A stretch of 64,000 nucleotides of DNA from a virus. Below are positions 1-64,000 of the stretch, piece after piece (within the stretch, counting starts at the first letter, position 1; every line of letters starts with the position of its first letter). The DNA is taken from IMG/VR virus record IMGVR_UViG_3300020185_000033, positions 1 through 64,000 of that record. One strand, given 5' to 3'. The translations under genes were made by a program, and so were the position numbers. The notes beneath the pieces are model-generated. The model saw nothing but the letters and a program-made list of their open reading frames with translations, made no database searches and was not told the DNA's origin.

Positions 1-543
1 TGCTGTGATGTTTGAGTACTCAGCTATATAGTTGTTCCGGTTTAATCTACCTATAATGCTTGATCCCACACCTATATGACAGCCCTCACCAACTGTATAG
101 AATGCTATGTATGTGTTAGGTGCTATCACACAATAGTCTTCGACTCTCACAGCATGACTGAACACACATCCATATAACAAACAATGGGAACCTATGTGAT
201 TATTACTGTCCAGTATGCTGTTCTGCATCATGATAAGTGTGTTAACTCCTATCTGATTTATGTCATAAAAAGGAAAACTGCATGAACGATCCACTATGCT
301 GAACCAATTATCAGTGTTTAGATTGTTTACCAAATGTATTTTTAAATCCAATCCGCTTAAAGCACAAAAGAATTGACGTGACTTTGCCCATTCCGGAGGT
401 TGTGCTAGTGCATATTCAACGCTCACCAGCTCTGCATCTACACCATTCGCATTAAAATGTCGGTGTAGTTCTCGATTAATGTTGCCTTTGTTGCCTATAA
501 AACAACATCTTAATCCTCTGTCATGTATAATATCAAACTGCAT
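1..543 (-). CDS. Hexapeptide-repeat (left-handed beta-helix) acetyltransferase, PglD/NeuD-like; truncated at the window edge
   Basis: Not in the ORF track. Manual translation from ATG at 543 (MQFDIIHDRGLRCCFIGNKG...) stays open to base 1. It contains hexapeptide-like runs IGVNTL / IGSHCL / FSHAVRVEDYCVIAP / VGEGCHIGVGSSI. Confidence 0.65.
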   Translation of the reverse strand, partial: MQFDIIHDRGLRCCFIGNKGNINRELHRHFNANGVDAELVSVEYALAQPPEWAKSRQFFCALSGLDLKIHLVNNLNTDNWFSIVDRSCSFPFYDINQIGVNTLIMMQNSILDSNNHIGSHCLLYGCVFSHAVRVEDYCVIAPNTYIAFYTVGEGCHIGVGSSIIGRLNRNNYIAEYSNITA

Positions 544-549
544 TACTGT

Positions 550-1047
550 TTACCAAGTGTGTTGCCAATGTCTAACTGACTCTGCCCAATCTAAATGTGC
601 ATTAACAGCCAAGTACACTGCTGGAGTATGTGAATGAATGTTGCTCAAATGGAATGGATGGTGACTGCTCAGTATAAAAGTCTCCCCAAGCGCCACAGTT
701 TTGCTGTGATACTCATTGTTTCTAGGATCTGTGTAGCCTAACTGACTGGGTTCTTTACCCAAGTATAACAATAACATTGCTTTACGTTCACTGTTTGATG
801 CAAATGAATGCTTGTGACTCTCTCCACCTGCACTGATTGTGAACACGTTCATGCTCATACCACTACGCAATCTCAAGTCTTTAATAGCTTTGGAACCAAA
901 TGCATACATCAAGTCTCCTGGTACACTATGGCTTGTGGTGTGTATGTTCATGTGATTGGGTGGTTCAGGTGCTAGTGAATGTGTATGTTTCTCCACTGCT
1001 GTGCTTATGCTGTTAGCAATTCGTTTGCCTATCATTAATGGTGTCAT
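550..1047 (-). CDS. Hypothetical protein, His-rich, possibly cupin-like
   Basis: 165-aa ORF, ATGA-coupled to the upstream gene; no clear family motif. Confidence 0.5.
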   Translation of the reverse strand: MTPLMIGKRIANSISTAVEKHTHSLAPEPPNHMNIHTTSHSVPGDLMYAFGSKAIKDLRLRSGMSMNVFTISAGGESHKHSFASNSERKAMLLLYLGKEPSQLGYTDPRNNEYHSKTVALGETFILSSHHPFHLSNIHSHTPAVYLAVNAHLDWAESVRHWQHTW

Positions 1048-1736
1048 CGTTGTTTGTATCCTATCTGCATGAAGCGTGTGTACGCAGGTGTAATCATTTC
1101 TCCCACGTATGAGCTTCTACGAACGTCTAGTGGGTATTTTCTTTGTACGTCTGCAATACTGCTACAGGTATTTATATGCCCGTCATAGTCCTCACTGTTA
1201 TTTGTTTGCATCACTATTAACTGATCCTTTGCAACAGTGTCAAACCAATCCTGGTTCATATGCTCACAACTGGTGTTAATGATAATGTCTGGCTTAACAG
1301 TTATAAGTTCTCCACTAGTTTCAAACTGCATGTTACCACAGTCTAATTGACTTACATCTGCTACTACACCTTTATATCGCCAACCGTCTTGCACATACTT
1401 TTGATTAAGTTTCTCTGACTTAGTGATAGCATCAGCATCCATGTCAAAGCCATATACTCTTTGCGGTTCAATAACATGTATTAAAGGTTCCACCAGTGTG
1501 CCAATCCAACTGCCCAATATAGCAACAGTACAACTTCGATCAGGGTGTACAGCATTTAACTGTTCCAGTAACCAATTCTTTGACGCCAACTGCCCTTTGC
1601 TAAACGCATGTGCAGGATAGTAATTGCGATGCTGTATCACATGTTCGAAGTAACTGGGTGCTGGTATATAAAAGCCGTTGTCAATGTACTCGCTTACAGC
1701 CTCCCATGTGTCCAGTTGTATTGTTTCCAGTTTCAC
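1044..1736 (-). CDS. Class I SAM-dependent methyltransferase-like protein
   Basis: Motif-I-like VAILGSWIG, acidic GFDMD, ADV, and IINTSCEH; GTG start overlaps the upstream TGA. Confidence 0.7.
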   Translation of the reverse strand: MKLETIQLDTWEAVSEYIDNGFYIPAPSYFEHVIQHRNYYPAHAFSKGQLASKNWLLEQLNAVHPDRSCTVAILGSWIGTLVEPLIHVIEPQRVYGFDMDADAITKSEKLNQKYVQDGWRYKGVVADVSQLDCGNMQFETSGELITVKPDIIINTSCEHMNQDWFDTVAKDQLIVMQTNNSEDYDGHINTCSSIADVQRKYPLDVRRSSYVGEMITPAYTRFMQIGYKQR

Positions 1737-1885
1737 TTCTTTTGTCTCTCTATTAGTTCTAACACATAACTCAGTTCACCCACACATTTATCTATCACCA
1801 TGTGAGCAACTTCGTTATCGTTCTTGGCACGTTCTTCACATAACATATCTATTCTAACTCTGATGTATTTCTCAACTTTGTCCAT
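1733..1885 (-). CDS. Small hypothetical protein (50 aa)
   Basis: Manual translation MDKVEKYIRVRIDMLCEERAKNDNEVAHMVIDKCVGELSYVLELIERQKK*. GGGAG RBS upstream; fills the gap and its TGA overlaps the next GTG (GTGA). Confidence 0.7.
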   Translation of the reverse strand: MDKVEKYIRVRIDMLCEERAKNDNEVAHMVIDKCVGELSYVLELIERQKK

Positions 1886-4800
1886 TCTGCTCCCAACCAT
1901 TCGTAATCGTTAATCTTGTTTAATTGTTCAGCATTGTCCTTGTGCTTGATAGCAAACTGTTTTCCTTGTTCCGCACCTGCTTTTGCTTCACTTCTAAAGT
2001 ATGCATCAGGTACAGGATGTAACCAACTTTCCAGTCTACGCTGTGCATCAGGATCACGTTCCCTACTCAATGTTAACTTAACAGATTCTCTAAATGCACT
2101 ACGCCATGTACTCTCTGCATCTACATTAAAGTTTGTTACACAACTAATCTGTGGCATTGATTTAAATCTATTACTTAACCCTGTGGTAAAGTCTAAACCC
2201 CAACTGGTTGCACCACGCACTTGTTCTGTGTTAAACAGTTTAACTCCACCGTAACCGTACTCTTCACCCGTTACAGGATTCTTACTTGCCCACACATGTA
2301 CCACATCTTGGTCATACACATCTGGTATGTAATCAAAATTAAAGTCATCATGTACTAGTGCATCAGCATCAACTACCCAAAACAGTTTAGTGTCGGCTTG
2401 TTCTGCACAGTGCTTGTGTGCATTAAAGATACCTTTTAAACCCCTTACATGTTTTACTGTTAGTCCTTTACGTTCGATTGCTTGTATGTGTTGCTCAACA
2501 ACATCTATATCTTCTTTGTAACTGAGCATAAACACGTTGTAAGGTTTAATCTCACTTGCTGGCTGTTTAACATACTGTAACTTACCTGCATCAAGTTTAT
2601 TCAAACGTATCTTATCTGATGTTACTTCTTTCATAACATTAGTTACAGGATTGGGCCAAAGTCTAACTCCACCATAACTCTGTGTTAAACCTGTTGTTGG
2701 ATTAAGTCTTTGCCACACATGTGCTTTACGCACACTGTCTAGTTGAGGTGTATATGAGAATACAAACTGTTCTAGTTCTTGTACGTCATCATCTATTGTA
2801 AAGAACCAATCTTCATTCTCTGATTGTATACTGTCCATGTGTTGTTTAAGTGTACCACTTATCACAAGTTCTTTAAACATGTATTGCTTCCAATGTGTAG
2901 GAACTGTTGCTATTGTGTAAACTTTCTTTAACTTGCTGAAACTGTTATTAACAATCTGTTTAATGCTGTACTGCTTGTCGTCAAACGTGCCTTTGGGTAC
3001 TAGTCGCACACTTCTAAAGTCTTGGTTAGTGTCTTGGAACACATGCACAATATCTTCTTCCCACTTAGTAGGTATAAAGTCGTAGTTCCAATTAGTTGCT
3101 AATGTGATATAAGGATCCATTACCCAATACATAGCACTGTCACATCTAGTATCAAAGTCTGCAAGTTGTTCTAGTATATCCATCTCTCCGTCTAACCAGT
3201 ACTTAGGATATTCTTTTTGCTCTCCAGCCACAGCATCTAGAATAAACTGATCCGGGATACTACAAGTTAACACCTGCTCATCGCTTAACACACTTGCATC
3301 ATAACATGTGGGCCACAATCTAAGTCCGCCATGTCCAATAACTAAACCTTCTGAGTCTGTTCTCTTCCACACATGTACTATGTTGCTGTTATCAGTGTGT
3401 GGTATAATACTCTGAGCAATGATATCTGCATCTAGTTCTATGTCAGGATCAACTGTCCACACATAGCCTACGCCTTTGTGTTTGTTTAAAATTGATTGTA
3501 CTTCTTTACTAGTAAGGTCGTGCAATTGCTCTACGGGCCAAACAGGGTCTTTACTTGCTATGCCAGTCATTTCTTTTAAACTAGGATAACTGTTATCCTT
3601 AACCTCTTGTTGCTTGTAAGTGCCTTTAGGCATTAACTTAACGCCACTGTTCTTACTGTTACCTTTGTGTTGCCATATGTGTACAACTTGACCTTCCCAT
3701 CTGTTAGGTACATAATCAAATGTCCAATCGTCCATTAGTTCAACATGCGGGTCAACTACCCAGAACATATTACTTTTACAATTGTTACTGAATTGATTTA
3801 TTTGTTCTAGTAAACTGCTATCGCTATCCAAGTAACAAACAGCATACTCTTTATGTTCTCCTGCTACAGCATCTATAATTAATTGTTCGGGTATACTACT
3901 TGTTAGTACTTGTTCATCAGTTAGTTTGCTTGTATCATATGTAGTAGGCCACAGTCTTAACCCACCTGCTCCCACAGATGTTTTCCAAACATGTACATTG
4001 CTAATAAACTTTTCGTGCGGTATAATACTTTGTGTTATAATGTCGTTGTCTTGTTCTACATCGGGATCAACTGTCCAAACATAATGTGAATCACTGTGCT
4101 TGTCTAGTATTGCTTGTACACCTGCAACAGTTACTTCTGTTAACTGCTCACAAGGCCATACTGGTTCTTTACTTGCTACCTTAGGCATTTGTTTTAGTCT
4201 ATCGAACTTGTTCTCTATAATTTGTTCTGCACTAGTGTACTTTATATTAGTAGGTAATAGTCTAACACCTGTTTCTCTACTACTACCGTTGTGTTCCCAT
4301 ATATGAACAACGTCTTTATCATACTGTGTAGGGTAATAACTAAAGTCAAAGTCATCTTCTACTTCAACTAAACTGTCAACTACCCACATCATACTAGTGC
4401 TAGTATTACCTGCTAGATTCTCATAGACGCCGTCTAAGCCACGTTCGATGTCTTCTGGCTGTATGTGGTACACTGGAAATTCTTGTTGCGTACAAGCAGG
4501 TTCTCGTATGTATTTAGGTCTACCTTTCTTTTCATCTTTGTGTCTTAAACTAACACCGCCATAGTCGTATTGCTTGTTGGTGATTGGATTAAGTTTCTGC
4601 CATACATGTTGCTTGCCTTCGTCAAACACATTAGGTTGGAAGTTAAAGTCAAATGTTTCTAACACTGTAACGTCTTTGTCTATTACCCAGAACCAATTGA
4701 AACTACTTTCGGCAAGTCCTTGTGCATATGAATCAAACTGTTCAAACTGTATGTCCATTACAACAGGACTAAAGTCGTGTTCTTTTATTTCACCATTCCA

Positions 4801-6423
4801 GTCTGCAGGCATCCAACGTAAAAACCCATTGGCAAATACATGTTGTGTGTTCTTTTCAAACACACTGGGTTGCCACGGTATGCTACTAATAGCATCTTCA
4901 AATGCTGTAGGTACTATCCAACTATCTTCAGCAAGTGATTCAGCTGATGCATCAGTAAATCTGATGGGGTATGTCTTACCACCGACTGGGCTTTGCTCGT
5001 TGTATTTGGTATCGCCACTCCCATTGACTGGAACAAGTTTGATACCTCCTGCTCTGTTGTCGCTGATATTTGTAATTGCTCTTGGGTATTTGTGTTCCAA
5101 GTCATTCGGAAACTTGAATACTTGTATACACTTTTGGTCATGTCGTTGTGGTACATATTTAAAATCCTCGTTTATTTGATGTTCGCTGTCTACAAGCCAA
5201 AACATTTTAGTTCTGCTTTTCCTTGCAGGTGTTTCGTAATCGTTAATGTCGTCTGCATAAAATATATCATAACGTACTGGGCATATATCTTCTTGATGCT
5301 TATGCTTTGTCATGTCAAAGTCTTTGTGTACTAAACGCACACCTCCACATCTGTTATCCCATGCGTCTGTGCAGTCTAACGGATAACGTTCTTCTAAGTG
5401 TCCTGGTATCTTAAACACATGAATGTATTCACGCTCATGTACACTAGGCACGAATAATAGTTTACCATTGAATGTGTAATCTCTATCCACAATCCAAAAC
5501 CAATCAGTCTTACTACGCTCTGCATACTCACTGTATGTTTCTGCTGTAAACTCGTCATCGTCGATATAAAATACATCATACGCTTCGTCTTCTATAGGAC
5601 ATGCTTTGTGTATTTTTATTTCTGCATCTTTAAATTGCTTTGGTACTAAACTAATACCACCCATTGCTTCTGGGTACTTCTCTTGTAATTGGTAAGGCAT
5701 CTTAAACACATGAATCATTTCTGCTTCAAATGGATTAGGTACCCAATCGAAAGTGTGTAAGTTAGTTTTGTATTGTACATCTACTACCCATACATAGTCA
5801 TGATTGTATGTATTACGTTGTGCATACGCTGTAGGTGTCTTTGTAAACAACACAGGATAGTCTGCTTTAGTATCTAAGAACTTGTGATACTTTGTATCTG
5901 CTTGTTTCCAATCGCGTGGATATAACTTAACACCGCCTTCCTGTTTAGGATACTTGTGTTCTAGTTGTCCACGCAAATGAAAACTGTGAATAAAGTTAGG
6001 CTCGAAGTTCCCTGGTGCCCAATCTATATCTTCCCCTAAGATGTATTCACTGTCTATACACCAAACGTGAGTACTGTTAGGATTATGTTCAAAGTAGTTC
6101 CCTGGTGCTTCCTCAAACAACATATCAAAGTATTTCTTACATACCACTTTGTTATGCCATACAGTTTCTTTATTTTCACGTTTGGGTAATAAACTCACCC
6201 CTCCATAATTTTCGCTGTTCCATTTCCATACATGCTGATATTTCTCTGTGTGGGTATCAGGCTTAAAGTCAAATATTTCCCAATCGGTTATCTTTGTATT
6301 AGTATCTACTAGCCAATACATTTTTGTATTAGGCTGTATACTTGTAACCGTGTCTATTTGTTTTGCAAATGGCAATCTTTCTTTTAGTGTGTCGTTGTCA
6401 CCAATGTAAAAAATATCGTACAT
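1849..6423 (-). CDS. Multi-domain glycosyltransferase-like protein with about 14 tandem GT-A-like units
   Basis: Recurring ~100-aa unit W-x-[VI]-D-x-D ... F-x-[FY]-x-P ... H-[VI]-[WF] ... GG-[VIL]-x-L-x-P. The last unit (AHKHCAEQADTKLFWVVDAD...YGYGGVKLF...AFRESVKL) matches the single-domain protein at 28971-29969. Confidence 0.7.
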   Translation of the reverse strand: MYDIFYIGDNDTLKERLPFAKQIDTVTSIQPNTKMYWLVDTNTKITDWEIFDFKPDTHTEKYQHVWKWNSENYGGVSLLPKRENKETVWHNKVVCKKYFDMLFEEAPGNYFEHNPNSTHVWCIDSEYILGEDIDWAPGNFEPNFIHSFHLRGQLEHKYPKQEGGVKLYPRDWKQADTKYHKFLDTKADYPVLFTKTPTAYAQRNTYNHDYVWVVDVQYKTNLHTFDWVPNPFEAEMIHVFKMPYQLQEKYPEAMGGISLVPKQFKDAEIKIHKACPIEDEAYDVFYIDDDEFTAETYSEYAERSKTDWFWIVDRDYTFNGKLLFVPSVHEREYIHVFKIPGHLEERYPLDCTDAWDNRCGGVRLVHKDFDMTKHKHQEDICPVRYDIFYADDINDYETPARKSRTKMFWLVDSEHQINEDFKYVPQRHDQKCIQVFKFPNDLEHKYPRAITNISDNRAGGIKLVPVNGSGDTKYNEQSPVGGKTYPIRFTDASAESLAEDSWIVPTAFEDAISSIPWQPSVFEKNTQHVFANGFLRWMPADWNGEIKEHDFSPVVMDIQFEQFDSYAQGLAESSFNWFWVIDKDVTVLETFDFNFQPNVFDEGKQHVWQKLNPITNKQYDYGGVSLRHKDEKKGRPKYIREPACTQQEFPVYHIQPEDIERGLDGVYENLAGNTSTSMMWVVDSLVEVEDDFDFSYYPTQYDKDVVHIWEHNGSSRETGVRLLPTNIKYTSAEQIIENKFDRLKQMPKVASKEPVWPCEQLTEVTVAGVQAILDKHSDSHYVWTVDPDVEQDNDIITQSIIPHEKFISNVHVWKTSVGAGGLRLWPTTYDTSKLTDEQVLTSSIPEQLIIDAVAGEHKEYAVCYLDSDSSLLEQINQFSNNCKSNMFWVVDPHVELMDDWTFDYVPNRWEGQVVHIWQHKGNSKNSGVKLMPKGTYKQQEVKDNSYPSLKEMTGIASKDPVWPVEQLHDLTSKEVQSILNKHKGVGYVWTVDPDIELDADIIAQSIIPHTDNSNIVHVWKRTDSEGLVIGHGGLRLWPTCYDASVLSDEQVLTCSIPDQFILDAVAGEQKEYPKYWLDGEMDILEQLADFDTRCDSAMYWVMDPYITLATNWNYDFIPTKWEEDIVHVFQDTNQDFRSVRLVPKGTFDDKQYSIKQIVNNSFSKLKKVYTIATVPTHWKQYMFKELVISGTLKQHMDSIQSENEDWFFTIDDDVQELEQFVFSYTPQLDSVRKAHVWQRLNPTTGLTQSYGGVRLWPNPVTNVMKEVTSDKIRLNKLDAGKLQYVKQPASEIKPYNVFMLSYKEDIDVVEQHIQAIERKGLTVKHVRGLKGIFNAHKHCAEQADTKLFWVVDADALVHDDFNFDYIPDVYDQDVVHVWASKNPVTGEEYGYGGVKLFNTEQVRGATSWGLDFTTGLSNRFKSMPQISCVTNFNVDAESTWRSAFRESVKLTLSRERDPDAQRRLESWLHPVPDAYFRSEAKAGAEQGKQFAIKHKDNAEQLNKINDYEWLGAEWTKLRNTSELE

Positions 6424-6704
6424 CAGCCCTTACCTTTTATTAATGTATCTAGTTGTGTGCTGGTTAACGTTATAGGAGTAGCATTAAACAGTTCGCGTTC
6501 CATCCTGCGATCCATGTTGCCCCATGTGAGTTGTACAGAACTCCATTCACAATCGTCCTTATGGAATCTAGCATCAATACCACACACATGACATCTGCCT
6601 TTCATCTTCCACATCATTCTTTCTTCATCGGATAATGATTCATCGTGCAACCACGGTTCGCGTGATATTTTTAGAATTTCCTCTCTGCTAATCGTCTTTG
6701 ACAT
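6423..6704 (-). CDS. Small hypothetical protein with CxxC-x6-HxxxC putative Zn-binding motif
   Basis: Likely ATG start MSKTISREE at 6704 (track start 6761 lies further inside the neighbouring gene); motif CHVCGIDARFHKDDC. Confidence 0.55.
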   Translation of the reverse strand: MSKTISREEILKISREPWLHDESLSDEERMMWKMKGRCHVCGIDARFHKDDCEWSSVQLTWGNMDRRMERELFNATPITLTSTQLDTLIKGKG

Positions 6705-8256
6705 GAACGGGGACCTTGTAGTGTGTGGCAAATTCTTCTGCCTCTTTGGCTGTGTTAACAATAGGTTGTCCTTTAATATTTAAACTTGTATTAAGAACAA
6801 CTGGGCATCCTGTCTCGGCATACCATTGTCGCATAGCATGATATAGTTCTGGATGATTCCGTCTGTTTACTGTTTGCACTCTGCTTGTACCATCCCCATG
6901 TACAACCGCAGGTATTACGTCTGGCTTCTTACACTTGGCAACGAATTGCATGTAAGGCGAATCTATCTTGCCGCCAGGCATCTCAAACCAATCACTAGCA
7001 TGTTCTTCTAACACGATAGGAGCAAAAGGTCTGAACTGCTGTCTACGTTTAATCTCATTTACTTTATCCTTAATAGTGTCCCCTCTAGGATCAGCAAATA
7101 AACTTCTGTTTCCGAATGCTCTCGGTCCATACTCTGCAGGACCATTTGCAACTCCAAATATCTCTCCCTTGCGTAGACTTGCAAGGAACTTTTCTTTAGG
7201 CCAATCACCGTTAATGGTGTATCCCAAGAAAGGTGTTTTCCAATTAACACGTTTACCGGTTTTGTTATAATAAAATAGTGCCGCGGCTCCTAAACTGGAG
7301 CCAGCGTCACCTGGGTTAGGCATGATGTGTACGTTCTGATAGAGGTCATATAGTCTACTGTTGGCTACACAATTTAATGCACACCCTCCCATAAAAACTA
7401 AGTTGTTACTTTTAGTATATTCTTTGGCTAATTTTGCGTATGCCATAATACGTTGCTCACAAACTACTTGGGCACTTGCGGCTAAGTCAAACTGTATCTG
7501 CTCGTCTGATAGTGCCTCTTTGCTCACAAAACTTTCAGGTAAGCCTTTGCTCATGTCAATAGTCTGTAGTGCTGTTGACAAATTGCCTGTTATTTGACCA
7601 TTCCGTGTTTCACTTATTTCGCTTATGAATAATTCTTTGTTCATTTTTTCTACATACACAGGATTGCCGTAAGCCGCCATACCCATCAATATGTATTCAT
7701 CTTCCATAGGCTTTAATCCTACAGCACCTGTAATAGCACTATAAAACAAACCTAAACTATTTGGAAACTTAACTTCGTGCATTAAGTCTAGTCTAGTTGA
7801 TCCGCCTCTTTGTGTTTCCCATCTATAAATTGTTGCAGTCTGATATTCACCGATAGCATCAATTGTCATAATAGCACAATCGTCAAAGTTACTAGTTAGC
7901 ACTCCTGCCGCGGCATGACTCTCATGATGTAAACAGTTAGTAACAGGAATACCTTTTAGTTGTGGATAATACTTCGCTATCCACTCTTCAGCAGTAGGTT
8001 CAGTAAACGCCGACTTAATACTAGACCATGTCATTTGTTTTAGTTTACGCTTCTGTTTTAGTTTACTGCTTTCGTGTAAAACAACAACATCGGGTAGCCC
8101 ATGCTTGAGAGTATCCTTCATAAGTTTTTGATTTATGTAGGCATCGTTTTTTATTCTGCTGTATCGTTCAGCATGTCCGGCGAATAATATATCGCCATCT
8201 TCTATAACGCAAGTACTTGCGTCATGATACATACTGCTAATTCCTAATATTCTCAT
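6688..8256 (-). CDS. O-carbamoyltransferase, CmcH/NodU/TobZ family
   Basis: MRILGIS..YHDAS, AERYSRIKND, HHESHAA, DAIGE, EYILMGMAAYG, GGCALNC, PGDAGSSLGAA, EYGPRAFGNRS, RPFAP, HGDGTSRVQTV, LNTSLN. Confidence 0.95.
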   Translation of the reverse strand: MRILGISSMYHDASTCVIEDGDILFAGHAERYSRIKNDAYINQKLMKDTLKHGLPDVVVLHESSKLKQKRKLKQMTWSSIKSAFTEPTAEEWIAKYYPQLKGIPVTNCLHHESHAAAGVLTSNFDDCAIMTIDAIGEYQTATIYRWETQRGGSTRLDLMHEVKFPNSLGLFYSAITGAVGLKPMEDEYILMGMAAYGNPVYVEKMNKELFISEISETRNGQITGNLSTALQTIDMSKGLPESFVSKEALSDEQIQFDLAASAQVVCEQRIMAYAKLAKEYTKSNNLVFMGGCALNCVANSRLYDLYQNVHIMPNPGDAGSSLGAAALFYYNKTGKRVNWKTPFLGYTINGDWPKEKFLASLRKGEIFGVANGPAEYGPRAFGNRSLFADPRGDTIKDKVNEIKRRQQFRPFAPIVLEEHASDWFEMPGGKIDSPYMQFVAKCKKPDVIPAVVHGDGTSRVQTVNRRNHPELYHAMRQWYAETGCPVVLNTSLNIKGQPIVNTAKEAEEFATHYKVPVHVKDD

Positions 8257-8468
8257 CTATATATAAATGGATCATTCTTCCTGATATTATCAAGTTTCTT
8301 CTTTAACATTTCTTCTTCCTCTTCTGAAAGTTCAATGTCATCTAGATCCAAGTCCTGTTCTGTGTTTTTAGGTTTGTCTTCTGTCTTTGGTATAGGATTA
8401 CCGTACAAGTCACCTTGGTCTATAACCTTAGTTGTCTTACCTAATCCATTCATTTCATCTTCGCTCAT
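8253..8468 (-). CDS. Small acidic protein ending DPFIYR, coupled to the carbamoyltransferase
   Basis: 71 aa; AGGA RBS; ATGA overlap with the carbamoyltransferase start. Confidence 0.7.
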   Translation of the reverse strand: MSEDEMNGLGKTTKVIDQGDLYGNPIPKTEDKPKNTEQDLDLDDIELSEEEEEMLKKKLDNIRKNDPFIYR

Positions 8469-8469
8469 T

Positions 8470-9219
8470 TTACATTCCTGCTAATTCAGTTTTAAATTTG
8501 TTGTAGTACTGCTCGTGTATAAAAGCATCAGCATGTAGCCAATCGGAAAAGTGATTAGCATGTGTATCCTTATACTGATCTACAAAACTGTCATACGGTT
8601 CAAAAAATGTATCAAACGGAAAAGATTCTTTTAGGTGTTCTATGTTTAAGAACTCCCATTGACCTTCATCCATCTTTGCACAACTATTTGTTTGTATATA
8701 CTCTACACCTGCCTTCTTTAGGAAAGTGTCTAGTAGAGTAATATTTATTACACGTTTTGTCATTCCGAAGTCAAAGTCGGTATGATATAGTTGCAATGCT
8801 TTGAACCAATTTTTAAAGTTAGGACCGTCACCGTCTCTATAAAAAGGTTTATAGTCACAGCCGTTTGCCCAATGATAATGTTGCGTATGTCCGTTATGTT
8901 CGTGTGTAAACTCTATACGTTCGTTTGTGCTCCATCCTATTACTACTAACAGTTCACTAGGATCTCTACCTTGTTGTAACCATTTAGAAACAAACTGCAT
9001 GGTGCTTCTAACTATGTATTCATTACTTGCTCCAGGCACACACTGATTAATATAATTTAGATTGTAATCGTCTGCAAGTAAGCCAGGCCATACTAAACTA
9101 ATTGCTTTATTAGTTCTAGCAGTATTACCTTGCTCAACTACTTCGCTACCCGCTAAGTGACTACAGCCGCTAACGTATAACCACTTCTTATTGCTTACGT
9201 CCAACCTAGTAACTCCCAT
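8470..9219 (-). CDS. SGNH/GDSL hydrolase-like protein (possible sugar acyl-esterase or transferase)
   Basis: Block I LYVSGCSH, block II INQCVPGASNEYI, C-terminal DWLH catalytic-like motif. Confidence 0.7.
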   Translation of the reverse strand: MGVTRLDVSNKKWLYVSGCSHLAGSEVVEQGNTARTNKAISLVWPGLLADDYNLNYINQCVPGASNEYIVRSTMQFVSKWLQQGRDPSELLVVIGWSTNERIEFTHEHNGHTQHYHWANGCDYKPFYRDGDGPNFKNWFKALQLYHTDFDFGMTKRVINITLLDTFLKKAGVEYIQTNSCAKMDEGQWEFLNIEHLKESFPFDTFFEPYDSFVDQYKDTHANHFSDWLHADAFIHEQYYNKFKTELAGM

Positions 9220-10496
9220 AGTTCAGGAATACTTTCCTTCATACTTTGTTCACGTTTACTATCAAGTAGCAATGTATATTCTTTAAACACTTGCATTTGT
9301 TCTTCACTGTCTTCGTTGTATGATTCTTTTAATGCTTTAATTAGTCCTAGTACTGTTTGCTTGTTACGTTCGTCAGCATCAAAGTACTTACTTGTTGCGG
9401 ACCATGTCTCTAATTGTTGTATAGCAACATCACGAACGTTCTGTGGTAAGTTTCTAATATCTAAACACTTTGGGTAGTTGTTTAATAAGAAACTTATATC
9501 AATCCTACGCCCACTCTCATTTGATATCTCTTCAGCATAGTCAAGTAAGTCTGTAATGTTTAGTATGTTATATATTTGTATAACAGGACTAAACAAAATA
9601 TTACCTACTACTTCAGAATCAGCATAGTCTCTGATGTGCTTGTCAATAACGCTCCATGTACTTCCACTTCTAATATAGTCGTTGTATTGAGCATAGCCGT
9701 CTACACTTAAACACATCAATACATCTCTAAACTGTCCTATAGTTTCTAAAAACCTAGGCTGTATATTAGTCATGTTACTGTTAAACACTAAGTCGATATC
9801 CTTTGCTATTCCGAGCTCGATGCATTTGTTGAGGATCCAATACACTCGCTGTATAATAGTGGGCTCACCGCCGGTGAAGTATAACCTGTTGACATTAGGC
9901 AACCATTCTTCGACTGTTGCAAGGAAGCTAGGATCATCAAACCAAGGCTGAGTATAATCACTGAAATCGCCCCAGTGACTTGTATCCACGACAAACTGTC
10001 TTTCTTTTTCGGTGTATAATTCTTCATCTTGTAACTCCTTGTAGATTGCACTACTGTTTTGACTTTGGCACATTCTGCATCTTAAGTTACATAGTGTTCC
10101 TAATCTAAAGTCTAAGTATTGCGGTGCTTCTTCTACAACATAATTATTATCAATACTCTTATCGACTATCTCTTTTACTTGCTTTGCATTTCTGTGGAAG
10201 CCCATCCAATCCTCAATATAGTTTTCTCTATAACTAGGAATGCCTAGGTCTTCTAATTCATAACAAGGCTGGCAACCATCTACACGATCACCTTCTATCA
10301 TCTGCTTTCTTATCTCTCTATAATGATTATTGTTCCACACTGTGGATATATCATCGCCTTTGTTAAGCATTAATATACTGCCGTCATCTTTTTTAATTTG
10401 ACCACTAGCAACACAGCATATATTAATAGTACTACTAGGCTGTGTCATAATGTGTATCCACGGATACGGACAGAATGTTTTACTATAACTTGTCAT
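9195..10496 (-). CDS. Radical SAM protein with N-terminal twitch/SPASM domain (copy 1)
   Basis: CNLRCRMC; FTGGEP; N-terminal FCPYPWIH...ICC...CQPC. Confidence 0.92.
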   Translation of the reverse strand: MTSYSKTFCPYPWIHIMTQPSSTINICCVASGQIKKDDGSILMLNKGDDISTVWNNNHYREIRKQMIEGDRVDGCQPCYELEDLGIPSYRENYIEDWMGFHRNAKQVKEIVDKSIDNNYVVEEAPQYLDFRLGTLCNLRCRMCQSQNSSAIYKELQDEELYTEKERQFVVDTSHWGDFSDYTQPWFDDPSFLATVEEWLPNVNRLYFTGGEPTIIQRVYWILNKCIELGIAKDIDLVFNSNMTNIQPRFLETIGQFRDVLMCLSVDGYAQYNDYIRSGSTWSVIDKHIRDYADSEVVGNILFSPVIQIYNILNITDLLDYAEEISNESGRRIDISFLLNNYPKCLDIRNLPQNVRDVAIQQLETWSATSKYFDADERNKQTVLGLIKALKESYNEDSEEQMQVFKEYTLLLDSKREQSMKESIPELWELLGWT

Positions 10497-11724
10497 GTTT
10501 ATTACCTGCTTTTAGAAACTGCATTTGCTCTTGCAACTCCATTATACCTTCCTTTTCAAACCAAGGTCTAACATACTTGTATAACTCAGGGAAGGTACTA
10601 GCAACACTCTCGTCTCTGTACCTATCACTGAATGCTGTTTGTCTTACAAACTCATCCATGTAGCCGTCATAGTCTTCTTGGTTCATAAAGTTTAATGTAC
10701 TTTGTATTCTAGGATCGCTGTGTGTCTTATACTTCTCTGTGATGGCTTCCTTTGCTTTCTTAGGCAATGCTTTAGGACTAATGTGTTGTGGTACATACAC
10801 CATATTGAAATGTATTTCAGTTTCGATATTGTGTTCCTTTTGGTACTCTAGTAACTCATCCATGTACATAATATTAAATATACTAACTGTGTAAAATATA
10901 TTTGTTCTTATAAAGTCTGTATTTTTAAACTTCCAATAGTTTTCCATTACTTCATCAAACTGTTGTGGATGTCTAATGTAATTAAACCTTTCACCTACAC
11001 CGTCTATACTAAAGAATACTTGCACATCTTTAAACTGTTTAAGCAAGTCCATGTGTTGTGCCGGGTATATAGAACCGTTAGTATTATAACTTAGTGTTAT
11101 ATCTTTTGCTCTGCCTTTATCTGCTAATGTTTGTAATATATCGAAATGTCTTTTAATTAAGAACGGCTCACCGCCAAAGAATTCCAAACTCTCTACTTCT
11201 TCGATTTGACTTTCTATATCGTCCCAGAACTTTTCATTTAGTTCGGGCCAACGTCCTAGCCTGCCCATTAGTTGTGCAAACTGATTAGACTCACCGTCAC
11301 GTTCTATTTCTTCCGGCACCCACTGACTACTTGCGAAGCCTGTGCATATTCTACACTTAGTATTACAGATGTTGCCTAGTTTCAAATCCATGCTCTTAGG
11401 TTTGGCATGCTCCAAGTTATCTACGTGGTGTGCAAACTTTCTAAGTTCTCGTAAACGTTTACTATCAATGCCTGCGTCTTCTTCGTTCCAGCAGTTGTAA
11501 CATGCCTTAGGCTTCTCTCCTGCTAAGAAGTCTTCCTTAAGGTCTGCTAACCATTTACTATCCCATGCATCCTTTAATGTAGCACCATCAGCCAAGTTCA
11601 TGTCTGGTACAGTTTCCTGCATAACACAGCACACACCAATCTCTCCGTTGGTACGAGCCTCTTGGTTTATCCAAGGTAGTATACAAAAATGTTCTGGTCT
11701 ATTCGCCAAAAGGTGCACCCTCAT
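10483..11724 (-). CDS. Radical SAM protein with N-terminal twitch/SPASM domain (copy 2)
   Basis: CNTKCRIC; FFGGEPF; YNTNG; SIDG; N-terminal FCILPW...VCC...CYNC. The start may be a slightly downstream TTG. Confidence 0.92.
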   Translation of the reverse strand: MRVHLLANRPEHFCILPWINQEARTNGEIGVCCVMQETVPDMNLADGATLKDAWDSKWLADLKEDFLAGEKPKACYNCWNEEDAGIDSKRLRELRKFAHHVDNLEHAKPKSMDLKLGNICNTKCRICTGFASSQWVPEEIERDGESNQFAQLMGRLGRWPELNEKFWDDIESQIEEVESLEFFGGEPFLIKRHFDILQTLADKGRAKDITLSYNTNGSIYPAQHMDLLKQFKDVQVFFSIDGVGERFNYIRHPQQFDEVMENYWKFKNTDFIRTNIFYTVSIFNIMYMDELLEYQKEHNIETEIHFNMVYVPQHISPKALPKKAKEAITEKYKTHSDPRIQSTLNFMNQEDYDGYMDEFVRQTAFSDRYRDESVASTFPELYKYVRPWFEKEGIMELQEQMQFLKAGNKHDKL

Positions 11725-12997
11725 TGTAGTATGAACTTATGTCGCTCAGCTCAGGGAACACTTCAAACAATGTCTCTGCTCTAAACCTGTCCATCTCTTT
11801 AGCCTCTTGCATACTGTCTGATAGTAAGTGGCTGTCGTCACCTTCCATAAACTGTAACAGGCTGTTGAATGTATCTGTTGCACGACCCACAGGGTCTTTA
11901 CCTTCGATCCATGCTAACGTTTCTTTAATCTGATTTATTGCTTTAGTTCGTAAATGTAGTGGTAATACTGTTGCTCTATGTACATGCTTACCTAGTAAAA
12001 TATTAACACCAAAGTCTTTTGGTTCTATAAATTCTATATCACATAACTTCCTATAAAAGTTGCATACGTCTAATACATTAAAAATACTAACCGTACAACT
12101 AATGTTAAAGTCGTGTTGCGGTAGCTCTTGCTTTAGACGTTCTCTATTTGCAAGTGTATCACTCCATATAGTTCCTTTACGCAAGTACTCGCCTTTCTCC
12201 CAGCCTGCATCTAAACTGGCTCCTATGCTAACATTCTTAAACTTCTTCCAGAGCTCAACGGCGTCTTCGTCTTTGTATGTTAGTTTACTAAAGTTGGTGT
12301 TGTAAAATATTCTTACATCTGTTCTGCCCATTTCTACTAACTTGTTCATGATGTACCAATGTTCATCCATTAGTAACGGCTCACCGCCTGCCCAATAAAT
12401 TTTCTCTACTGTGTGCAAGTACGGATCGAACTGTTCCATAAATGCAGTATTTCCTTTTCTTATTTGCAATATCTTTTGTTCAGGAGTTCTGTTAAATTTA
12501 CTGTCTACTGCCTCGTCGAACCATTGACTGCTTAAATCAGGTCCACATGTTCTGCAACGCATGTTACATATATTACTAAATCTGATATCCATATAAGTTA
12601 GATGTACATCATCTAAACTGCCGTCTTCTTTTGTCTCTTGTACAATATGCGACTTATCTTTGTGTAAGTCATACTTTTCAAATATGAATTCATCGTTGCT
12701 TCTCTTACGCAACGTATCATGTCCTACTTCTTCTAGCTCGTAACATCTATTACAGTTAGATACTTTCTTATTGTCGAGCATGTCTAATCTAAACGACTTC
12801 ATGTTATCACTGTTATAACATTCATCTAGGTCCATTTCGTTTAAGTTACCGATAGGTGCGTCATGCTCACTCAAGCAACATGTAAACACTCTGCCATCGG
12901 GCCAAGGGTGCATGTGTATCCAAGGTAGGATACAGAACGCATCGCCTTCTGCTAACTTTTTTATTTCTTCTACTGTTTTATTAATCTTATTATCCAT
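11699..12997 (-). CDS. Radical SAM protein with N-terminal twitch/SPASM domain (copy 3)
   Basis: CNMRCRTC; WAGGEPL; YNTN; N-terminal FCILPWIH...TCC...CNRC. ATG at 12997 preferred over track start 13021. Confidence 0.92.
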   Translation of the reverse strand: MDNKINKTVEEIKKLAEGDAFCILPWIHMHPWPDGRVFTCCLSEHDAPIGNLNEMDLDECYNSDNMKSFRLDMLDNKKVSNCNRCYELEEVGHDTLRKRSNDEFIFEKYDLHKDKSHIVQETKEDGSLDDVHLTYMDIRFSNICNMRCRTCGPDLSSQWFDEAVDSKFNRTPEQKILQIRKGNTAFMEQFDPYLHTVEKIYWAGGEPLLMDEHWYIMNKLVEMGRTDVRIFYNTNFSKLTYKDEDAVELWKKFKNVSIGASLDAGWEKGEYLRKGTIWSDTLANRERLKQELPQHDFNISCTVSIFNVLDVCNFYRKLCDIEFIEPKDFGVNILLGKHVHRATVLPLHLRTKAINQIKETLAWIEGKDPVGRATDTFNSLLQFMEGDDSHLLSDSMQEAKEMDRFRAETLFEVFPELSDISSYYNEGAPFGE

Positions 12998-13734
12998 GCG
13001 TTTAAATCCCATTCCCACCATTTCTCACCTTGATGCCAAGCACCAGGGTTGCGGTGATGATTATTGTGCCATCCTTCGCCAAACGTTATTAAGTTGACCA
13101 CGTGATGGTTAACACTTTTGTCTTGCGTGTCCCAAGTTCTATATCCTAAACTGCGTAACCCGTGCCCATGTCCCCATGTGTTAAAGGCACCTGTTGCCCA
13201 TACGCATAAACTTGCTGGTACAAGGTATGCATATATAATTAACATAGGATCTATAATTACTAGCAATGCTATATATAATAATATATATGCAAAAAAGTAT
13301 TTGTGAGCATTCATTACGTCTTTGTTCTTTATCCAGTCTTTAGCATTACGCAGATCCCAACGTCCTGTATCAGTTAAGTCTAATGTCCAACTGCGCCATG
13401 TACTCATATGATGTGGGCTGTGGGGGTCTAAAGCATCGTCTGTGTGCTTATGATGTTCTCTGTGGGTAACTATGTATCCAAACACACTACTAACACTTGC
13501 CAACGTGGCACTTAGTATTAACACCCTTTCCCAAAGTTTGCTTGTCTTAAATGTTTTATGAGCAAAGTATCTGTGTTGTCCAACACTGTTGCCTATACTT
13601 GCAAACCAAAAGTATGCCACAAGTGATACCCACAAGTAGTTACTTGGTCCTAGTACCACAGCCGTAGCAAGTCCTAGATGCATTAAGCATCTTAACACTA
13701 CGAGTTTAGGTCTAGTAAATGCTAGTATGTCCAC
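12970..13734 (-). CDS. Membrane fatty acid desaturase (delta-9/DesC-like)
   Basis: Three His boxes HRYFAH, HREHH and HNNHH; DPHSP; TFGEGWHNNHH; hydrophobic transmembrane segments. Confidence 0.93.
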   Translation of the reverse strand: MDILAFTRPKLVVLRCLMHLGLATAVVLGPSNYLWVSLVAYFWFASIGNSVGQHRYFAHKTFKTSKLWERVLILSATLASVSSVFGYIVTHREHHKHTDDALDPHSPHHMSTWRSWTLDLTDTGRWDLRNAKDWIKNKDVMNAHKYFFAYILLYIALLVIIDPMLIIYAYLVPASLCVWATGAFNTWGHGHGLRSLGYRTWDTQDKSVNHHVVNLITFGEGWHNNHHRNPGAWHQGEKWWEWDLNAWIIRLIKQ

Positions 13735-14956
13735 TTTCTTCTACCTTGTCTACAAGTTTACTGAATGCTTCTCTCCAGTTACTTTCATCATTCTTATCTA
13801 ATAAATCGTTATAACGACAAAACTGTTCCCACTTTAACTCGTCCCAGTCGCTGTTGTTAAACATGCTCAACAGTGTTCCTAGTTTGTGGTCATTGCCTAA
13901 TTCTTTTCTAAATTCTGTATGTATCAACTCTCGAGCCTTAACGGGTATAACCGCAGGACTTAGGTAATCAGGATCATACACGAAGTTCATGTCAACTTCT
14001 ATCCCATTCATCTCTGCCCATTTAAAAAACTCAGGCAACGTTGCATAATTGTATGCACTCACAGTTTGTGTTATTCTTAGAACTAACTTGTCTCTGTTTT
14101 GCTTTAAAGTTTCTATGGTCTTTAATACAGCATTCCAGTTAGTACCTGTTCGTATAAAAGCATTACGATCTTCTAGGTCGTCTATGCTTAAACATATTCT
14201 TGCTTCTTTGAACTCGGGCCACAGTTCTAAAGCAATAGGCGGTAGCATAGTGCAATTAATGTTGTACCATAGTATAACATTTTTACTTCTGCCACTGTCT
14301 ACTAATTTTTGTAAGTATGCCCAGTGTTGTTTAATTAATGTTGGCTCCCCTCCATTAATATATAGTAATTCTAAATTGGGTGCAGAGTCAAATAAATCAT
14401 CATAGAAGTTATCATCCTCTGCCCACTTAAAGTCTTCCGGAAAGTTTAATCCTAAGTAACCCTTGTTTATGAAGTCAGCCTTTTCAACAATGTCTTTATA
14501 ATCTTCGAGCCACTTTGAACTACTTGCTGGATTGCAAGTACGGCACCTAACGTTGCATACATTACCAAGCCTAAGCTCAACAAAACGCAAATCCATAGGT
14601 ATGCTCCCATCCTCACTAGTAAGTTTGGATGCCCAATCGGTGGTATTTTGTTTAAATACTTCGGTCTCATGTTGTCGTTTGCTTTTCACTCCTTTGTCTT
14701 CTTCCTCATAGCATCGCATACATGCTTTTGGTTTTTCGTCGTTTAGCATTTGCAGTCGAACTTCTTTATAGTAGTCACTATTCATATGCTGTTCAACTGA
14801 CTGCTTGTTTAAATCAAAGAATTGGTTATGGTCCTCCTTATAATTCCTTGCTCGATTCAAGCCATCAGTGTGATCACTTATACAACATAATGTTACACCA
14901 CCGTGTGGGTGTGTTGCTAAATGATTCCAAGGTAGTGGACAATATGTGTTACTCAA
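13712..14956 (-). CDS. Radical SAM protein with N-terminal twitch/SPASM domain (copy 4)
   Basis: CNVRCRTC; INGGEPT; N-terminal YCPLPWNH...LCC...CMRC. Confidence 0.92.
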   Translation of the reverse strand: MSNTYCPLPWNHLATHPHGGVTLCCISDHTDGLNRARNYKEDHNQFFDLNKQSVEQHMNSDYYKEVRLQMLNDEKPKACMRCYEEEDKGVKSKRQHETEVFKQNTTDWASKLTSEDGSIPMDLRFVELRLGNVCNVRCRTCNPASSSKWLEDYKDIVEKADFINKGYLGLNFPEDFKWAEDDNFYDDLFDSAPNLELLYINGGEPTLIKQHWAYLQKLVDSGRSKNVILWYNINCTMLPPIALELWPEFKEARICLSIDDLEDRNAFIRTGTNWNAVLKTIETLKQNRDKLVLRITQTVSAYNYATLPEFFKWAEMNGIEVDMNFVYDPDYLSPAVIPVKARELIHTEFRKELGNDHKLGTLLSMFNNSDWDELKWEQFCRYNDLLDKNDESNWREAFSKLVDKVEESGHTSIY

Positions 14957-16374
14957 TTGCTATACTCCCCTTGACTGACAGGCAGGAACCCTGCTGTCGA
15001 CACTGCTTCAAATTCTGCATCATAATCAAACTCATGTTTAATTAACTCATACAGTTCAGGGAAAACTTTAACAAAGTTTTCTTCTCGGTATATATCTCCT
15101 CCCACTATTTGAGATTTGAATATAGTCCATTTTTGCTGACTGCTACGCTCATCAAAGAACTTTAACTTTTCAGCATCAAATTTATTTTTTAAACTGCTAA
15201 CTACACTGTCGCCATTTACATATAGCGGTGAGTTCATAAAGTTTACTAGTGCATTGGCTTCTTCTCTGTACTGAGGTAACCAATCATATCTTAATAATTT
15301 ATCTGAAACCATCTTTTTCGCTGACTTCGGAAGTACTGGTGGCGATATCCATTTCGGATAGTGTACCGAATTATTCCAAATCTTAAAGTTAGGAAATGTA
15401 GTCTTAAAGTATTCGTGGAAGTCCGGCAAATATAAAATGTTCAGTGCGGTAACTGTGTGTGTTATTTGTACAAACACAGGGTGCTCACTGTTATGTAATT
15501 CATAATAGTAATCTAAATTTTGTTTTACTTCGTCCCACTTGCCTGGGTGCCTGAGGTACGTGAACTTATCTTCTACTCCGTCTATGCTAACACTAAATGC
15601 TATGTCCTTAAAGTTTTTAACCATCTTGTCTAGGAAATCTTTATCAGCAATAGTACCGTTAGTACTTAATGTTAATGCTACATTCTTTGACCTACCTGTG
15701 TCAATCAAATAATCCACAAACTGTTTGAACTCTTTCATATAGAAAGGCTCACCGCCCATTATTTCCATACGCATTACATCTTTAGTCCAGTCGTCCATTG
15801 TTTTCCAGAATGCACTACGCTCTATGTCGTTCATATTAATTTCAGCAGTTGTTTCCCAAAAAGGAATATTTCTGTCAATTGATTCTTCTCTCCACTTACT
15901 GCTGTAGTTTGTGTTGCAACTTCTACATTTTAAATTACATGTGTTATCAAATATTAACTGTACATCTATTAGTCTTTCAGGTTCAACGGAATAGTTAATA
16001 CAATCATCGCCATACCATTCTTTATAATAGTTATTGTACTGCTGTCGTTTAGACTCTTTTCCGTTGCTCTCATCTACCCAACACGTCTCACAGTTAGGAA
16101 TATCTTCGCCTCCACGAATTCTATTTCTCATGTTGGTCATTGTTTCGCTATTAAGTATTTCAAGCATCGAATGTTCACCTAGGTTAAAATCTTTGCCGTG
16201 TTTATCTTTAATTCTGTCTTTTGCAATACAGCAAGTTCTCACTGTGCCGCCAGGTTCATTACTAATATGACTCCATAGTAATGCACAGTATTTGAAATCC
16301 GGATCGAAATAATCCTTTGCATCAGCAGTGTCATACTCAAAACCGAACCTATTTATTTTTCGCGAAGTAGTCAT
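14953..16374 (-). CDS. Radical SAM protein with N-terminal twitch/SPASM domain (copy 5)
   Basis: CNLKCRSC; MGGEPF; STNG; SIDG; N-terminal YCALLWSH...TCC...CETC. Confidence 0.92.
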   Translation of the reverse strand: MTTSRKINRFGFEYDTADAKDYFDPDFKYCALLWSHISNEPGGTVRTCCIAKDRIKDKHGKDFNLGEHSMLEILNSETMTNMRNRIRGGEDIPNCETCWVDESNGKESKRQQYNNYYKEWYGDDCINYSVEPERLIDVQLIFDNTCNLKCRSCNTNYSSKWREESIDRNIPFWETTAEINMNDIERSAFWKTMDDWTKDVMRMEIMGGEPFYMKEFKQFVDYLIDTGRSKNVALTLSTNGTIADKDFLDKMVKNFKDIAFSVSIDGVEDKFTYLRHPGKWDEVKQNLDYYYELHNSEHPVFVQITHTVTALNILYLPDFHEYFKTTFPNFKIWNNSVHYPKWISPPVLPKSAKKMVSDKLLRYDWLPQYREEANALVNFMNSPLYVNGDSVVSSLKNKFDAEKLKFFDERSSQQKWTIFKSQIVGGDIYREENFVKVFPELYELIKHEFDYDAEFEAVSTAGFLPVSQGEYSN

Positions 16375-17356
16375 AGTTCTCTAATAAAAATTTACTAACA
16401 CACAGTCTTGTTCTGTGGTTGCCTCTGTTTATGCTTTTATATTTTGCTTCTTGTGATGTAGCAAACAATACGCAATTAGTTACCTCTAAGTCGTTGTGTA
16501 AACACAAGGCATAGTAGGCGTCATAGTATTTAACTGGAATGTAATCAGGGCTCCAGTTTAACATACAGAACACACCTATCTTACAGGCAAAGTTATTCAC
16601 GATACCATTTTGGTTTGCAAACATTACAGGGTCGTCAATCTCATCACGCTGAAATCTTATACCTGCTCTAGCACCAATAATAGGAAATGTTTTGCCTAAA
16701 CTAAATGTTACTTCTTCGATGCACTTGTGGGATAAATCTATATTTATATTTGAACACATACCAAAGTAAGCCATGTCTATTAAAACAGGAATATCCATTT
16801 TTGTTGCTGTTAGTAAAAAGTCAGTTAACTGGTTATGCTTACAGCCGGTATCACTAAACGGACAACTAATTATTAAAGCATCGCCTGGCTCTAGTGCATT
16901 ATGTTCTGAAAGCCATTCCCAATCAAGATTCATTACGTTACAGGCAATCTTATGCATCATGAAGTCGCCTGTTGCTACTTTGAAGCGCCTGTTGTTATGT
17001 CTCATCATAAACATTTGAAATGCTTCCGATGTGCCGTTAGTAATACTTGCATGTCGATATAAGTCTAATCCATGTATAGTATTAAGTTTTGTAGAACCAA
17101 TCCAGTCTCTAAAAACTGTTTTATATTCTTCTTGTATAAGGTGCTTACCATCAGCAACAAATATATCAGTTAATCCATCTTTGGTATATTCTTTTAATTT
17201 CTTTGTTATGTCTTCATCTTGTAAAGCATAGCCGCCTTTAAATTCTGCTACATCTACATTTCTAAGGTCAATACTTTCTCCGCATCGTTTAAATAGCGGG
17301 TTATCGTATTTAGGTATGTTCACTTCGTTATTACATACTTCAATCTTCGTCAGCAT
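16349..17356 (-). CDS. PLP-dependent enzyme, fold type I (aminotransferase-like)
   Basis: ITNGTSEAF, VLIDMAY (Asp contacting PLP), TFSLGKTF..IGARAG (Schiff-base Lys). Confidence 0.75.
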   Translation of the reverse strand: MLTKIEVCNNEVNIPKYDNPLFKRCGESIDLRNVDVAEFKGGYALQDEDITKKLKEYTKDGLTDIFVADGKHLIQEEYKTVFRDWIGSTKLNTIHGLDLYRHASITNGTSEAFQMFMMRHNNRRFKVATGDFMMHKIACNVMNLDWEWLSEHNALEPGDALIISCPFSDTGCKHNQLTDFLLTATKMDIPVLIDMAYFGMCSNINIDLSHKCIEEVTFSLGKTFPIIGARAGIRFQRDEIDDPVMFANQNGIVNNFACKIGVFCMLNWSPDYIPVKYYDAYYALCLHNDLEVTNCVLFATSQEAKYKSINRGNHRTRLCVSKFLLENYDYFAKNK

Positions 17357-18131
17357 CTAACTCTCCATGTCCGTATTCAGTATCAATGTGATAAGGCTGG
17401 TTCTTATCATTGTCATACCAATATAAACTTTTATGTGGTGGATCTCTCCAATCATGTACACTGTCGCTGATATAATAAAATAGTCTAAAGCCTACTCTAA
17501 ACTTATCCTCAGGACAATCTATCGGATTAGGATGTCCATGAAAGCCACGTTTGTGATATTTCCAAATTACAACATTGCCCATCTCTGGGAAGTAACTTAC
17601 AATTTTATCTTTCTTCTCGAAGTCCCAAAATTGTAAATCTCCATTCCACTCTGGCTCCCATTCAGGAGTAAAATATAGAATCAAACTTAATGCCCTATGT
17701 GTTTGACATTGTTCATTCCAATTAAAGTCAGTGTGTATTTTTAAACTATCACCTTTATAACTTTTCATGTACCCTGCCCCCACAAGATACGGATCAGGGA
17801 GTAAATGACCTACGTCACAAACTTTGCTTAACCATGTCAAGAAAGGTTTGCTATGTAAGGCACTAACTACTGCTCTGGCAACTGGTGCCTCTTCTAAATC
17901 ATTACACTCTTCCATATAACTATCAGCTCTTGTGAACGTTGTCCAAAATGCTTTAGGTATAGTTTTACTTTCTTCGTATAATGCTTTTGCTACATGCGGA
18001 GGAACAAAGTCCTCGACATGTAACGTAGGATAAGGCGGAGTATATCGATACTTCTCATTTAAAGAACGCATCTCTTCCTTCTTGCCCCACTTAGTAAAAA
18101 TATAATCTAGTATTTCCTGATCCGTAATCAA
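17340..18131 (-). CDS. 2OG-Fe(II) oxygenase, prolyl-hydroxylase-like
   Basis: HTD...H...R pattern (LKIHTDFN, FHGHP, KFR); WNGDLQFW. TTG start at 18131 with GGAGAG RBS preferred over track start 18215. Confidence 0.85.
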   Translation of the reverse strand: MITDQEILDYIFTKWGKKEEMRSLNEKYRYTPPYPTLHVEDFVPPHVAKALYEESKTIPKAFWTTFTRADSYMEECNDLEEAPVARAVVSALHSKPFLTWLSKVCDVGHLLPDPYLVGAGYMKSYKGDSLKIHTDFNWNEQCQTHRALSLILYFTPEWEPEWNGDLQFWDFEKKDKIVSYFPEMGNVVIWKYHKRGFHGHPNPIDCPEDKFRVGFRLFYYISDSVHDWRDPPHKSLYWYDNDKNQPYHIDTEYGHGELDADED

Positions 18132-18132
18132 T

Positions 18133-19452
18133 TTACTCTCCCCTGGTGTTACCGTAATGTATAACAGTAATACCTTGAGCCTTAGGAGTCTTCCTCCACG
18201 GATCAATAACAACACTGCCTTCTGGGAAGGATAAGTCTGTGCCGTTACCCGTCTTAACAGTTAATGCAGTATCACAGTCTGTAACATTGTGATCACCGTA
18301 CCACTTAGACACAAAGTCCAATTGCTCACCGTAAGTGACCTCTGGGTTATGTGCTAGTAAGTAAACTGCTGGTTGGCTTAATACTTCTGCTGTAGGAATA
18401 TCTCCTGTTTGTTCGTCATAGTAGTAAAGGGTATTACCTGCTTTCTCTACATAATGACCTACGAGCATACTGCTAGAGCCTGCTTCGTATGGAACCATTG
18501 GCTTGTATGCTTTACCTACAATAATTATAGGCTTCTCATCATACATCTTACCTTGGAACATATATCCACTAGTGTGCTTGATAAGTTCCTTTGCCATGTT
18601 CTCTGCTTGTACTTCTCTACTACGCATTACTGCATCAAATAAGTCATAGCCTAAGTCCAAGTCCTCTGCCATCCAACGCAAGGCAATATTATCTCTAGGG
18701 TGGCAAGCACCACCATCGCCCATACCTGGCTTCATATAACCTGGTCCCATAATACGTCTGTCACTGTTAGCAAGTGCATCACATACAACTTCTGCATTGA
18801 TGTTGCCTGCCTTTTGAGCAACGTCTTGAATCATGTTTACTAAACTTACTTTTGCACTAATAAATGTGTTATAGAAAACTTTGATACATTCTACTTCGTC
18901 CCAAGTACCGATAACATAGTTTGGTTCATTCTGCATAATTGTATCGTAAAAGTCTCTTAACTGTTTCGCATCACCAGTTTCGCTTCCGTCTTCTGTACCT
19001 ATCATTACCATTTCTGGATTAACCATATCCCACTTGACTGTGCCCATAGCAATTAAGTATGGGTTGTAAATGAAACGTGCATTAGTAATAAGATGTACGA
19101 AGTCTCGTCTTACCGTTCCCGGTAGTACTGTTGATATAAGGACGACTAGTTGGTCTTTTGTTGCTACCTCATTCACCTGAGTTAGAACTCGCTTGACTGT
19201 ACTATAGTCGAAGTCCTTATTTGGTAAATGGCTGGTAGGTGCTTTTCCATCATATTGCGGATCATGTGGAGTTTGTACTGCAATAAAAACAATGTCTTGT
19301 CCTTTTACAGCATCTTCCATCTCGTTAACCATTGTAAAGTTTTCAGGCTCTACCGGGTTAATATCATATCCAACAACATCATGTACTTCGGCGACCATTT
19401 CGGCGCAGGCTTGTCCTAACTTGCCAACTCCGATAAATCCGATTGAGGCCAT
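18133..19452 (-). CDS. UDP-glucose/GDP-mannose dehydrogenase family nucleotide-sugar 6-dehydrogenase
   Basis: GxGxxG (GVGKLG), FIAVQTP, STVLPGT, ECIKVFYNTF (catalytic Lys), GGACHPRD (catalytic Cys), GKAYKP. Sugar specificity unknown. Confidence 0.9.
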   Translation of the reverse strand: MASIGFIGVGKLGQACAEMVAEVHDVVGYDINPVEPENFTMVNEMEDAVKGQDIVFIAVQTPHDPQYDGKAPTSHLPNKDFDYSTVKRVLTQVNEVATKDQLVVLISTVLPGTVRRDFVHLITNARFIYNPYLIAMGTVKWDMVNPEMVMIGTEDGSETGDAKQLRDFYDTIMQNEPNYVIGTWDEVECIKVFYNTFISAKVSLVNMIQDVAQKAGNINAEVVCDALANSDRRIMGPGYMKPGMGDGGACHPRDNIALRWMAEDLDLGYDLFDAVMRSREVQAENMAKELIKHTSGYMFQGKMYDEKPIIIVGKAYKPMVPYEAGSSSMLVGHYVEKAGNTLYYYDEQTGDIPTAEVLSQPAVYLLAHNPEVTYGEQLDFVSKWYGDHNVTDCDTALTVKTGNGTDLSFPEGSVVIDPWRKTPKAQGITVIHYGNTRGE

Positions 19453-19502
19453 GTTGTTCTCCTAAATTTTTAAATATGTGTGTGTAGAATTAACTACTCT
19501 TA

Positions 19503-19533
19503 TATTTATCATCTAAGTTAAACAGTGTTTTAA
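19503..19533 (-). promoter_or_regulatory. Late-type promoter GATAAATA (19503-19510) plus upstream 16-bp pseudo-palindromic box (19518-19533)
   Basis: Minus strand TTAAAACACTGTTTAA-N7-GATAAATA in the intergenic gap before the dehydrogenase; the same arrangement occurs at 38486 and 62344. Confidence 0.65.
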
Positions 19534-19541
19534 AGTTGTGA

Positions 19542-20663
19542 TTAAGTATTTCTTGCTGAGAAAACATTTTCTATAAGACGTTGTCTATATATGTCTCGGT
19601 TTTTACCTGACAGTGTTTTGTAATTGTATAATGCTATTTGTAGAATACGATCCCAATCATATGTATCTATGTTATTAATAATGTGTATAATATTATCATT
19701 CGTTTCTGCCCAGTCTAGACTTATGTAGTCGCCAAATATTTCTGTGTAGGGATTATATCCCATGTCTCTTAATGCGTCTAGAATATACCTACTACCATTT
19801 ATAACAAACGGCATACCATACAAAATAGGCTTAAATGTTTTTTCTGTTATTTGTGTTATAGGATATAAGTCAGAGCCTACATCAGGAAATGTTTCCATAC
19901 TGATCCACAATTTAGATTGTGTTACCCATTGTTGTTTAACATCTCTATCATTACATTGTAAGGGATTACTTTCGTATTTTGGATTTATTATATGTTTATC
20001 CCAACTACCTATTATATTATTTTCCACTAGACTGTTATTACAGGCTTTGAACCACATATCTAATCTGTGTGATTTAATTTTACCCAGTAAGCATGTAAAG
20101 TCATGCTTTTTATTATTATGCGTGTTATCTTTAATGAACCTTTTTATGTCAACGTCTTCTAACCATTCAGGTATAAGCCTGCTAGTATTTGCTTCTTGTT
20201 CCCAAATATTTGCATGTACCCAATTAATATCTGGATACTTTTTTGCCAGTCTTGGATCAACGTTGTCACTCACAATAGTAAATGATTTAGTATTGGACAC
20301 CCAGTTAAACAGTGTGGGATCATCGTATACCTTGGGCAGGTAATCTAGTTGCTCAAAAAACGGTATGCCCGGTATCCATGGCTCAGCAGGATTAGTTATT
20401 AAAATATGTTTGTCTCTAATCCAATCTCGTTCTTTTAATGCATAAAAAAGGTGAGTCGAAAGTTCTAGTATATCTGTTGTGTTCTCTTTAGCATCGTCGT
20501 AATCAACAAGTTCTATGTCTGTGCCTAACAGTTTGTTAAGACTAAAGTGAGACACTGCTGTCCATGGACTAATTGGATCAAGTAGTGTGTTGATATCTGT
20601 TAGCCGGTCGATGTCAAACAAATTACTATTATGTCGAGTAAAATTTATTGTTTTAATTTTCAT
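19542..20663 (-). CDS. GT10 (fucosyltransferase)-like glycosyltransferase-fold protein
   Basis: WISMET...QITEKTFKPILYGMPFVING resembles the GT10 E-N...Y-[IV]-T-E-K motif; paralog of 20668-21990 and 32044-33303. Confidence 0.55.
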   Translation of the reverse strand: MKIKTINFTRHNSNLFDIDRLTDINTLLDPISPWTAVSHFSLNKLLGTDIELVDYDDAKENTTDILELSTHLFYALKERDWIRDKHILITNPAEPWIPGIPFFEQLDYLPKVYDDPTLFNWVSNTKSFTIVSDNVDPRLAKKYPDINWVHANIWEQEANTSRLIPEWLEDVDIKRFIKDNTHNNKKHDFTCLLGKIKSHRLDMWFKACNNSLVENNIIGSWDKHIINPKYESNPLQCNDRDVKQQWVTQSKLWISMETFPDVGSDLYPITQITEKTFKPILYGMPFVINGSRYILDALRDMGYNPYTEIFGDYISLDWAETNDNIIHIINNIDTYDWDRILQIALYNYKTLSGKNRDIYRQRLIENVFSARNT

Positions 20664-20667
20664 AACT

Positions 20668-21990
20668 TTACTGTCTTTTAAAATGCTGAGCGTTTATATT
20701 AAACGGGTCATTGTTAGCCATTAGTGTAATTAGTTTTTTGTTATGTTTTATTTTTTCCTGTACCTGGGGTGAAAAAAACTTTTCATGTATTTCTATTAGT
20801 GGTGTCTCTAGATAGTTAACTAATACTTCCTTTATAGCTTCCATACGCTCTCCGTCATCATGTATGTTGTCGAATGAATAGTCGAATATCTCTGGGAAAA
20901 GTTTAAAGCCTAATCCAGATATATGTTGATGAGAGTGGCGCAATCCCACACATAACAAAGGCAATTCAAAATAAAATGCTTTAAAGGTTTTCTCTGTTAT
21001 AAATCCTGTGAATGAACTGTGCTCATACTCTCCCCAGTCATTTCCTCCACCAGATGTAGGATTGGTGTTTGAATTAAAGTATGTTTCACATGCTATCCAG
21101 GAATACGCACTTGATATAACTCTATAAGGAGGACTATCTTGGTTACGCAAAAATCTGCCGTCTCTGTGTCTAGAATAAGAATTAACTGCTTCCTTCTTTA
21201 AAAATATTCCTTTGTCTCTGTATGAGTAATATATGTCTCGTTCGTAAGGAGCAATAGTGTCTACTACTTGTGTGCGATGGGTTTTCGTAAAGTTATTTAA
21301 GCACACTAGTTTTTTAAATCTAATCTTGTTCCCTGTTTTATCTAGAATACTGTCGGGCCAAGATTTTTTGCCCGGACTATCTGATATGCGTAGAGGATAT
21401 ATAGTAAAGTACTGTACATCTGCTCCTTGCAAGACACGTTTATACTTTCTACAAATTGTCCAGTTAGCCATTAAAAATTTAAGACGGTCATACCCTATAG
21501 GCTCAAAATCCTTTGCAAGTTTCTCTGCTCTATCAAACTCTCGAAACTCATCTAGATACATATCCCACCCATTCACGAATGCTATGTGCAAGTTTTTGCA
21601 ATTAGCATTAATAAACTCTTGTACTAATCCACTAAAGTCTATATTTTTATCGTTGTATGGATATGTAGATATACCCATGGTGTAATACATATTCTTATTA
21701 GGATATCGATTACAAAGGTCTTTTATTTGATCCCAATCATCTACAATAATAATCGAGCCGTAAAAATTTGTTCTCTCAAACTCGCCTTCTAAGAAGTGCG
21801 GACTTATACTAACGAAGTTTCTGTTATCGTCGCTTTGTCCTTTCTCCAAGCAAATGCCGCCTTGGTCGTCAGTAGTACAAATACTGTGATAGATATATAG
21901 TTCGCTTGTTGAAGATATATCCGGGTTGGTATTCAGTAGTTTGTCGTATGACCAAACTAAATGTTCTGATACTCCTCCTATTTCAATCAT
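20668..21990 (-). CDS. GT10-like glycosyltransferase-fold protein
   Basis: CLNN...HR, WIACET...FITEKTFKAF...LPLLCVG...GFKLFPEIFDYSFD. Confidence 0.55.
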   Translation of the reverse strand: MIEIGGVSEHLVWSYDKLLNTNPDISSTSELYIYHSICTTDDQGGICLEKGQSDDNRNFVSISPHFLEGEFERTNFYGSIIIVDDWDQIKDLCNRYPNKNMYYTMGISTYPYNDKNIDFSGLVQEFINANCKNLHIAFVNGWDMYLDEFREFDRAEKLAKDFEPIGYDRLKFLMANWTICRKYKRVLQGADVQYFTIYPLRISDSPGKKSWPDSILDKTGNKIRFKKLVCLNNFTKTHRTQVVDTIAPYERDIYYSYRDKGIFLKKEAVNSYSRHRDGRFLRNQDSPPYRVISSAYSWIACETYFNSNTNPTSGGGNDWGEYEHSSFTGFITEKTFKAFYFELPLLCVGLRHSHQHISGLGFKLFPEIFDYSFDNIHDDGERMEAIKEVLVNYLETPLIEIHEKFFSPQVQEKIKHNKKLITLMANNDPFNINAQHFKRQ

Positions 21991-23402
21991 CTGCTGTTAT
22001 GCTTCGGGTCTGTTCGTGTGTACCAATTATATAGTTCTTCGTCTGCACTGTATATGTCCTGTATAGTTAATGCTTCGCCTGGTGCTCCATCGTTTCGTAT
22101 TTCTGCAATAGTTTTTTGCCACTGTCTGCCGTTAAAGAACTGTTCTTCGTGTGTGTCCGGAAACTGTTCTGCAAACGTGGGTGTATTTAATATTGCCTCT
22201 AATTGTGCTATCACTGTGCTTTGTTTTTCTGTAACTATAGGGCGTAAGTCATTTAGTAAACTGTTTACTATCCTATCTAGTATATGCCTAGGCCAACTCA
22301 TAAAACTAAACACAATGTCAGGGTGGAATGCAAACATATTCTTTGTTTCTATTTTAACGTTAAGGTCTATAGCATACTGTACAAACTCGCGTAAGCCAAA
22401 TAGTCCCGGGCCTGTTAGTGTTAAGTCCATTAACATTTTACTGTCACCGCCTGGACATGCAACACCTTCTCTAAAGTTTTTATCCCACTCTTCCCAAACT
22501 AATCCTGTGCGAATAAACTCTCCGATTTTTCCAATGCCGTCTATACTAGCACACATAGTCCAATCTTTTGCTTGTGGTAACCAGTCATACAAATAATTTT
22601 TACCGTAGCGAACTCTACTTAGATTACTGTTGTAACGTAAGTGTACTTTGTTTAAGTTTCCATCTTCGGCAAGTCTAGCCATACTTTTCCAATGTATATC
22701 ATACATCAATGGCTCACCTCCTACCCAGTATATTTCTTCTACTGTGCCTGACTTAATGGCTTCCCAAAATTCTTCTTCTACTACTTCTTGCTGAAACTTT
22801 TGGATTATCTCTTTATTTTCCGGGACCATGAACGGCTGACTCTCCGGCGTCCAATGATCGTTCTGTCTCTTTTCTGTTTCCCATGCCGAGCTAAGTTGTT
22901 CACCACACATACGGCACTTAAAGTTACACAGATTGCTAACCCTATAATCAAAACTGATAGGGTCCATAGTTGTACTTCCATCATCGGTTGTCTCCTCAAA
23001 ACATTTGTCTATCTTGTCTTCAAATAAGAAGCCTGTAAACCACTGACGATATGTGCTTTGACTTAGTATACTGTCATTACAAACAGCACATTGCGGAATA
23101 GTTTCTCCAGCAAGTAGTTTAAGGCGTATGTCTCTCATATACTTACTGTTCCAATGTTCTTTTAAACTTATCGGCTGGTAGTCTGCAATAGTGCCACTCT
23201 CTTTAAATAAGCCTGTGCTTTCATCATTACTGGCATCAATGTACTGCTTTTGAAACTGGTGTTCTTCTCTACTAGCACAGCACATACGTCTTTCAGACTG
23301 CGGACTAATATATGTATGAGTCCATGGTGCTGTACAAAAAACTTTGTTCTCTGATTCTGGGTGCATAGAACCATGCTCCCATTTAGGTTTAACTCTTTTC
23401 AT
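21987..23402 (-). CDS. Radical SAM protein with N-terminal twitch/SPASM domain (copy 6)
   Basis: CNFKCRMC; WVGGEPL; YNSN; SIDG; N-terminal FCTAPWTH...MCC...CAVC. ATG at 23402 with GGAG RBS. Confidence 0.92.
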   Translation of the reverse strand: MKRVKPKWEHGSMHPESENKVFCTAPWTHTYISPQSERRMCCASREEHQFQKQYIDASNDESTGLFKESGTIADYQPISLKEHWNSKYMRDIRLKLLAGETIPQCAVCNDSILSQSTYRQWFTGFLFEDKIDKCFEETTDDGSTTMDPISFDYRVSNLCNFKCRMCGEQLSSAWETEKRQNDHWTPESQPFMVPENKEIIQKFQQEVVEEEFWEAIKSGTVEEIYWVGGEPLMYDIHWKSMARLAEDGNLNKVHLRYNSNLSRVRYGKNYLYDWLPQAKDWTMCASIDGIGKIGEFIRTGLVWEEWDKNFREGVACPGGDSKMLMDLTLTGPGLFGLREFVQYAIDLNVKIETKNMFAFHPDIVFSFMSWPRHILDRIVNSLLNDLRPIVTEKQSTVIAQLEAILNTPTFAEQFPDTHEEQFFNGRQWQKTIAEIRNDGAPGEALTIQDIYSADEELYNWYTRTDPKHNSR

Positions 23403-25071
23403 CGACTGCTCCACCAAGTCCATCTGTCTCGGTGTCCCAACCTATACTGCTACCTGATTTACGTTTGATATTCGGATTGTAGTCTGGATCATCTTTATAT
23501 TTTTCATCGTCGTAATCGTCATCGCTCTCACCTGTTTGACGTCCACGTACTTTCATTTCTACAACTTTAACTTCTCCATCCTCTGTAACAATACGTTTAG
23601 CATACAGTGTATTTGTTACACCAACACTATCCGGTGCTTGTATATCGTGGTCATCACTGATGTCTAAGACTTCAATACTGTCATACCATTCTGCAAGTCT
23701 TGGGAATGTTTCTTTAAAATTAAATCCTCGTCTTGCATCATACTGTTCATAAAATACTTTGAAGTCATGATGTAGTAAGTGTTGTTCTGCAGTATTTCTG
23801 TGCGGAGTCTTTACAACATCTAAGTATTCAATTAGTCTACTAATTTGATCTTGCTCCCACGGTTGCAATAATTCAGCGCCTGTGATTTCTGACTTCTCAC
23901 CTTTTGCTCTAACGTTATCTAGCCAATCACTAATTTCATCATGATACATTTTACGCAAGTGATCTGGTAATGTTAACGGACTTTGGAAACTAGGAAAACG
24001 TAATATGTTCACACTAATACCAGGTACATGATGTCCGTACTTACGTTTCATTTCTAATGTCCAATCCCAAAACTGCGTGATTGTGTCTAAGCATAAAGCA
24101 TTAATAGTCATCATACAATGTACACCTTCGAACCTTGCTTCACTGGCAAAACGTTCAAACTGTTTCGTCCATATGTCCCATTCCAGTCCGTCCCTAATGT
24201 ACTCTGCTTGTGCGCCAAAGGCTTCATTACTAGTGTACACATGGAAGTGTTCAATGTGTTGTGTTGCATCGATAAACCTATCGAGCAATGCTGGCTTAGC
24301 CATTAAGTTACTGTTAATTGCCAAACGCATTTTATGTTTGTTCGGATCATCAGACTCTTTAAACCAATCAAACAACTTATAAATTTCAGGAGTCATTAAT
24401 GGCTCACCGCCTGTAACTCTAATCTCTTCTAAGTCCTTACTTAGTTCGGGCCACCACTTCCAAAAAGCATCAACATAAGGATTAACATCACCGCGTTCAA
24501 ACGGCTCGGCATACGGAGCATCATCAATAAAGTGACCTCTTGCATCACTCTTAATACCTTGATATCCACCATTAGTTCTAATATCTTTAACCCATGTACT
24601 ACTAAATGCTGGGTTACAATAACTACATGCAAGTTGACATGTCCTATCAAAAGCAATTTCCATTGTTTTTAAATTAACATCTTCTTGCGGATCTAATGTT
24701 GCAATAAGATCCAAGTCATCGTCTTCGTAGATAACTGTCTTATAAACTCTGTCAGACACTGGCTCATTACCGTCTGAGTCTTGGCCCATGTCTTCTATCT
24801 TCCAACAGTACTCACACTCTTTTGGTCGATCACCTTTCTGCATCATATCACGCATCTTTTTCTTATGCCGTGTGTTATGAATAGCTGATGGATTTGTTTT
24901 AATTTCTTCTGTATCTATTTGGTGTGCCGGGGGATGATGGCAACTGGTTGTACCGCCATGGCCCAACCATATTGTTGCGTTAAACCACTTAGCTCCACAG
25001 AACGAATTACTAACAGGATCAATCTTCCGTGCTTTAAACTCTCTGTGTGTCTCTCCTACTTTTCTTACCAT
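23389..25071 (-). CDS. Radical SAM protein with N-terminal twitch-like domain (copy 7, AKW...CHHPP subtype), acidic C-terminal tail
   Basis: CQLACSYC; VTGGEPL; N-terminal FCGAKW...SCHHPP...CEYC. Confidence 0.92.
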   Translation of the reverse strand: MVRKVGETHREFKARKIDPVSNSFCGAKWFNATIWLGHGGTTSCHHPPAHQIDTEEIKTNPSAIHNTRHKKKMRDMMQKGDRPKECEYCWKIEDMGQDSDGNEPVSDRVYKTVIYEDDDLDLIATLDPQEDVNLKTMEIAFDRTCQLACSYCNPAFSSTWVKDIRTNGGYQGIKSDARGHFIDDAPYAEPFERGDVNPYVDAFWKWWPELSKDLEEIRVTGGEPLMTPEIYKLFDWFKESDDPNKHKMRLAINSNLMAKPALLDRFIDATQHIEHFHVYTSNEAFGAQAEYIRDGLEWDIWTKQFERFASEARFEGVHCMMTINALCLDTITQFWDWTLEMKRKYGHHVPGISVNILRFPSFQSPLTLPDHLRKMYHDEISDWLDNVRAKGEKSEITGAELLQPWEQDQISRLIEYLDVVKTPHRNTAEQHLLHHDFKVFYEQYDARRGFNFKETFPRLAEWYDSIEVLDISDDHDIQAPDSVGVTNTLYAKRIVTEDGEVKVVEMKVRGRQTGESDDDYDDEKYKDDPDYNPNIKRKSGSSIGWDTETDGLGGAVDEKS

Positions 25072-25667
25072 TACATATTCCCTACGTCAAAACTTAGATT
25101 TCTAACCTGTACATGTCTTTTTAGATCTATCAACCATTCGATTTGTTCTGCTACACTATCAGCTGTCATCATAAAGTCTTCTGCAAAGTCTTTAAATATT
25201 GCTGTACTGTCAGTGTCAACAAATCCCGGTTTGATTAGACTCACTCTACACTTTCCCTGTTTGTGCATATTGGCTAATTGTAAACTTGCCCAGTCTAATC
25301 TGGCTTTGTCGCTTACATAGGGCGTCCATTCTGCACTGTAACCCATTTGACTAAAGTTAGTTATACTGTCGCTACTAGTAGCACTCATATTAACTATTAG
25401 TCTAGGTTTATTTTGCCATTGCTCATACATCAAATACAATAACCTAACTTGGTTATCTGGAACGTATGCATTATTTATAAATGCATCAGCGTTCCATTCT
25501 ACTGCTTCTTTAACAACTTTTTTGCATGTACTTACTTTCATTAAGTTGTAGCCATTGGACTTACTAAAGCCTTTAAGTTCAAAACCCCTGTCCTCTAAAC
25601 GATTCCAAAGCTCTTTTCCTATACCTCTAGTGTGTCCTGTTATAGCAATTCTTTTAAGATGTGGCAT
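25071..25667 (-). CDS. Short-chain dehydrogenase/reductase (SDR)
   Basis: ITGHTRGIG, INNA, YVSDK (YxxxK), KPGFVDT. Confidence 0.85.
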   Translation of the reverse strand: MPHLKRIAITGHTRGIGKELWNRLEDRGFELKGFSKSNGYNLMKVSTCKKVVKEAVEWNADAFINNAYVPDNQVRLLYLMYEQWQNKPRLIVNMSATSSDSITNFSQMGYSAEWTPYVSDKARLDWASLQLANMHKQGKCRVSLIKPGFVDTDSTAIFKDFAEDFMMTADSVAEQIEWLIDLKRHVQVRNLSFDVGNM

Positions 25668-25672
25668 GTGTA

Positions 25673-25680
25673 TATTTACT
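25673..25680 (-). promoter_or_regulatory. Late-type promoter AGTAAATA, 5 nt upstream of the SDR ATG
   Basis: Intergenic; same 5-nt spacing to ATG as three other copies. Confidence 0.5.
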
Positions 25681-25692
25681 CTATTGTGTTAT

Positions 25693-26793
25693 TTATTCAA
25701 ACAAATCTACGTTTTCCCATGGCATATTTTCTTTGCCAAAGTGTCCGTAGTTTGTGGTCCAACTAAGGTCTAAATTAAACAAATCAAACTTGTCTATGAT
25801 ACCTTTTGGTGTTAAGTCTACAAGTTGTCGTATTTCTTGTGTAATGTCGCTTCTGACTTCACCGTCAGCATATACATACACACTAGTTGGCTCTTTAACG
25901 CCAATAGCATAACTTAGTTGTACAGTACAGTTGTCTGCTTTACCTGATACTACAATGTTCTTTGCCAAGTAGCGAGCCATATATGCGGCTGATCTGTCGA
26001 CTTTAGTAGGGTCCTTACCGCTAAATGCACCGCCACCATGTGGAGCATACCCGCCATAAGTATCAACAATAATTTTCCGTCCAGTAAGTCCAGTATCTCC
26101 ATCCGGTCCTCCAATTACAAATTTTCCTGTTGGGTTAATTAAGTATTCGGTGTCATCGTCAACAGGAGCATTAACACCCTTCAATGCTATTTTAACAAAC
26201 GTTTCGATTGTTTCTCTAGTAACATCTAATGAAAACTCTTCTGTGTGCTGACTGCTACACACTACTCTACTAACTCGTAGAGGAGTATTAATGTCGCTAT
26301 ATTCCATTGTAACTTGCGCCTTACTGTCTGGACCAAGCCACAATTCCTTATCTCGTCTTCTTCCTTCTAGGTATTTTAATATTGCATGACTGTAATATAT
26401 TGCACTTGGCATGTGCGTGGGTGTCTCATTACATGCATACCCAAACATAATGCCTTGGTCTCCGGCACCAAAGTCATCTGTGCCTAATGCAATGTCGGGT
26501 GATTGTCCGTGTAGCTCATTGTAAACTTTTAGTGTGTCCCAATGAAAACCTTCTTGCTCGTAACCAATTTCTTTTACAGTATCTCTGACAATTTTTTCAA
26601 TAATTTCCTTGTCAAAGTTATCCGATTTATATTCGCCCGCCAACGTTACCATGTTGGTAGTTACAAGTGTTTCGATTGCCGCTCTATGAGTGGCGTTGTT
26701 GTTTAGTAAGTAAGTAGCAACTCTGTCTGAAATCAAGTCTGCTATCTTATCTGGGTGTCCAGTACTAACACTTTCGCTCGTAAATTCGTACAT
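25693..26793 (-). CDS. metK: S-adenosylmethionine synthetase
   Basis: FTSESVSTGHPDKIAD, GAGDQGIMFGYA, INPTGKFVIGGPDGDTGLTGRKIIVDTYGG, GGGAFSGKDPTKVDRSAAYMARY. Confidence 0.98.
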   Translation of the reverse strand: MYEFTSESVSTGHPDKIADLISDRVATYLLNNNATHRAAIETLVTTNMVTLAGEYKSDNFDKEIIEKIVRDTVKEIGYEQEGFHWDTLKVYNELHGQSPDIALGTDDFGAGDQGIMFGYACNETPTHMPSAIYYSHAILKYLEGRRRDKELWLGPDSKAQVTMEYSDINTPLRVSRVVCSSQHTEEFSLDVTRETIETFVKIALKGVNAPVDDDTEYLINPTGKFVIGGPDGDTGLTGRKIIVDTYGGYAPHGGGAFSGKDPTKVDRSAAYMARYLAKNIVVSGKADNCTVQLSYAIGVKEPTSVYVYADGEVRSDITQEIRQLVDLTPKGIIDKFDLFNLDLSWTTNYGHFGKENMPWENVDLFE

Positions 26794-26829
26794 TTATTTC
26801 TCCGTTATAGTTTATATAGAATAGTTATA

Positions 26830-27153
26830 CTATCTGACGAATAAGCCTTTAAGTTCTTTGCCTTTAGCCATGTCGCCGTTGAACGTCATTTTGCCGCCCA
26901 TTACCAATGATATAGGATTGCCACCTGCTAAGAACATTTCTAACAACGTGTCCTCATTAACAAACCCAACAGTGATATCTGATTTGTCTAACTGCTTGTG
27001 TGCAATACTAAATTCTTTGTCGTGAATACTAACAGAAAATTTACCGTTAGTCTCACTAATAACATTAATATTAATGTCAATATCAATACCATCTGCTTTT
27101 TGTACTTGGAAGTTTTCTTCCAATTGTGTTTTAATTTTATCGTAGTCTAACAT
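26830..27153 (-). CDS. SCP2 (sterol carrier protein 2)-like lipid-binding domain protein
   Basis: 107 aa; C-terminal NPISLVMGGKMTFNGDMAKGKEL fits the SCP2 pattern nP..afm.Gkl.i.Gd; AGGAG RBS. Confidence 0.7.
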   Translation of the reverse strand: MLDYDKIKTQLEENFQVQKADGIDIDININVISETNGKFSVSIHDKEFSIAHKQLDKSDITVGFVNEDTLLEMFLAGGNPISLVMGGKMTFNGDMAKGKELKGLFVR

Positions 27154-27178
27154 TATGTGTTCTCCTCTTGTATTGTGT

Positions 27179-28816
27179 TTACTCTAACAATGCATCTGCT
27201 TCCTCACAGATAAACCAGAAGTCGTGCATCTCTGGAAATGTTGCTAGGAAGTTTGTGTTTCTTCTTATGTCATGTTCTGTAAAAAATTTATAAAAATCTG
27301 CTCGGTCTCTTATTAATTTTTCATTTGATAACTCTACTTTCATAAAATCTAAATTTCTTTTTGCTTTTGCTATCTCAAAATCCTTGAAGCCTTTGTAGTC
27401 GACATAATCCTCATTGGCTTTGTTCTGCTCCATAAAGTCAATTGCTTCTTGCATATATTCTTGATACTGCCCAGGTAGTACTTGTATACTTTGCCACGCA
27501 GGAGCTCTGAGTAATGGAATGTCAAACCATATACGTTGCTCTGGAACTTCCCACCCCATTGCGTATTGATTCTCTTTACTCCATTTTTCTCTAAGCTCTA
27601 AAATTCCCTGCAAGAATTCTTTGAAACTTGTTACACTTAAACAATTAAATGTGTTAATAAAATTGATACTAGTGAATCTTGTTTCGTCTAAAAATCTATG
27701 ACAGTTGCTCCACACAGTCCAAAAGTCCATACCATTACGCATGTACTCTGCTTGTTCGCCCCAACCATCTAAACTACAGAATACACTAAAGTTATGATAT
27801 GCTTTATCATTGTATTCGTATATGTATGTGTAACTGTTATTGTCTTGTTCCTCACATTGTCCAACTTGCATAAACGTTTGTGGTATTTGTTCACGCTCTA
27901 TAACTGGTAGTTCGCTGTCATGATAACGTTTTGCATCAGCACCTATAATAGAATGTTGCCATGTCTGCCAGTCAGTGCCGTCTAATGGATCAGTAACATA
28001 TACCTCAGCACCATGTTGTACGTTGTCTAACTGCTTAACTGCATCTAAAAACTTAACAAACAATTTATCGTTGACAGGACACATGTTTGTTGTTATACTT
28101 AATTCTAAATCTTTATTTGGATTATCGTATACATAATCAAGTACCTTAAATGTATTCTTATCCATTAATGGTTCACCGCCTGTCATACGAAACACTCGTA
28201 GTGTTTTATACATCTCGGGCCACCATTTCCAAAAAGCAGTAACGTATGGGTTAGCATCCTGACTTACTTTAAGTGGCATAAGTCCTTTTTTGTTTAAACT
28301 GTTTATGTTGTTATGCGGTGCTGTAGTTGGATACTCACCGAACTCGTCAATCTCTTCTTGCCATGCAGTACTTAAATGCGGTGAACAATAACTACACTTA
28401 AAGTTACATGCTTGGTTAAAGTTTACTTCTACATAACGTGGATTGATGTTACCACTAGCACCAGCATCCATAATATCTTCTTTACTTTCCTGTGCCCAGT
28501 ATTCTCCACTGCGATATACCCTATCACTTCTGTCGCCTTGGTCTTCGATGTTCCAGCAATAACTACAACCGTCAGGCCTCTCACCTTTAAGCATTTGTCT
28601 TCGTTGTTCTTTCTTCTCTTCGGTGTTATGTAGTGCCGTAATATTTTTATCTAATTCATCTAACGGAATTTTATGTGTGGGAGGGTGATAACAACTGTGT
28701 GTCATACCATTCGTTAAATGCATAGACACTTGACTCCACTTAGCATAACACATGCTAGGACTAATATTGTCTAGTTGTTTTTTTGCCTTATCTGCGGCTT
28801 GATCGTATATGCTCAT
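27179..28816 (-). CDS. Radical SAM protein with N-terminal twitch-like domain (copy 8, AKW...CYHPP subtype) with internal insertion
   Basis: CNFKCSYC; MTGGEPL; TTN; SLDG; N-terminal MCYAKW...SCYHPP...CSYC. Likely start MSIYDQ at 28816 (TAATG overlap with the upstream small gene). Confidence 0.92.
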   Translation of the reverse strand: MSIYDQAADKAKKQLDNISPSMCYAKWSQVSMHLTNGMTHSCYHPPTHKIPLDELDKNITALHNTEEKKEQRRQMLKGERPDGCSYCWNIEDQGDRSDRVYRSGEYWAQESKEDIMDAGASGNINPRYVEVNFNQACNFKCSYCSPHLSTAWQEEIDEFGEYPTTAPHNNINSLNKKGLMPLKVSQDANPYVTAFWKWWPEMYKTLRVFRMTGGEPLMDKNTFKVLDYVYDNPNKDLELSITTNMCPVNDKLFVKFLDAVKQLDNVQHGAEVYVTDPLDGTDWQTWQHSIIGADAKRYHDSELPVIEREQIPQTFMQVGQCEEQDNNSYTYIYEYNDKAYHNFSVFCSLDGWGEQAEYMRNGMDFWTVWSNCHRFLDETRFTSINFINTFNCLSVTSFKEFLQGILELREKWSKENQYAMGWEVPEQRIWFDIPLLRAPAWQSIQVLPGQYQEYMQEAIDFMEQNKANEDYVDYKGFKDFEIAKAKRNLDFMKVELSNEKLIRDRADFYKFFTEHDIRRNTNFLATFPEMHDFWFICEEADALLE

Positions 28817-28974
28817 TACCAATTGTGTATATTGCCGGCTATGATAAAGAAGCAAGTGATAAAGTTTACGCCAACAATAACTGTGCGTATTAAAGCAATC
28901 TTGTCTGCTTCTGAATCCGTTGCGCCTTCCTTTTCGCCTATAGCCTTGGCCCATAGTCTCCAAAGTTGCTTCAT
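28816..28974 (-). CDS. Small membrane protein (52 aa)
   Basis: Manual translation MKQLWRLWAKAIGEKEGATDSEADKIALIRTVIVGVNFITCFFIIAGNIHNW*. ATGA and TAATG coupling on both sides; one transmembrane helix; resembles small proteins I recall from marine T4-like phages. Confidence 0.8.
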   Translation of the reverse strand: MKQLWRLWAKAIGEKEGATDSEADKIALIRTVIVGVNFITCFFIIAGNIHNW

Positions 28975-29969
28975 TGAATTAAACCTTTTTCTAGTAAATC
29001 TTGAATTTGTTTTTCTCTAATCATTGCACCCCAACGCCTAGGATTAACATAAGTTTTCTTAAAGAATCTACACATCTGTGGGTTAGGATCAAACAACATC
29101 ATTTCATTAATATCGCTGTTAAGTTCTGCTCCCAAGTCTTTGATTGCGATCTCTAACATTTCTTTATTCCATGTTGCTTTAGAGTATCTACATACTTCGT
29201 CTCCAGGGAAACGAGGTAATACATCATTATTAAAAAATGATTTAAACCAATCGTAGTCCGATATTAAATTGGTATCCCAATCACTTAACACAGTCATTTT
29301 ACAACCAAGTCTTGCACCATACATAGCCCATAAGCCGTTGTCCACATCACTGCCTATGTTACACCATGTTTGTAATCTGTTATAGTTACCGTACCATATC
29401 TTATCTTTGAATTCGTCCGGTCTAACTCTTGCACCTTGGTCAGTACTCATCTTTACACCTTCTCTAAACCCTGCTCTAAAGGCTTGGAAAGGACTTGCTG
29501 TTTGATGTACTTCACTGAACGTGTCGTTGAGTTGTATGTAATCTAACTTCCAACAAAACTCCATGCCCTCACCGTCTGTCGCGGCTTCATGTGTGTTGAT
29601 GCTTTTAGTATATTCAGTAGGCCAACATTTAAGTCCACCGTTACCATACACTAATCCGTTGAGAATGTTTTTAGCATTCCAACTAAAGATGCATTTGCTT
29701 ATGTCATTGCCATCATGGTCTGTTTCAGGTACGTCAAGTTCCTGTTCAAAGAAATCGTCCATTACAATGTTATCACCGTCAACTGTGATAAAGCGATCTG
29801 TTTCTGATTGTTCAGCACATGCCTTATGTGCGGCATCGAAGCCTGTAACTCCGTGTACTCTTTTTGCCCAAGGGACTTTATTTAATAAGTCTGCCCAATG
29901 TTCTTCACAGTTGGGCTCGTCGTAACTGATATAGAATATATCAAGTTCGGTAACATCAATTTTTGCCAT
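28971..29969 (-). CDS. GT-A-fold glycosyltransferase-like protein (single-domain paralog of the 1524-aa repeat unit)
   Basis: DIFYISYDEP, RVHGVTGFDAAHKACA, FITVDGD (DxD), GLVYGNGGLKCWP, AFRAGFREGVKM; ATG at 29969 after AGGA. Confidence 0.75.
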   Translation of the reverse strand: MAKIDVTELDIFYISYDEPNCEEHWADLLNKVPWAKRVHGVTGFDAAHKACAEQSETDRFITVDGDNIVMDDFFEQELDVPETDHDGNDISKCIFSWNAKNILNGLVYGNGGLKCWPTEYTKSINTHEAATDGEGMEFCWKLDYIQLNDTFSEVHQTASPFQAFRAGFREGVKMSTDQGARVRPDEFKDKIWYGNYNRLQTWCNIGSDVDNGLWAMYGARLGCKMTVLSDWDTNLISDYDWFKSFFNNDVLPRFPGDEVCRYSKATWNKEMLEIAIKDLGAELNSDINEMMLFDPNPQMCRFFKKTYVNPRRWGAMIREKQIQDLLEKGLIQ

Positions 29970-29997
29970 GTGCGTGTCCTGTGTTTTGCTATGCACA

Positions 29998-30005
29998 TAT
30001 TTATC
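29998..30005 (-). promoter_or_regulatory. Late-type promoter GATAAATA
   Basis: Immediately after the stop codon of 30006-30599 and upstream of the GT-A-like gene. Confidence 0.55.
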
Positions 30006-30599
30006 TTATTTAATGCTGTAGTTCTCGAAAATCTTGTGAGTGTACACACTATATGACTCGGGTAGTGTATCTTTATGCTTTACTTTTGCTGTATCGCTGT
30101 TTGCAAACTGTTCTACATTAACAACAACACGTTCTATTAATATATGCGGATCTCTTAAAGGTGTAACATAAAATACTAACTGCTGTTTTACTTTTAGTGC
30201 CTTACTTTTAGTGATCTTCCATTCTTTCTTTGTTGTAGAAAACTGTATATCGAAATCTTTTGATGTTGCTGTTATTTCGGATAAAAAGTCTCTACTTGCT
30301 TTAACTTTTTCCGATTCAAATGTTTTTAATTTAATATGACACACATCATGTTCATCTTCTTCTATCATAAACTGTGCTACACTCTTACCACCTTCGGTGA
30401 TTTGAACATCTGTTGTTTTGAACATATAAGTTTTACATTCAGGATATAAACTCATATCAGGCACTGTTAGTCCTTTATATACTATGTCGCCTTCGTCATT
30501 GTATACCATGTGCGTGTGCTCTTGTTGAGCTTTTACTACAGCACTTAAATTGCCATCTAATTCTGTTTTTGCTAATGCAAGCCTTTCACCTGGTGTCAT
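30006..30599 (-). CDS. Hypothetical protein
   Basis: 197-aa ORF with GAGG RBS, ATGA-coupled; no recognised motif. Confidence 0.6.
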   Translation of the reverse strand: MTPGERLALAKTELDGNLSAVVKAQQEHTHMVYNDEGDIVYKGLTVPDMSLYPECKTYMFKTTDVQITEGGKSVAQFMIEEDEHDVCHIKLKTFESEKVKASRDFLSEITATSKDFDIQFSTTKKEWKITKSKALKVKQQLVFYVTPLRDPHILIERVVVNVEQFANSDTAKVKHKDTLPESYSVYTHKIFENYSIK

Positions 30600-31459
30600 T
30601 TGTTTACCTCTATTTCCATCTGTTGTATTTTATCTTTTGTCATCCATGCTTTGTCCACATAGTGAAAAGGCTGAGTGATTTGAAAGTTGCCTATCTTAAA
30701 GTTATTATATGATTTATAGTATGTTGGAATACTGTCTGTCCAGTTATCTTCTATTTCGCTAGTGGGAATATTTTGTATAAAACTTTTCATATGCACAAAC
30801 GTAGGCAAGTCTGTTATATGATCCATTGTGCATTCGTCTTCTATACCTAGTAATTGTATTGCTAAACTAAATGCCACATCGGCACTTAACCAATCTGGTT
30901 TGCCTTTAGGCATATATTTAAAATAAAACCTTTCCCAATTTTCAAAGATAATTTGTATCATTTTAAACAGTTCACTTGCTAAGTCACTTTTCTTAAAATA
31001 AAAGAATGCAGTATATACATTAGGCATCTTGTTTCTTTTCATGTCTAATCTATAATGCATATCAACTGCTAATTCGTCTCTGTATGTTTTTACATTTGTA
31101 CATGCCCATACATCTCTAGTAGACAAGTGGTCCCACCAATGACTTACATCAAACGGAAATATCATGTCTGTGTCTAGTATCACAGTCTCTTCGTAAGGAG
31201 ACATATAATAGTATTTCCATTTATTATTAATTTTCCATTGTGCATCTGCGGCATGGTCTTCCCATGGTATATCTACAATATGGTCAAACGCACGTTTGTG
31301 TTTAGGCTGTATTAATGCTTTAGTCTTGGCATCTACACACACCGTAAGACTGCTTATAGTGCCCTGTGTTAGTTTTAAATTCAATGCGAGTGCATACGCT
31401 TGTTCTAGATAATCAACCGTGTCGTTGTTTTGTGCTATTACTATGTAGCCTTTACTCAT
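30596..31459 (-). CDS. GT8-like / nucleotide-diphospho-sugar transferase
   Basis: KGYIVIAQNN..DY...A, SPYEETVILDTDM (DxD), YTAFFYFKK; paralog of 33490-34374. Start at 31459 (ATGA overlap). Confidence 0.7.
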   Translation of the reverse strand: MSKGYIVIAQNNDTVDYLEQAYALALNLKLTQGTISSLTVCVDAKTKALIQPKHKRAFDHIVDIPWEDHAADAQWKINNKWKYYYMSPYEETVILDTDMIFPFDVSHWWDHLSTRDVWACTNVKTYRDELAVDMHYRLDMKRNKMPNVYTAFFYFKKSDLASELFKMIQIIFENWERFYFKYMPKGKPDWLSADVAFSLAIQLLGIEDECTMDHITDLPTFVHMKSFIQNIPTSEIEDNWTDSIPTYYKSYNNFKIGNFQITQPFHYVDKAWMTKDKIQQMEIEVNK

Positions 31460-31878
31460 TTGAGCTTCTTCTGTATCCATTTTATAGCCGCATATATTGT
31501 TAATCCATATACTGCAAATATTGTTAGTGGTACTGCCATATTAAGTATAACATCTATATCCAAGAACAACAAGTCCTTAGTAAAGTCGATGATTGCTTCT
31601 GCATCACCTTGTGCTGGCTGTACTGTTTCCGTTACATAATCATACTCCATACCAGCATCCATCATCATTGTGTTTAGTGCATCTTCTGTTAAACACTTGT
31701 AATATTGCTCCGGGCAATCTCCGACACCGCCATATCCTGTGCCAACTGGACTACCAAATATATCTGTGCCACCGGCTTCTAATTCTGCCTGTGTTTCGCC
31801 AGTTACACCAATCGGCACTGTGTTGTATGCATCGTCACCGACTGTGTGTCCGTGAAATGTTAAATCTTCATCATTCAT
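31456..31878 (-). CDS. Acidic protein with C-terminal transmembrane anchor
   Basis: 140 aa, GGAGG RBS; hydrophobic VILNMAVPLTIFAVYGLTIYAAI followed by basic KWIQKKLK. Confidence 0.65.
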   Translation of the reverse strand: MNDEDLTFHGHTVGDDAYNTVPIGVTGETQAELEAGGTDIFGSPVGTGYGGVGDCPEQYYKCLTEDALNTMMMDAGMEYDYVTETVQPAQGDAEAIIDFTKDLLFLDIDVILNMAVPLTIFAVYGLTIYAAIKWIQKKLK

Positions 31879-32044
31879 CTAATTTCCTCCATGACTCTTT
31901 AAACATGCAGAATCTTCTGTTACCGTCTTTTGTCTCGTAAACAAACTGCATTGATAAGAGTTGTACTACTTTGCCTTCGAACTTACCATTCAAAGTGCAA
32001 GTGTGTTCTATATTGTCTCCTAAGTTAGGTGTCTTTGTTGCCAT
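31871..32044 (-). CDS. Small hypothetical protein (57 aa)
   Basis: Manual translation MATKTPNLGDNIEHTCTLNGKFEGKVVQLLSMQFVYETKDGNRRFCMFKESWRKLDE*; TAATG-coupled to the upstream gene and fills the gap exactly. Confidence 0.7.
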   Translation of the reverse strand: MATKTPNLGDNIEHTCTLNGKFEGKVVQLLSMQFVYETKDGNRRFCMFKESWRKLDE

Positions 32045-33303
32045 TATACTGTCTCCATCATTCTGTCAACTAGTGGATGTATGCCTTCTTCATAATTAAA
32101 TGTGTGGTAACGCAAATAATTTTTAGAATGCTCAAAAAACTTCCGCTGATTAAATTCCAACTTTTGCTGTACAGAATCACTGTAAAATAACTTGTGCAAT
32201 TCCTCTGCAGGAGTTTCTATTATTTTACTTATTTGTTCTTCTACTTTACTTAGTCTTTCTTCTGCATCTAGTATGTCATCGTATGATTCGTCGAAGAATT
32301 CGGGAAAACTTTTAAAGCCTAATCTCTTCCATGTTTTCAAACTGCCTGGCAGTCCACATATCAGCATTGGTAATTTAAAAAATGCAGACTTTAATGTTTT
32401 CTCTGTAATGTATGCATACGTTATATCGTCTGTGTGTAATCTACTAGAGTACGGACTATGGTCGTAATTAAATACTTCCTTATGGTCAAAAAATGTTTCG
32501 GTGCTAATATAAGTGTATGCAGAGTTCATCATTTCATGCTCAGGTCTATCCTGTAACTCAGATTGAGTAATCCTGTTAGAAAATGGTGCATCGCTTGTGT
32601 CTCTCTCCCAGTATGTGTACTTGCATTTATCCTTATGTTTCTCACATAAATTAACAACGGCAGTTCTGTGATCTTTTACAATATTATTAAGTGTTAATAC
32701 ATGGTATTGCTTTTTATTATCTGTTTGTTCATAAACAGTATCACGGGCTAAGTTGTTGTAAATCATTCTAGGAAAATATATAGAATAATAGTTTATTGTT
32801 GCTTTAGGCAATGCTTGCCTATATAAATCGACTACATCATAATTTACTAAATCCATAATAATATTTTCTTGCTTTACTTTCTGTGTAGCATTTATGAACC
32901 ATTCTATTCTCTTTTGCTCGTTGCCTCCATATAAATCGTAGCCGTTTGAAAAACGCCATTTTAGATTATCGAAGCCAGGTGTTCCCACATACTGATCTAT
33001 TATTCCTTCTAGTTCGTCGCAATCAATGTCGTACCATGGATACACCCTAAAGCCTAAATCAATTATGTACGATACTGTATTTCTTCTTGCATCTGCTTCC
33101 ATCATTTGCTTCAATGTAAATGAGGTAACTTGACGTAACTTTATATCATACCCATATTCTGTTAATTTAGTAAGCACTTGGTGGTCATAATTGTGTGTAC
33201 AAATTTTATTATTGAACTCTCCTAAATAGAACATGCCCCTATCTTGCATCTGTGGTTTGGGCGTAAAATAATGCACAAGTTTTTCAATCACTGCACGTTC
33301 CAT
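32044..33303 (-). CDS. GT10-like glycosyltransferase-fold protein
   Basis: TLNN...HR, YISTETFF...YITEKTLKSAFFKLPMLICG...LGFKSFPEFFDESYD; clear paralog of 20668-21990. Confidence 0.55.
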   Translation of the reverse strand: MERAVIEKLVHYFTPKPQMQDRGMFYLGEFNNKICTHNYDHQVLTKLTEYGYDIKLRQVTSFTLKQMMEADARRNTVSYIIDLGFRVYPWYDIDCDELEGIIDQYVGTPGFDNLKWRFSNGYDLYGGNEQKRIEWFINATQKVKQENIIMDLVNYDVVDLYRQALPKATINYYSIYFPRMIYNNLARDTVYEQTDNKKQYHVLTLNNIVKDHRTAVVNLCEKHKDKCKYTYWERDTSDAPFSNRITQSELQDRPEHEMMNSAYTYISTETFFDHKEVFNYDHSPYSSRLHTDDITYAYITEKTLKSAFFKLPMLICGLPGSLKTWKRLGFKSFPEFFDESYDDILDAEERLSKVEEQISKIIETPAEELHKLFYSDSVQQKLEFNQRKFFEHSKNYLRYHTFNYEEGIHPLVDRMMETV

Positions 33304-33497
33304 TCCATGTTTTCTTCTAATGCATACTGTACGCCATGTATGTAATCTCGATCCTCTTCGCTAAGAACCTCCCATGCAAACGTTACCTTATCTAGTAAGT
33401 CGTGTACTTTTTGCGGGTCTGCAAGATGTTCATTTGCTTCCATGATACGTTGTATCTCATCCATCCTGTTGTTTAATTTATCTCTTAGGTTAGACAT
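33288..33497 (-). CDS. Small hypothetical helical protein (69 aa)
   Basis: GGAG RBS; overlaps neighbours in the cluster's coupled style. Confidence 0.65.
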   Translation of the reverse strand: MSNLRDKLNNRMDEIQRIMEANEHLADPQKVHDLLDKVTFAWEVLSEEDRDYIHGVQYALEENMEWNVQ

Positions 33498-34374
33498 ACT
33501 GTAATAACTCCTTGCTTATTCTGTTTATTGCCCACTTGTTCATTACATGAATATCCAGTCCCCGCCACTTACATAACATAAAGTCGCCTAAACTTTTTGG
33601 TTTCTCGAGATAAAAAATAAGTTCATTTAGTGCCGGAGCACTGTGAACGTCATCTGTATCAAAAGTTTTATATAAGTGCGGGACCGGAAGTTGTGGAATA
33701 CCTTTGTCTACGAAACCACCTAGCATGTGTGCCGCGACACTAAAACTGTAGTCATTTCGGTATAGTTGCCCAGGCCATTTGTATACGTCTTGGTAAAATT
33801 CTCTGTTGTCTCTAACATGCTTAACGGTCTCAAACATTTGTTCTGCAAATTCTGTTTTACGAAAATACACCACAGTTGCCCAATACATTGTTATGCCAGT
33901 TGGACTTAAACGTCTTAGTGTATCGTCAGTACGTTCGGTCATTATATCTTCGTATGACCAGTTCATCATAAACTCGTTGTCATGTCCCCAACAACTATTC
34001 AAGGTGTTGCTTAATATTAAATAATCAGCGTCTATTAGTATAGTTTCGTCGTAAGGTGATATATTGTATGCGTCACATCTATCAACGTTGTAGAAGGGCA
34101 ATGGCTTGCTTGTATGGCTGGTATCTTTGTACAGTCTGGTATTGGAACGTTTAAAGTTTTTATCTTTTTCTGTAATTACAATATTAGATACTGCATCGTG
34201 TACAAAGTCTTTGCCTAGTTTTTCTGTTGTATAATCGTAACTGTGTTGGTTTGTTACAACTGTGATGTCATGTATGTCGCAATTTTTTTTGATTAGATAT
34301 GCATTTACTACAGCAAGTTTAAGATAGTCTATTTCCTCATTGTTATGAGCAAACATTAAAAAGCCTTTAGTCAT
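33490..34374 (-). CDS. GT8-like / nucleotide-diphospho-sugar transferase
   Basis: KGFLMFAHNN..DYL, SPYDETILIDADYL (DxD), YWATVVYFRK, RND, HVMNK. Confidence 0.7.
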   Translation of the reverse strand: MTKGFLMFAHNNEEIDYLKLAVVNAYLIKKNCDIHDITVVTNQHSYDYTTEKLGKDFVHDAVSNIVITEKDKNFKRSNTRLYKDTSHTSKPLPFYNVDRCDAYNISPYDETILIDADYLILSNTLNSCWGHDNEFMMNWSYEDIMTERTDDTLRRLSPTGITMYWATVVYFRKTEFAEQMFETVKHVRDNREFYQDVYKWPGQLYRNDYSFSVAAHMLGGFVDKGIPQLPVPHLYKTFDTDDVHSAPALNELIFYLEKPKSLGDFMLCKWRGLDIHVMNKWAINRISKELLQYV

Positions 34375-34726
34375 CTAAATCTAAATCTATCAACTTATGT
34401 ACTTTTCTACTTTTCCTCAACTTAGTGTATTCTGCGTGATATTCGTTAGTTGCTTCAAAGTACCTTGATAGAATTTCCTCTAGAAACTCGTCTAAATCTT
34501 CGACTTGAATTGGATTGTTATAAACATCCAGCAGTACTGCATTGTCATATCCTTTGTCCATTAATAGTTTAACAAACGATATAAGCTCTTGTGATATTTC
34601 AAACGTACCTCCATTAAGACTGTAACTTAACAGTGTTTGAACTTTTGCCTTCAAGGCATTGTGTTGTACATTAAGAGTTGTTCTGTAGTTCGCGAACTCT
34701 AATGCTTTAGTTAGTTTAGACGACAT
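34367..34726 (-). CDS. Hypothetical phage protein, possibly tail-fibre assembly-related
   Basis: About 119 aa; start MSSKL lies 5 nt after GATAAATA; follows the fibre genes. Function is inference from position. Confidence 0.55.
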   Translation of the reverse strand: MSSKLTKALEFANYRTTLNVQHNALKAKVQTLLSYSLNGGTFEISQELISFVKLLMDKGYDNAVLLDVYNNPIQVEDLDEFLEEILSRYFEATNEYHAEYTKLRKSRKVHKLIDLDLDD

Positions 34727-34731
34727 AGTCA

Positions 34732-34739
34732 TATTTATC
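34732..34739 (-). promoter_or_regulatory. Late-type promoter GATAAATA heading the enzyme cluster
   Basis: Directly downstream of a terminator; 5 nt upstream of ATG 34726. Confidence 0.65.
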
Positions 34740-34743
34740 AGTC

Positions 34744-34776
34744 AAAAAAAAGCCAGTTACGATGAACTGGCTTTTT
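34744..34776 (-). terminator. Rho-independent terminator (possibly bidirectional)
   Basis: Minus strand AAAAAGCCAGTT-CATCGT-AACTGGC-TTTTTTTT: perfect stem plus T8, just after the stop of 34791-35837. Confidence 0.85.
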
Positions 34777-34790
34777 AATTTGTTTAAATT

Positions 34791-35837
34791 TTATATACCA
34801 TTTGTGGTACTAAAAGTTGGTGCAGATATAACAACACCGTTATTTGCACGTTTAGTTTGGATAGTACTTGATATTGTACCGTCTACACTGTCAACGTATC
34901 CAACACTATCGTCACTGTTACCGTCGATACCGTCAGCACCAATACCATCGCCTAATGCGTGGTCGTCTCTCATTGTAACTGTGAATGTTAAAACAGTTGG
35001 GTTAGTTGTTGAATTCACTTTCCCTTCTATTCTATAATAGTTACTTGCATACGCACCTGAACCATACTTAATATATAGTTGCTGATTACTTGTGGACAAT
35101 TCATAAAAACCTTTACTTGCACTTGTACCTGTTGCACCTGAACTAGATAAGTTGTTTAAATCAAATGTTAATGTTCCCATTGCACTTAATAATGCTGTCC
35201 AGTTTGCATTCTGTGAACCAATTGTTCCTGCGGCACTACCTGATGTACCACCACTTCTTGCGCCTGTGAATAATACTTTGCCACCTGCATTAAAGAATGC
35301 TCTACAATGTGCTTCACTGCTGAATGTCAAAGTAAATATGTGGTCAATAGCTGGTGTACCTGAACTACCCCATCCTGTTGTTCTTGAACTTGAACCTGCG
35401 GAATCTGTTGTTAAACTTCCGTTAGGTACATTTAATCTACCGTCAAAAACATCTTTAACATCATCCATTAAGTTAGACCAATCACTTGCTGTCATTGAGT
35501 CACCTGCAGAACTATCTGAAGATGAACTAGAATTAAGTGAATGTCCTACGAATGTTGCCAGTGCCTGAACCTCATCCTGCAGGTTCTTATATCCGGTTGT
35601 ACTATCAACTGCTTGGATCGACGATCCTGAAGTAGCATTTAAACTACCTGTTGATTGATTGTAACCCCATGTGTTACTGGCAGTATAAGTGCCAAGTGTG
35701 ATGTCATTGGGTGTGCCTAACTGTCTATAAACGTTAGCCACCATATTATTGAAATCAGCAGTACCAATTGTGTCACCCGTTACGACCTGAGTCATATTAG
35801 TTCCACCTGTTACTGTTAGTGTTGAGCCGCTTGGCAT
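34791..35837 (-). CDS. Ser/Thr/Gly-rich virion structural protein (tail-fibre associated)
   Basis: Composition, position after the fibre gene, AGGAG RBS; FFNAGG motif; acidic GADGIDGNSDD loop. Confidence 0.65.
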   Translation of the reverse strand: MPSGSTLTVTGGTNMTQVVTGDTIGTADFNNMVANVYRQLGTPNDITLGTYTASNTWGYNQSTGSLNATSGSSIQAVDSTTGYKNLQDEVQALATFVGHSLNSSSSSDSSAGDSMTASDWSNLMDDVKDVFDGRLNVPNGSLTTDSAGSSSRTTGWGSSGTPAIDHIFTLTFSSEAHCRAFFNAGGKVLFTGARSGGTSGSAAGTIGSQNANWTALLSAMGTLTFDLNNLSSSGATGTSASKGFYELSTSNQQLYIKYGSGAYASNYYRIEGKVNSTTNPTVLTFTVTMRDDHALGDGIGADGIDGNSDDSVGYVDSVDGTISSTIQTKRANNGVVISAPTFSTTNGI

Positions 35838-35865
35838 AATCTTCTCCTACGAAATTTATTACTAC

Positions 35866-35873
35866 TATTTACC
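35866..35873 (-). promoter_or_regulatory. Late-type promoter GGTAAATA
   Basis: Intergenic, immediately after the stop of the fibre gene. Confidence 0.45.
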
Positions 35874-37838
35874 TTATTTAACTCCGATGACCGCTTCTAT
35901 AGTTCCTTCATCGCCGTTATCTTTATCTTCTAATGATCTTCCTATAACTGCTTGTATCGGAGTCTCTTCGTCTGCCGCCCATGCTAGTCCTGGAACATCA
36001 CTTGATGTTAATCTTTGTCCTTTCTTAACCTTACCAATTACTTTAACTGGAACTCGTCCTGCTAATGCTACTGGAACACCGTCTGCTTGACTGTTCATTA
36101 AGTATGCTGGACTAGTAGATACTACACCAAATACTTCAATGTCTGCATGTTCAGTTGTCATTGTTACTTCAGCTTCACCGCCTATTTTAACAACTGTGCC
36201 TGCTTCGTAGTCCGTATCAGCTGAATATATCTCAGCCAAATCCGCAAACTGTGCCGAAGTTGCTTCACCGTCAAATGTCGTTGCTGTTACTGTTCCACTA
36301 AACGTACCGTTAGTACCGCCTGTAATTGAGCCGCCGTTAATACTAAGTGCTCCATCAGTAACTGTACTACCTTGAACAGTACCAGCGAATGTGCCTGTTG
36401 TACCGTTAAGTGTAGTTATGTTACCTGTTGCAATTGTGGCTACACCTGTTAAGTTTGCAGTTACACCGTCAAATATTGAACTGAATACTGTGCCAAACTT
36501 TGTACCTGCATTACCTAACGTTGCTGAGTTATCAGCCGCCAATGTTGCGCCATCTAATGTTTTGTTACTCATTGTGGCTACACCATTTGTTGTGATAACT
36601 GCGTCACCACTAACATCTACTACAATAGCACCTGTTACAGGATTTCTTAAATCTCCGTAGAAACCTAAGTTATTAGTCCACACATTGCCTTCATTAACAA
36701 CTACGTTTGAAGCCCAAACTTCATCAATTGGTGCTGAGTTAGAACCAAATGTTTCTACGTTTAGACCACTAATGCCGCCGCCGTTTGCAAGTGTAATATT
36801 AGATACATATAAGTTATCAACAGGAGCATCACTTTCACCAATGTCTAAAACAACACTAGTTGAACCGCCTGTTTTTGCTTTCTTGATGTACTGTGACGTA
36901 CCTGATGCTGGGTCACCAATAAATATAGTGTCAACGTGTAGCTGACTAAATCTTGAACCAGCCGCACCCAACGTTTCGTTATCTGTTGTTGTAGGCACAT
37001 AGCTCTTACCCTCATGGATAATTGCGTTTGCATCTACTTCACCTGCACCTGTTAGAATAGCATTTGATCTATCAGCCTGTGTTGCCACGTTTGCCAATGC
37101 AATAGCCGTTGATGCATATTTGTTTCTAAGGTTTAAACCAGGCTTAATAACACTTCCGATACCATCTGAATCTGTCATTTGTGAATATAAGTTTGTGTCT
37201 GCTAAACCTTCAATCTTCCATGATAGGGCAGAATCAATAGTAAATGCCGCATGGTCACTGAATATAGCCATGATGCTCTCACCACCACTAAATCCTGCTA
37301 AACCATTGTTGCCGTCATTCACATACATAAGTGCTAATACTGAATGGAAAATACCATCATCGCCTGGTACATACATACTTCTAAGTCTTGTACCATAAGC
37401 ACTTGGACTACCTACATTAGATGTTCCACTGTATTCGTTTGACACTTTACCTGCATACGAAGTATCTACAAAAGTAGTTCCGTTATGCACTTTTAATTTG
37501 TCGTCCACTGTATCAAAGTAAGCAGTACCTGAATCTACACCGCCGCTAGGTGCCGCCGCACTTACTGTGATACTCATTCTTTGCCAACCAGATCCGTCAT
37601 AAACTCTCATCACGTCTTCTGTCTTATCATACCAAATCTGACCTTCTAAAGGAATATCAGGAGTTGGTGCTGATGTACTGGCAAAGTTTTCTAAATGTCT
37701 TATAGAGTTTTGAACAAAATATTGTCCATATCCCGATACATTTCTACCGACCAGTGCAACGCTGAAAGAAGAGTTAACCTGACTAGCGGCTACGTTGATG
37801 GTCTTCGAACCATCTGTATTTTGTACTGAATAAGTCAT
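35874..37838 (-). CDS. Tail fibre/spike protein with C-terminal peptidase G2 (IMC autocleavage)-like domain
   Basis: N-terminal LENFAS...P..P.EGQIWYD; Thr/Gly beta-rich shaft; C-terminal ADLAEIY...GVVST.PAY...VALAGRVPVKVIG..KKG..L. Confidence 0.75.
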   Translation of the reverse strand: MTYSVQNTDGSKTINVAASQVNSSFSVALVGRNVSGYGQYFVQNSIRHLENFASTSAPTPDIPLEGQIWYDKTEDVMRVYDGSGWQRMSITVSAAAPSGGVDSGTAYFDTVDDKLKVHNGTTFVDTSYAGKVSNEYSGTSNVGSPSAYGTRLRSMYVPGDDGIFHSVLALMYVNDGNNGLAGFSGGESIMAIFSDHAAFTIDSALSWKIEGLADTNLYSQMTDSDGIGSVIKPGLNLRNKYASTAIALANVATQADRSNAILTGAGEVDANAIIHEGKSYVPTTTDNETLGAAGSRFSQLHVDTIFIGDPASGTSQYIKKAKTGGSTSVVLDIGESDAPVDNLYVSNITLANGGGISGLNVETFGSNSAPIDEVWASNVVVNEGNVWTNNLGFYGDLRNPVTGAIVVDVSGDAVITTNGVATMSNKTLDGATLAADNSATLGNAGTKFGTVFSSIFDGVTANLTGVATIATGNITTLNGTTGTFAGTVQGSTVTDGALSINGGSITGGTNGTFSGTVTATTFDGEATSAQFADLAEIYSADTDYEAGTVVKIGGEAEVTMTTEHADIEVFGVVSTSPAYLMNSQADGVPVALAGRVPVKVIGKVKKGQRLTSSDVPGLAWAADEETPIQAVIGRSLEDKDNGDEGTIEAVIGVK

Positions 37839-37856
37839 TTGTTTTTATCCTCTATA

Positions 37857-38480
37857 TTAATTTAACTGTACTCTGACAGTATATATTATTTCTATTGTTC
37901 TGTTTGCACTCTTTTGAACTGGGTGAAATATTACATGTGTTAACAACTTACTATCCGCTGGATCTGTTGCATAACTTAGTAAACCTAGTTCGTCAAAAAC
38001 ATAAGTTCCTTCGTTAGTAGTGCTACTATCGAAGTCGTCCTGTCCCGCAGGCTGATTATAGCCTAACGTACAAGTAATTTTTAAATCTGTAAAACTAGTA
38101 CCTGTGATTATTTCTATCTTGTCTGTACTAGTATTATTACTTACAACTTTCTCATAAGTTCTACTGTACAGAGTGGCACTATTTTCAAATGATTCACTTA
38201 CCCTCGGTGCTTTGTAAATTACTTTACCTGCAGAGTCAACCGATGTTGCTCCGTTACCAAAAGCCATAAAGTGAATGTATGCACCTGCTTGGTTAGTAAG
38301 TGCATTTGCAATCATGTTAGCCATATTACCGTAGTGGATGGCGTTTCTCTTATTGATAAGTTCCTCACCGGTATCTACATCTCTAATCAGGATATGTCCT
38401 GACATCTTGATACCTGCTTGTTCGTCTATCGGCTTGTCATTTTTCATGTCAATCTCGGCTTTATCATTGCTGTTGTTCAT
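37857..38480 (-). CDS. Baseplate/tail-collar-like virion protein
   Basis: GHILIRD...NAIH...MAFGNG...FDELGL...THVIFHPVQKS...IIYTVRV; lies between the giant virion gene and the fibre gene. ATG 38480 is 5 nt after GATAAATA. Confidence 0.6.
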   Translation of the reverse strand: MNNSNDKAEIDMKNDKPIDEQAGIKMSGHILIRDVDTGEELINKRNAIHYGNMANMIANALTNQAGAYIHFMAFGNGATSVDSAGKVIYKAPRVSESFENSATLYSRTYEKVVSNNTSTDKIEIITGTSFTDLKITCTLGYNQPAGQDDFDSSTTNEGTYVFDELGLLSYATDPADSKLLTHVIFHPVQKSANRTIEIIYTVRVQLN

Positions 38481-38485
38481 ATTCT

Positions 38486-38517
38486 TATTTATCACTTTTC
38501 ATTATATATTGTTTTAA
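38486..38517 (-). promoter_or_regulatory. Late-type promoter GATAAATA (38486-38493) plus upstream 16-bp box (38502-38517)
   Basis: TTAAAACAATATATAA-N8-GATAAATA-N5-ATG. Confidence 0.65.
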
Positions 38518-38520
38518 TTC

Positions 38521-41500
38521 TTACTCAAAATTGTGCAAAAAGTCAATTATACTTACATTTGATTTAAGTACCGTACCTTTATCAGTAAGACTGCCTGCTT
38601 CTTTCTGCTCTTTATCACCTGAATCCCAACCATTAACTTCATCTATGTCAAAGGATGGTAGTGTGAAATTCTCTACCTCGTTTGAAGTAGGCTTAAATGC
38701 ACCCGCTACATTGGCATTAGCAAATGTTACATTACTATTATCTTCTAACCAACTAGAGTCAAAACCATATGTAATATTGCCTGCATCACCATCATACGTT
38801 ACGTTTGCATAGTTTACATTGGCACTAGTTACTGTTAGGCTACCATTACCATCCCAATCGTCATCAAACGGTATAGTGTCGTCAAAGATTTCAACTGGTT
38901 TAATCCAATTAAAGTCTTCCGGATCTCTGATTAACTTACCATTCGCATCACGCAATCTAATGTTCTCAGTTTCTTCACCGTTATACACATGTGCGCCTAC
39001 TTGAATAATTGTATTAGGCGTAGTACCTTTTGTTCCTCTTATAATACCAGATATAGAATTAGTGAGTGTGTTTACTTGTTCGTACTCTATTCTCTCACCA
39101 TTAATCCAAATAACTGCTCTGTCTTGCTTAGTAGCTCTCGGTAACTTACTAACATCAGCAAATATAATTTCATTATCCCAAACTTCTAGTTCTGTTGCTA
39201 CTGTTGTTAACGGTGTAACATTACGTCTGTAATATTCTGTATGGCCAAATATGTCCATGAATACCATAAAGCGTACATCTGTACTGTCTTGGCTAATTTG
39301 GACATTACCCTGTGTAGTAACATCCATTACTAGTGTTTCTAGTGGTTGTACAACTACAAGTTCTTCTGGTCTATCTGGACCGTACTGTGACTTCAAGAAT
39401 GTTACAGAATCGAAACCGTATACTGTTTGATCGTCAACTCTATAATTAACATTACCTTGTGTGTCTTCGTCAAATATGCCTATGAAGTTGTTAACTTCTA
39501 CTTCTCTATCAAACAAGCCATCGTCCCAACCAAAAGTATCAAAACCTCTTGTGTCAGTATAATGTGTTGTGGGATGAGTTCCAGGAACAACATCAGTAAA
39601 TATATTTCCGTCTAACTCTTGTCCTTGGAATGTTGCATGTACTTTGCTCTTCACTAAGTTTAGTGCTGTTGTTAAATTACCACTGTTAACCATATCAGTT
39701 ACTAAACTAATATTTGTAGTTATAGCAGTATTTGAACCTGCACCTACACCATATGCTAAATCAAATGCATTAGTTACTTCTGTACGGACTGCTGGGTTAA
39801 ACTTCCATAAACGTTCTGGTGCTGTCCACTGTAGTGAAGTATTTGATATTGAAGTATTGGAAGCAGTTTCTACAGCAACAATATTCTTAGCAATAGAAAC
39901 ATTCATAGTTTCTAGAGTTGGATCAAAACCGTCTATATACTTAACTTCTATCTTGTCACCGTTGTTTGGTAGCCCAATTGCATTATTAACATTTGCGTCA
40001 TTACTAAATGATATGAACGAGTTACCAACATCAACGGCATAATTAGTAATTGTTGCTCCGGCGCTTGTTGAAGTTTTATCAACCTTCTTGCCATTTACAA
40101 ATATCTGTAGTCTATCCGAATCTTCTACTGCAAAGTTTAAGTTAAACACAGATGCTGTTCCGTCTGCAATAATAGTTTGCACTGCACCGCCTGTGCTGTT
40201 CTCATACAATGCACCTTTAACTCTATCAAACACAATTGTTTGATCCAAGCTTCTTATTTTAGAAGGTGTAGAGCTAAAACCAGTATAGTCCTTGTCAGTA
40301 TTAAGCACCACTAAATCATCTGCATTGTTGGAATCTAATATTCTAACAGACTTTGTGTCTTCATCATAAAACGGAGGCCTATCAAAGTCAGATGTACTGC
40401 CGGACATTATTTCTACTGGTGCTTTTTTAATATCGCTATAGTTTCTAATTTTACTACTGTAAGGTTTCACTTCATTAAAGTACTCAACTGCTTTATCAAA
40501 GTTATCAATCTTAAATCCTTTAAATGGTATTAAGTCTGTTTCTTCTTTAACAATTTTCAAGTAAGTCGTCTTAAATGCCCAATCAAGTTCTCCTTGTTCT
40601 GCGTATGCATACTTTAACATTTCAAAGAAGAACTTGTTCCAATGTACTGCGTATGTGTCAACAAACACATGTTTGTAAAGCACATCTAGTATTTGTCTAA
40701 CTTCTTTACCTAATGTTAGGCTTTGTCCTGAACTGTATACACTCTTAACCCAACGTATAGTTTCATTTTCCATTGCAATTAACTTAAAGGTATCAGTTTT
40801 CTTAGTGTATTCGTAAAGTGTATACCTTGTAGAATCATTCTTCTGTACTTGTATAATACTCTTGTCTAGTACATTTTGTAATAAATCGAACTGTTTTGTA
40901 TCAGTAACCTTTCTAAGTGGCTTGTATGTATTATCGTAATATATTACAGCATTATTAGTTTTGTCTGTTCTTAGATGCTCATACCAGTTTACTCTTTCTA
41001 TATAAGAGTAGGCTGTTGGCAAGTTGTCTCTCCAATTTAAGAATGTTGATTCCATCTGTATTTGCTTGAATATGTCATTTAGAATAACAAACATTTGCTT
41101 TCTTGCTTTCTTAATATCTTTAAACATTGTTTGTCTAGGTCTAAACTTAGAGCCGTATCTTTCGGAAACACTAAGCCCGGAACCAGGTACTGCTTGATCC
41201 AATGCATTAAACCCTGCTAAACTGTCAATCAATTTAACACTTAAATTGTCTGGTATAGTTCCATCTCTATCTCCTTCGCCCGCTAATGACCAACTGCTAT
41301 GCTTTTGTGCATTTTCAGTATCCTTACGTTTAAAGTTTACACTTAATATGCTATCGTCTGTTTTAATCAATGAGCCCATGGTATTAACAACCAATCCATC
41401 AGGTGATATAATACCTGTATATGGAACTCTTTCAGCATCTAAATTCTGTAGTAGTCTGGTTATTTCAGCAACGCTTCTTTCTTTTTGGAAGTTCACTCTA

Positions 41501-44500
41501 GCCGCATCAGAAACAACTGTTAAGCCTGTTTGCCAGAAGTAATAAAACGTTTGTGGTTTTCCATTTATATCTGGGTGTACTTCCGTTATATAGTCACGTG
41601 ATGTTGTAGGTGCAGTTAAACTTTCTACCCATTCATAAATTACTACTCTACTACCTGGGAACATCTCTCCCCAATTTTGTGAGCGTTCGTAATTGTTATA
41701 GCCCAATGATCCATATGTACCTAAACCTTGCTCATACCATGTATAACGTAATGTTGATGTATCCCACCATCTCAGACCTACATCTTTTTTGCCGTATTTT
41801 ACTTTACGAGGATCGTATACAACAGGGTCTCTTTCGGTCTTAAAGTCAATTTCTTTACCAATAAATCCTGGTAGTATACCTTTAAACGGATCGTATAAGT
41901 CCACATCAAATTCTTTTTCAGCACTTGCTTCATCATATGTGAATACGTCTCTGATAAATTTAGTATCTACTAATTTCTCTTGCTGTCTTATTACCGTATT
42001 ATTTTCTAAGTATGCCCACTTACCTGTGTTTTGATAATCGTCAATCCATACGTTACTTAAATTTGAAACATCAACCTTAATGGCTCCGTTTGCATGTAAG
42101 TCATTACCGATACGTTGACTCTGTAATGCATAAGCATTAACATGCATTGCACTAACATCTGTTGCAGTAATATTGATAGGCGAAGAACCATCTAATCTTC
42201 TTAATTCGTATTTGTACAACTCACCGGATGCTACTAAGTCACCTATAGAACTACTAATACCAAATGGGTTAGTGCTCTTAAATCTAATACTCTTATTTGC
42301 ATCTGGGCCTGTTCCCGAAGCAATAGCATTACCATTTATGTCGAGTCCGTCTCCGTTAGGGCCGCCTGTCTTGTCTCTATTTCCGGACCATGCAGGGCCA
42401 CCTGAAACGACATCAATGATTGGCGGTATCTCTGGTATATATGCTCCTTCGTCTATGTTCATTTCTTTCAGCATACCAGGTTCACTGCCTTTGATATCAA
42501 AACCGTCACCTTCTTCAGTGGTGATTATAATACCTGGAAGTCCTCCGCCGGTTTCTAATGAAGCACTGAAGTATGGGAAGCCGTTAGGGTCTTTAGTACT
42601 GTGATCGTTAATATAATCTACTAGGCTTTGTTCGTAATTCTTACCTTTTTGTACACCTTCTGTTAATCCCATGTCTTGGATTGCTGTGCCTTTTTGTGTG
42701 CAATCGCCTATTAATCTTCCTGTTAAAAATACCCTTCCGCCTTTGCCTTGGCTTCTTTGTACCGGTGGAACTGATCCAACTCCCGCCGGACTAAATGCTA
42801 AACCGCCGCCAGCACTTGCCTGGCCATCGTTATTTAATTTCGAAACATGGTATTCTAACGGAACACCACTGTTAAGATCACCTGGGAATGTTTGGTATAG
42901 TCCTCTGTTTAGTATTTTTAACTCTAAAATAGCGCCGTCATCATCTACGTCTGTAACTTTAAATACTGCAACTTCTTCCTGATTAGAAGGTGCATCAGCA
43001 TTAAAAATTACTATACCTTTGGCTCTTCTGCCTTTACCAACAATAGTCACAGTTGGAGGATTATTATATACATAATTTTGACCAAACAAGCCTGTGCCGT
43101 CGTTATTTCCTGTAGGAATAGCTGGTAGACCTTGGTAATTAGTAACGCCGTCAGTCCAGTTAACTCCAATCAGTGCGCCAGTCGTTGGATCAATTTTAAT
43201 ATCACGTTCGTCAAATTCAAATCCGTAACCACTCTGCCCGGGCCCGCCAACAATAACTCTTGTACTGCCATCATTCTCATATTCGCCTGTTGCGGGATTT
43301 ATTTTTCCGTATCCAAAACCGCCTTGAGCAAAACTTATTCCGTATATACCAAGTCCTTCACCTCCACTAAATGCAGGATTACTTTGTTGACTTACTGCTA
43401 TACCGCCAACTGCTCTAAGAATATCGTCTCTCTCATACCCGGATCCATTAAAGCCCTGTGTTATAGTAGAAGGTTTTTTTCTGGCCAAACGTTGTTGTGC
43501 TGTTATAGTATTTGTTATATAATCAGTACCTGATGCTGTTGTTGACACACTACCAACTTTTACGGCTGCCGTGTTAGCATCGCTATCTGTGTCAGCTGAT
43601 ATATCTGTACTTACATTTGTTGTGCTTGTTCTAGTACCTGCAAGGGTTGTTGTCTCACCATAAGCATAATTCTTTTTATTATTAACAGTATAGTCTAGTA
43701 CTTCTTTTAATTCTCCGCCTTTGCAACCATTTCTTAAAATTATTGGATCCGGAGTGTTATCTCTCATCCTAACTTCGACACAACGTCCGCCATACCCATC
43801 ATCTATCTCTGTTACGTCGACTGCTCCACCAATCGATGATTGTTGAATAGCCGCCCTCATACTTTCCGTAGATGTTACGCCTGTTAGTGTTATTTGTGTA
43901 TTGTTAATCCAAAACGAGTCACCTGCTCTCACACTATATATAGAATGCGATGATGCAATACCGGCAGGTCCATTAGCGCCTGGATTAATCCATTTATTAT
44001 CCGCACAGAACTTAACTTTCTTGCCCATACAGTATTCGTCCATTGGTATAGATAATGCCCCTTGTGACGCTCCTACAATAAGAGGTCCGTACATTCCTGT
44101 CTTATTTTTCTTTAACAGTGAAATTGTCATTACACGTGGCTTAGGCTTTTGAGGATTACTATGCGGATTAAACGCACTGTTATCGGGTATTGGTGATTTT
44201 GTGCTTGGCACAAACGAGCCATCTGCCGCCGCAAATGACGGTCTGCCACTTAGTGGGCCTGTAGGTTGACTTCCTGAATTATTAAAGTTAGTTGCACTTG
44301 CTGTTATACTACCTTTATAAAATGATTCCTGGTTATCAAAACGTTTAACTGTGGTAGTTTGTGCGCCACCGCGAATATTTGGCTTAGTACCTAATCCTGG
44401 TCCATTACCCACCAGGTTGATATAGGCTCCTATATATGGATTAGTGAGTCCGTTATACTGTGCAACTGCTACTGGGTTAACGTGGACCTGATGACCCACC

Positions 44501-47500
44501 TGATTAACCTGATGAGTAGTACTACCAGTTTTGTTACCACTTACTGTGTTATACTGCACTGAAGTACAGCCTTGATTATTTCTTTGACTATTTCTACGTT
44601 GATTAGTATTACCACCAGAGTTACTGCCACCGCCTTGTCCATTTTCATTTCCAACACCTGCACCGCCTTGATTAGATGCGCCGCCAGTCTGGGCACCAGT
44701 ACCTTGGGAACCATTTGATTGCTCGAAGTACCAAGGATTTTGTCCTCTGTCTATTAAGAATCTATCTGCGGCCCAAAGGAACACAGACGAGCCAGTACCA
44801 CCAATACCTCTTGTTGTTTTAACTGTTATCCATCTACCGTTACCTGGTCTATAGTTAAAGAAGCATTTACCTACATTCTTTCTGCCGCCGCCGGCTGTGA
44901 TGCCGCCCATGTCCGCATAACCTGTGAGGTATCCATCACCACCACTCAGGTTTGTTTTTATTTCGTCAAATCTGTTCCTTTCTGCTGTTGTCAGTGTAGT
45001 ACAGTTTGGATTAGAAGATGTTGATGCAACGTGTCTTTGTGTATTACCTTTTGTAGTACCTTGGTATACATCCATTCTATCTGCCGCACCATACATGTTA
45101 AAGAATATGTTTAATGTTTTATTAATACTGGTGTCTGCCGCTAAGTGAAAACTTGTGATTTCAGTTGTAGGACCGTTACTATGGTACAAGTAGTAATCTA
45201 CTTCTTCAAAATCAGGTACTGGGCTTACTGAAGTATCGTCAATCACAACACTAGCAGTACCTATATCTGATAACCCTTCACTTGCTCCATTAGAGTCTGC
45301 CCCTGCAGGTGTTAGTATTAATGTTTCGCTACCTTCTGTTAAAACGTCTTCCTTTGTGACTACAGATGCAGTGCCTATCCAGTTGTTGCCGTTTGTTGGC
45401 ACCATATCAAATGTTATTGTCATTGAATCAGATAAATCACCGCCACTATCAAAGTCAGCACGTTGTACGCCTGTCATTGTGGCTGTGAGTGTTGCACCTG
45501 ATTGTAAATTTTTACCAGATACTGTAAACTCTATTCTTTCGCCATTTTCACTTACTTTACTCTTATCAGCCTGTATATTAGTATATGTCGGTACTGGGTC
45601 TAAACTTGTATCTCCTACTGCAACCGTGTCTGCTGGTCCGCCAGTAATACTACCTTTGTTTGTTGTTCCTCTTAATTTGAATTTTAATGTTTCCTGTCCT
45701 TCCGTGTTACTATCAGCAACAAATTGTACTGTTTTTGTTGCGGTACCTTTGCCGTTCCCATCAACACTAAATGTCATAGTAAATGGTGATGTTATTCCAC
45801 CTGATATATCAGTAACGCCAATGAGATCTACACTACCTGTTGCATCGACTTCAATTGTTTCGCCTGCTACAACGTTATCAGCAGTTACAGTAAATGTTGC
45901 AGATGTTCCTTCGTTAGCAACGTCTTTATTCCATAGTGCTGTGAAGGACTCTGCATAAGGCTTATAGCAACTTGCAATACCGTCTACATATCGTGTTTCT
46001 GTCTCTTTACTACATTTACCATGCTTAGGATCAGTTGCATTTTTACACTTCCATATTTGTATTTCTGTACCTGCGCCGTTATAGCCATTCGCATCGATGA
46101 AACACGACTTGCTCTGCAATTCATACGCATGTGTATGTGGTATTAAATCTGCACAATCTACATTTGCATGTTTTATTGTAAGTCCCGGCATTTCTTCAGT
46201 GACTGTTGCACCTAACTGCACATCATTAAACAATGCAATTTTACCTGTCAAAGCAGGATTATTAGGTGAGACAGTTAGTGATCCACCTACACCGTATTTT
46301 TTACCGTAATCGCTGAACTGATCTCCTAATGCACCCATTGTGCCTTTTTCAGTTCTTGTCGATGATGTTACCCATATAGTTCCATCGTCGGCTTCAATTG
46401 TTCCATCACTCATCATTGTATATGTTACGCCGTCTCGTTCCCAAGATGTGCCTACCTCTACTGACTCCCACGCACCTGTAACATGATTATATACTGATTG
46501 CTCAGTGCCCCAGCTACTGCCGCCGTCACCGTAAGTAATGTTGTCGTCTGTAAGTTGTCCACCGCCTAACGAATATCCCTGCTGGTTATTCTGCAAGTAA
46601 GTCTGTGCTTGTGGTGATACCATTGTTTGTTGGTGTGGCAATACATTATCTACAAGATTTTTTAACCCGGCTACTAATGCCTGGTTTGCAATCTCTTGTG
46701 GCGTTAGAGTGGGCTTTTCTTTCGGTTGAGAGTTTTTTGTCGTAGTTTGAATAGTATTCATTAAATCATTAAACGTGTTCTGGGGGTTTCCAGCCGTTGC
46801 TGGCTCTGGCGCTACATATCCAGGTGGTTGCTGAGGACCAAACGTTACCTTTGCTGTCGTCATAGCTGGTGCTGTACTTTTTTTCGTTGTTCCAACTGAT
46901 AAAGGCGCCGCCTTTGCACCAGGTCGTGCATCTGGTCTGCCGCCAGCGGCTTGGTATGCCGCTACAGCGTCTTTTATGTTAATGAAATTCATATTAATAC
47001 CGAAGGAGCCTTTTTTAACTACTGTACCAGCTTTGCTGTACATAGTGTCTCTGATGTCATTAGCATATTGTTCCACACTGTGCCACGGGTAAGCACCCTT
47101 AACAACATCTGCCCCATTCATTTTGATATCACCTAGGTGGTCTGCAATGAGGAATGGTATGAAGCCTGCCTTGCCGGTCAATTTGTTTGCATCTTCTCCG
47201 TGCATAAGATATTCGAATCTAGAACTATATGTTTCGCCACCTATTTGGTATGGGTGTGCAAATCCTGGATAGTCAACAACTATTGTATTTGCTGTTGGGA
47301 TATCAACTACGGTGAATGTATTATTATAATAATCAGGCTCAAACGCATTTACTGTTATTTCTTTTCCTATTAACTTGTCTGAGCCGTCTGTTGCAAATGA
47401 GTGGTCTTCTCTAGTTGTAATAACTGTGTTTGCACTCATAAATGTTGCTTCTTCATACAGTGTCATTGTGGTTTGAATTGTGGCACCTGCACTCAATGTG

Positions 47501-50500
47501 ACTGCATTTGTTAATGTAATATCTGTTTCGTTGTCGGATACGGACTCAACTTTTGTATTTGCTGGAACACCTGTGCCGCTAACATTCATTCCAATAACTA
47601 GTCTATTAGTAGTACCTACTACGCTTATAGTTGTGTTTGCTGTAACATCACGTGCCACAGTAAATTCATCTTCTATAGGTGCTAACATTGTATCCAGTAT
47701 AACAAAACTATTTGTTGTAGTGTCGAGCTTTCTTATTTTTTGTATAATAAGTTCAGGCGACATTTTATTAATTTTCACATAACCTAAATTTTCAAGTGTG
47801 GATAGATCTGCATCTGTTGTAATTTTTGTTGCTTCGTTGATTGTGAACGATAAGTTTGTTTCGTCTAAGTTACCGCCTGTGTAGGTATCAAGTTCAATAT
47901 CGAATACAACAAGATCTACAGTCTCCGCAGGAGTACCTGGAACTATCTCGCGAATTGCTTTTGCAAATTCTATTGTGTCGTTCGATGATAATGTTACTGT
48001 GTTCTTAACTGTAACATTAGCAACTTGTCCATCGCCTTTATGCCTAAACTTCAACGTATCGTTATTATTAATCACTCTGCCGTCAGCTAGAGTAATATCG
48101 TAATAATCAAATTGTGTTTCGTCCCATAAAATATTATAAGGTTCTCCCTCTGGTGTTATACCCACCGTTGTAACTGATGTAATGCCCTGTGACAACGTTA
48201 TGTCTCTTCCTGATATACTTGCTACTGTTACAGTGTCCTCTTCGGCATCTATTACACCTGTTAGTGTAATAAAGTCGCCTACACGAATATTTGATGTACT
48301 CGATAATGTAAGTGTGTTGTTTGTTGCGTTAGCACTTTCAATAAACCTTGCAGGCTCGGATCCTTCGTTGTCAAAATCGAAATTAACACTCATAACCTCT
48401 ACTGGTTCTGCTATACTTTCATGGAACAAATACATGCCCGGTTCAATTAGTTCAGGTGTTGTTACATCTACTATTGTGCCGCTTACAACACTATTTTCAA
48501 CAGTGCCTTGTAAAGGTACAGATACATTTCCTAATTTACCTACACTGTCTGTTATAAGATCTTTATTAAGAACTCGCTCTCCTCTGATATTCTTTGGAGC
48601 AAAACTGTTGCCTGCTAATTCAGTACCCGAAGCATCTTTGAATCTAACTGTTATGCCGTTAACTAAAGCGTCTGATATTTCTTCGTAACTATGACCCATA
48701 GTTGAAATGCTGTTTGGAACTGCTGTAATCTTTAATGTTGTTTTTGCTAATGAAACATTTGCACTGTCTGTGATTACATCCAATGATGAATTAGTGCCAT
48801 ATAGCCTAGATCCAACTGTAAATGTGTCGTTAGTAGTTGCGTTAACAGTGAATACTTCGCCTGCACTACCACCTAGGTTATCAACATCAAACACAATCTC
48901 TGTGCCTGTTCTAAAATCGTGTCCAGGTGAATACATTTGTACATCATAATCAATACTTGTATTGCCTGTTTTGTTTTTACCAAAGTTTATAAAACTAATG
49001 TTTGCTTTAGGCACTGTGTTAGTCATTCCGCCTAATACTGTTGTGTTAGCATATAATTGTACATCGCCAGCGCCTGTTAGATTTGCAACTTGGAATATGT
49101 TTCCATTTAAATTTGAACCGCTGTTGTCGTTAAACTTTAAATAATGTCCAATTGCAACTCCGTCTGTTGCACCATTATTAATTGTGAACGTTAACTGGTT
49201 GTTAACAATTCTCATGTCGGGGACAGCATCTACACTTCTAAAGATTGTTATGTCTGTTGTTGTAGGTACTGTTGCTCTAGCAAACTGGTATGCATGTTGT
49301 AATGCAACTGGTTCAGCACTTATAATATTACCACTTAGTTGTGGTCTAATCTCGAGAATTGAATTAACAGCTGGAATTGTATATTCGATATTGCCCATCT
49401 CAACAGATTGTTCAGCAACTTTTTCTTCGCTTACAAATCTTGTTACAGGATGGTCAACTTCTGCTTGTTCTGTTACATATATTGGGTTGCCGTCAAAGGA
49501 TACCAAGTCTTTGTATGCGTCCGATATAACGTTGTCGCCTTTAAGTGCTAATACCTGATCAAACCACTTAGTGTGGTCATACTCTGTGCTTGTATTAGCA
49601 TTATCATTGTTGTCTAGTATAATATCGGACAACTTAACATCTGCCCAAAGGAACGATGTTCCAACAGTGTTGTCGTATTCTACATACGAAATAGTTGCGC
49701 CAGTGTCTGTGAGTTTATAAACTTCAAATTCTTCGTGCTCGCCTTTTGCAAAGTGAACTGTATCGTTTACTTTTGGCAATTTGTTTGTTCTAGTAATTTT
49801 AGTAATATCAAATAAGTTTTCAAAATCATAAATGTCAAATGCTTGGTACTGTACATTATACTTGGATACATATCCTGAGTTAGGTAAAGGCGCATACTTG
49901 CTGTCTACCATGCCTACATAACTAACACTTGATGTCATAGGCCATAAGCCTTTCTCCGCCATGTCAGTAGGTCTTACTGTCAATCTTAGAGGATCATCGA
50001 CATCAATTAATATTGTTGCATCATCTTTTGAATCTGGATAAATTTCAAATGTTCTTATCTGCGTTAACTTAGCCGCTAATGCATCGTTGGCAAATACCTT
50101 AATGTTCAACGATGAACCAGGTAAGTCACCTTGGTATGAATCTTCCAAGTCAATTGTGCCACGTTCAATAATTTCTATAGTTGAATTAGGCTGTATAGGT
50201 GAACCAGGAATAGCACCACAGTCTAGGAATGTTATAGTAGATTCCCCTGAGGAAACATTACTAGTAATTGTGTATAATGCTTCTTCGCTAGTTTCTGGTA
50301 GTTTAATACCGTTAATTTCTACATCGACATGCGGATAACTGCCGTTAATAATTTGTAAATTGTCTGCGGCTATTTCATCTGTTGTTGTTATACCGTCACT
50401 AACACTTACTGGTGTAAACGTAAAGCTCTGTGAAATATTACCGGATAATAATGCGTTAGTAACAATTGTTGTTCTGCTACCTTCGTCAAATTCCCAATCA

Positions 50501-53500
50501 TGCGAGCCAGGCGGAGTACCTACAATATTACCTGTTGTAGTTGCACCGTCAACAGAAACAATAATGTCACTAAACGTTGTGCTGTTTGCAGTTTCGAAAC
50601 TGTAACGTTGTCTTGGCTGGTATCGCTTTGCAGGTAAGTTTAATGTGCTTTCTAACGTACTGCCTGCACCTTGCTCTGCTAGTGTAAAGTCATTGCCCTT
50701 AATTGTTAAGAAGAATTCTTCAGTGCCTGTACCTGCTGTTCTAGTAAACGTTGCTGAAATATTTGCACTAATTTCTGCTGTATTATTAATTGCATTAGCA
50801 ACATCTTCTACAGTAGTAACTGAGCTTAGATCAATAACAGTGTTTACATTAGAACTAAAATGATCTGTGATTAAAATATTACCAGCCGAAGTTAAATCTG
50901 CAACTGTTATGTTGCTTGTAGAAACAGCATATGGCTTCAAGAATGATGTAGTAATATTTGCTGTAAATAACTGTGCCGCAACTACTGTTACACTAGGATT
51001 AATAGTGTAACCGTACCCTGGTTCGTCTACAGTCACATCAGATATTCTTCCGTCTGTTCCGATATTAACTGTGGCTTTAGCAGTTGTGCCGCCGCCGTAT
51101 TCGAAACTACCTGGAATGTCTGCAGGAGGTGGTTCAATTTCTAAGAATGGTCTTTGATAGAATTTAGTTGTTCTATCAAGCACTTCCACTTCGTTAACTT
51201 TACTAACAATGTCTTCTGGGTAAGCAACTTGTATAAGTTGTCTTTCGTTTGTTATTTCACTCTCTGCAATTTTTAAATCTATTGTTTGGTAGTTTTCTAT
51301 GTCACCGAAGTCGCCCGCTTTAAGAGCCCATTCGTCATAAATTGCAACACTACCAGGAACAAGAACTTTGTCGCTGTTAAGTAATACTTCGATACTGTTC
51401 TTAGTACCTTTACTTCTGATCATTCCAGAATAAAAATCATACTGGTCATCTTGCGTAAGTTCAAATTCTCTTAAATATTTTCTTTCTTCATAACCGTACT
51501 GTCTTCTACTTGCTTCGTATAGTTGTTTCTCAACTGGTACATGTCCAATCTCATTATATTTGCCCATGTCGCCTGCAAGTGTATCAAAGTTTGGCTTTAA
51601 GCCGTTGTCTGTGATAATATAGCCATCTGCTGTTAATGTGCCGTTCCAATTAGCAGTACGTTTACCTTTAATTTTTATTCTACGTTGTCTTTGACTTAAA
51701 ACGTTGTCAAATATTGTATCACCAAATATAGTTTTATTTGATAATACCATTGCATGTTCAATTTCATTTGTGTATAATATTACACCGTAAATCTGTTTGC
51801 CTTCAGGTGGATTAATAGTAATCTTATTCGTATCTCTAATAATCTCGCACTCGGAAGTTTTAATTGATCTACCTTCTTGATCCAATATGCTGTACTGACT
51901 TTGGTCAACATCAATAATTTTACTTACTCTACCAATTGGTGCTGTAAACTTGACCCCAGACGCTAATGGACTTAAACTTAATGTGTTACCTGCGGCCCAT
52001 TTGCCTATGCTCCAGAACAGGAATTGCCTTCCGCTGTATAGCCAGTTATTAACGTCATTGATATCTCCGTTAAACTCGCCGAAGTCGAAACCCATTGCTT
52101 CTTGCTTTCTGCCTAAACTATTTAAGAAATCAAATACTTCGTTAACTGTATCAAGTACTGTGCCATATTCCACTTTCTTAATTGTACCTGTGCCTGTTAA
52201 GTATAATGTTGCTTCAGCGGCGCCAGTCATTGGCAATGAAGGTAGTCTCTGCCAAATTGCTGTGTCTGTTACAACACTGCCTGCAGGAGCAAACTCTTTT
52301 GCTCTATAAAAGTTATAGCCTGATTTTACTATTGAACCTATTTGATAATTTGTACTGTTGCTATAATTTGCAAATTCAACAGGTTCTCCGCCAACAGTAA
52401 CTTCTGTTGCTGGACCACTAGTGTTACTTTCTTCTATTTCAAAGAAGCGTTTTACTGAATTATAGCCGTCTATCTTGTACTTGCCGTCAGTTGTGTAAGT
52501 AATTAATACACCAGTAAAGTCATTTGTTGTGCTGTAAGGTCCTACATGCACATTTACTTCAATATCTTCTTGGGGCAATATTAAACTTGAACTGTTACCA
52601 GTTGAACTGTAACTATCACTGAACACTGTCATAGTATCTTTGTCTATGTAGCCAGCAAATTTATGACCAAGTTTGCTTATAATTGATCTGTAAGGTTTAA
52701 CAAATTCTGCTGTTGTGTTAAGACCTTGGAATTTCATAAATGCATGGATGAACTGGGTAAAGCCCACAGTATAAACTGTTTGCTCAGACGCATTAATTTC
52801 GCCGTGTATATCTACTAATTTAGTTTTAATTCTTCTCTTTGTATCTCTATCTAATAACTGCTTAGAGTTAGCAAGTCCTCTAAACGGTTTTCTCGGATCG
52901 GAGAACACACTGGCAAACTTACCAGGCTGTGCTAATAATAGCGCCTGCATAACCGCAAATGGATAACCTTCTGAGATTCTCCATGCATTTTCTACAGGAG
53001 CATTGTCTCCAAATTTCCAATTTTTATTTGTAAGTTCTGTGTTTACTGAGTATGTTGTATCTAATGTACTTAAAACAGTAAACGTTGCAAGAGACTGATC
53101 CTGGGTAGTAGCAGTACCGTTATTATTTGTACTAACAGTTCTCGGTGTTGATGCAAAACTTGGTCCTGTTGTGTATGGATATGCTGGGTTACTGTCAGCA
53201 TCCACAGTTGCAACATAGTAATATGTGCCTGCAGGGAATTCAGGAGTTATGCCGTGACGGCCATTGTATGCATCAAGATCACCAGTTGAAGAACTATACT
53301 CGTAGTCTTCTACAAACTCTCCTGTAGGCAAGCCGCCTATTGTCGATCTCGTTGTTGTTTTTAAACTGTAACTACTTTCTATTCTTTTAATGCTACTCGA
53401 AGCATTTGCTCTGTCTGAGTATCCATATGGTCCGTAAATTGGGAAACCATCAAATGCCCAACCTACTATAGGTGAATGAGCAGTTGTATTCCAGCTGTCT

Positions 53501-56500
53501 AATCCAACTGCTTGTGGGCTAGGTTGAATATATCCGTAAATGCCGTTGTTGTCAGGTGCGCCGCCGGCTGTATCTCTGCTAACTTCATTTCTATACATGC
53601 TGTTGTAAGTAAAGTTAGTGCTATCGCTGTGTGCTATACCTGAGTTAGCATTAGTAATTAATGCACCGTTAGTTGCTAGACCAATTGCAGTGTTGCTAGT
53701 TGAAGTTGCGTTTGCATAACTTGTTCCTAAACTACTAGGATCTACTCGTCCTACAAACGATTCTATTGTGTACGAATAAGATTTATCTTCTATTGTATTA
53801 GCATTATCTGACGTAGGAAAGTTGCCTACTGGGTGATTCATAACATTGTGTGTTGTTATGTTCATCACCGTGCCTACTTCCCACACACTTAACCCGTCAA
53901 CATTTAAAATTGTATCTGCATCGGCACCCGAAGTACCACTTGTGGTTGACGTCCAACTAGTTGATTTTGTTGTTGCTGTTGTGCTAATAATATTAGCAGG
54001 TGCAATCAACTCGCCACTTGCATTAACAGGTAGCTCATATGCTAATCCGATACGTCTGTACGGATTATTTTCTCTGTATCTATTGTTAGTTACATTTTCT
54101 CTGTTACCTTGCCTAATAATACCTTGTTCCAAGTCAGCCCATAAATTAACATTAGTCGAACTATAATCTGTGCCGTATGTTGTTTCCCACCATGTAGGCT
54201 TTCTAGTAAATCCTAGCATTTCCCACGGATGTGTATGAGGGCGTTCTGTGTCATAACATGATTCGAATATTCCTCTCCAGTAAGCAGGCTTAGGCGTGCC
54301 GGCATTGTAATTCCAAGTCCATACGTCGTCTTCTCTGTAGAATTCATTCTTAACAAAATCTACGTTGTTTCTTGTGATATAGTTGTTAAAGTTAGAACGT
54401 AACAATGCATAAAATTCGTCTCTGTTTCTACCTGTTGTTCTAAATCTGCCTGGTCTAATGTCTGTAACATTTAAGTCAGGTAAACTATCAGAATTCCTAA
54501 ACTGTTGTAGTGTGGCATTGTAAATTCTTTTCTCAAATTCTAACAATATAAAGTCGTGTACATCATCTAGTGCAACAGACTTACTACCATCGTGTCCTAC
54601 TACCATCTTTATAGGACTAACAAATGATGTATCAGTGATAATCTCTGGATATGTGATAGGGTACATTCCCAATGCACTAGGTGTTGAAGGTACTTGGGCA
54701 CTTTCTCTGTTAGCATCATATAGCCTAACTTTAATAGTGTTGCCTAGTGTTGGCGTGTAATTGGTTGTAAATGTAATTGTAACAACGCCATTGCTAGAAC
54801 TTACAGCATAGTCGATATCAGCACACAACAGTTTGTCAGGTGTAACACCGTCTGATTCGTATACATAAACTGTGTTGTCAATTTTTAATAAATCTAAGTA
54901 GTGCGAACAAGTGTATTCTTTTGTTAGCACATTATTAATAACAATCTTCTCTTCGATATATTTGTCACCGAATGCTATCATGAATGTATCATCAAATACA
55001 TTCTTACCTTGGTTATATGCTATAACATTTTCTATTACTAACTCTAGCATGTCGCCGTAGGACATAGCACTGTAATCATTGCCATTTACAAAGTTAACAA
55101 TCTCTTTCTTTAATCTGTTTTTATACTTGACGTATTCTTCAGCAACAAAATCCATACTGTCTTTGATATTAAATTTATCGTTGCTGAATAAGAATGCTGA
55201 CAACCTTAAATCATCGTCAGTTTGTAAAATCTTGTCTGCATATTTTAATTCTGTTTTTATGTCTGCAGAGTTGTTTGCACCTAGAGAATCACCTTTTGCA
55301 TCTTCTTGGAGCTCTAATAAGTTTTTAAAATGCTCTAAATATTCGGGCTGTGATATAGAAAGAATATCAGCATTATCTAAGTTCGAATGCCAACTGCCTG
55401 GAACGTGATATCTGCCATCTGTGTTTGCATTAATAAAGTAACCAGTTTTTGTTTCAGTAAATATATCAATTATATCAAATTTGCTAAATGTAAAACTGCT
55501 AAATTTAATAGCAATTTGTTCACTGTCGTATGAGAACAGTTCTGTTCTAATACCGTTAACATACACTCTAATACTTTTTTCTACTAAGCCTGCAATATCA
55601 CTATCTGAGTTTGTAGGTACTGCTGATATATGGTACAATCTTCTAGAGGTTTCGAAATCACTATCGCTTATGACATACCTGTCTTCTACACGTTGCTGTA
55701 GTTTGTCTTCTAATGGTCTCCATGCCGTATCGTATGTTACATCATTATTATTTCTCTTATAATATATGTAGCCTTTAATTTGAGACTTAGTTGTTCCGCC
55801 AAAAGGAACATACGATTCAAAATAATCATCTATATGGTTTGTAAAGGATATTTCACTAAAGTTATTAAAGTTTTTATACTCTAACGGAAATCCTAAAACA
55901 GTATCTTCTGTAGTATTTACTTTCGCGGGTGTATACCCGAAGATATTATTACCTGTAAATGTACTGTTAGGGTACACTGCATCATCGTCAAGTCTAACTT
56001 TGTTACTGTCGTACATAACAAATTCAATTGGTGTATTAATTTTTGTCTTTTGTTGTCCTGCTACCCAGTCAGTGCCTGACCAGTGGTATTCTATACCCTG
56101 ATACCTAGCACCAAACTTAATTGTTATTACATCACCTTTTTGTGCAACGTAAGGTATAAAACCTACATCACCATCTAATAATCCTGCAGGGCTACTTTCG
56201 TCTGCCAGTCTAGATAATGCTACATTGCCTGAACCGTCATCATTAATAACGTATGCATATTGGGAAATAGACGCACTGTCACTTGCAAGTAGTATTGTAT
56301 TACCGGGTTGTAGTGTTACTGAATCAATTGACGCTCCTGTTGGACGTCCGACTACTTCGGATTGCAGATAACCTTCAGTACTGATATCTACTGCAAATTT
56401 ACCTGTAGTACCAAAATTGTACAATTCGATATTTCTTTCAAATTCTATAATAGGCCTTACTGCACGTTTGGTTTTTGGAGGTAATTGATCTCCGACATCT

Positions 56501-57549
56501 AAGAAATTATTCTTATGATGCCAAAAGTTAATTCTACTCCACACATTGTTATCAGTTGCTCCACGCTCCATAATAATATAGTCGGGATTTTCTTGAGTGT
56601 TGTCACTGTCAAAAGGCTCAACATCAAAAGCGCCTTCTCCGCCTACAGTATATACAAGTTGTGTGCCTAAAGGTGCAACATAACCGCCCCACAGTGCAAT
56701 GCCTGTATCTGGGTCTGTTTGGTCAAATGTATAGTCCGGGGTTGGCCAATTATTTTGTCCTGCGGTTGAAACATAATTTTCAACACCTGCTAAACCACCA
56801 CTGTTAAATTCTGTTGTGCCGTCTGGTACAGTTGCAACGAGGTCGTCATCACTATCAATTATAGTTTGGTCATACGGTATATAATCTTCAGTACTGAACA
56901 CAGTTGCAAAGTTTTGTTCTTTGTCGTGTAGTATAATACCTTCGCCCACGCCTTCTACAATAAATCGTTTTTCGTTCTTAAATCTATTTGGTATAACATA
57001 GTTTCCAGAAAAGGTAACAACCATTCCTGTTTTAAACTCAACTCCGCTCGGTGTTGTAAATGACTTTTTACCTACAATATCTTTTTCAATGTTTACAGGG
57101 TTTGTATCTGTACCTTCTACAATAACTGGTGTTGGACCGTTTGGGCTCCAAAAATACTCTTGGTAGTTAATGAATTTATCAATACTTATTGGTGGTAAGA
57201 ACGTATACGCTTCGGTATCAAAGATACTATTTTGATTTAGTGTATTAACACCATAACTTTTAAGTACATTAATATAGTCCTCATAGAACATGATATTTGT
57301 ACTTTTACCCGTTGTTTGGTCAATTGAGCTTACTGCTGGTTCTAAACTAAATTTATCTCTGTCAGCAGTTGGTTGCAAAATATATGTATCTCTTGCATCT
57401 AATAAGTCTTCTTCGCGCCTGCCCACATAAGCAGACATTGACTCAACGTTTGCTTTACTAAAAAGTTGCTCTACTGTAGTATCGAAAAAATTCTTTATTA
57501 CAGGAGTCTGGTGAATTACCGGAAGTTTTGTATATTTTTTATCAGCCAT
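38521..57549 (-). CDS. Giant (6342 aa) virion structural / baseplate-wedge-associated protein with YHYH-like and Calx-beta/Ig-like inserts
   Basis: Uninterrupted 19-kb ORF after the gp6-like wedge gene. I.dV.V..PG.GY...P.VtV segments typical of myovirus baseplate proteins; HSPIVGWAFDGFPIYGPYG (YHYH family); two DxxTEG.ETL...DTS modules. Confidence 0.8.
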   Translation of the reverse strand: MADKKYTKLPVIHQTPVIKNFFDTTVEQLFSKANVESMSAYVGRREEDLLDARDTYILQPTADRDKFSLEPAVSSIDQTTGKSTNIMFYEDYINVLKSYGVNTLNQNSIFDTEAYTFLPPISIDKFINYQEYFWSPNGPTPVIVEGTDTNPVNIEKDIVGKKSFTTPSGVEFKTGMVVTFSGNYVIPNRFKNEKRFIVEGVGEGIILHDKEQNFATVFSTEDYIPYDQTIIDSDDDLVATVPDGTTEFNSGGLAGVENYVSTAGQNNWPTPDYTFDQTDPDTGIALWGGYVAPLGTQLVYTVGGEGAFDVEPFDSDNTQENPDYIIMERGATDNNVWSRINFWHHKNNFLDVGDQLPPKTKRAVRPIIEFERNIELYNFGTTGKFAVDISTEGYLQSEVVGRPTGASIDSVTLQPGNTILLASDSASISQYAYVINDDGSGNVALSRLADESSPAGLLDGDVGFIPYVAQKGDVITIKFGARYQGIEYHWSGTDWVAGQQKTKINTPIEFVMYDSNKVRLDDDAVYPNSTFTGNNIFGYTPAKVNTTEDTVLGFPLEYKNFNNFSEISFTNHIDDYFESYVPFGGTTKSQIKGYIYYKRNNNDVTYDTAWRPLEDKLQQRVEDRYVISDSDFETSRRLYHISAVPTNSDSDIAGLVEKSIRVYVNGIRTELFSYDSEQIAIKFSSFTFSKFDIIDIFTETKTGYFINANTDGRYHVPGSWHSNLDNADILSISQPEYLEHFKNLLELQEDAKGDSLGANNSADIKTELKYADKILQTDDDLRLSAFLFSNDKFNIKDSMDFVAEEYVKYKNRLKKEIVNFVNGNDYSAMSYGDMLELVIENVIAYNQGKNVFDDTFMIAFGDKYIEEKIVINNVLTKEYTCSHYLDLLKIDNTVYVYESDGVTPDKLLCADIDYAVSSSNGVVTITFTTNYTPTLGNTIKVRLYDANRESAQVPSTPSALGMYPITYPEIITDTSFVSPIKMVVGHDGSKSVALDDVHDFILLEFEKRIYNATLQQFRNSDSLPDLNVTDIRPGRFRTTGRNRDEFYALLRSNFNNYITRNNVDFVKNEFYREDDVWTWNYNAGTPKPAYWRGIFESCYDTERPHTHPWEMLGFTRKPTWWETTYGTDYSSTNVNLWADLEQGIIRQGNRENVTNNRYRENNPYRRIGLAYELPVNASGELIAPANIISTTATTKSTSWTSTTSGTSGADADTILNVDGLSVWEVGTVMNITTHNVMNHPVGNFPTSDNANTIEDKSYSYTIESFVGRVDPSSLGTSYANATSTSNTAIGLATNGALITNANSGIAHSDSTNFTYNSMYRNEVSRDTAGGAPDNNGIYGYIQPSPQAVGLDSWNTTAHSPIVGWAFDGFPIYGPYGYSDRANASSSIKRIESSYSLKTTTRSTIGGLPTGEFVEDYEYSSSTGDLDAYNGRHGITPEFPAGTYYYVATVDADSNPAYPYTTGPSFASTPRTVSTNNNGTATTQDQSLATFTVLSTLDTTYSVNTELTNKNWKFGDNAPVENAWRISEGYPFAVMQALLLAQPGKFASVFSDPRKPFRGLANSKQLLDRDTKRRIKTKLVDIHGEINASEQTVYTVGFTQFIHAFMKFQGLNTTAEFVKPYRSIISKLGHKFAGYIDKDTMTVFSDSYSSTGNSSSLILPQEDIEVNVHVGPYSTTNDFTGVLITYTTDGKYKIDGYNSVKRFFEIEESNTSGPATEVTVGGEPVEFANYSNSTNYQIGSIVKSGYNFYRAKEFAPAGSVVTDTAIWQRLPSLPMTGAAEATLYLTGTGTIKKVEYGTVLDTVNEVFDFLNSLGRKQEAMGFDFGEFNGDINDVNNWLYSGRQFLFWSIGKWAAGNTLSLSPLASGVKFTAPIGRVSKIIDVDQSQYSILDQEGRSIKTSECEIIRDTNKITINPPEGKQIYGVILYTNEIEHAMVLSNKTIFGDTIFDNVLSQRQRRIKIKGKRTANWNGTLTADGYIITDNGLKPNFDTLAGDMGKYNEIGHVPVEKQLYEASRRQYGYEERKYLREFELTQDDQYDFYSGMIRSKGTKNSIEVLLNSDKVLVPGSVAIYDEWALKAGDFGDIENYQTIDLKIAESEITNERQLIQVAYPEDIVSKVNEVEVLDRTTKFYQRPFLEIEPPPADIPGSFEYGGGTTAKATVNIGTDGRISDVTVDEPGYGYTINPSVTVVAAQLFTANITTSFLKPYAVSTSNITVADLTSAGNILITDHFSSNVNTVIDLSSVTTVEDVANAINNTAEISANISATFTRTAGTGTEEFFLTIKGNDFTLAEQGAGSTLESTLNLPAKRYQPRQRYSFETANSTTFSDIIVSVDGATTTGNIVGTPPGSHDWEFDEGSRTTIVTNALLSGNISQSFTFTPVSVSDGITTTDEIAADNLQIINGSYPHVDVEINGIKLPETSEEALYTITSNVSSGESTITFLDCGAIPGSPIQPNSTIEIIERGTIDLEDSYQGDLPGSSLNIKVFANDALAAKLTQIRTFEIYPDSKDDATILIDVDDPLRLTVRPTDMAEKGLWPMTSSVSYVGMVDSKYAPLPNSGYVSKYNVQYQAFDIYDFENLFDITKITRTNKLPKVNDTVHFAKGEHEEFEVYKLTDTGATISYVEYDNTVGTSFLWADVKLSDIILDNNDNANTSTEYDHTKWFDQVLALKGDNVISDAYKDLVSFDGNPIYVTEQAEVDHPVTRFVSEEKVAEQSVEMGNIEYTIPAVNSILEIRPQLSGNIISAEPVALQHAYQFARATVPTTTDITIFRSVDAVPDMRIVNNQLTFTINNGATDGVAIGHYLKFNDNSGSNLNGNIFQVANLTGAGDVQLYANTTVLGGMTNTVPKANISFINFGKNKTGNTSIDYDVQMYSPGHDFRTGTEIVFDVDNLGGSAGEVFTVNATTNDTFTVGSRLYGTNSSLDVITDSANVSLAKTTLKITAVPNSISTMGHSYEEISDALVNGITVRFKDASGTELAGNSFAPKNIRGERVLNKDLITDSVGKLGNVSVPLQGTVENSVVSGTIVDVTTPELIEPGMYLFHESIAEPVEVMSVNFDFDNEGSEPARFIESANATNNTLTLSSTSNIRVGDFITLTGVIDAEEDTVTVASISGRDITLSQGITSVTTVGITPEGEPYNILWDETQFDYYDITLADGRVINNNDTLKFRHKGDGQVANVTVKNTVTLSSNDTIEFAKAIREIVPGTPAETVDLVVFDIELDTYTGGNLDETNLSFTINEATKITTDADLSTLENLGYVKINKMSPELIIQKIRKLDTTTNSFVILDTMLAPIEDEFTVARDVTANTTISVVGTTNRLVIGMNVSGTGVPANTKVESVSDNETDITLTNAVTLSAGATIQTTMTLYEEATFMSANTVITTREDHSFATDGSDKLIGKEITVNAFEPDYYNNTFTVVDIPTANTIVVDYPGFAHPYQIGGETYSSRFEYLMHGEDANKLTGKAGFIPFLIADHLGDIKMNGADVVKGAYPWHSVEQYANDIRDTMYSKAGTVVKKGSFGINMNFINIKDAVAAYQAAGGRPDARPGAKAAPLSVGTTKKSTAPAMTTAKVTFGPQQPPGYVAPEPATAGNPQNTFNDLMNTIQTTTKNSQPKEKPTLTPQEIANQALVAGLKNLVDNVLPHQQTMVSPQAQTYLQNNQQGYSLGGGQLTDDNITYGDGGSSWGTEQSVYNHVTGAWESVEVGTSWERDGVTYTMMSDGTIEADDGTIWVTSSTRTEKGTMGALGDQFSDYGKKYGVGGSLTVSPNNPALTGKIALFNDVQLGATVTEEMPGLTIKHANVDCADLIPHTHAYELQSKSCFIDANGYNGAGTEIQIWKCKNATDPKHGKCSKETETRYVDGIASCYKPYAESFTALWNKDVANEGTSATFTVTADNVVAGETIEVDATGSVDLIGVTDISGGITSPFTMTFSVDGNGKGTATKTVQFVADSNTEGQETLKFKLRGTTNKGSITGGPADTVAVGDTSLDPVPTYTNIQADKSKVSENGERIEFTVSGKNLQSGATLTATMTGVQRADFDSGGDLSDSMTITFDMVPTNGNNWIGTASVVTKEDVLTEGSETLILTPAGADSNGASEGLSDIGTASVVIDDTSVSPVPDFEEVDYYLYHSNGPTTEITSFHLAADTSINKTLNIFFNMYGAADRMDVYQGTTKGNTQRHVASTSSNPNCTTLTTAERNRFDEIKTNLSGGDGYLTGYADMGGITAGGGRKNVGKCFFNYRPGNGRWITVKTTRGIGGTGSSVFLWAADRFLIDRGQNPWYFEQSNGSQGTGAQTGGASNQGGAGVGNENGQGGGSNSGGNTNQRRNSQRNNQGCTSVQYNTVSGNKTGSTTHQVNQVGHQVHVNPVAVAQYNGLTNPYIGAYINLVGNGPGLGTKPNIRGGAQTTTVKRFDNQESFYKGSITASATNFNNSGSQPTGPLSGRPSFAAADGSFVPSTKSPIPDNSAFNPHSNPQKPKPRVMTISLLKKNKTGMYGPLIVGASQGALSIPMDEYCMGKKVKFCADNKWINPGANGPAGIASSHSIYSVRAGDSFWINNTQITLTGVTSTESMRAAIQQSSIGGAVDVTEIDDGYGGRCVEVRMRDNTPDPIILRNGCKGGELKEVLDYTVNNKKNYAYGETTTLAGTRTSTTNVSTDISADTDSDANTAAVKVGSVSTTASGTDYITNTITAQQRLARKKPSTITQGFNGSGYERDDILRAVGGIAVSQQSNPAFSGGEGLGIYGISFAQGGFGYGKINPATGEYENDGSTRVIVGGPGQSGYGFEFDERDIKIDPTTGALIGVNWTDGVTNYQGLPAIPTGNNDGTGLFGQNYVYNNPPTVTIVGKGRRAKGIVIFNADAPSNQEEVAVFKVTDVDDDGAILELKILNRGLYQTFPGDLNSGVPLEYHVSKLNNDGQASAGGGLAFSPAGVGSVPPVQRSQGKGGRVFLTGRLIGDCTQKGTAIQDMGLTEGVQKGKNYEQSLVDYINDHSTKDPNGFPYFSASLETGGGLPGIIITTEEGDGFDIKGSEPGMLKEMNIDEGAYIPEIPPIIDVVSGGPAWSGNRDKTGGPNGDGLDINGNAIASGTGPDANKSIRFKSTNPFGISSSIGDLVASGELYKYELRRLDGSSPINITATDVSAMHVNAYALQSQRIGNDLHANGAIKVDVSNLSNVWIDDYQNTGKWAYLENNTVIRQQEKLVDTKFIRDVFTYDEASAEKEFDVDLYDPFKGILPGFIGKEIDFKTERDPVVYDPRKVKYGKKDVGLRWWDTSTLRYTWYEQGLGTYGSLGYNNYERSQNWGEMFPGSRVVIYEWVESLTAPTTSRDYITEVHPDINGKPQTFYYFWQTGLTVVSDAARVNFQKERSVAEITRLLQNLDAERVPYTGIISPDGLVVNTMGSLIKTDDSILSVNFKRKDTENAQKHSSWSLAGEGDRDGTIPDNLSVKLIDSLAGFNALDQAVPGSGLSVSERYGSKFRPRQTMFKDIKKARKQMFVILNDIFKQIQMESTFLNWRDNLPTAYSYIERVNWYEHLRTDKTNNAVIYYDNTYKPLRKVTDTKQFDLLQNVLDKSIIQVQKNDSTRYTLYEYTKKTDTFKLIAMENETIRWVKSVYSSGQSLTLGKEVRQILDVLYKHVFVDTYAVHWNKFFFEMLKYAYAEQGELDWAFKTTYLKIVKEETDLIPFKGFKIDNFDKAVEYFNEVKPYSSKIRNYSDIKKAPVEIMSGSTSDFDRPPFYDEDTKSVRILDSNNADDLVVLNTDKDYTGFSSTPSKIRSLDQTIVFDRVKGALYENSTGGAVQTIIADGTASVFNLNFAVEDSDRLQIFVNGKKVDKTSTSAGATITNYAVDVGNSFISFSNDANVNNAIGLPNNGDKIEVKYIDGFDPTLETMNVSIAKNIVAVETASNTSISNTSLQWTAPERLWKFNPAVRTEVTNAFDLAYGVGAGSNTAITTNISLVTDMVNSGNLTTALNLVKSKVHATFQGQELDGNIFTDVVPGTHPTTHYTDTRGFDTFGWDDGLFDREVEVNNFIGIFDEDTQGNVNYRVDDQTVYGFDSVTFLKSQYGPDRPEELVVVQPLETLVMDVTTQGNVQISQDSTDVRFMVFMDIFGHTEYYRRNVTPLTTVATELEVWDNEIIFADVSKLPRATKQDRAVIWINGERIEYEQVNTLTNSISGIIRGTKGTTPNTIIQVGAHVYNGEETENIRLRDANGKLIRDPEDFNWIKPVEIFDDTIPFDDDWDGNGSLTVTSANVNYANVTYDGDAGNITYGFDSSWLEDNSNVTFANANVAGAFKPTSNEVENFTLPSFDIDEVNGWDSGDKEQKEAGSLTDKGTVLKSNVSIIDFLHNFE

Positions 57550-57554
57550 GTTTA

Positions 57555-60500
57555 TTAATATCCACTTGAGTCGCTTGAGTTATTGCCTGAACTACTTGCA
57601 CTAGTACCTGAAATCTGATTATTGATTACATTGTCCTGCGTGGTAGTTGCTGTATTCGTACCTTCTTCTGCTACATAGTTGCCCATGTACGTTGTTATGC
57701 CGTTAGGCATAAAAAATGTCTTTCCAAAGAAATCATGTGTATGAGATGTTCCGTTACCCACAAAGTCTGATGCTTCTTTAGTTGGGTACAACGGATAGTA
57801 ACCGTTGATTGCGAATGGGCCAATTTCACTTTCTGGATTTTCATATGCAGTAAATGTTGGAGTACCACTTGCAGGTTTAATATTGTCTTTAGTAATTTTG
57901 TCAACTATGTCAATGTCGTCGACAGATGCTGTACTTAAAAATAACTCGTCACTGTCGCTTTTCACTTGAAATAAATCTCCAAATACGCCTGATGTTTTCT
58001 TGGGCACAATAACAATACTACCAATTGAGTTACCTACTTGTTGATGTATGTAACTACTCAATTCTGTGAAGTAGAATGTATCGCCAAATTCCCAATTATC
58101 TATACTGAAATATTTAGTAATAGCAGTAGCAATATTGGTTTTAATCTCGTTGTCACTTAACGAGGTACCAGGTAATCTTACTACCTTGAATCTTGCTTGT
58201 AACTCTGCTAACGCATCGTTACCGAATAATAACTTAAATCTGCCACTTTTGAATAAAATTTGATCACTAGCCGCTTTGTAAGTTTGTAAATTTTGGAACT
58301 CTGTTTCAAGTTCTAATGTGGATGGCTCTTCGGGCCATGCTGTTCCTGGAACATTAACATACGAAAGTACTTGGTCATAGTAGTTGTCTGTTAGCACGAA
58401 AAATTCGTGTACATTACTAATACTAGGATCTATTCGCATATCGTTATTTGCTATGTGGTTCCATTTAAATACTACACTCTCTTGTGTAGAATTATTTGTA
58501 TCTTGAGTAAAACTTTTACCAATCTTAGCTCTGTGTTTTGAGCTTTCGTAGTTGTTGACTACATCGAGATTCGTACTGCTGTAAGATAACAAGTAAATTT
58601 TGCCTGTATCTTTTGCATAAACTTTTTTGTTATGTAATTTACCTTGTGTATTATTAAATGTATCCACAATGGCCTTTGTCTTAACTAAAATAATATCATA
58701 GTCTGCTAGGCTATAATATGTGCCTGTTAAATTCAATGCACTACCAGTAGAATTACCTGCAATTTTATCTCTTGTTGCACTAAAGTTTACACCTGGTTCT
58801 CTGCGTAAGTCCAATATACCTGTCTTAACAGGCTTCGTATATGTGTAACCGTCGAAACTATCAAAGTCTTCAAAAATAACAATATCGCTTGGCCCAACAA
58901 ACTCTTCGAATTGAATAGGGTTATCAGGACTATCATCGTTAGTGGAATTAAAAGGAGTTACTTGTACTTTTCTTGCATCGGTATGTCCATCTGGATATAT
59001 AAAGTTTTTAACAGCACTCCACACAATAGGGGATTCCAGTCTATCTTTTGATCTCACATAGTCTACGTTAATAAGATCTTTACTTGACAAACCAGAACTG
59101 TCAATTGCATAGTGCCTTGTAGTATTAAAATTAGTTATTGTTAATGTTCCTGACTGTGTAGAAACATTTGCGTTAGAAACATAAATGTGTCCGCCACCGG
59201 CATTTGATTCTATATTGGACTCAAATAATGCAGAGTCACGTTTATACGCAATGTTACCACTAGCATTTAATATTGGAAATCCAAATGTTGTACTATTAAA
59301 GTCTATGTCTAACTTGCTCGGCAGTGAGTGTACAACACCTGTGTTGTTTGCAATAGTAACATTGATGTTACTTGTTAAATCTGATGTATCGAAGTTAGAG
59401 CCTAACGGTATAGTTAGGTTGTGTACAAAAGTATTACCGCTAGAATCACCATTTTTGAATATACCAAAGTTCGAGTTCAATGTAAACTCAACCTGACTGT
59501 AATTTACGCTTCTGGATTTTAATGGAATATCATTAAAGTTAACACCGTCTTTAGTTGAATACCATTTATCGCCAATATAGTCTGGTGTAGGCGATGTAGT
59601 ATCTCTCCATTCAAAGCCTTCTTGTGTTTGACCTTGGCTGTTAAGAGTGGTTAGTTCTAATGTGTCGTATTTTGCTCTACCTGTAAAACTGTCTACAATT
59701 CTGTTTTGATTTATGTTGTAGAATCTGCAATCTTCGTAACTTTCGAATATGTATTTAGTACCTCTTAGTTCCACATTATATCTAAACGACAATGTGTCAA
59801 TTGGCTCATATGAAAACTTCATAATCCAACTTCTATCTCTGTTGTTGCCTGAAGTGTCTTCTGCGTTACCTATGTCAAATGTTCTGTTCAAATCAATGTC
59901 GTTGTTATTGATAACATAAAACGTATCACTTGTAGCATTGTACCCAATGCCAAATGATTGTTTTTGGCCAATTGCTGTAGCAATTCTTGTTGCTTCAACT
60001 TCGTAGAACTTACTTCTCAATGTAGTAATAATTTCCTTTCCAGTCCAACCGTCTCTTACATTTTCGCTTAATGCGAATGGACCGTTTGCTGTAGTACTAG
60101 AGCTAACACGTCTGCCGTTATCTCTAACAGAAACAATTTTAACCCATTTATATTTCGTAATATCGTCAGGGTCTACAAATTTTATCATGTGCCCTGGTTG
60201 TATAAGCGCCAAGGCTACTTTGGAAATATTTACATCACTTATTGTACCACTGGTCGTAAATGTTTCTGTCATGTACCCTGTATCGTTTTCAGTTGTCTTA
60301 GGCAAAGTCTTCCATACTATACCGTACTGATCTAACTTAAATTTATTTGGTTGTGTTTCGATCCACTTATTTCTGAAATCACTGTAAATAAAATCTCTTA
60401 ATTCCAAATTCTTCAAATAAGTTGTGAACACTTTTTCAATTTGTTCGGATGCTGTATTGTTGCCATCAATGATAAATGAATAGCTCTGTGGAGAATCTTC

Positions 60501-61964
60501 TTTGTATAATGCTCCATCTTCAGCAATAGTTGTTGTTGTCTGGAATGTGCTAGTAGGATCAGTAATATCGATATACCTACTATGTCCAGCATGTGTTTTA
60601 TTAGTAACTTTTAGTTTTCTAATGTTATTACTTTTTGCTAAAGGTAACACTTGATAATCTTGTGCTGACACCATTCTGTCTTGGGCATAGTATGCCTGTG
60701 GTGCTCTTTCTTTTATGCCTGCTAATGTTTCTGAAGGTAATGCATTATTAATACTAGTTTGTAGTCTAGCAGTAATAGTTAACACATATTTTTGACCAGC
60801 AGGTGTCTCATAAGTAATATCAGTTGAAACGTTGCCAATATCATCTGGCTGTATGCTATACCTTTCGTCGGCACTTGCTCTATAAAATGCTCTATAGTTT
60901 CCTACTGGAACATTAGCAAAGTTACCATCAGCAAACTGTAATTTAATACCGCCTGTGCCTAAGTTTTGGACAGCATATAAGTTAGGCGAGTTTTTTGCTA
61001 AAGTATTGTACTGAAGTGTTTGCCCAACTGTGTTAGGAATCTTTTTCCACTTGGACAAAACACCACCGATTGTACTTACTTGTTGAAAAAATACATCATT
61101 TTCATTAATACCGTCAACCGCAATTGTTTGCGATCTGTTTTCTTCTGGTGTTTCAAAATTGTAACTCTCTGTTTGCAATACTCCTTGTTTGAACATCAAG
61201 AAGAATCCGTTATTTGCACTAGAAAGTCCCATCCCGTCATTTCGATGGATTATACCAAAGTTGTCTGCAGGGTCAGGATGCTTTTCGAAGAAAAAGTTAT
61301 TATCTTCGAAATCTGCATTTACAATTTCAAAATCCCTACTTACACCGTTTATACTCTTTTTAAACTTGTAAACAAATGGCGCATTTATTTGAGTGTTAAT
61401 TTCATATAAGTCGGTAATAATATCGTTAATAGAACCAGTTTTAACTGGCTTACTGAATCTATTTACATTGCCAAAGGCATTGTTCATTATTGTAATGAAC
61501 TGCTCGTAACTGTCAGGATTGTTAGCATCATTCCAAGTAACAGCTCTGTTACCTATTTGTGTGCCTGCACTATCCGTTAATGGCTGTGTGGTGCTAACAC
61601 TTACAACTTTTAGTAAGCCACTTGCGGAAATATTTCTTTTAGGATTATATCCTAACTGTCTTGCAAGTTTGTAAACAGAATCTTTTCTCTCTGCTGTTTC
61701 TAAAAAGTTCTCTCTTGTATTAACATCCATTCTAAATGCAATACTTTGAGCCAAGTATGCAAGTAATTCTATAATAGCAATAAACTCTGAACTTTCGATA
61801 TAATCGTTGAAGTTTTCAGGGAAATTAGTTCTGATATATTCTATCATTGCGGTGCGAATAGTTTCAAAATCGTATGCTTGGAAGTTTACATTACTATATG
61901 CCTTGTAGGCTATGTCCCAATCTTCCGCCGCAAATAAGTTGTTTTGTCTGTTGCTAGTTGCCAT
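57555..61964 (-). CDS. Baseplate wedge subunit, T4 gp6-like
   Basis: YDFETIRTAMIEYIR...FNDYIESSEF...IELLAY...ENFLETAER..SV..LARQLGYNP; LQFADGNF; ETLAGIKERAP...QDRMVSAQDY. Confidence 0.88.
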   Translation of the reverse strand: MATSNRQNNLFAAEDWDIAYKAYSNVNFQAYDFETIRTAMIEYIRTNFPENFNDYIESSEFIAIIELLAYLAQSIAFRMDVNTRENFLETAERKDSVYKLARQLGYNPKRNISASGLLKVVSVSTTQPLTDSAGTQIGNRAVTWNDANNPDSYEQFITIMNNAFGNVNRFSKPVKTGSINDIITDLYEINTQINAPFVYKFKKSINGVSRDFEIVNADFEDNNFFFEKHPDPADNFGIIHRNDGMGLSSANNGFFLMFKQGVLQTESYNFETPEENRSQTIAVDGINENDVFFQQVSTIGGVLSKWKKIPNTVGQTLQYNTLAKNSPNLYAVQNLGTGGIKLQFADGNFANVPVGNYRAFYRASADERYSIQPDDIGNVSTDITYETPAGQKYVLTITARLQTSINNALPSETLAGIKERAPQAYYAQDRMVSAQDYQVLPLAKSNNIRKLKVTNKTHAGHSRYIDITDPTSTFQTTTTIAEDGALYKEDSPQSYSFIIDGNNTASEQIEKVFTTYLKNLELRDFIYSDFRNKWIETQPNKFKLDQYGIVWKTLPKTTENDTGYMTETFTTSGTISDVNISKVALALIQPGHMIKFVDPDDITKYKWVKIVSVRDNGRRVSSSTTANGPFALSENVRDGWTGKEIITTLRSKFYEVEATRIATAIGQKQSFGIGYNATSDTFYVINNNDIDLNRTFDIGNAEDTSGNNRDRSWIMKFSYEPIDTLSFRYNVELRGTKYIFESYEDCRFYNINQNRIVDSFTGRAKYDTLELTTLNSQGQTQEGFEWRDTTSPTPDYIGDKWYSTKDGVNFNDIPLKSRSVNYSQVEFTLNSNFGIFKNGDSSGNTFVHNLTIPLGSNFDTSDLTSNINVTIANNTGVVHSLPSKLDIDFNSTTFGFPILNASGNIAYKRDSALFESNIESNAGGGHIYVSNANVSTQSGTLTITNFNTTRHYAIDSSGLSSKDLINVDYVRSKDRLESPIVWSAVKNFIYPDGHTDARKVQVTPFNSTNDDSPDNPIQFEEFVGPSDIVIFEDFDSFDGYTYTKPVKTGILDLRREPGVNFSATRDKIAGNSTGSALNLTGTYYSLADYDIILVKTKAIVDTFNNTQGKLHNKKVYAKDTGKIYLLSYSSTNLDVVNNYESSKHRAKIGKSFTQDTNNSTQESVVFKWNHIANNDMRIDPSISNVHEFFVLTDNYYDQVLSYVNVPGTAWPEEPSTLELETEFQNLQTYKAASDQILFKSGRFKLLFGNDALAELQARFKVVRLPGTSLSDNEIKTNIATAITKYFSIDNWEFGDTFYFTELSSYIHQQVGNSIGSIVIVPKKTSGVFGDLFQVKSDSDELFLSTASVDDIDIVDKITKDNIKPASGTPTFTAYENPESEIGPFAINGYYPLYPTKEASDFVGNGTSHTHDFFGKTFFMPNGITTYMGNYVAEEGTNTATTTQDNVINNQISGTSASSSGNNSSDSSGY

Positions 61965-61966
61965 GT

Positions 61967-62338
61967 TTAAATCTCTCTGCTATCCTGTGTGTATTCCACA
62001 AGCAGGGTTTCTTCATCTAGAAAAGGCTTAAGAGTTAATTGAACTTGCACTCTAATTGTATGATCAAGCACTGTAGTAAAAATTGATTGAACATTGATCC
62101 TCGGATCTTTAGTGCATATTCTTATAACTTCGTCTTTAACTTCTTGCTCTACATATGAATCTAAAGGATTCATAATAATATCATAAATAGTAGTACCAAA
62201 CTTAGGACGCATTACTCTCTCGCCTCGTCTAGTGTACAATTCGTTCAAAAGGTCAATCTTCACTACTTCACCATTAGTAACGGTGTAAGGAGGTCTAATT
62301 TTTCCTATTGTACTAAAGCCTTTATATATGTTTGCCAT
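61967..62338 (-). CDS. Baseplate wedge protein, gp25/GpW-like
   Basis: YKGFST...DLLNELYTRRGERVMRPKFGT.I...IM.P...DPRI; ATG 62338 is 5 nt after GATAAATA. Confidence 0.9.
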   Translation of the reverse strand: MANIYKGFSTIGKIRPPYTVTNGEVVKIDLLNELYTRRGERVMRPKFGTTIYDIIMNPLDSYVEQEVKDEVIRICTKDPRINVQSIFTTVLDHTIRVQVQLTLKPFLDEETLLVEYTQDSREI

Positions 62339-62343
62339 ATCAA

Positions 62344-62375
62344 TATTTATCACACTTAGTTAAAACTAGTTTTAA
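62344..62375 (-). promoter_or_regulatory. Late-type promoter GATAAATA (62344-62351) plus perfect 16-bp palindrome TTAAAACTAGTTTTAA (62360-62375)
   Basis: Read directly from the sequence, in the divergent intergenic region upstream of the baseplate operon. Confidence 0.7.
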
Positions 62376-62404
62376 TACAGCCTAAAAAGGCACCAAAAAA
62401 AAGG

Positions 62405-62433
62405 TTGACTTTGGGTATAATAGAATACATAAT
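62405..62433 (+). promoter_or_regulatory. Sigma70-like (early/host RNAP) promoter
   Basis: TTGACT-N17-CATAAT preceded by an A8 tract (UP-element-like), upstream of ATG 62490. Confidence 0.65.
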
Positions 62434-62489
62434 ACTGAAGCATAAAACATTTTATGTAATTTTTTTCACTACGAAATATAGGACAGTTA

Positions 62490-62774
62490 ATGAAAAACGT
62501 TTTAGACAAATTTAACAGCATTGTTGAGCTTGCCGATAAGGCAAATAAGGTTATTGCAAGTAATGGCTACAAGTGGACTACTGGCTACGGGCCTAGGTTC
62601 AGAAAGATGATGCATTTTGATAACAGACGAGTACACTCTGTTGGTATATACGATTACCATGAGAAGAAATATATACTTTTTGAGATGGTAAACATGGTTG
62701 GTCAGTCGAAGCACTCGGTTCCAAAAGAGTTGCGTCAGATGGAGAGACTGATATTAGATGCCAAAATTGCCTAA
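62490..62774 (+). CDS. Hypothetical protein (94 aa)
   Basis: AGGA RBS; first gene after the sigma70-like promoter. Confidence 0.65.
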   Translation: MKNVLDKFNSIVELADKANKVIASNGYKWTTGYGPRFRKMMHFDNRRVHSVGIYDYHEKKYILFEMVNMVGQSKHSVPKELRQMERLILDAKIA

Positions 62775-63408
62775 TGTAGTATTTGTACACGGATCAGGTC
62801 AAAGCGGACTAAGTGTAAATTATCTTCAAGTATTCCTACCCGAGTGTAATCTATTAACCCTAGAGTATGCAGTTCAGGAAAATCCTGATGATATACTAGA
62901 ACGCTTTGATAAAGAAGTTAACGACACGTTCGGTGAAGAACATTACCATATCATAGCACACAGTTATGGTTGCTTGTTGTCCACACTGTTAGCAGATAAA
63001 ACAAAACGAGTTTTGACCATGGTGACCATGAGTGCCCCATGGGGAGGAAGTCATACAGCACGTTGGATCTCAATGGTGTTTAGGCAAAGTAAGTTGTTTT
63101 CTAATGTCAAACCCAATAGCATGTTTTTACAAGATATTCAGAAAATACAGTTAAGCATTCCTGTTGCTAATATCATAACAACAGGTTCAAAAGGTTCTGC
63201 AAATGATCTTGCTGGTTTAGGCAGTCAACATAACGATGGACTGCTCACAGTTGAGACGCAGAAAAAACTTCCCAGCAAGTTTATTTACGCAAAATCAATT
63301 GAGCTTCCTTTGAGCCACAATGAAGTGCTTTTGTCATTCGACACTATAAATATAATTAAGCAACACATATTTGGAGACACTAGTGGAACAGAATACTTCA
63401 CTGAATAA
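62758..63408 (+). CDS. Alpha/beta-fold hydrolase (lipase/esterase-like)
   Basis: VFVHG oxyanion motif, AHSYG nucleophile elbow, NDGLL and LSH completing a Ser-Asp-His triad. Confidence 0.85.
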   Translation: MPKLPNVVFVHGSGQSGLSVNYLQVFLPECNLLTLEYAVQENPDDILERFDKEVNDTFGEEHYHIIAHSYGCLLSTLLADKTKRVLTMVTMSAPWGGSHTARWISMVFRQSKLFSNVKPNSMFLQDIQKIQLSIPVANIITTGSKGSANDLAGLGSQHNDGLLTVETQKKLPSKFIYAKSIELPLSHNEVLLSFDTINIIKQHIFGDTSGTEYFTE

Positions 63409-63571
63409 TACACTTGAAGAAGAACTAAGAATTATGCTTGTTGAAAAAAATGAAGAGTGTAACGCACTTAAAGAACATATCAAAATGCTCAAACAAAATA
63501 TCGCAGACGAGCAAGAACAAAAATACAGAGCATACGTTAAAATAGCAGATTTACAAAAAGTAAGAGCTTAA
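63383..63571 (+). CDS. Small coiled-coil protein
   Basis: Heptad-like EEELRIMLVEKNEECNALKEHIKMLKQNI; GTG at 63383 with GGAG RBS (track start 63371). Confidence 0.6.
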   Translation: MEQNTSLNNTLEEELRIMLVEKNEECNALKEHIKMLKQNIADEQEQKYRAYVKIADLQKVRA

Positions 63572-63999
63572 AAACCTTTTTGGATTTTGTGCAATCGGTA
63601 AAGATATTGATTAATCTCGTCCCAGCCATGGCCTCCTTTCATTATCGTTAATATGTCTGGACGCATCGAGTCTGGCGATGACCATAATTTACTTAAAGCA
63701 GTGCCTTGACTTTGGTATATAGTTTTATTACCTGCTTCACTTGTCATTCTGATATTTCTAGCAATTTGGTCATACTGTCCAGCTTGAATAGACTTTAATA
63801 CTGATGACTGATCAAATCTGCTTGGACCAAGCCGTTGTGTTAATATCGTTAATGCCATACCTTGTTGTACAGACATCGGTGACTTAGCACGATTGAATGC
63901 ATACAGAGCCGATTGTTTTAAATCATTATTCAGTAATTGTTTACTTGCTTCTTTACTCATGCCAGCCGCTGTTTGGTTTATGAATATAGGTTCCTTGTA
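63568..63999 (-). CDS. C-terminal part of a GH24 lysozyme-like protein (possibly gp5-like baseplate hub/tail lysozyme); start outside the window
   Basis: Frame stays open to the window edge. GMSKEASKQLLNNDLK...PMSVQQGMAL...LGPSRFDQSSVLKSIQAGQYD resembles GH24 helices (LL..DL...ltq.q.dAL...G...f..S.ll...naG.y). Confidence 0.55.
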   Translation of the reverse strand, partial: YKEPIFINQTAAGMSKEASKQLLNNDLKQSALYAFNRAKSPMSVQQGMALTILTQRLGPSRFDQSSVLKSIQAGQYDQIARNIRMTSEAGNKTIYQSQGTALSKLWSSPDSMRPDILTIMKGGHGWDEINQYLYRLHKIQKGF

Positions 64000-64000
64000 T

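Follow-up and report, generated by a model that had tools for sequence, protein, structure and literature searches.

The window analysed here, the first 64,000 nucleotides of the virus record IMGVR_UViG_3300020185_000033, derives from an uncultured marine jumbo myophage of the ~340 kb class, and its minus strand holds every ORF from 62353 down to 1. The order is gp25, a gp6-like gene, a giant ORF (g35, 6342 aa), the fibre genes g34-g32, and then, directly behind them, an island of 31 co-oriented ORFs (34732..1), with ~4 further small ORFs in its larger gaps and overlaps at 18 of its 30 junctions (Table 1), which bears out the original prediction of ~34 co-oriented, mostly overlapping genes behind the tail fibres. 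The nearest relatives of gp6 (g36) are those of SCTP-2, PA5oct and Atu_ph07, with 38% identity to the first two. Just two island products, the desaturase g11 and the small g28, are predicted to sit in the membrane, the glycosyltransferases all being predicted soluble, and family searches of the window matched no flippase, polymerase, ABC transporter or initiating transferase.

Table 1. Island features and the structural genes before them (window coordinates; G001 is a 340-kb relative)
Feature	Position	Strand	Evidence
gp25 (g37)	61967-62353	-	PHROG/Pfam match
gp6-like (g36)	57555-61964	-	PHROG/Pfam match
Context: g32, g33 (tail fibre), g34, giant g35, gp6-like g36, gp25 g37	34791..62353	-	PHROG and Pfam
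Boundary element: 12-bp hairpin and T-run (34747-34776), then GATAAATA (34739-34732)	34732..34776	-	Abuts g31 start
g31, 121 aa, first island gene	34367..34732	-	No Pfam or PHROG match
g30, GT8-like, DxD = DAD	33490..34374	-	Family profile A2 matches glycogenin
Small ORF, ~69 aa, g29/g30 gap	33291..33515	-	Matched in L002, L003, L033
g29, GT-B fold, GT10-like YITEK motif	32044..33303	-	AF2 model pLDDT 86
Small ORF, 57 aa, 3 Cys, g28/g29 gap	31874..32065	-	48-77% in 8 viral loci
g28, 140 aa, acidic, C-terminal membrane anchor	31456..31878	-	One hydrophobic segment; no family match
g27, GT8-like, DxD = DTD, paralogue of g30	30596..31480	-	Profile A2; phrog_1903 (unknown function)
g26, 197 aa	30006..30599	-	No family match; kept in L002-L004, G001
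g25, GT-A fold, DGD, helical C-terminal half	28971..29996	-	AF2 model pLDDT 71
g24, N-twitch radical SAM, ~100-aa insertion	27179..28963	-	NF033640, 327 bits
g23, SCP2-like lipid-binding protein	26830..27153	-	PF02036, E 4e-7
g22, SAM synthetase MetK	25693..26793	-	All three MetK domains, E 1e-29 to 1e-56
g21, short SDR, 198 aa	25071..25667	-	adh_short, E 6e-7; TGxxxGxG and YxxxK read
g20, N-twitch radical SAM	23389..25071	-	NF033640, 319 bits
g19, N-twitch radical SAM	21987..23423	-	NF033640, 300 bits
g18, GT-B-type paralogue of g29	20668..21990	-	29% identity to g29 over 328 aa; FITEK motif
g17, candidate distant member of g18/g29 family	19542..20663	-	Weak match to g18, E 6e-4; QITEK motif
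g16, NDP-sugar 6-dehydrogenase (UDPG/GDP-Man dehydrogenase family)	18133..19452	-	PF00984 and PF03721
g15, 2OG-Fe(II) oxygenase, prolyl-hydroxylase-type family	17340..18215	-	PF13640, E 6e-12
g14, PLP-fold enzyme (weak)	16349..17356	-	Aminotran_1_2, E 4.6e-5
g13, g12, g10, g09, g08, five N-twitch radical SAMs	9195..16374	-	NF033640, 302-364 bits
g11, desaturase between g12 and g10	12970-13734	-	FA_desaturase, E 1e-12
g07, DUF6071 protein	8470..9219	-	PF19547, E 4.5e-11
Small acidic ORF, ~71 aa, g06/g07 gap	8256..8480	-	Kept in G001, L113
g06, NodU/CmcH-type carbamoyltransferase	6688..8256	-	PF02543 E 2e-38, PF16861 E 8e-52
g05, 112 aa	6423..6761	-	No family match
g04, 1524 aa	1849..6423	-	12 truncated g25-like units and one complete C-terminal GT-A-like domain
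g03, Rossmann-type SAM-dependent transferase-like	1044..1736	-	Methyltransf_12, E 0.11 (weak SAM-fold signal)
g02, 165 aa, last conserved island gene	550..1047	-	31% homologue at island end, G001
g01, hexapeptide-repeat acyltransferase-like, cut by contig end	1..543	-	PF00132, E 4e-6

The island opens at a terminator and GATAAATA, directly behind the fibre genes, and a hairpin tail with GGTAAATA occupies the equivalent place in G001. Sites of GATAAATA lie at 62344, 38486, 34732, 29998 and 19503, with one GGTAAATA (35866) and one AGTAAATA (25673); these motifs stand on the coding strand and at gene heads only, and they are common to the island, gp25 and g34. The four sites originally noted at the head of the cluster and inside it are among these, the inner three belonging to g25 (29998-30005), g21 (25673) and g16 (19503, with TTAAAAC upstream), and the orthologous sites in G001 keep these motifs. 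The raw count is not above chance (6 observed vs. 8.7 expected), and the non-random feature is placement, not number. Given that NATAAATA is the T4-like late promoter (PMC2984593), these motifs suggest that the island would be expressed late.

Enzymes of the island

All eight predicted radical SAM paralogues are full-length members of NCBIfam NF033640 (N_Twi_rSAM, with an N-terminal twitch), scoring 300-364 bits against a cut-off of 170, and the CX3CX2C motif, GGEP and four N-terminal Cys are kept in 8/8, the cluster ligands being retained. The island proteins agree with this family entry in their full-length match well above the cut-off and their N-terminal auxiliary-cluster domain, but the entry does not describe 8-10 diverged copies in one operon beside MetK, and here MetK (g22) lies in the midst of the eight. 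We found no paper in the literature on the reaction of this huge family. Among solved twitch/SPASM enzymes, SkfB (E 7e-8) and BlsE (E 1e-6) come closest to its profile, with BtrN also included, and it is with the BtrN twitch that the N-terminal Cys domain can be aligned. Natural fusions of the family carry GT2, TPR and Sel1 domains, and its members occur in 61 of 78 viral loci, these loci having been picked by their GT-B gene.

None of the seven genes originally called glycosyltransferases matched Pfam; by paralogy they form three families, and deeper tests supported the members sampled, g29 as GT-B, g27/g30 as GT8-like and g25 as GT-A. Profile A2 of the g27/g30 family matches glycogenin (GT8) at E 8e-5, and g30 is strongly conserved, the best 120 of its 952 homologues having 65-94% identity and no Pfam domain. 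The fold matches of the island models have low TM-scores (0.25-0.45): for g29, Foldseek gave BshA/TarM/EXT at E ~1e-4, and VIA Z-scores were 11.2 for PimA, 10.3 for T4 BGT, 9.6 for FUT9 (14% identity) and 9.6 for T4 alpha-glucosyltransferase, while for g25 Foldseek gave SunS/ThuS and PBCV-1 A64R, with VIA Z-scores of 11.0 for B4GALNT1 and 10.4 for ThuS. At least 340 relatives of g29 lie on viral contigs. In g04, hmmsearch with the g25-family profile found 13 domains, only the last being full length (335 bits).

MetK, the carbamoyltransferase, the nucleotide-sugar dehydrogenase, the 2OG oxygenase, the desaturase and SCP2 were all recovered by Pfam; the catalytic-Cys motif GGACHPRD can be read in g16, and g11 has delta-9 type His boxes and four predicted TM segments. 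Five further assignments came out weaker. The SDR g21 keeps its motifs in only 198 aa. The PLP enzyme g14 also has a CobD-like match (E 1e-7) far under the family cut-off, and g14-like genes adjoin N-twitch radical SAMs in Bdellovibrionota. The candidate acyltransferase g01, an ORF incomplete at the contig start and with no homologue in G001, scores 26.7 bits, just under the hexapeptide cut-off of 27. The supposed methyltransferase g03 retains a weak SAM-fold signal only, its family profile matching thermospermine synthase at E 0.009, and for the supposed SGNH protein g07 Pfam gives DUF6071 alone.

Relatives and comparable systems

The predicted linkage of the cluster to the tail module extends to distant relatives. 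With the window's proteins as queries, G001 was found to carry gp6, the giant protein, the fibres and the island in identical order, with gene gain and loss inside the island and a strand switch after the g02 homologue. In 4/4 jumbo relatives gp6 and the module share a strand, the module 25-35 kb downstream, and the distant locus L056 has the order g34, g33, g32, g31, g30, g27, g25, radical SAMs, g16, g06. In the cultured Ralstonia phage RsoM2USA (MG752970; PMC8504454) a minimal form of the island occupies the same position, ORF363/362/361 ... 354-347 matching gp25, gp6, the giant protein, the fibres and then a core with homologues of g31, g30, g27, g25, one radical SAM, a second g25-like gene and g03, at 31-52% identity (g31 vs. 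ORF354, 36%; g30 vs. ORF353, 33%; g27 vs. ORF352, 38%; g25 vs. ORF350, 52%; g24 vs. ORF349, 46%), all eight of ORF347-354 being annotated as hypothetical. Its virions contain ORF361, the giant-protein homologue, and ORF356 (PMC8504454). Where the island has eight radical SAMs RsoM2USA has a single one, and it lacks genes for MetK, GT-B, the dehydrogenase and the carbamoyltransferase. Two associations of the core recur: g31 precedes g30 in L002-L004, L056, G001 and RsoM2USA, and g03 is associated with N-twitch radical SAM and g25-like genes both in phages, RsoM2USA (ORF347) among them, and in Bdellovibrionota. The genes added to the core are nested between the homologues of g24 and g04-g03; across the 78 viral loci the combination of GT-B, radical SAM, dehydrogenase and carbamoyltransferase genes extends far outside the close relatives, a g16-like dehydrogenase being present in 39, whereas the desaturase, SCP2 and MetK (6, 9 and 8 of 78) are limited to close relatives.

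The novelty proposed for the system did not survive, since large, variable regions of a similar kind, the host recognition clusters, are on record for pelagimyophages and cyanomyophages (Zaragoza-Solas et al. 2020, PMC7029224), where tail fibres are joined by GT8 glycosyltransferases, UDP-glucose dehydrogenase and radical SAM cassettes; their hypervariability was already described there, and host O-chain modification was proposed without a test. Those phages are T4-like pelagimyophages, whereas the present one is a ~340-kb jumbo phage with its gp6 nearest to other phages, and that paper identified neither the radical SAM family nor a conserved core or promoters. Viral glycosyltransferases that modify virion proteins in the cytoplasm, and whose genes accompany the structural ones, are also found for mycobacteriophage capsids and tail tubes (Freeman et al. 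2023, cited in PMC12619734) and for the chlorovirus PBCV-1 capsid (A64R, PDB 2p6w). As far as these accounts go, those systems lack radical SAMs and their glycans are proven by mass spectrometry, whereas a glycan of the island is a prediction from its genes. The GT-A core of g25 resembles the glycocin S-glycosyltransferases SunS/ThuS, as the radical SAMs resemble BtrN, SkfB and BlsE, but identities are ~10-14%, the island radical SAMs have a permuted domain order that begins with the twitch, and precursor peptide or aminocyclitol genes were not found in the island.

What the island may build

What stands of the original interpretation is a phage island of glycan-type enzymes, attached to the tail, with T4-late-type motifs and its own MetK amid the radical SAMs. 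Our favoured reading, to which we give a probability of about 0.4, is a late cytoplasmic pathway for making a glycan and tailoring it by radical chemistry, host-recognition proteins being its most likely site. Its core would be the set shared with RsoM2USA, two GT8-like and one or two GT-A transferases, one N-twitch radical SAM and the SAM-fold transferase g03, to which this lineage would have added three GT-B transferases, seven extra radical SAM paralogues, the carbamoyltransferase, the acyltransferase, the SDR, the PLP-fold enzyme and the 2OG oxygenase. Nucleotide sugars of host and phage origin would be joined into an oligosaccharide by the transferases, g16 supplying a uronic acid donor; the radical SAMs would abstract hydrogen from a sugar or acceptor residue and so oxidise, epimerise, decarboxylate or cross-link it, MetK replenishing the SAM spent as co-substrate, and the remaining tailoring enzymes would complete the structure last. 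The acceptor would most likely be encoded just upstream, either the fibres g32-g34 or the 6342-aa protein, whose folding would share this compartment and this late phase.

A product on virion proteins is favoured because of the position of the island, the absent export machinery and the TPR, Sel1 and GT2 fusions of the radical SAMs. A protein acceptor is also hinted at by the modelled fold of g25, which matches the peptide S-glycosyltransferases SunS/ThuS and PBCV-1 A64R, by the prolyl-hydroxylase type of g15, and by fibres with a Peptidase_S74 chaperone domain beside the module, in a Bdellovibrio locus (1355 aa) and in five viral loci. Against this, an S74 fibre lies near the module in only 2 of 69 bacterial loci, the modelled GT-B fold of g29 has T4 DNA glucosyltransferases among its matches, and a lipid is indicated by the genes for the desaturase, SCP2 and DUF6071, something that protein decoration leaves unexplained.

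Those lipid-type genes bring in the main rival, less probable at our estimate although a serious one, in which host LPS, capsule or glycolipid is modified through host carriers and export, blocking superinfection or keeping progeny from debris. GT8 and GT-B enzymes are typical of LPS synthesis; the membrane desaturase, SCP2 and the anchored small protein would fit, and in one Bdellovibrionaceae locus genes for a desaturase and an LpxO-like Asp/Asn hydroxylase adjoin N-twitch radical SAMs. The same role was proposed for the cassettes beside pelagimyophage fibres (PMC7029224), and host machinery could export a phage-made glycan. However, family searches and membrane prediction gave no initiating phosphoglycosyltransferase, Wzx, Wzy, ABC transporter or ligase within the window, all transferases are predicted soluble, late-type promoters in a lytic phage leave scant time to alter the surface, and such remodelling does not need so tight and deep a linkage to fibre genes.

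It may also be, though we think it rather improbable, that the island is a mosaic instead of one pathway, a hot spot behind the fibres having collected a fibre-linked core, a radical SAM/GT-B/dehydrogenase/carbamoyltransferase module and free-standing MetK, desaturase and SCP2, with no single product. The core-only RsoM2USA, the restriction of the last three genes to close relatives, the gains and losses in G001 and the hypervariability of such clusters (PMC7029224) all speak for this, but start/stop overlaps and common promoter motifs bind the parts, MetK sits between radical SAMs, the four-enzyme module stays together well outside close relatives, and the additions are nested in the core.

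A soluble aminoglycoside- or nucleoside-like glycoside acting on host or competitors is distinctly unlikely: the enzyme set is similar (TobZ/NodU-type carbamoyltransferase, BtrN-like twitch radical SAM, PLP enzyme, SDR, glycosyltransferases) and the profile relatives include BtrN and BlsE, the radical SAM decarboxylase of cytosylglucuronic acid, but these profile hits are generic and of low strength, family searches of the window turned up neither a scaffold-forming enzyme nor a resistance gene or exporter, the conserved fibre linkage would go unexplained, and the TPR and Sel1 fusions suggest protein partners. Least probable of all is the decoration of phage bases with modified sugars to evade restriction, for although the modelled fold of g29 resembles both glucosyltransferases of T4, and radical SAM and PLP enzymes participate in known thymidine hypermodification, family searches of the island and its surroundings recovered no base-activating gene such as a hydroxymethylase or DNA kinase, late-type promoters and a structural-module position do not fit enzymes that are known to act during replication, and in Bdellovibrionota the trio of radical SAM, g25-like and g03-like genes adjoins GT2 and fibre genes.

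In summary, the island is not new as a system, having loosely described counterparts in pelagimyophages (PMC7029224), and, judging from the comparison of gene orders, the marine phages appear to have added the radical SAM/GT-B/dehydrogenase/carbamoyltransferase set, together with MetK, SCP2 and the desaturase, inside the core.

An N-twitch radical SAM family in phages and bacteria

The original prediction counted eight radical SAM paralogues in the island, and all eight (g24, g20, g19, g13, g12, g10, g09 and g08) match the NF033640 family (N_Twi_rSAM) over their full length with 300-364 bits, the curated cut-off being 170; with pairwise identities of 20-36%, they are, judged from their sequences, old paralogues of one family. 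The CX3CX2C and GGEP motifs are kept in every one of them, with C152, C156, C159 and G212-P215 invariant in our radical SAM alignment, where four N-terminal cysteines ahead of the radical SAM core are invariant as well. This N-terminal cysteine region aligns to the twitch of BtrN; five of the proteins have a Pfam SPASM match there (residues ~6-116), and in all eight the auxiliary Fe-S (twitch) domain is found at the N-terminus. No characterised NF033640 member was found in the literature and the family records, and the nearest solved enzymes by profile are all weak matches, namely SkfB, the glucuronate-nucleoside decarboxylase BlsE, viperin, the GDGT-macrocyclic archaeol synthase (PDB 7tol), MoaA and BtrN. 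Public data hold at least 7,304 clusters (50% identity) of this type at E ≤ 1e-30, so that the main enzyme family of the island, for whose chemistry no description was found, is a large uncharted one. Many N-twitch radical SAMs are tandem fusions of 800-1400 aa that contain two or three copies each, and others are fused to GT2, TPR or Sel1 domains (examples among the protein representatives are P0140-P0164, P0238, P0263, P0264 and P0146).

In a cellular survey with one genome per species, these enzymes were found mostly in Bdellovibrionota and in some Bacteroidota, often in multiple copies and adjoining g25-like, g03-like and g14-like genes; the loci L084 and L085 are Bdellovibrionota with such gene sets. 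At one Bdellovibrionota locus, other radical SAMs are present as well, along with a methyltransferase, a desaturase and an Asp/Asn hydroxylase; in the locus of a Bdellovibrio isolate, the additions are four GT2 genes and a fibre of 1355 aa that ends in a Peptidase_S74 chaperone domain. Fibres of this S74 kind lie near the module in five viral loci and in only two of 69 bacterial loci, and we therefore rejected an S74 fibre next to the module as a rule in bacteria.

Position, conservation and promoters of the island

The sequence comes from a 75.8-kb linear IMG/VR contig, of which it is the first 64 kb, and the contig itself is estimated at ~21% of the genome. Every gene from 62353 down to 1 lies on the minus strand, the upstream end being a myophage baseplate and fibre block, and the island behind it comprises 31 ORFs, with 18 of the 30 junctions overlapping, while its larger gaps contain some four small ORFs. 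The best cultured matches of the gp6-like protein are Salicola phage SCTP-2, the PA5oct group and Atu_ph07 (35-39% identity). Since the relative G001, 340 kb long and 91% complete, has a gp6 64% identical to that of the window, we consider the phage to be a jumbo phage; its sequence is present in marine metagenomes of at least nine studies. Homologues of the giant ORF have ~6500 aa in G001 (44-52% identical) and 2541 aa in the cultured Ralstonia phage RsoM2USA, where the protein was detected in virions. The window has only two plus-strand genes, a 94-aa ORF and an alpha/beta hydrolase. Scanning the island for small ORFs of at least 25 aa gave three conserved ones of 57-71 aa; one of them, with three cysteines, is 48-77% conserved in eight viral loci and is possibly a small partner or substrate protein.

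Features of the window and of the minimal island in RsoM2USA
Feature	Position	Strand	Description
Phage lysozyme domain gene	63568-63999	-
94-aa ORF and alpha/beta hydrolase	62490-63408	+	between gp25 and the lysozyme domain gene
TTAAAAC with GATAAATA	62344-62375	-
gp25	61967-62353	-	PF04965
gp6-like wedge protein			1469 aa; phrog_10646, 1019 bits
Giant ORF	38521-57549	-	6342 aa; between gp6 and fibre genes
TTAAAAC with GATAAATA	38486-38517	-
g34			after the giant ORF
g33			after g34; tail-fibre protein, phrog_19602
g32			after g33; Ser/Thr/Gly-rich
Island	34732 to 1	-	g31 to g01
57-aa ORF	31874-32065	-	g28/g29 gap
TTAAAAC with GATAAATA	19503-19533	-
g04	1849-6423	-	1524 aa
RsoM2USA ORF354			g31-like
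RsoM2USA ORF353			g30-like
RsoM2USA ORF352			g27-like
RsoM2USA ORF350			g25-like, 52%
RsoM2USA ORF349			radical SAM, 46% to g24
RsoM2USA ORF348			g25-like
RsoM2USA ORF347			g03-like

A search of viral contigs with the g29 family gave at least 340 encoding stretches. Among the 78 loci kept, N-twitch radical SAMs are present in 61, with as many as eight inside 20 kb, the dehydrogenase in 39, the carbamoyltransferase in 26 and a g25-like gene in 25. The attachment to structural genes, which had been predicted from the window, is kept in the relatives. Each of the four jumbo relatives examined has the module on the gp6 strand, 25-35 kb downstream of gp6. In the distant locus L056, with identities of 25-55%, the genes still run g34, g33, g32, g31, g30, g27, g25, radical SAMs, g16 (dehydrogenase) and g06 (carbamoyltransferase), and in G001 the island is complete and colinear, with ten radical SAMs. 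The g02 homologue is the last gene of the G001 island, and the strand changes behind it, from which we conclude that the window holds nearly the whole island. Among cultured phages, neither megablast of 16 kb of the island nor tblastn with g29 gave a match, and the module was found in RsoM2USA only, in a minimal form, where gp25 (ORF363), gp6 (ORF362), the giant protein (ORF361) and fibre-region genes are followed by ORF354-347, all annotated as hypothetical. Given this core-only form, the marine island is an RsoM2USA-type core into which many genes have been inserted, all of them between the homologue of g24 and those of g04-g03. Six contigs binned into MAGs (L113, L081, L080, L093, L120 and L123) also carry a phage-type island, the MAGs being assigned to Gammaproteobacteria, Porticoccaceae, Haliscomenobacter and an unclassified bacterium; the L113 proteins are 46-80% identical to g04-g12 of the window. 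These are probably mis-binned phage contigs and give at best a weak hint to the host.

The motif noted earlier before the baseplate genes, at the island head and inside the island was indeed seen there: GATAAATA has five coding-strand occurrences, each at a gene head (gp25, g34, g31, g25 and g16), with the variants GGTAAATA ahead of g32 and AGTAAATA ahead of g21. Its raw count, six vs. 8.7 expected, is not above chance, and it is the placement of the motif, not its number, that is non-random. The proteins of G001 show identities of 31-87%, and its counterparts of g34, g32, g31, g25, g21 and g16 are still headed by the motif. The late promoter of T4-like cyanophages is NATAAATA (PMC2984593), and motifs of this type stand at gene heads here, as would be expected of a T4-type late transcription unit. 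Three of the five GATAAATA sites are preceded, at a distance of 17-18 nt, by the heptamer TTAAAAC, which also stands ahead of the g34 homologue in G001; this suggests a two-part late promoter. In the g32/g31 gap, a 12-bp hairpin with a T-run is directly followed by GATAAATA, the same being true of G001, and by this boundary the island is a transcription unit of its own, sharing its promoter class with the baseplate genes. For sigma-70-like promoters, no enrichment was seen (56 vs. 68 expected). Short, near-identical island fragments occur as contigs in RNA libraries of four studies; we rejected them as evidence of expression, as they could be DNA carry-over and give no timing.

Glycosyltransferase-like and tailoring genes

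The seven glycosyltransferase-like genes form three paralogue families, and none of the seven has a Pfam hit; g17, g18, g25, g26, g29, g30 and g31 gave nothing by Pfam at E 10, by PHROGs or by single-sequence PDB search. The AlphaFold model of g29, built from 19 sequences (pLDDT 86), has a GT-B fold, with only GT-B structures as top Foldseek matches; by VIA, it is matched to PimA (Z 11.2, rmsd 5.3, 282 aligned), T4 beta-glucosyltransferase (Z 10.3) and FUT9 (Z 9.6, with the highest identity, 14%). Of the three GT10-like genes predicted, the fold thus stands for g29 but the GT10 sequence family does not: g17, g18 and g29 have no Pfam GT10 match at E 10, GT10 structures rank no better against the g29 model than other GT-B families, and the label comes only from a YITEK-type motif. 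The two GT8-like and two GT-A-like genes have no Pfam hits either. The family profile of the candidate GT8 pair g27/g30 matches the GT8 enzyme glycogenin with E 8e-5, in an alignment of residues 18-131 that takes in the DxD; the Pfam GT8 model itself failed to match the pair even at E 10. In the g25 model (pLDDT 71), residues 3-160 form a GT-A fold, a DGD motif is present, and the matches are B4GALNT1 (Z 11.0, rmsd 3.1, 141 aligned), ThuS (Z 10.4) and, in the Foldseek results, also SunS and the PBCV-1 capsid glycosyltransferase A64R, whereas the g25-family profile has no sequence match in the PDB. As nucleotidyltransferases of GT-A-like fold also score Z ~9.5, g25 is a putative glycosyltransferase. 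The large protein g04 carries 12 truncated copies and, at its C-terminus, one complete g25-type GT-A domain; the copies correspond to the central ~70 residues of that domain (DxD and the following strands), are spaced ~100 aa apart ahead of the complete domain, and g04 homologues in other phages have 1000-1950 aa.

Pfam and NCBIfam confirmed much of the predicted enzyme list, that is, MetK (g22) with its three domains, a NodU/CmcH-type carbamoyltransferase with both domains, the 2OG-Fe(II) oxygenase (g15), a delta-9-type membrane desaturase (g11) and SCP2 (g23), besides a UDP-glucose/GDP-mannose dehydrogenase-family protein, in which the catalytic Cys motif is present. Less firm are the assignments of the SDR, the PLP-fold protein, the hexapeptide acyltransferase and the "methyltransferase" g03, and the supposed SGNH protein (g07) matches DUF6071 only. 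MetK is encoded in the midst of the radical SAM genes, in keeping with a high demand for SAM. No ORF of the window has a Pfam match to an initiating phosphoglycosyltransferase, a flippase or ABC transporter, or a polymerase, the parts by which an O-antigen or capsule pathway would be recognised, and such a pathway does not appear to be encoded there. Hydrophobic segments occur in g11 and g28 only among the island proteins, and because the desaturase and this small anchored protein are the only predicted membrane proteins and no export genes were found in the window, the pathway as encoded would be cytoplasmic.

What the island may build

Most likely, the three glycosyltransferase classes, the uronic-acid-forming dehydrogenase, carbamoyl and acyl transfer, SDR, PLP-fold protein and 2OG oxygenase together form a glycan assembly and tailoring pathway. 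As acceptor of the product, we favour the host-recognition proteins of the virion, tentatively and at somewhat below even chances, because of the deep fibre linkage together with late-type promoters, the resemblance of the g25 GT-A core to peptide glycosyltransferases, and the prolyl-hydroxylase-type oxygenase together with the TPR/Sel1 fusions. We further suggest, with a rough probability of 0.3, that the N-terminal-twitch radical SAMs perform new radical chemistry on the glycan or on glycosylated residues of the phage host-recognition fibres, where each paralogue would specify one edit, such as C-H oxidation, epimerisation, uronic acid decarboxylation or a sugar-protein cross-link.

The main rival, an unlikely one in our judgement, is remodelling of the host envelope, which has been proposed for pelagimyophage clusters where tail fibres stand together with GT8 enzymes, UDP-glucose dehydrogenase and cassettes of radical SAM genes (PMC7029224), and which also has the lipid-type genes of the island on its side. 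The island shares with that host recognition cluster its fibre genes, glycosyltransferases, sugar dehydrogenase and radical SAM cassettes; the carrier, in contrast, differs from pelagimyophages and cyanomyophages, with a gp6 nearest to SCTP-2, PA5oct and Atu_ph07 and a relative of 340 kb. A mosaic of unrelated modules is improbable. A soluble metabolite as the product is very improbable, and hypermodification of the phage DNA, for all the likeness of the g29 model to a T4 enzyme, is the least probable of all.

As many as 12 radical SAM genes in one T4-like marine genome were reported in 2017 (PMC5332604), and the pelagimyophage clusters in 2020; literature descriptions were found neither for the identity and chemistry of the radical SAM family, nor for the conserved core with its cultured minimal form, the promoter architecture and the Bdellovibrionota link, and there is a real chance of new enzymology. 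The minimal eight-gene form in cultured RsoM2USA makes the question directly testable. The island is spread over many aquatic phage contigs. Should its product be placed on fibres, no earlier viral glycan would have been edited by radical SAMs, and host range and stability would be controlled at a new level in abundant marine phages. If the proposed radical chemistry is true, the chemical diversification or hardening of attachment proteins would be common to jumbo phages and predatory Bdellovibrionota.

What the first reader, a model, noticed from the sequence alone, without database searches (positions are those of the whole stretch)
9195..28816. Eight paralogous radical SAM enzymes with the auxiliary Fe-S (twitch) domain at the N-terminus
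Seen: each has CxxxCxxC, GGEP and a C-terminal D..R.....FPEL-like tail (degenerate in copies 4 and 6), preceded by an N-terminal C-x2-[PKL]-W...C[C/xH]...CxxC module. Known: in anSME, PqqE, MoaA and BtrN the SPASM/twitch domain is C-terminal. I recall a function-unknown N-terminal-twitch family enriched in uncultured marine sequences, which needs confirming by HMM search. Inference: eight divergent copies in 20 kb imply sequential or site-specific reactions on related substrates, and the glycosyltransferase-rich neighbourhood is a functional clue for an orphan family.
Basis: partly seen in the sequence, partly recalled or inferred. Interest (0 to 1): 0.85.

Follow-up and report, generated by a model that had tools for sequence, protein, structure and literature searches.

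The report
Phage radical-SAM array in sugar-tailoring island
A fragment of an uncultured marine giant phage carries eight old, intact copies of a catalogued but never-tested iron-sulfur "radical SAM" enzyme, whose extra cluster-binding domain sits in front of the catalytic barrel; they lie among sugar-handling genes next to the tail genes and most likely edit a sugar decoration by chemistry nobody has assayed.

Summary
Eight minus-strand genes between 9195 and 28816 all match NCBIfam NF033640 (N_Twi_rSAM) at 300-364 bits, against a cut-off of 170. Each keeps CxxxCxxC, GGEP and four N-terminal cysteines. A profile of the N-terminal module hits only the BtrN twitch domain in the PDB (E 1.2e-5), and the four cysteines align with four BtrN cysteines.

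The window is part of a T4-like marine jumbo phage of about 340 kb. The paralogs are 19-26% identical and each is under purifying selection. Their subfamilies are shared with Bdellovibrionota, where one chromosome carries a largely collinear array.

The sugar context recurs:
- Three window genes fold as GT-B glycosyltransferases.
- A carbamoyltransferase, a sugar-nucleotide dehydrogenase-like gene, a 2OG oxygenase, an SDR and MetK lie in the island.
- Ralstonia phage RsoM2USA has a collinear mini-module behind its baseplate genes.
- Vibrio phage K566 interleaves family members with GT8 transferases.

Best reading (about 0.5): BtrN-like, SAM-consuming editing of sugars in a phage-built glycoconjugate. 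The substrate, product and acceptor are unknown.

No paper characterising the family was found. Earlier follow-ups in this scan reached the same reading on other phage DNA.

The parts
27179..28816 (-). Radical SAM paralog 8 (N_Twi_rSAM), with an insertion of about 77 aa in the barrel. An alternative TTG start lies at 28963.
   Evidence: NF033640 at 327.9 bits in two stretches. Alignment. About 46% identical over 272 aligned residues to RsoM2USA ORF349.
23389..25071 (-). Radical SAM paralog 7, with a C-terminal acidic tail of about 95 aa.
   Evidence: NF033640 at 319.4 bits. 52% identical to RsoM2USA ORF202, E 2e-159.
21987..23423 (-). Radical SAM paralog 6 (C-terminal FPEL tail degenerate).
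   Evidence: NF033640 at 300.3 bits. N-terminal Pfam SPASM match.
14953..16374 (-). Radical SAM paralog 5.
   Evidence: NF033640 at 302.1 bits. N-terminal Pfam SPASM match.
13712..14956 (-). Radical SAM paralog 4 (tail degenerate).
   Evidence: NF033640 at 355.5 bits. N-terminal Pfam SPASM match.
11699..13021 (-). Radical SAM paralog 3, the copy that was modelled.
   Evidence: NF033640 at 364.1 bits. AlphaFold2 pLDDT 94.8, pTM 0.91. Fold matches are to the generic radical SAM core.
10483..11724 (-). Radical SAM paralog 2.
   Evidence: NF033640 at 348.3 bits.
9195..10496 (-). Radical SAM paralog 1.
   Evidence: NF033640 at 339.6 bits.
25693..26793 (-). S-adenosylmethionine synthetase (MetK).
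   Evidence: All three Pfam S-AdoMet_synt domains, E 2e-29 to 7e-56. Present in only 7 of 29 related phage records.
25071..25667 (-). Short-chain dehydrogenase/reductase-like protein.
   Evidence: Pfam adh_short, E 5.8e-7.
26830..27153 (-). SCP2-like small protein of 107 aa.
   Evidence: Pfam SCP2, E 4e-7.
18133..19452 (-). UDP-glucose/GDP-mannose dehydrogenase-like protein.
   Evidence: Pfam UDPG_MGDP_dh and its N-terminal domain. Homologs lie next to family members in Bacteroidota loci.
17340..18215 (-). 2OG-Fe(II) oxygenase.
   Evidence: Pfam 2OG-FeII_Oxy_3, E 6e-12.
16349..17356 (-). Aminotransferase class I/II-like protein (weak).
   Evidence: Pfam Aminotran_1_2, E 4.6e-5, 23.2 bits.
12970..13734 (-). 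Membrane fatty-acid-desaturase-like di-iron protein.
   Evidence: Pfam FA_desaturase, E 1.4e-12.
19542..21990 (-). Two GT-B glycosyltransferase-like paralogs (19542-20663 and 20668-21990), members of the family labelled c42 in this report.
   Evidence: Same family as 32044-33303 by jackhmmer. Family alignment A5. Fold evidence.
32044..33303 (-). GT-B glycosyltransferase-like protein, the modelled member of family c42.
   Evidence: AlphaFold2 pLDDT 74.6. Nearly all Foldseek matches at E <= 1e-3 are GT-B transferases: BshA at 1.2e-5, TarM, GtfA, PglA and a phage HY126 transferase.
28971..29996 (-). Possible GT-A-like protein (family c40). This is a lead only.
   Evidence: The automatic name of its own cluster in the protein atlas is 'glycosyltransferase 2-like'. 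hhalign against a GT2 alignment gives P 0.006. 52% identical to RsoM2USA ORF350.
30596..31480 (-). Possible GT8-like (GT-A) protein (family c39); its paralog is 33490-34374. This is a lead only.
   Evidence: hhalign against the two K566 GT8 proteins gives P 3.5e-4 over 146 columns, with controls at 0.4-0.8. 38% identical to RsoM2USA ORF352.
33490..34374 (-). Second c39 paralog.
   Evidence: jackhmmer. 33% identical to RsoM2USA ORF353.
6688..8256 (-). NodU/CmcH-type carbamoyltransferase.
   Evidence: Pfam Carbam_trans_N and Carbam_trans_C, E 2e-38 and 8e-52. 43% identical to RsoM2USA ORF199, which lies beside rSAM ORF202.
8470..9219 (-). DUF6071 protein. Its GCSH motif resembles SGNH hydrolases, which is my inference.
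   Evidence: Pfam DUF6071, E 4.5e-11. Homologs flank RsoM2USA ORF202.
1849..6423 (-). Protein of 1524 aa related to c40. Only its C-terminal unit matches the full c40 profile.
   Evidence: jackhmmer. Domain table: only residues 1288-1523 cover more than 150 profile positions.
19503..19533 (-). Promoter-like motif TTAAAAC-N-GATAAATA inside the island.
   Evidence: Three matches in the window, all on the minus strand and intergenic (19503, 38486, 62344), against 0.02 expected.

Best explanation
The eight genes encode active radical SAM enzymes of the catalogued but uncharacterised family NF033640.

Inferred mechanism:
- Each enzyme binds SAM on a [4Fe-4S] cluster held by CxxxCxxC.
- A second [4Fe-4S] cluster is held by four cysteines of a twitch domain that is homologous to BtrN's but placed before the barrel instead of after it.
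- The 5'-deoxyadenosyl radical abstracts a hydrogen atom from a carbohydrate carbon.
- The four-cysteine auxiliary cluster takes the electron, as proposed for BtrN. This gives keto-sugars or rearranged, epimerised or decarboxylated sugars.

Each paralog would handle a different sugar or position. Neighbouring enzymes would then elaborate the sugars: an aminotransferase-like protein, an SDR, a 2OG oxygenase, a dehydrogenase, a carbamoyltransferase and DUF6071. GT-B and GT-A-like proteins would transfer them. MetK would resupply the SAM, which is consumed stoichiometrically.

The acceptor is most likely a baseplate or fibre protein of the virion, or else the host envelope.

Shown here: family membership, intact motifs, twitch homology, purifying selection, and a gene neighbourhood that recurs in other lineages.
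Inferred: cluster binding, the carbohydrate substrate, the reaction type and the acceptor.
For: Family membership and motifs.

Twitch homology:
- The profile of the N-terminal module hits only BtrN in the PDB (4m7s residues 166-243, E 1.2e-5).
- Four BtrN cysteines align with the four conserved cysteines.
- PMC9012708 states that BtrN's auxiliary cluster has four Cys ligands and that BtrN performs a two-electron oxidation.

Fold and selection:
- The model is confident, pLDDT 94.8.
- Its core is most like BlsE, anSME, viperin, CteB, SkfB and MoaA, at Z 11.3-12.6.
- dN/dS is 0.05-0.19 for every paralog.
- Each paralog has well-supported orthologue clades in other phages.

Sugar context in the window:
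- GT-B fold for the c42 family.
- Carbamoyltransferase, UDPG dehydrogenase-like protein, 2OG oxygenase, SDR and MetK.

Independent lineages:
- RsoM2USA ORF354-347 is collinear with window 34732-27179 and lies behind baseplate and virion protein genes.
- RsoM2USA ORF203-199 links the family with DUF6071 and a carbamoyltransferase.
- Vibrio phage K566 interleaves four family genes with two GT8 genes, near LpxC-like and PagP genes.

Bacterial loci hold ABC-2 exporters, GT1, GT2, GT-C, an epimerase, a UDPG dehydrogenase, a nucleotidyltransferase, GDSL and PhyH.

One natural fusion joins the family to a GT2 domain.
Against: - No member of the family has been assayed, and no paper on it was found.
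- Fold matches are ties among generic radical SAM cores. They include peptide maturases (CteB, SkfB, anSME), so they do not single out a sugar enzyme.
- In bacterial loci only about 8 of the 128 nearest neighbouring genes are glycosyltransferases, and many neighbours have no annotation.
- The GT2 fusion is a single sequence.
- The c39 and c40 assignments are weak leads.
- Lipid-flavoured neighbours are compatible with a lipid or glycolipid substrate: desaturase, SCP2, UbiA, PhyH, GDSL, and in K566 PagP and LpxC.
- I could not read the model's coordinates, so the geometry of the four cysteines was not measured.
Confidence: 0.5

Rival explanations
1. The enzymes modify a protein or peptide, as most SPASM/twitch enzymes do: cross-links, epimerisation or formylglycine-type oxidation. 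The target would be virion fibre or baseplate proteins, or a small precursor. The transferases would then glycosylate the same target.
For: - The best sequence matches of the core in the PDB are the peptide maturases SkfB (1e-9) and TigE (5e-9).
- Foldseek's top hits are CteB and anSME.
- The island lies directly behind the tail-fibre-like gene, the 6342-aa ORF and the baseplate wedge gene. The same is true in RsoM2USA.
- A conserved acidic 71-aa ORF fills the only gap in the island, at 8253-8468.
- Some family members carry TPR repeats.
Against: - Pfam finds no PqqD/RRE-type recognition domain in any copy or neighbour.
- The 71-aa ORF has no cysteine and no repeated core.
- The nearest relative of the twitch module is BtrN, a sugar-type (aminocyclitol) dehydrogenase.
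- The partners that recur across lineages are sugar enzymes, not peptidases or peptide exporters.
Confidence: 0.2
2. The island remodels the host envelope (LPS, capsule or a glycolipid) during infection rather than the virion, for example to block superinfection or to stop progeny from sticking to debris. The radical SAM enzymes would act on lipid-linked sugars or on the lipid itself.
For: - In K566 the family genes sit with GT8 (the family that includes LPS-core transferases), an LpxC-like deacetylase (E 1e-40) and an annotated PagP.
- The window holds a membrane desaturase-like protein and an SCP2-like protein.
- Bacterial loci hold ABC-2 exporters, UbiA, PMT_2/GT-C, GDSL and PhyH.
- The tetraether lipid synthase GDGT-MAS is among the core matches.
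Against: - In the window and in RsoM2USA the module is embedded in the structural gene block.
- It shares a promoter-like motif with the structural genes.
- No flippase, polymerase or exporter gene was found in the window.
Confidence: 0.2
3. The transferases and radical SAM enzymes hypermodify the phage DNA with unusual sugars. T-even-like phages are known to glycosylate hydroxymethylated bases.
For: - The phage is T4-like (baseplate wedge phrog_10646).
- The transferases are soluble GT-B proteins.
- Virus-encoded transferases that hypermodify DNA with diverse glycans are cited in PMC12619734.
Against: - The island is co-oriented with late structural genes and shares their motif.
- Collinear arrays lie in bacterial chromosomes beside Obg and L21, and other members lie beside exporters.
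- No DNA-modification enzyme was identified in the island.
Confidence: 0.07

Closest known systems
NCBIfam NF033640, N_Twi_rSAM (twitch domain-containing radical SAM protein)
   Same: All eight copies match the whole model far above its cut-off. They have the same architecture: an N-terminal four-Cys module, then CxxxCxxC, GGEP and the C-terminal D..R..FPEL region.
   Different: Nothing structural. The family itself has no assigned function. Here it occurs as eight ancient paralogs in a phage island that also encodes its own MetK.
BtrN (2-deoxy-scyllo-inosamine dehydrogenase, butirosin pathway; PDB 4M7S/4M7T)
   Same: It is the only solved protein whose sequence matches the N-terminal module (E 1.2e-5). 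Four BtrN cysteines align with the four conserved cysteines. It is a radical SAM core with one auxiliary cluster.
   Different: BtrN's twitch domain follows the barrel, whereas here it precedes it. BtrN is about 250-270 aa, and these proteins are 413-560 aa with a long helical C-terminal region. Core identity is low. The substrate here is unknown.
anSME, CteB and SkfB (SPASM/twitch peptide-modifying radical SAM enzymes)
   Same: They are among the best fold and sequence matches of the core.
   Different: Their auxiliary domains are C-terminal. anSME and CteB hold two auxiliary clusters. They act on peptides that have recognition elements, and none was found here.
BlsE and DesII (radical SAM enzymes acting on sugar or nucleoside-sugar substrates)
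   Same: BlsE is the top structural match of the core (Z 12.6, rmsd 3.4 over 217 residues) and DesII is also listed. The context is carbohydrate tailoring.
   Different: The scores tie with unrelated radical SAM enzymes. No domain homologous to the N-terminal twitch was seen in these matches.
Virion glycosylation systems of viruses (mycobacteriophage capsid and tail glycans; giant-virus fibril glycans)
   Same: Virus-encoded transferases and sugar-tailoring genes lie next to structural genes. Mycobacteriophage virion glycans are described in PMC12619734. The giant-virus case is from my own knowledge.
   Different: As far as I know and could search, none of those systems is reported to include radical SAM enzymes. 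Glycosylation of this phage's virion is not shown.

Membership tests
NCBIfam NF033640 (N_Twi_rSAM) | Whole-protein HMM score above the curated cut-off of 170 bits, with full-length coverage | tested here: met
   300.3-364.1 bits for all eight copies, covering model positions from about 1 to about 397. Copy 8 matches in two stretches around an insertion.
NCBIfam NF033640 (N_Twi_rSAM) | The twitch-like Cys module lies N-terminal to the radical SAM core | tested here: met
   Invariant C9, C28, C75 and C78 (copy 1 numbering) lie upstream of C136/C140/C143. Pfam places SPASM at residues of about 6-116 in four copies.
Radical SAM superfamily (PF04055) | CxxxCxxC cluster motif and the GGE SAM-binding motif | tested here: met
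   Both are invariant in all eight copies and in the 104-sequence alignment. PF04055 matches all eight, six of them above the gathering score.
Radical SAM superfamily (PF04055) | Reductive cleavage of SAM to the 5'-deoxyadenosyl radical | not testable with these tools
   Needs anaerobic reconstitution and a 5'-dAdo assay.
Twitch domain (BtrN type) | Sequence homology to a solved twitch domain | tested here: met
   The profile of 61 N-terminal modules hits BtrN 4m7s residues 166-243 at E 1.2e-5. The other listed matches are at E 0.2 (a zinc-finger protein) and 0.69 (ChlB).
Twitch domain (BtrN type) | Four (or three) Cys that ligate one auxiliary [4Fe-4S] cluster | tested here: inconclusive
   Four conserved Cys align with four BtrN cysteines, at chain positions of about 169, 187, 232 and 235. 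BtrN's cluster has four Cys ligands (PMC9012708). That the aligned residues are those ligands rests on my memory of the structure. Metal binding was not tested, and the model's coordinates could not be read.
Twitch domain (BtrN type) | The domain is a C-terminal extension of the barrel | tested here: not met
   The module lies at residues of about 1-110, before the CxxxCxxC. PMC9012708 describes SPASM and twitch domains as C-terminal extensions.
SPASM domain (two auxiliary clusters) | Seven or eight conserved Cys that bind two auxiliary clusters | tested here: not met
   Only four (five with the CC pair) conserved Cys lie outside the SAM-cluster triad.
RiPP-maturing radical SAM enzymes | A recognition element (PqqD/RRE) and an adjacent precursor peptide gene | tested here: inconclusive
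   No PqqD-like Pfam match in the copies or their neighbours. The only small ORF in the island is a conserved acidic 71-aa ORF without Cys.
Glycosyltransferase GT-B fold (for neighbours 19542-20663, 20668-21990, 32044-33303) | Two-Rossmann GT-B fold | tested here: met
   The AlphaFold2 model of 32044-33303 (pLDDT 74.6, with a confident core) gives Foldseek matches that are almost all GT-B transferases at E 1e-5 to 1e-3. There is no Pfam or PDB sequence match.

The most novel reading that the evidence does not exclude
N_Twi_rSAM enzymes are a large, unrecognised class of carbohydrate-radical enzymes: about 7,300 clusters at 50% identity score E < 1e-30. Jumbo phages would use ordered sets of them, together with their own transferases and in some lineages their own SAM synthetase, to build a radically edited glycan. 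The glycan would go on their baseplate or fibre proteins, or on the host envelope. It would be an oxygen-independent virion-decoration pathway not described for any virus, inherited as an ordered, largely collinear module shared with predatory Bdellovibrionota.
Probability: 0.35. Interest if true: 0.85.

Novelty: new variant of a known kind. Interest (0 to 1): 0.7.

Why it matters
Radical SAM enzymes with SPASM or twitch domains are a major source of new chemistry. This permuted family is very large:
- About 7,300 clusters at 50% identity score E < 1e-30.
- 22% of the Bdellovibrionota genomes sampled carry it.
- Each related phage record carries 5-12 matches to the family model.

No member has a known reaction. 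A phage that spends about 11 kb on eight such enzymes (two iron-sulfur clusters each if the module binds one, as inferred), in a marine setting, must gain something substantial.

If the product is a glycan on the virion or on the host surface, it would add a new layer to phage-host recognition and a new set of sugar-editing reactions.

Three cultured systems carry family members, which makes the question testable: Ralstonia phage RsoM2USA, Vibrio phages K566/K567 and Halobacteriovorax sp. HLS.

Tried and rejected
A closer subset, A3, worked.
- The genome search draws no relatives for a virus record.
- Megablast of the island against cultured phages found nothing.
- Fold searches of the modelled paralog gave only tied, generic radical SAM cores. 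No solved structure has the whole architecture.
- The model's coordinates cannot be read in the script box, so Cys-Cys and cluster-cluster distances were not measured.
- The plain T4 late promoter TATAAATA is not enriched: 4 found, 8.5 expected. Sigma-70-like sites and terminators are at chance level.
- The c42 profile has no sequence match in the PDB.
- hhalign of c40 against GT2 is only suggestive, P 0.006.
- The protein atlas gave only automatic names or weak leads.
- The family-GT2 fusion P0168 is a singleton and may be a gene-calling artefact.
- MetK is not a constant partner: 7 of 29 records.
- No psbA and no flavodoxin were found in the near-complete relative, so there is no host clue and no phage-encoded reductant.
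- The 'moraphage' paper describes a different lineage.
- Literature searches for the family name, and for radical SAM in jumbo phages or polysaccharides, found no characterisation.
- Contigs from metatranscriptome libraries cover the island, but DNA carry-over cannot be excluded, and contigs give neither strand nor level.
- Two 'bacterial' hits are probably phage DNA binned into MAGs. These are L030, and L039/L052, which share tail-fibre-like and island genes. They were not counted as cellular.

Full report
THE OBSERVATION

The region 9195-28816 holds eight minus-strand ORFs of 413-560 aa. All eight match NCBIfam NF033640, 'twitch domain-containing radical SAM protein' (N_Twi_rSAM), over the whole 398-position model. 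Scores are 300-364 bits against a curated cut-off of 170. The next-best families score 15-40 bits, against cut-offs of 130-855 (repeated on the DNA).

Pfam finds Radical_SAM in all eight and the SPASM model at the N-terminus of four. The paralogs are only 19-26% identical. These features are invariant: an N-terminal C-x3-W, one Cys of a CC/SC pair, a CxxC, the CxxxCxxC triad and GGEP. The D..R.....FPEL tail is kept in six copies and is degenerate in copies 4 and 6.

THE N-TERMINAL MODULE

I built a profile from 61 N-terminal modules, taken from the window, related phages and bacteria. In the whole PDB it matches only the twitch domain of BtrN (4m7s residues 166-243, E 1.2e-5). The other listed matches are at E 0.2 and 0.69. 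The whole-protein profile gave the same placement.

In the printed alignment, four BtrN cysteines fall on the four conserved cysteines of the module. Their chain positions are about 169, 187, 232 and 235, which I recall as the auxiliary-cluster ligands. PMC9012708 states three relevant points:
- BtrN's auxiliary [4Fe-4S] cluster is ligated by four cysteines, and BtrN performs a two-electron oxidation.
- MoaA has three Cys ligands and an open iron site.
- SPASM and twitch domains are C-terminal extensions.

PMC9477430 notes that some members of the SPASM/twitch megacluster have conserved Cys N-terminal to the barrel, with no structures available.

So the module is a genuine twitch homolog in a permuted position, with the four-Cys pattern of BtrN. 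Actual cluster binding is inferred.

STRUCTURE

AlphaFold2 of copy 3, with a 104-sequence alignment, gave pLDDT 94.8 and pTM 0.91. The secondary structure of the N-terminus is a beta-hairpin between the first two Cys positions, then helices carrying the CxxC. From memory, this matches the twitch topology.

Fold searches align only the barrel (model residues of about 140-395). They give tied matches: BlsE Z 12.6, anSME 12.3, viperin 11.8, CteB 11.7, SkfB 11.7 and MoaA 11.3. Foldseek puts CteB, anSME, viperin and SkfB at E 1e-6 to 1e-5. These confirm a radical SAM core but do not indicate a substrate. I could not read the coordinates to measure the cysteine geometry.

THE GENOME

The window is the first 64,000 bases of a 75,829-bp IMG/VR virus record that CheckV estimates at 21% complete. 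Its features:
- A T4-type baseplate wedge gene at 57555-61964 (phrog_10646), a 6342-aa ORF at 38521-57549 and a tail-fibre-like gene at 35874-37838.
- Nearly all long ORFs up to about 62.4 kb lie on the minus strand.
- Identical or near-identical proteins lie on metagenome contigs of up to 328-346 kb.
- The stretch occurs at near identity in marine metagenomes of at least nine studies.
- No psbA and no flavodoxin were found in a 91%-complete relative.

Twenty-nine related IMG/VR records each give 5-12 matches to the family model.

AGE AND ORIGIN OF THE PARALOGS

Every paralog has well-supported orthologue clades in other phages. The paralogs are interspersed with cellular members, and well-supported branches force at least seven phage/cell changes (a FastTree tree, so deep joins are unsure). 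dN/dS against phage orthologs is 0.05-0.19 for each copy, with dS saturated.

A Bacteriovoracaceae contig carries an eight-gene array. It is cellular, because Obg and ribosomal protein L21 lie next to the array. The nearest window paralogs of its genes run 7, 6, 4, 3, 2, 8, 7, 8. The first five are collinear with the window's order 7, 6, (5), 4, 3, 2.

The family is large. A profile of the eight copies finds 7,299 clusters at 50% identity with E < 1e-30, including tandem fusions of two or three copies. Its prevalence:
- 45 of 201 sampled genomes in the phylum of that contig, which is Bdellovibrionota by record title.
- 3 of 301 genomes in the phylum of a Geminicoccales genome.
- None of 14 model organisms.

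Copy numbers per bacterial genome range from 1 to at least 42.

WHAT TRAVELS WITH THE FAMILY

In the window, the island also holds:
- MetK and an SDR.
- An SCP2-like protein.
- A membrane desaturase-like protein.
- A weak aminotransferase-like protein.
- A 2OG-Fe(II) oxygenase.
- A UDP-glucose/GDP-mannose dehydrogenase-like protein.
- A NodU/CmcH carbamoyltransferase.
- A DUF6071 protein.

No neighbour hits a Pfam glycosyltransferase model. Three paralogous neighbours (19542-20663, 20668-21990 and 32044-33303) form a family whose AlphaFold2 model matches almost exclusively GT-B glycosyltransferases.

Two further families are GT-A-like by weaker evidence:
- c40: 28971-29996 and the C-terminal unit of the 1524-aa protein.
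- c39: 30596-31480 and 33490-34374.

Independent lineages give the strongest support.
- Ralstonia phage RsoM2USA is cultured and has a 343,806-bp genome. Its ORF354-347 are homologs, in the same order, of window 34367-34732, c39, c39, c40, rSAM copy 8, a c40 unit and 1044-1736. They lie just downstream of its baseplate wedge, a 2541-aa protein detected in virions and the tail sheath (PMC8504454). This mirrors the window.
- Its second family gene, ORF202, is 52% identical to copy 7. It is flanked by DUF6071-like genes and a carbamoyltransferase that is 43% identical to the window's.
- Vibrio phage K566 has four family genes interleaved with two GT8 transferases and a weak GT4-like gene. An LpxC-like deacetylase and an annotated PagP lie nearby.

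In truly cellular loci the recurrent neighbours are ABC-2 exporter pairs, GT1, GT2, PMT_2/GT-C, an NAD epimerase, a UDPG dehydrogenase, a nucleotidyltransferase, UbiA, GDSL, PhyH arrays and further family members. Among the 128 nearest neighbouring genes of 38 loci, about 8 are glycosyltransferases, 5 are PhyH and 5 are GDSL. One natural fusion joins the family to a GT2 domain, but it is a single sequence.

EXPRESSION

The motif TTAAAAC-N(14-22)-GATAAATA occurs three times, against 0.02 expected. All three are on the minus strand and intergenic. One is inside the island (19503-19533) and two are ahead of structural genes. There is no excess of sigma-70-like sites or terminators. Short contigs from four metatranscriptome libraries cover the island, but DNA carry-over cannot be excluded.

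INTERPRETATION

What is shown: eight intact, selected, anciently diverged members of NF033640, with a BtrN-type twitch module at the N-terminus, in an island of sugar-handling genes beside the tail genes of a marine jumbo phage.

What is inferred: the enzymes abstract hydrogen from carbohydrate carbons and pass the electron to the four-Cys auxiliary cluster, as in BtrN. Each paralog serves a different sugar or position. The products are further aminated, reduced, carbamoylated or acylated, and then transferred to virion fibre or baseplate proteins or to the host envelope.

I put about 0.5 on carbohydrate editing in general and less on any particular acceptor. Three rivals are not excluded and are listed with their tests:
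- Protein or peptide modification.
- Remodelling of host envelope or lipid.
- DNA glycan hypermodification.

PRIOR WORK

No paper in the held library characterises the family.

Earlier follow-ups of this scan reported the same kind of island on other phage DNA and reached the same reading. I treat them as agreement, not as evidence.

- The collinear modules in cultured RsoM2USA.
- The GT8, LpxC and PagP context in K566.
- The prevalence figures.
- The alignment of the conserved cysteines with BtrN's.

Noticed in passing
window 8253-8468 (-): An acidic 71-aa ORF without cysteine exactly fills the only sizeable gap in the island, between the DUF6071 gene and the carbamoyltransferase gene. It is conserved at the same place in related phages (44-79% identity); in more distant ones only a 29-residue segment matches. 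Its function is unknown.
   Followed up: partly
window 38521-57549 (-): A single 6342-aa ORF lies between the baseplate wedge gene and the fibre-like genes. The only Pfam match is a YHYH domain at residues of about 1282-1451 (E 9e-36). RsoM2USA has a 2541-aa virion protein in the same position. It is a candidate acceptor of the island's product.
   Followed up: partly
window 19503-19533, 38486-38517, 62344-62375 (-): The bipartite motif TTAAAAC-N(14-22)-GATAAATA occurs three times against 0.02 expected, always intergenic and on the coding strand. Plain TATAAATA is not enriched.
   Followed up: partly
window 27179-28816 (-), residues of about 270-350: Paralog 8 carries an insertion of about 77 aa inside the barrel that the other seven lack. 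Paralog 7 has a C-terminal acidic tail of about 95 aa.
   Followed up: no
L039 and L052 (contigs of 183 and 148 kb in a 'Haliscomenobacter' genome bin); L030 (14-kb contig in a 'Gammaproteobacteria' genome bin): These contigs of bacterial genome bins share many island genes with the window, and L039 also shares a tail-fibre-like C-terminus. They are probably phage or prophage DNA binned with bacteria.
   Followed up: partly
G040 (Elusimicrobia genome bin; loci L046, L053, L054, L096 and others): One 2.9-Mb genome bin gives at least 42 matches to the family. Many are in tandem and lie in open frames of 600-1200 aa. This is an extreme expansion.
   Followed up: no
L072, L074, L083 (Bacteroidota loci): Arrays of up to ten phytanoyl-CoA-dioxygenase-like (PhyH) paralogs lie beside a single family member, a UbiA prenyltransferase, GT1, an epimerase, a UDPG dehydrogenase and an ABC-2 exporter.
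   Followed up: no
window 1849-6423 (-): This 1524-aa protein is related to the stand-alone gene 28971-29996, but only its last unit (residues 1288-1523) covers the full profile. Long homologs of 1000-1360 aa are present in most related phage loci.
   Followed up: partly
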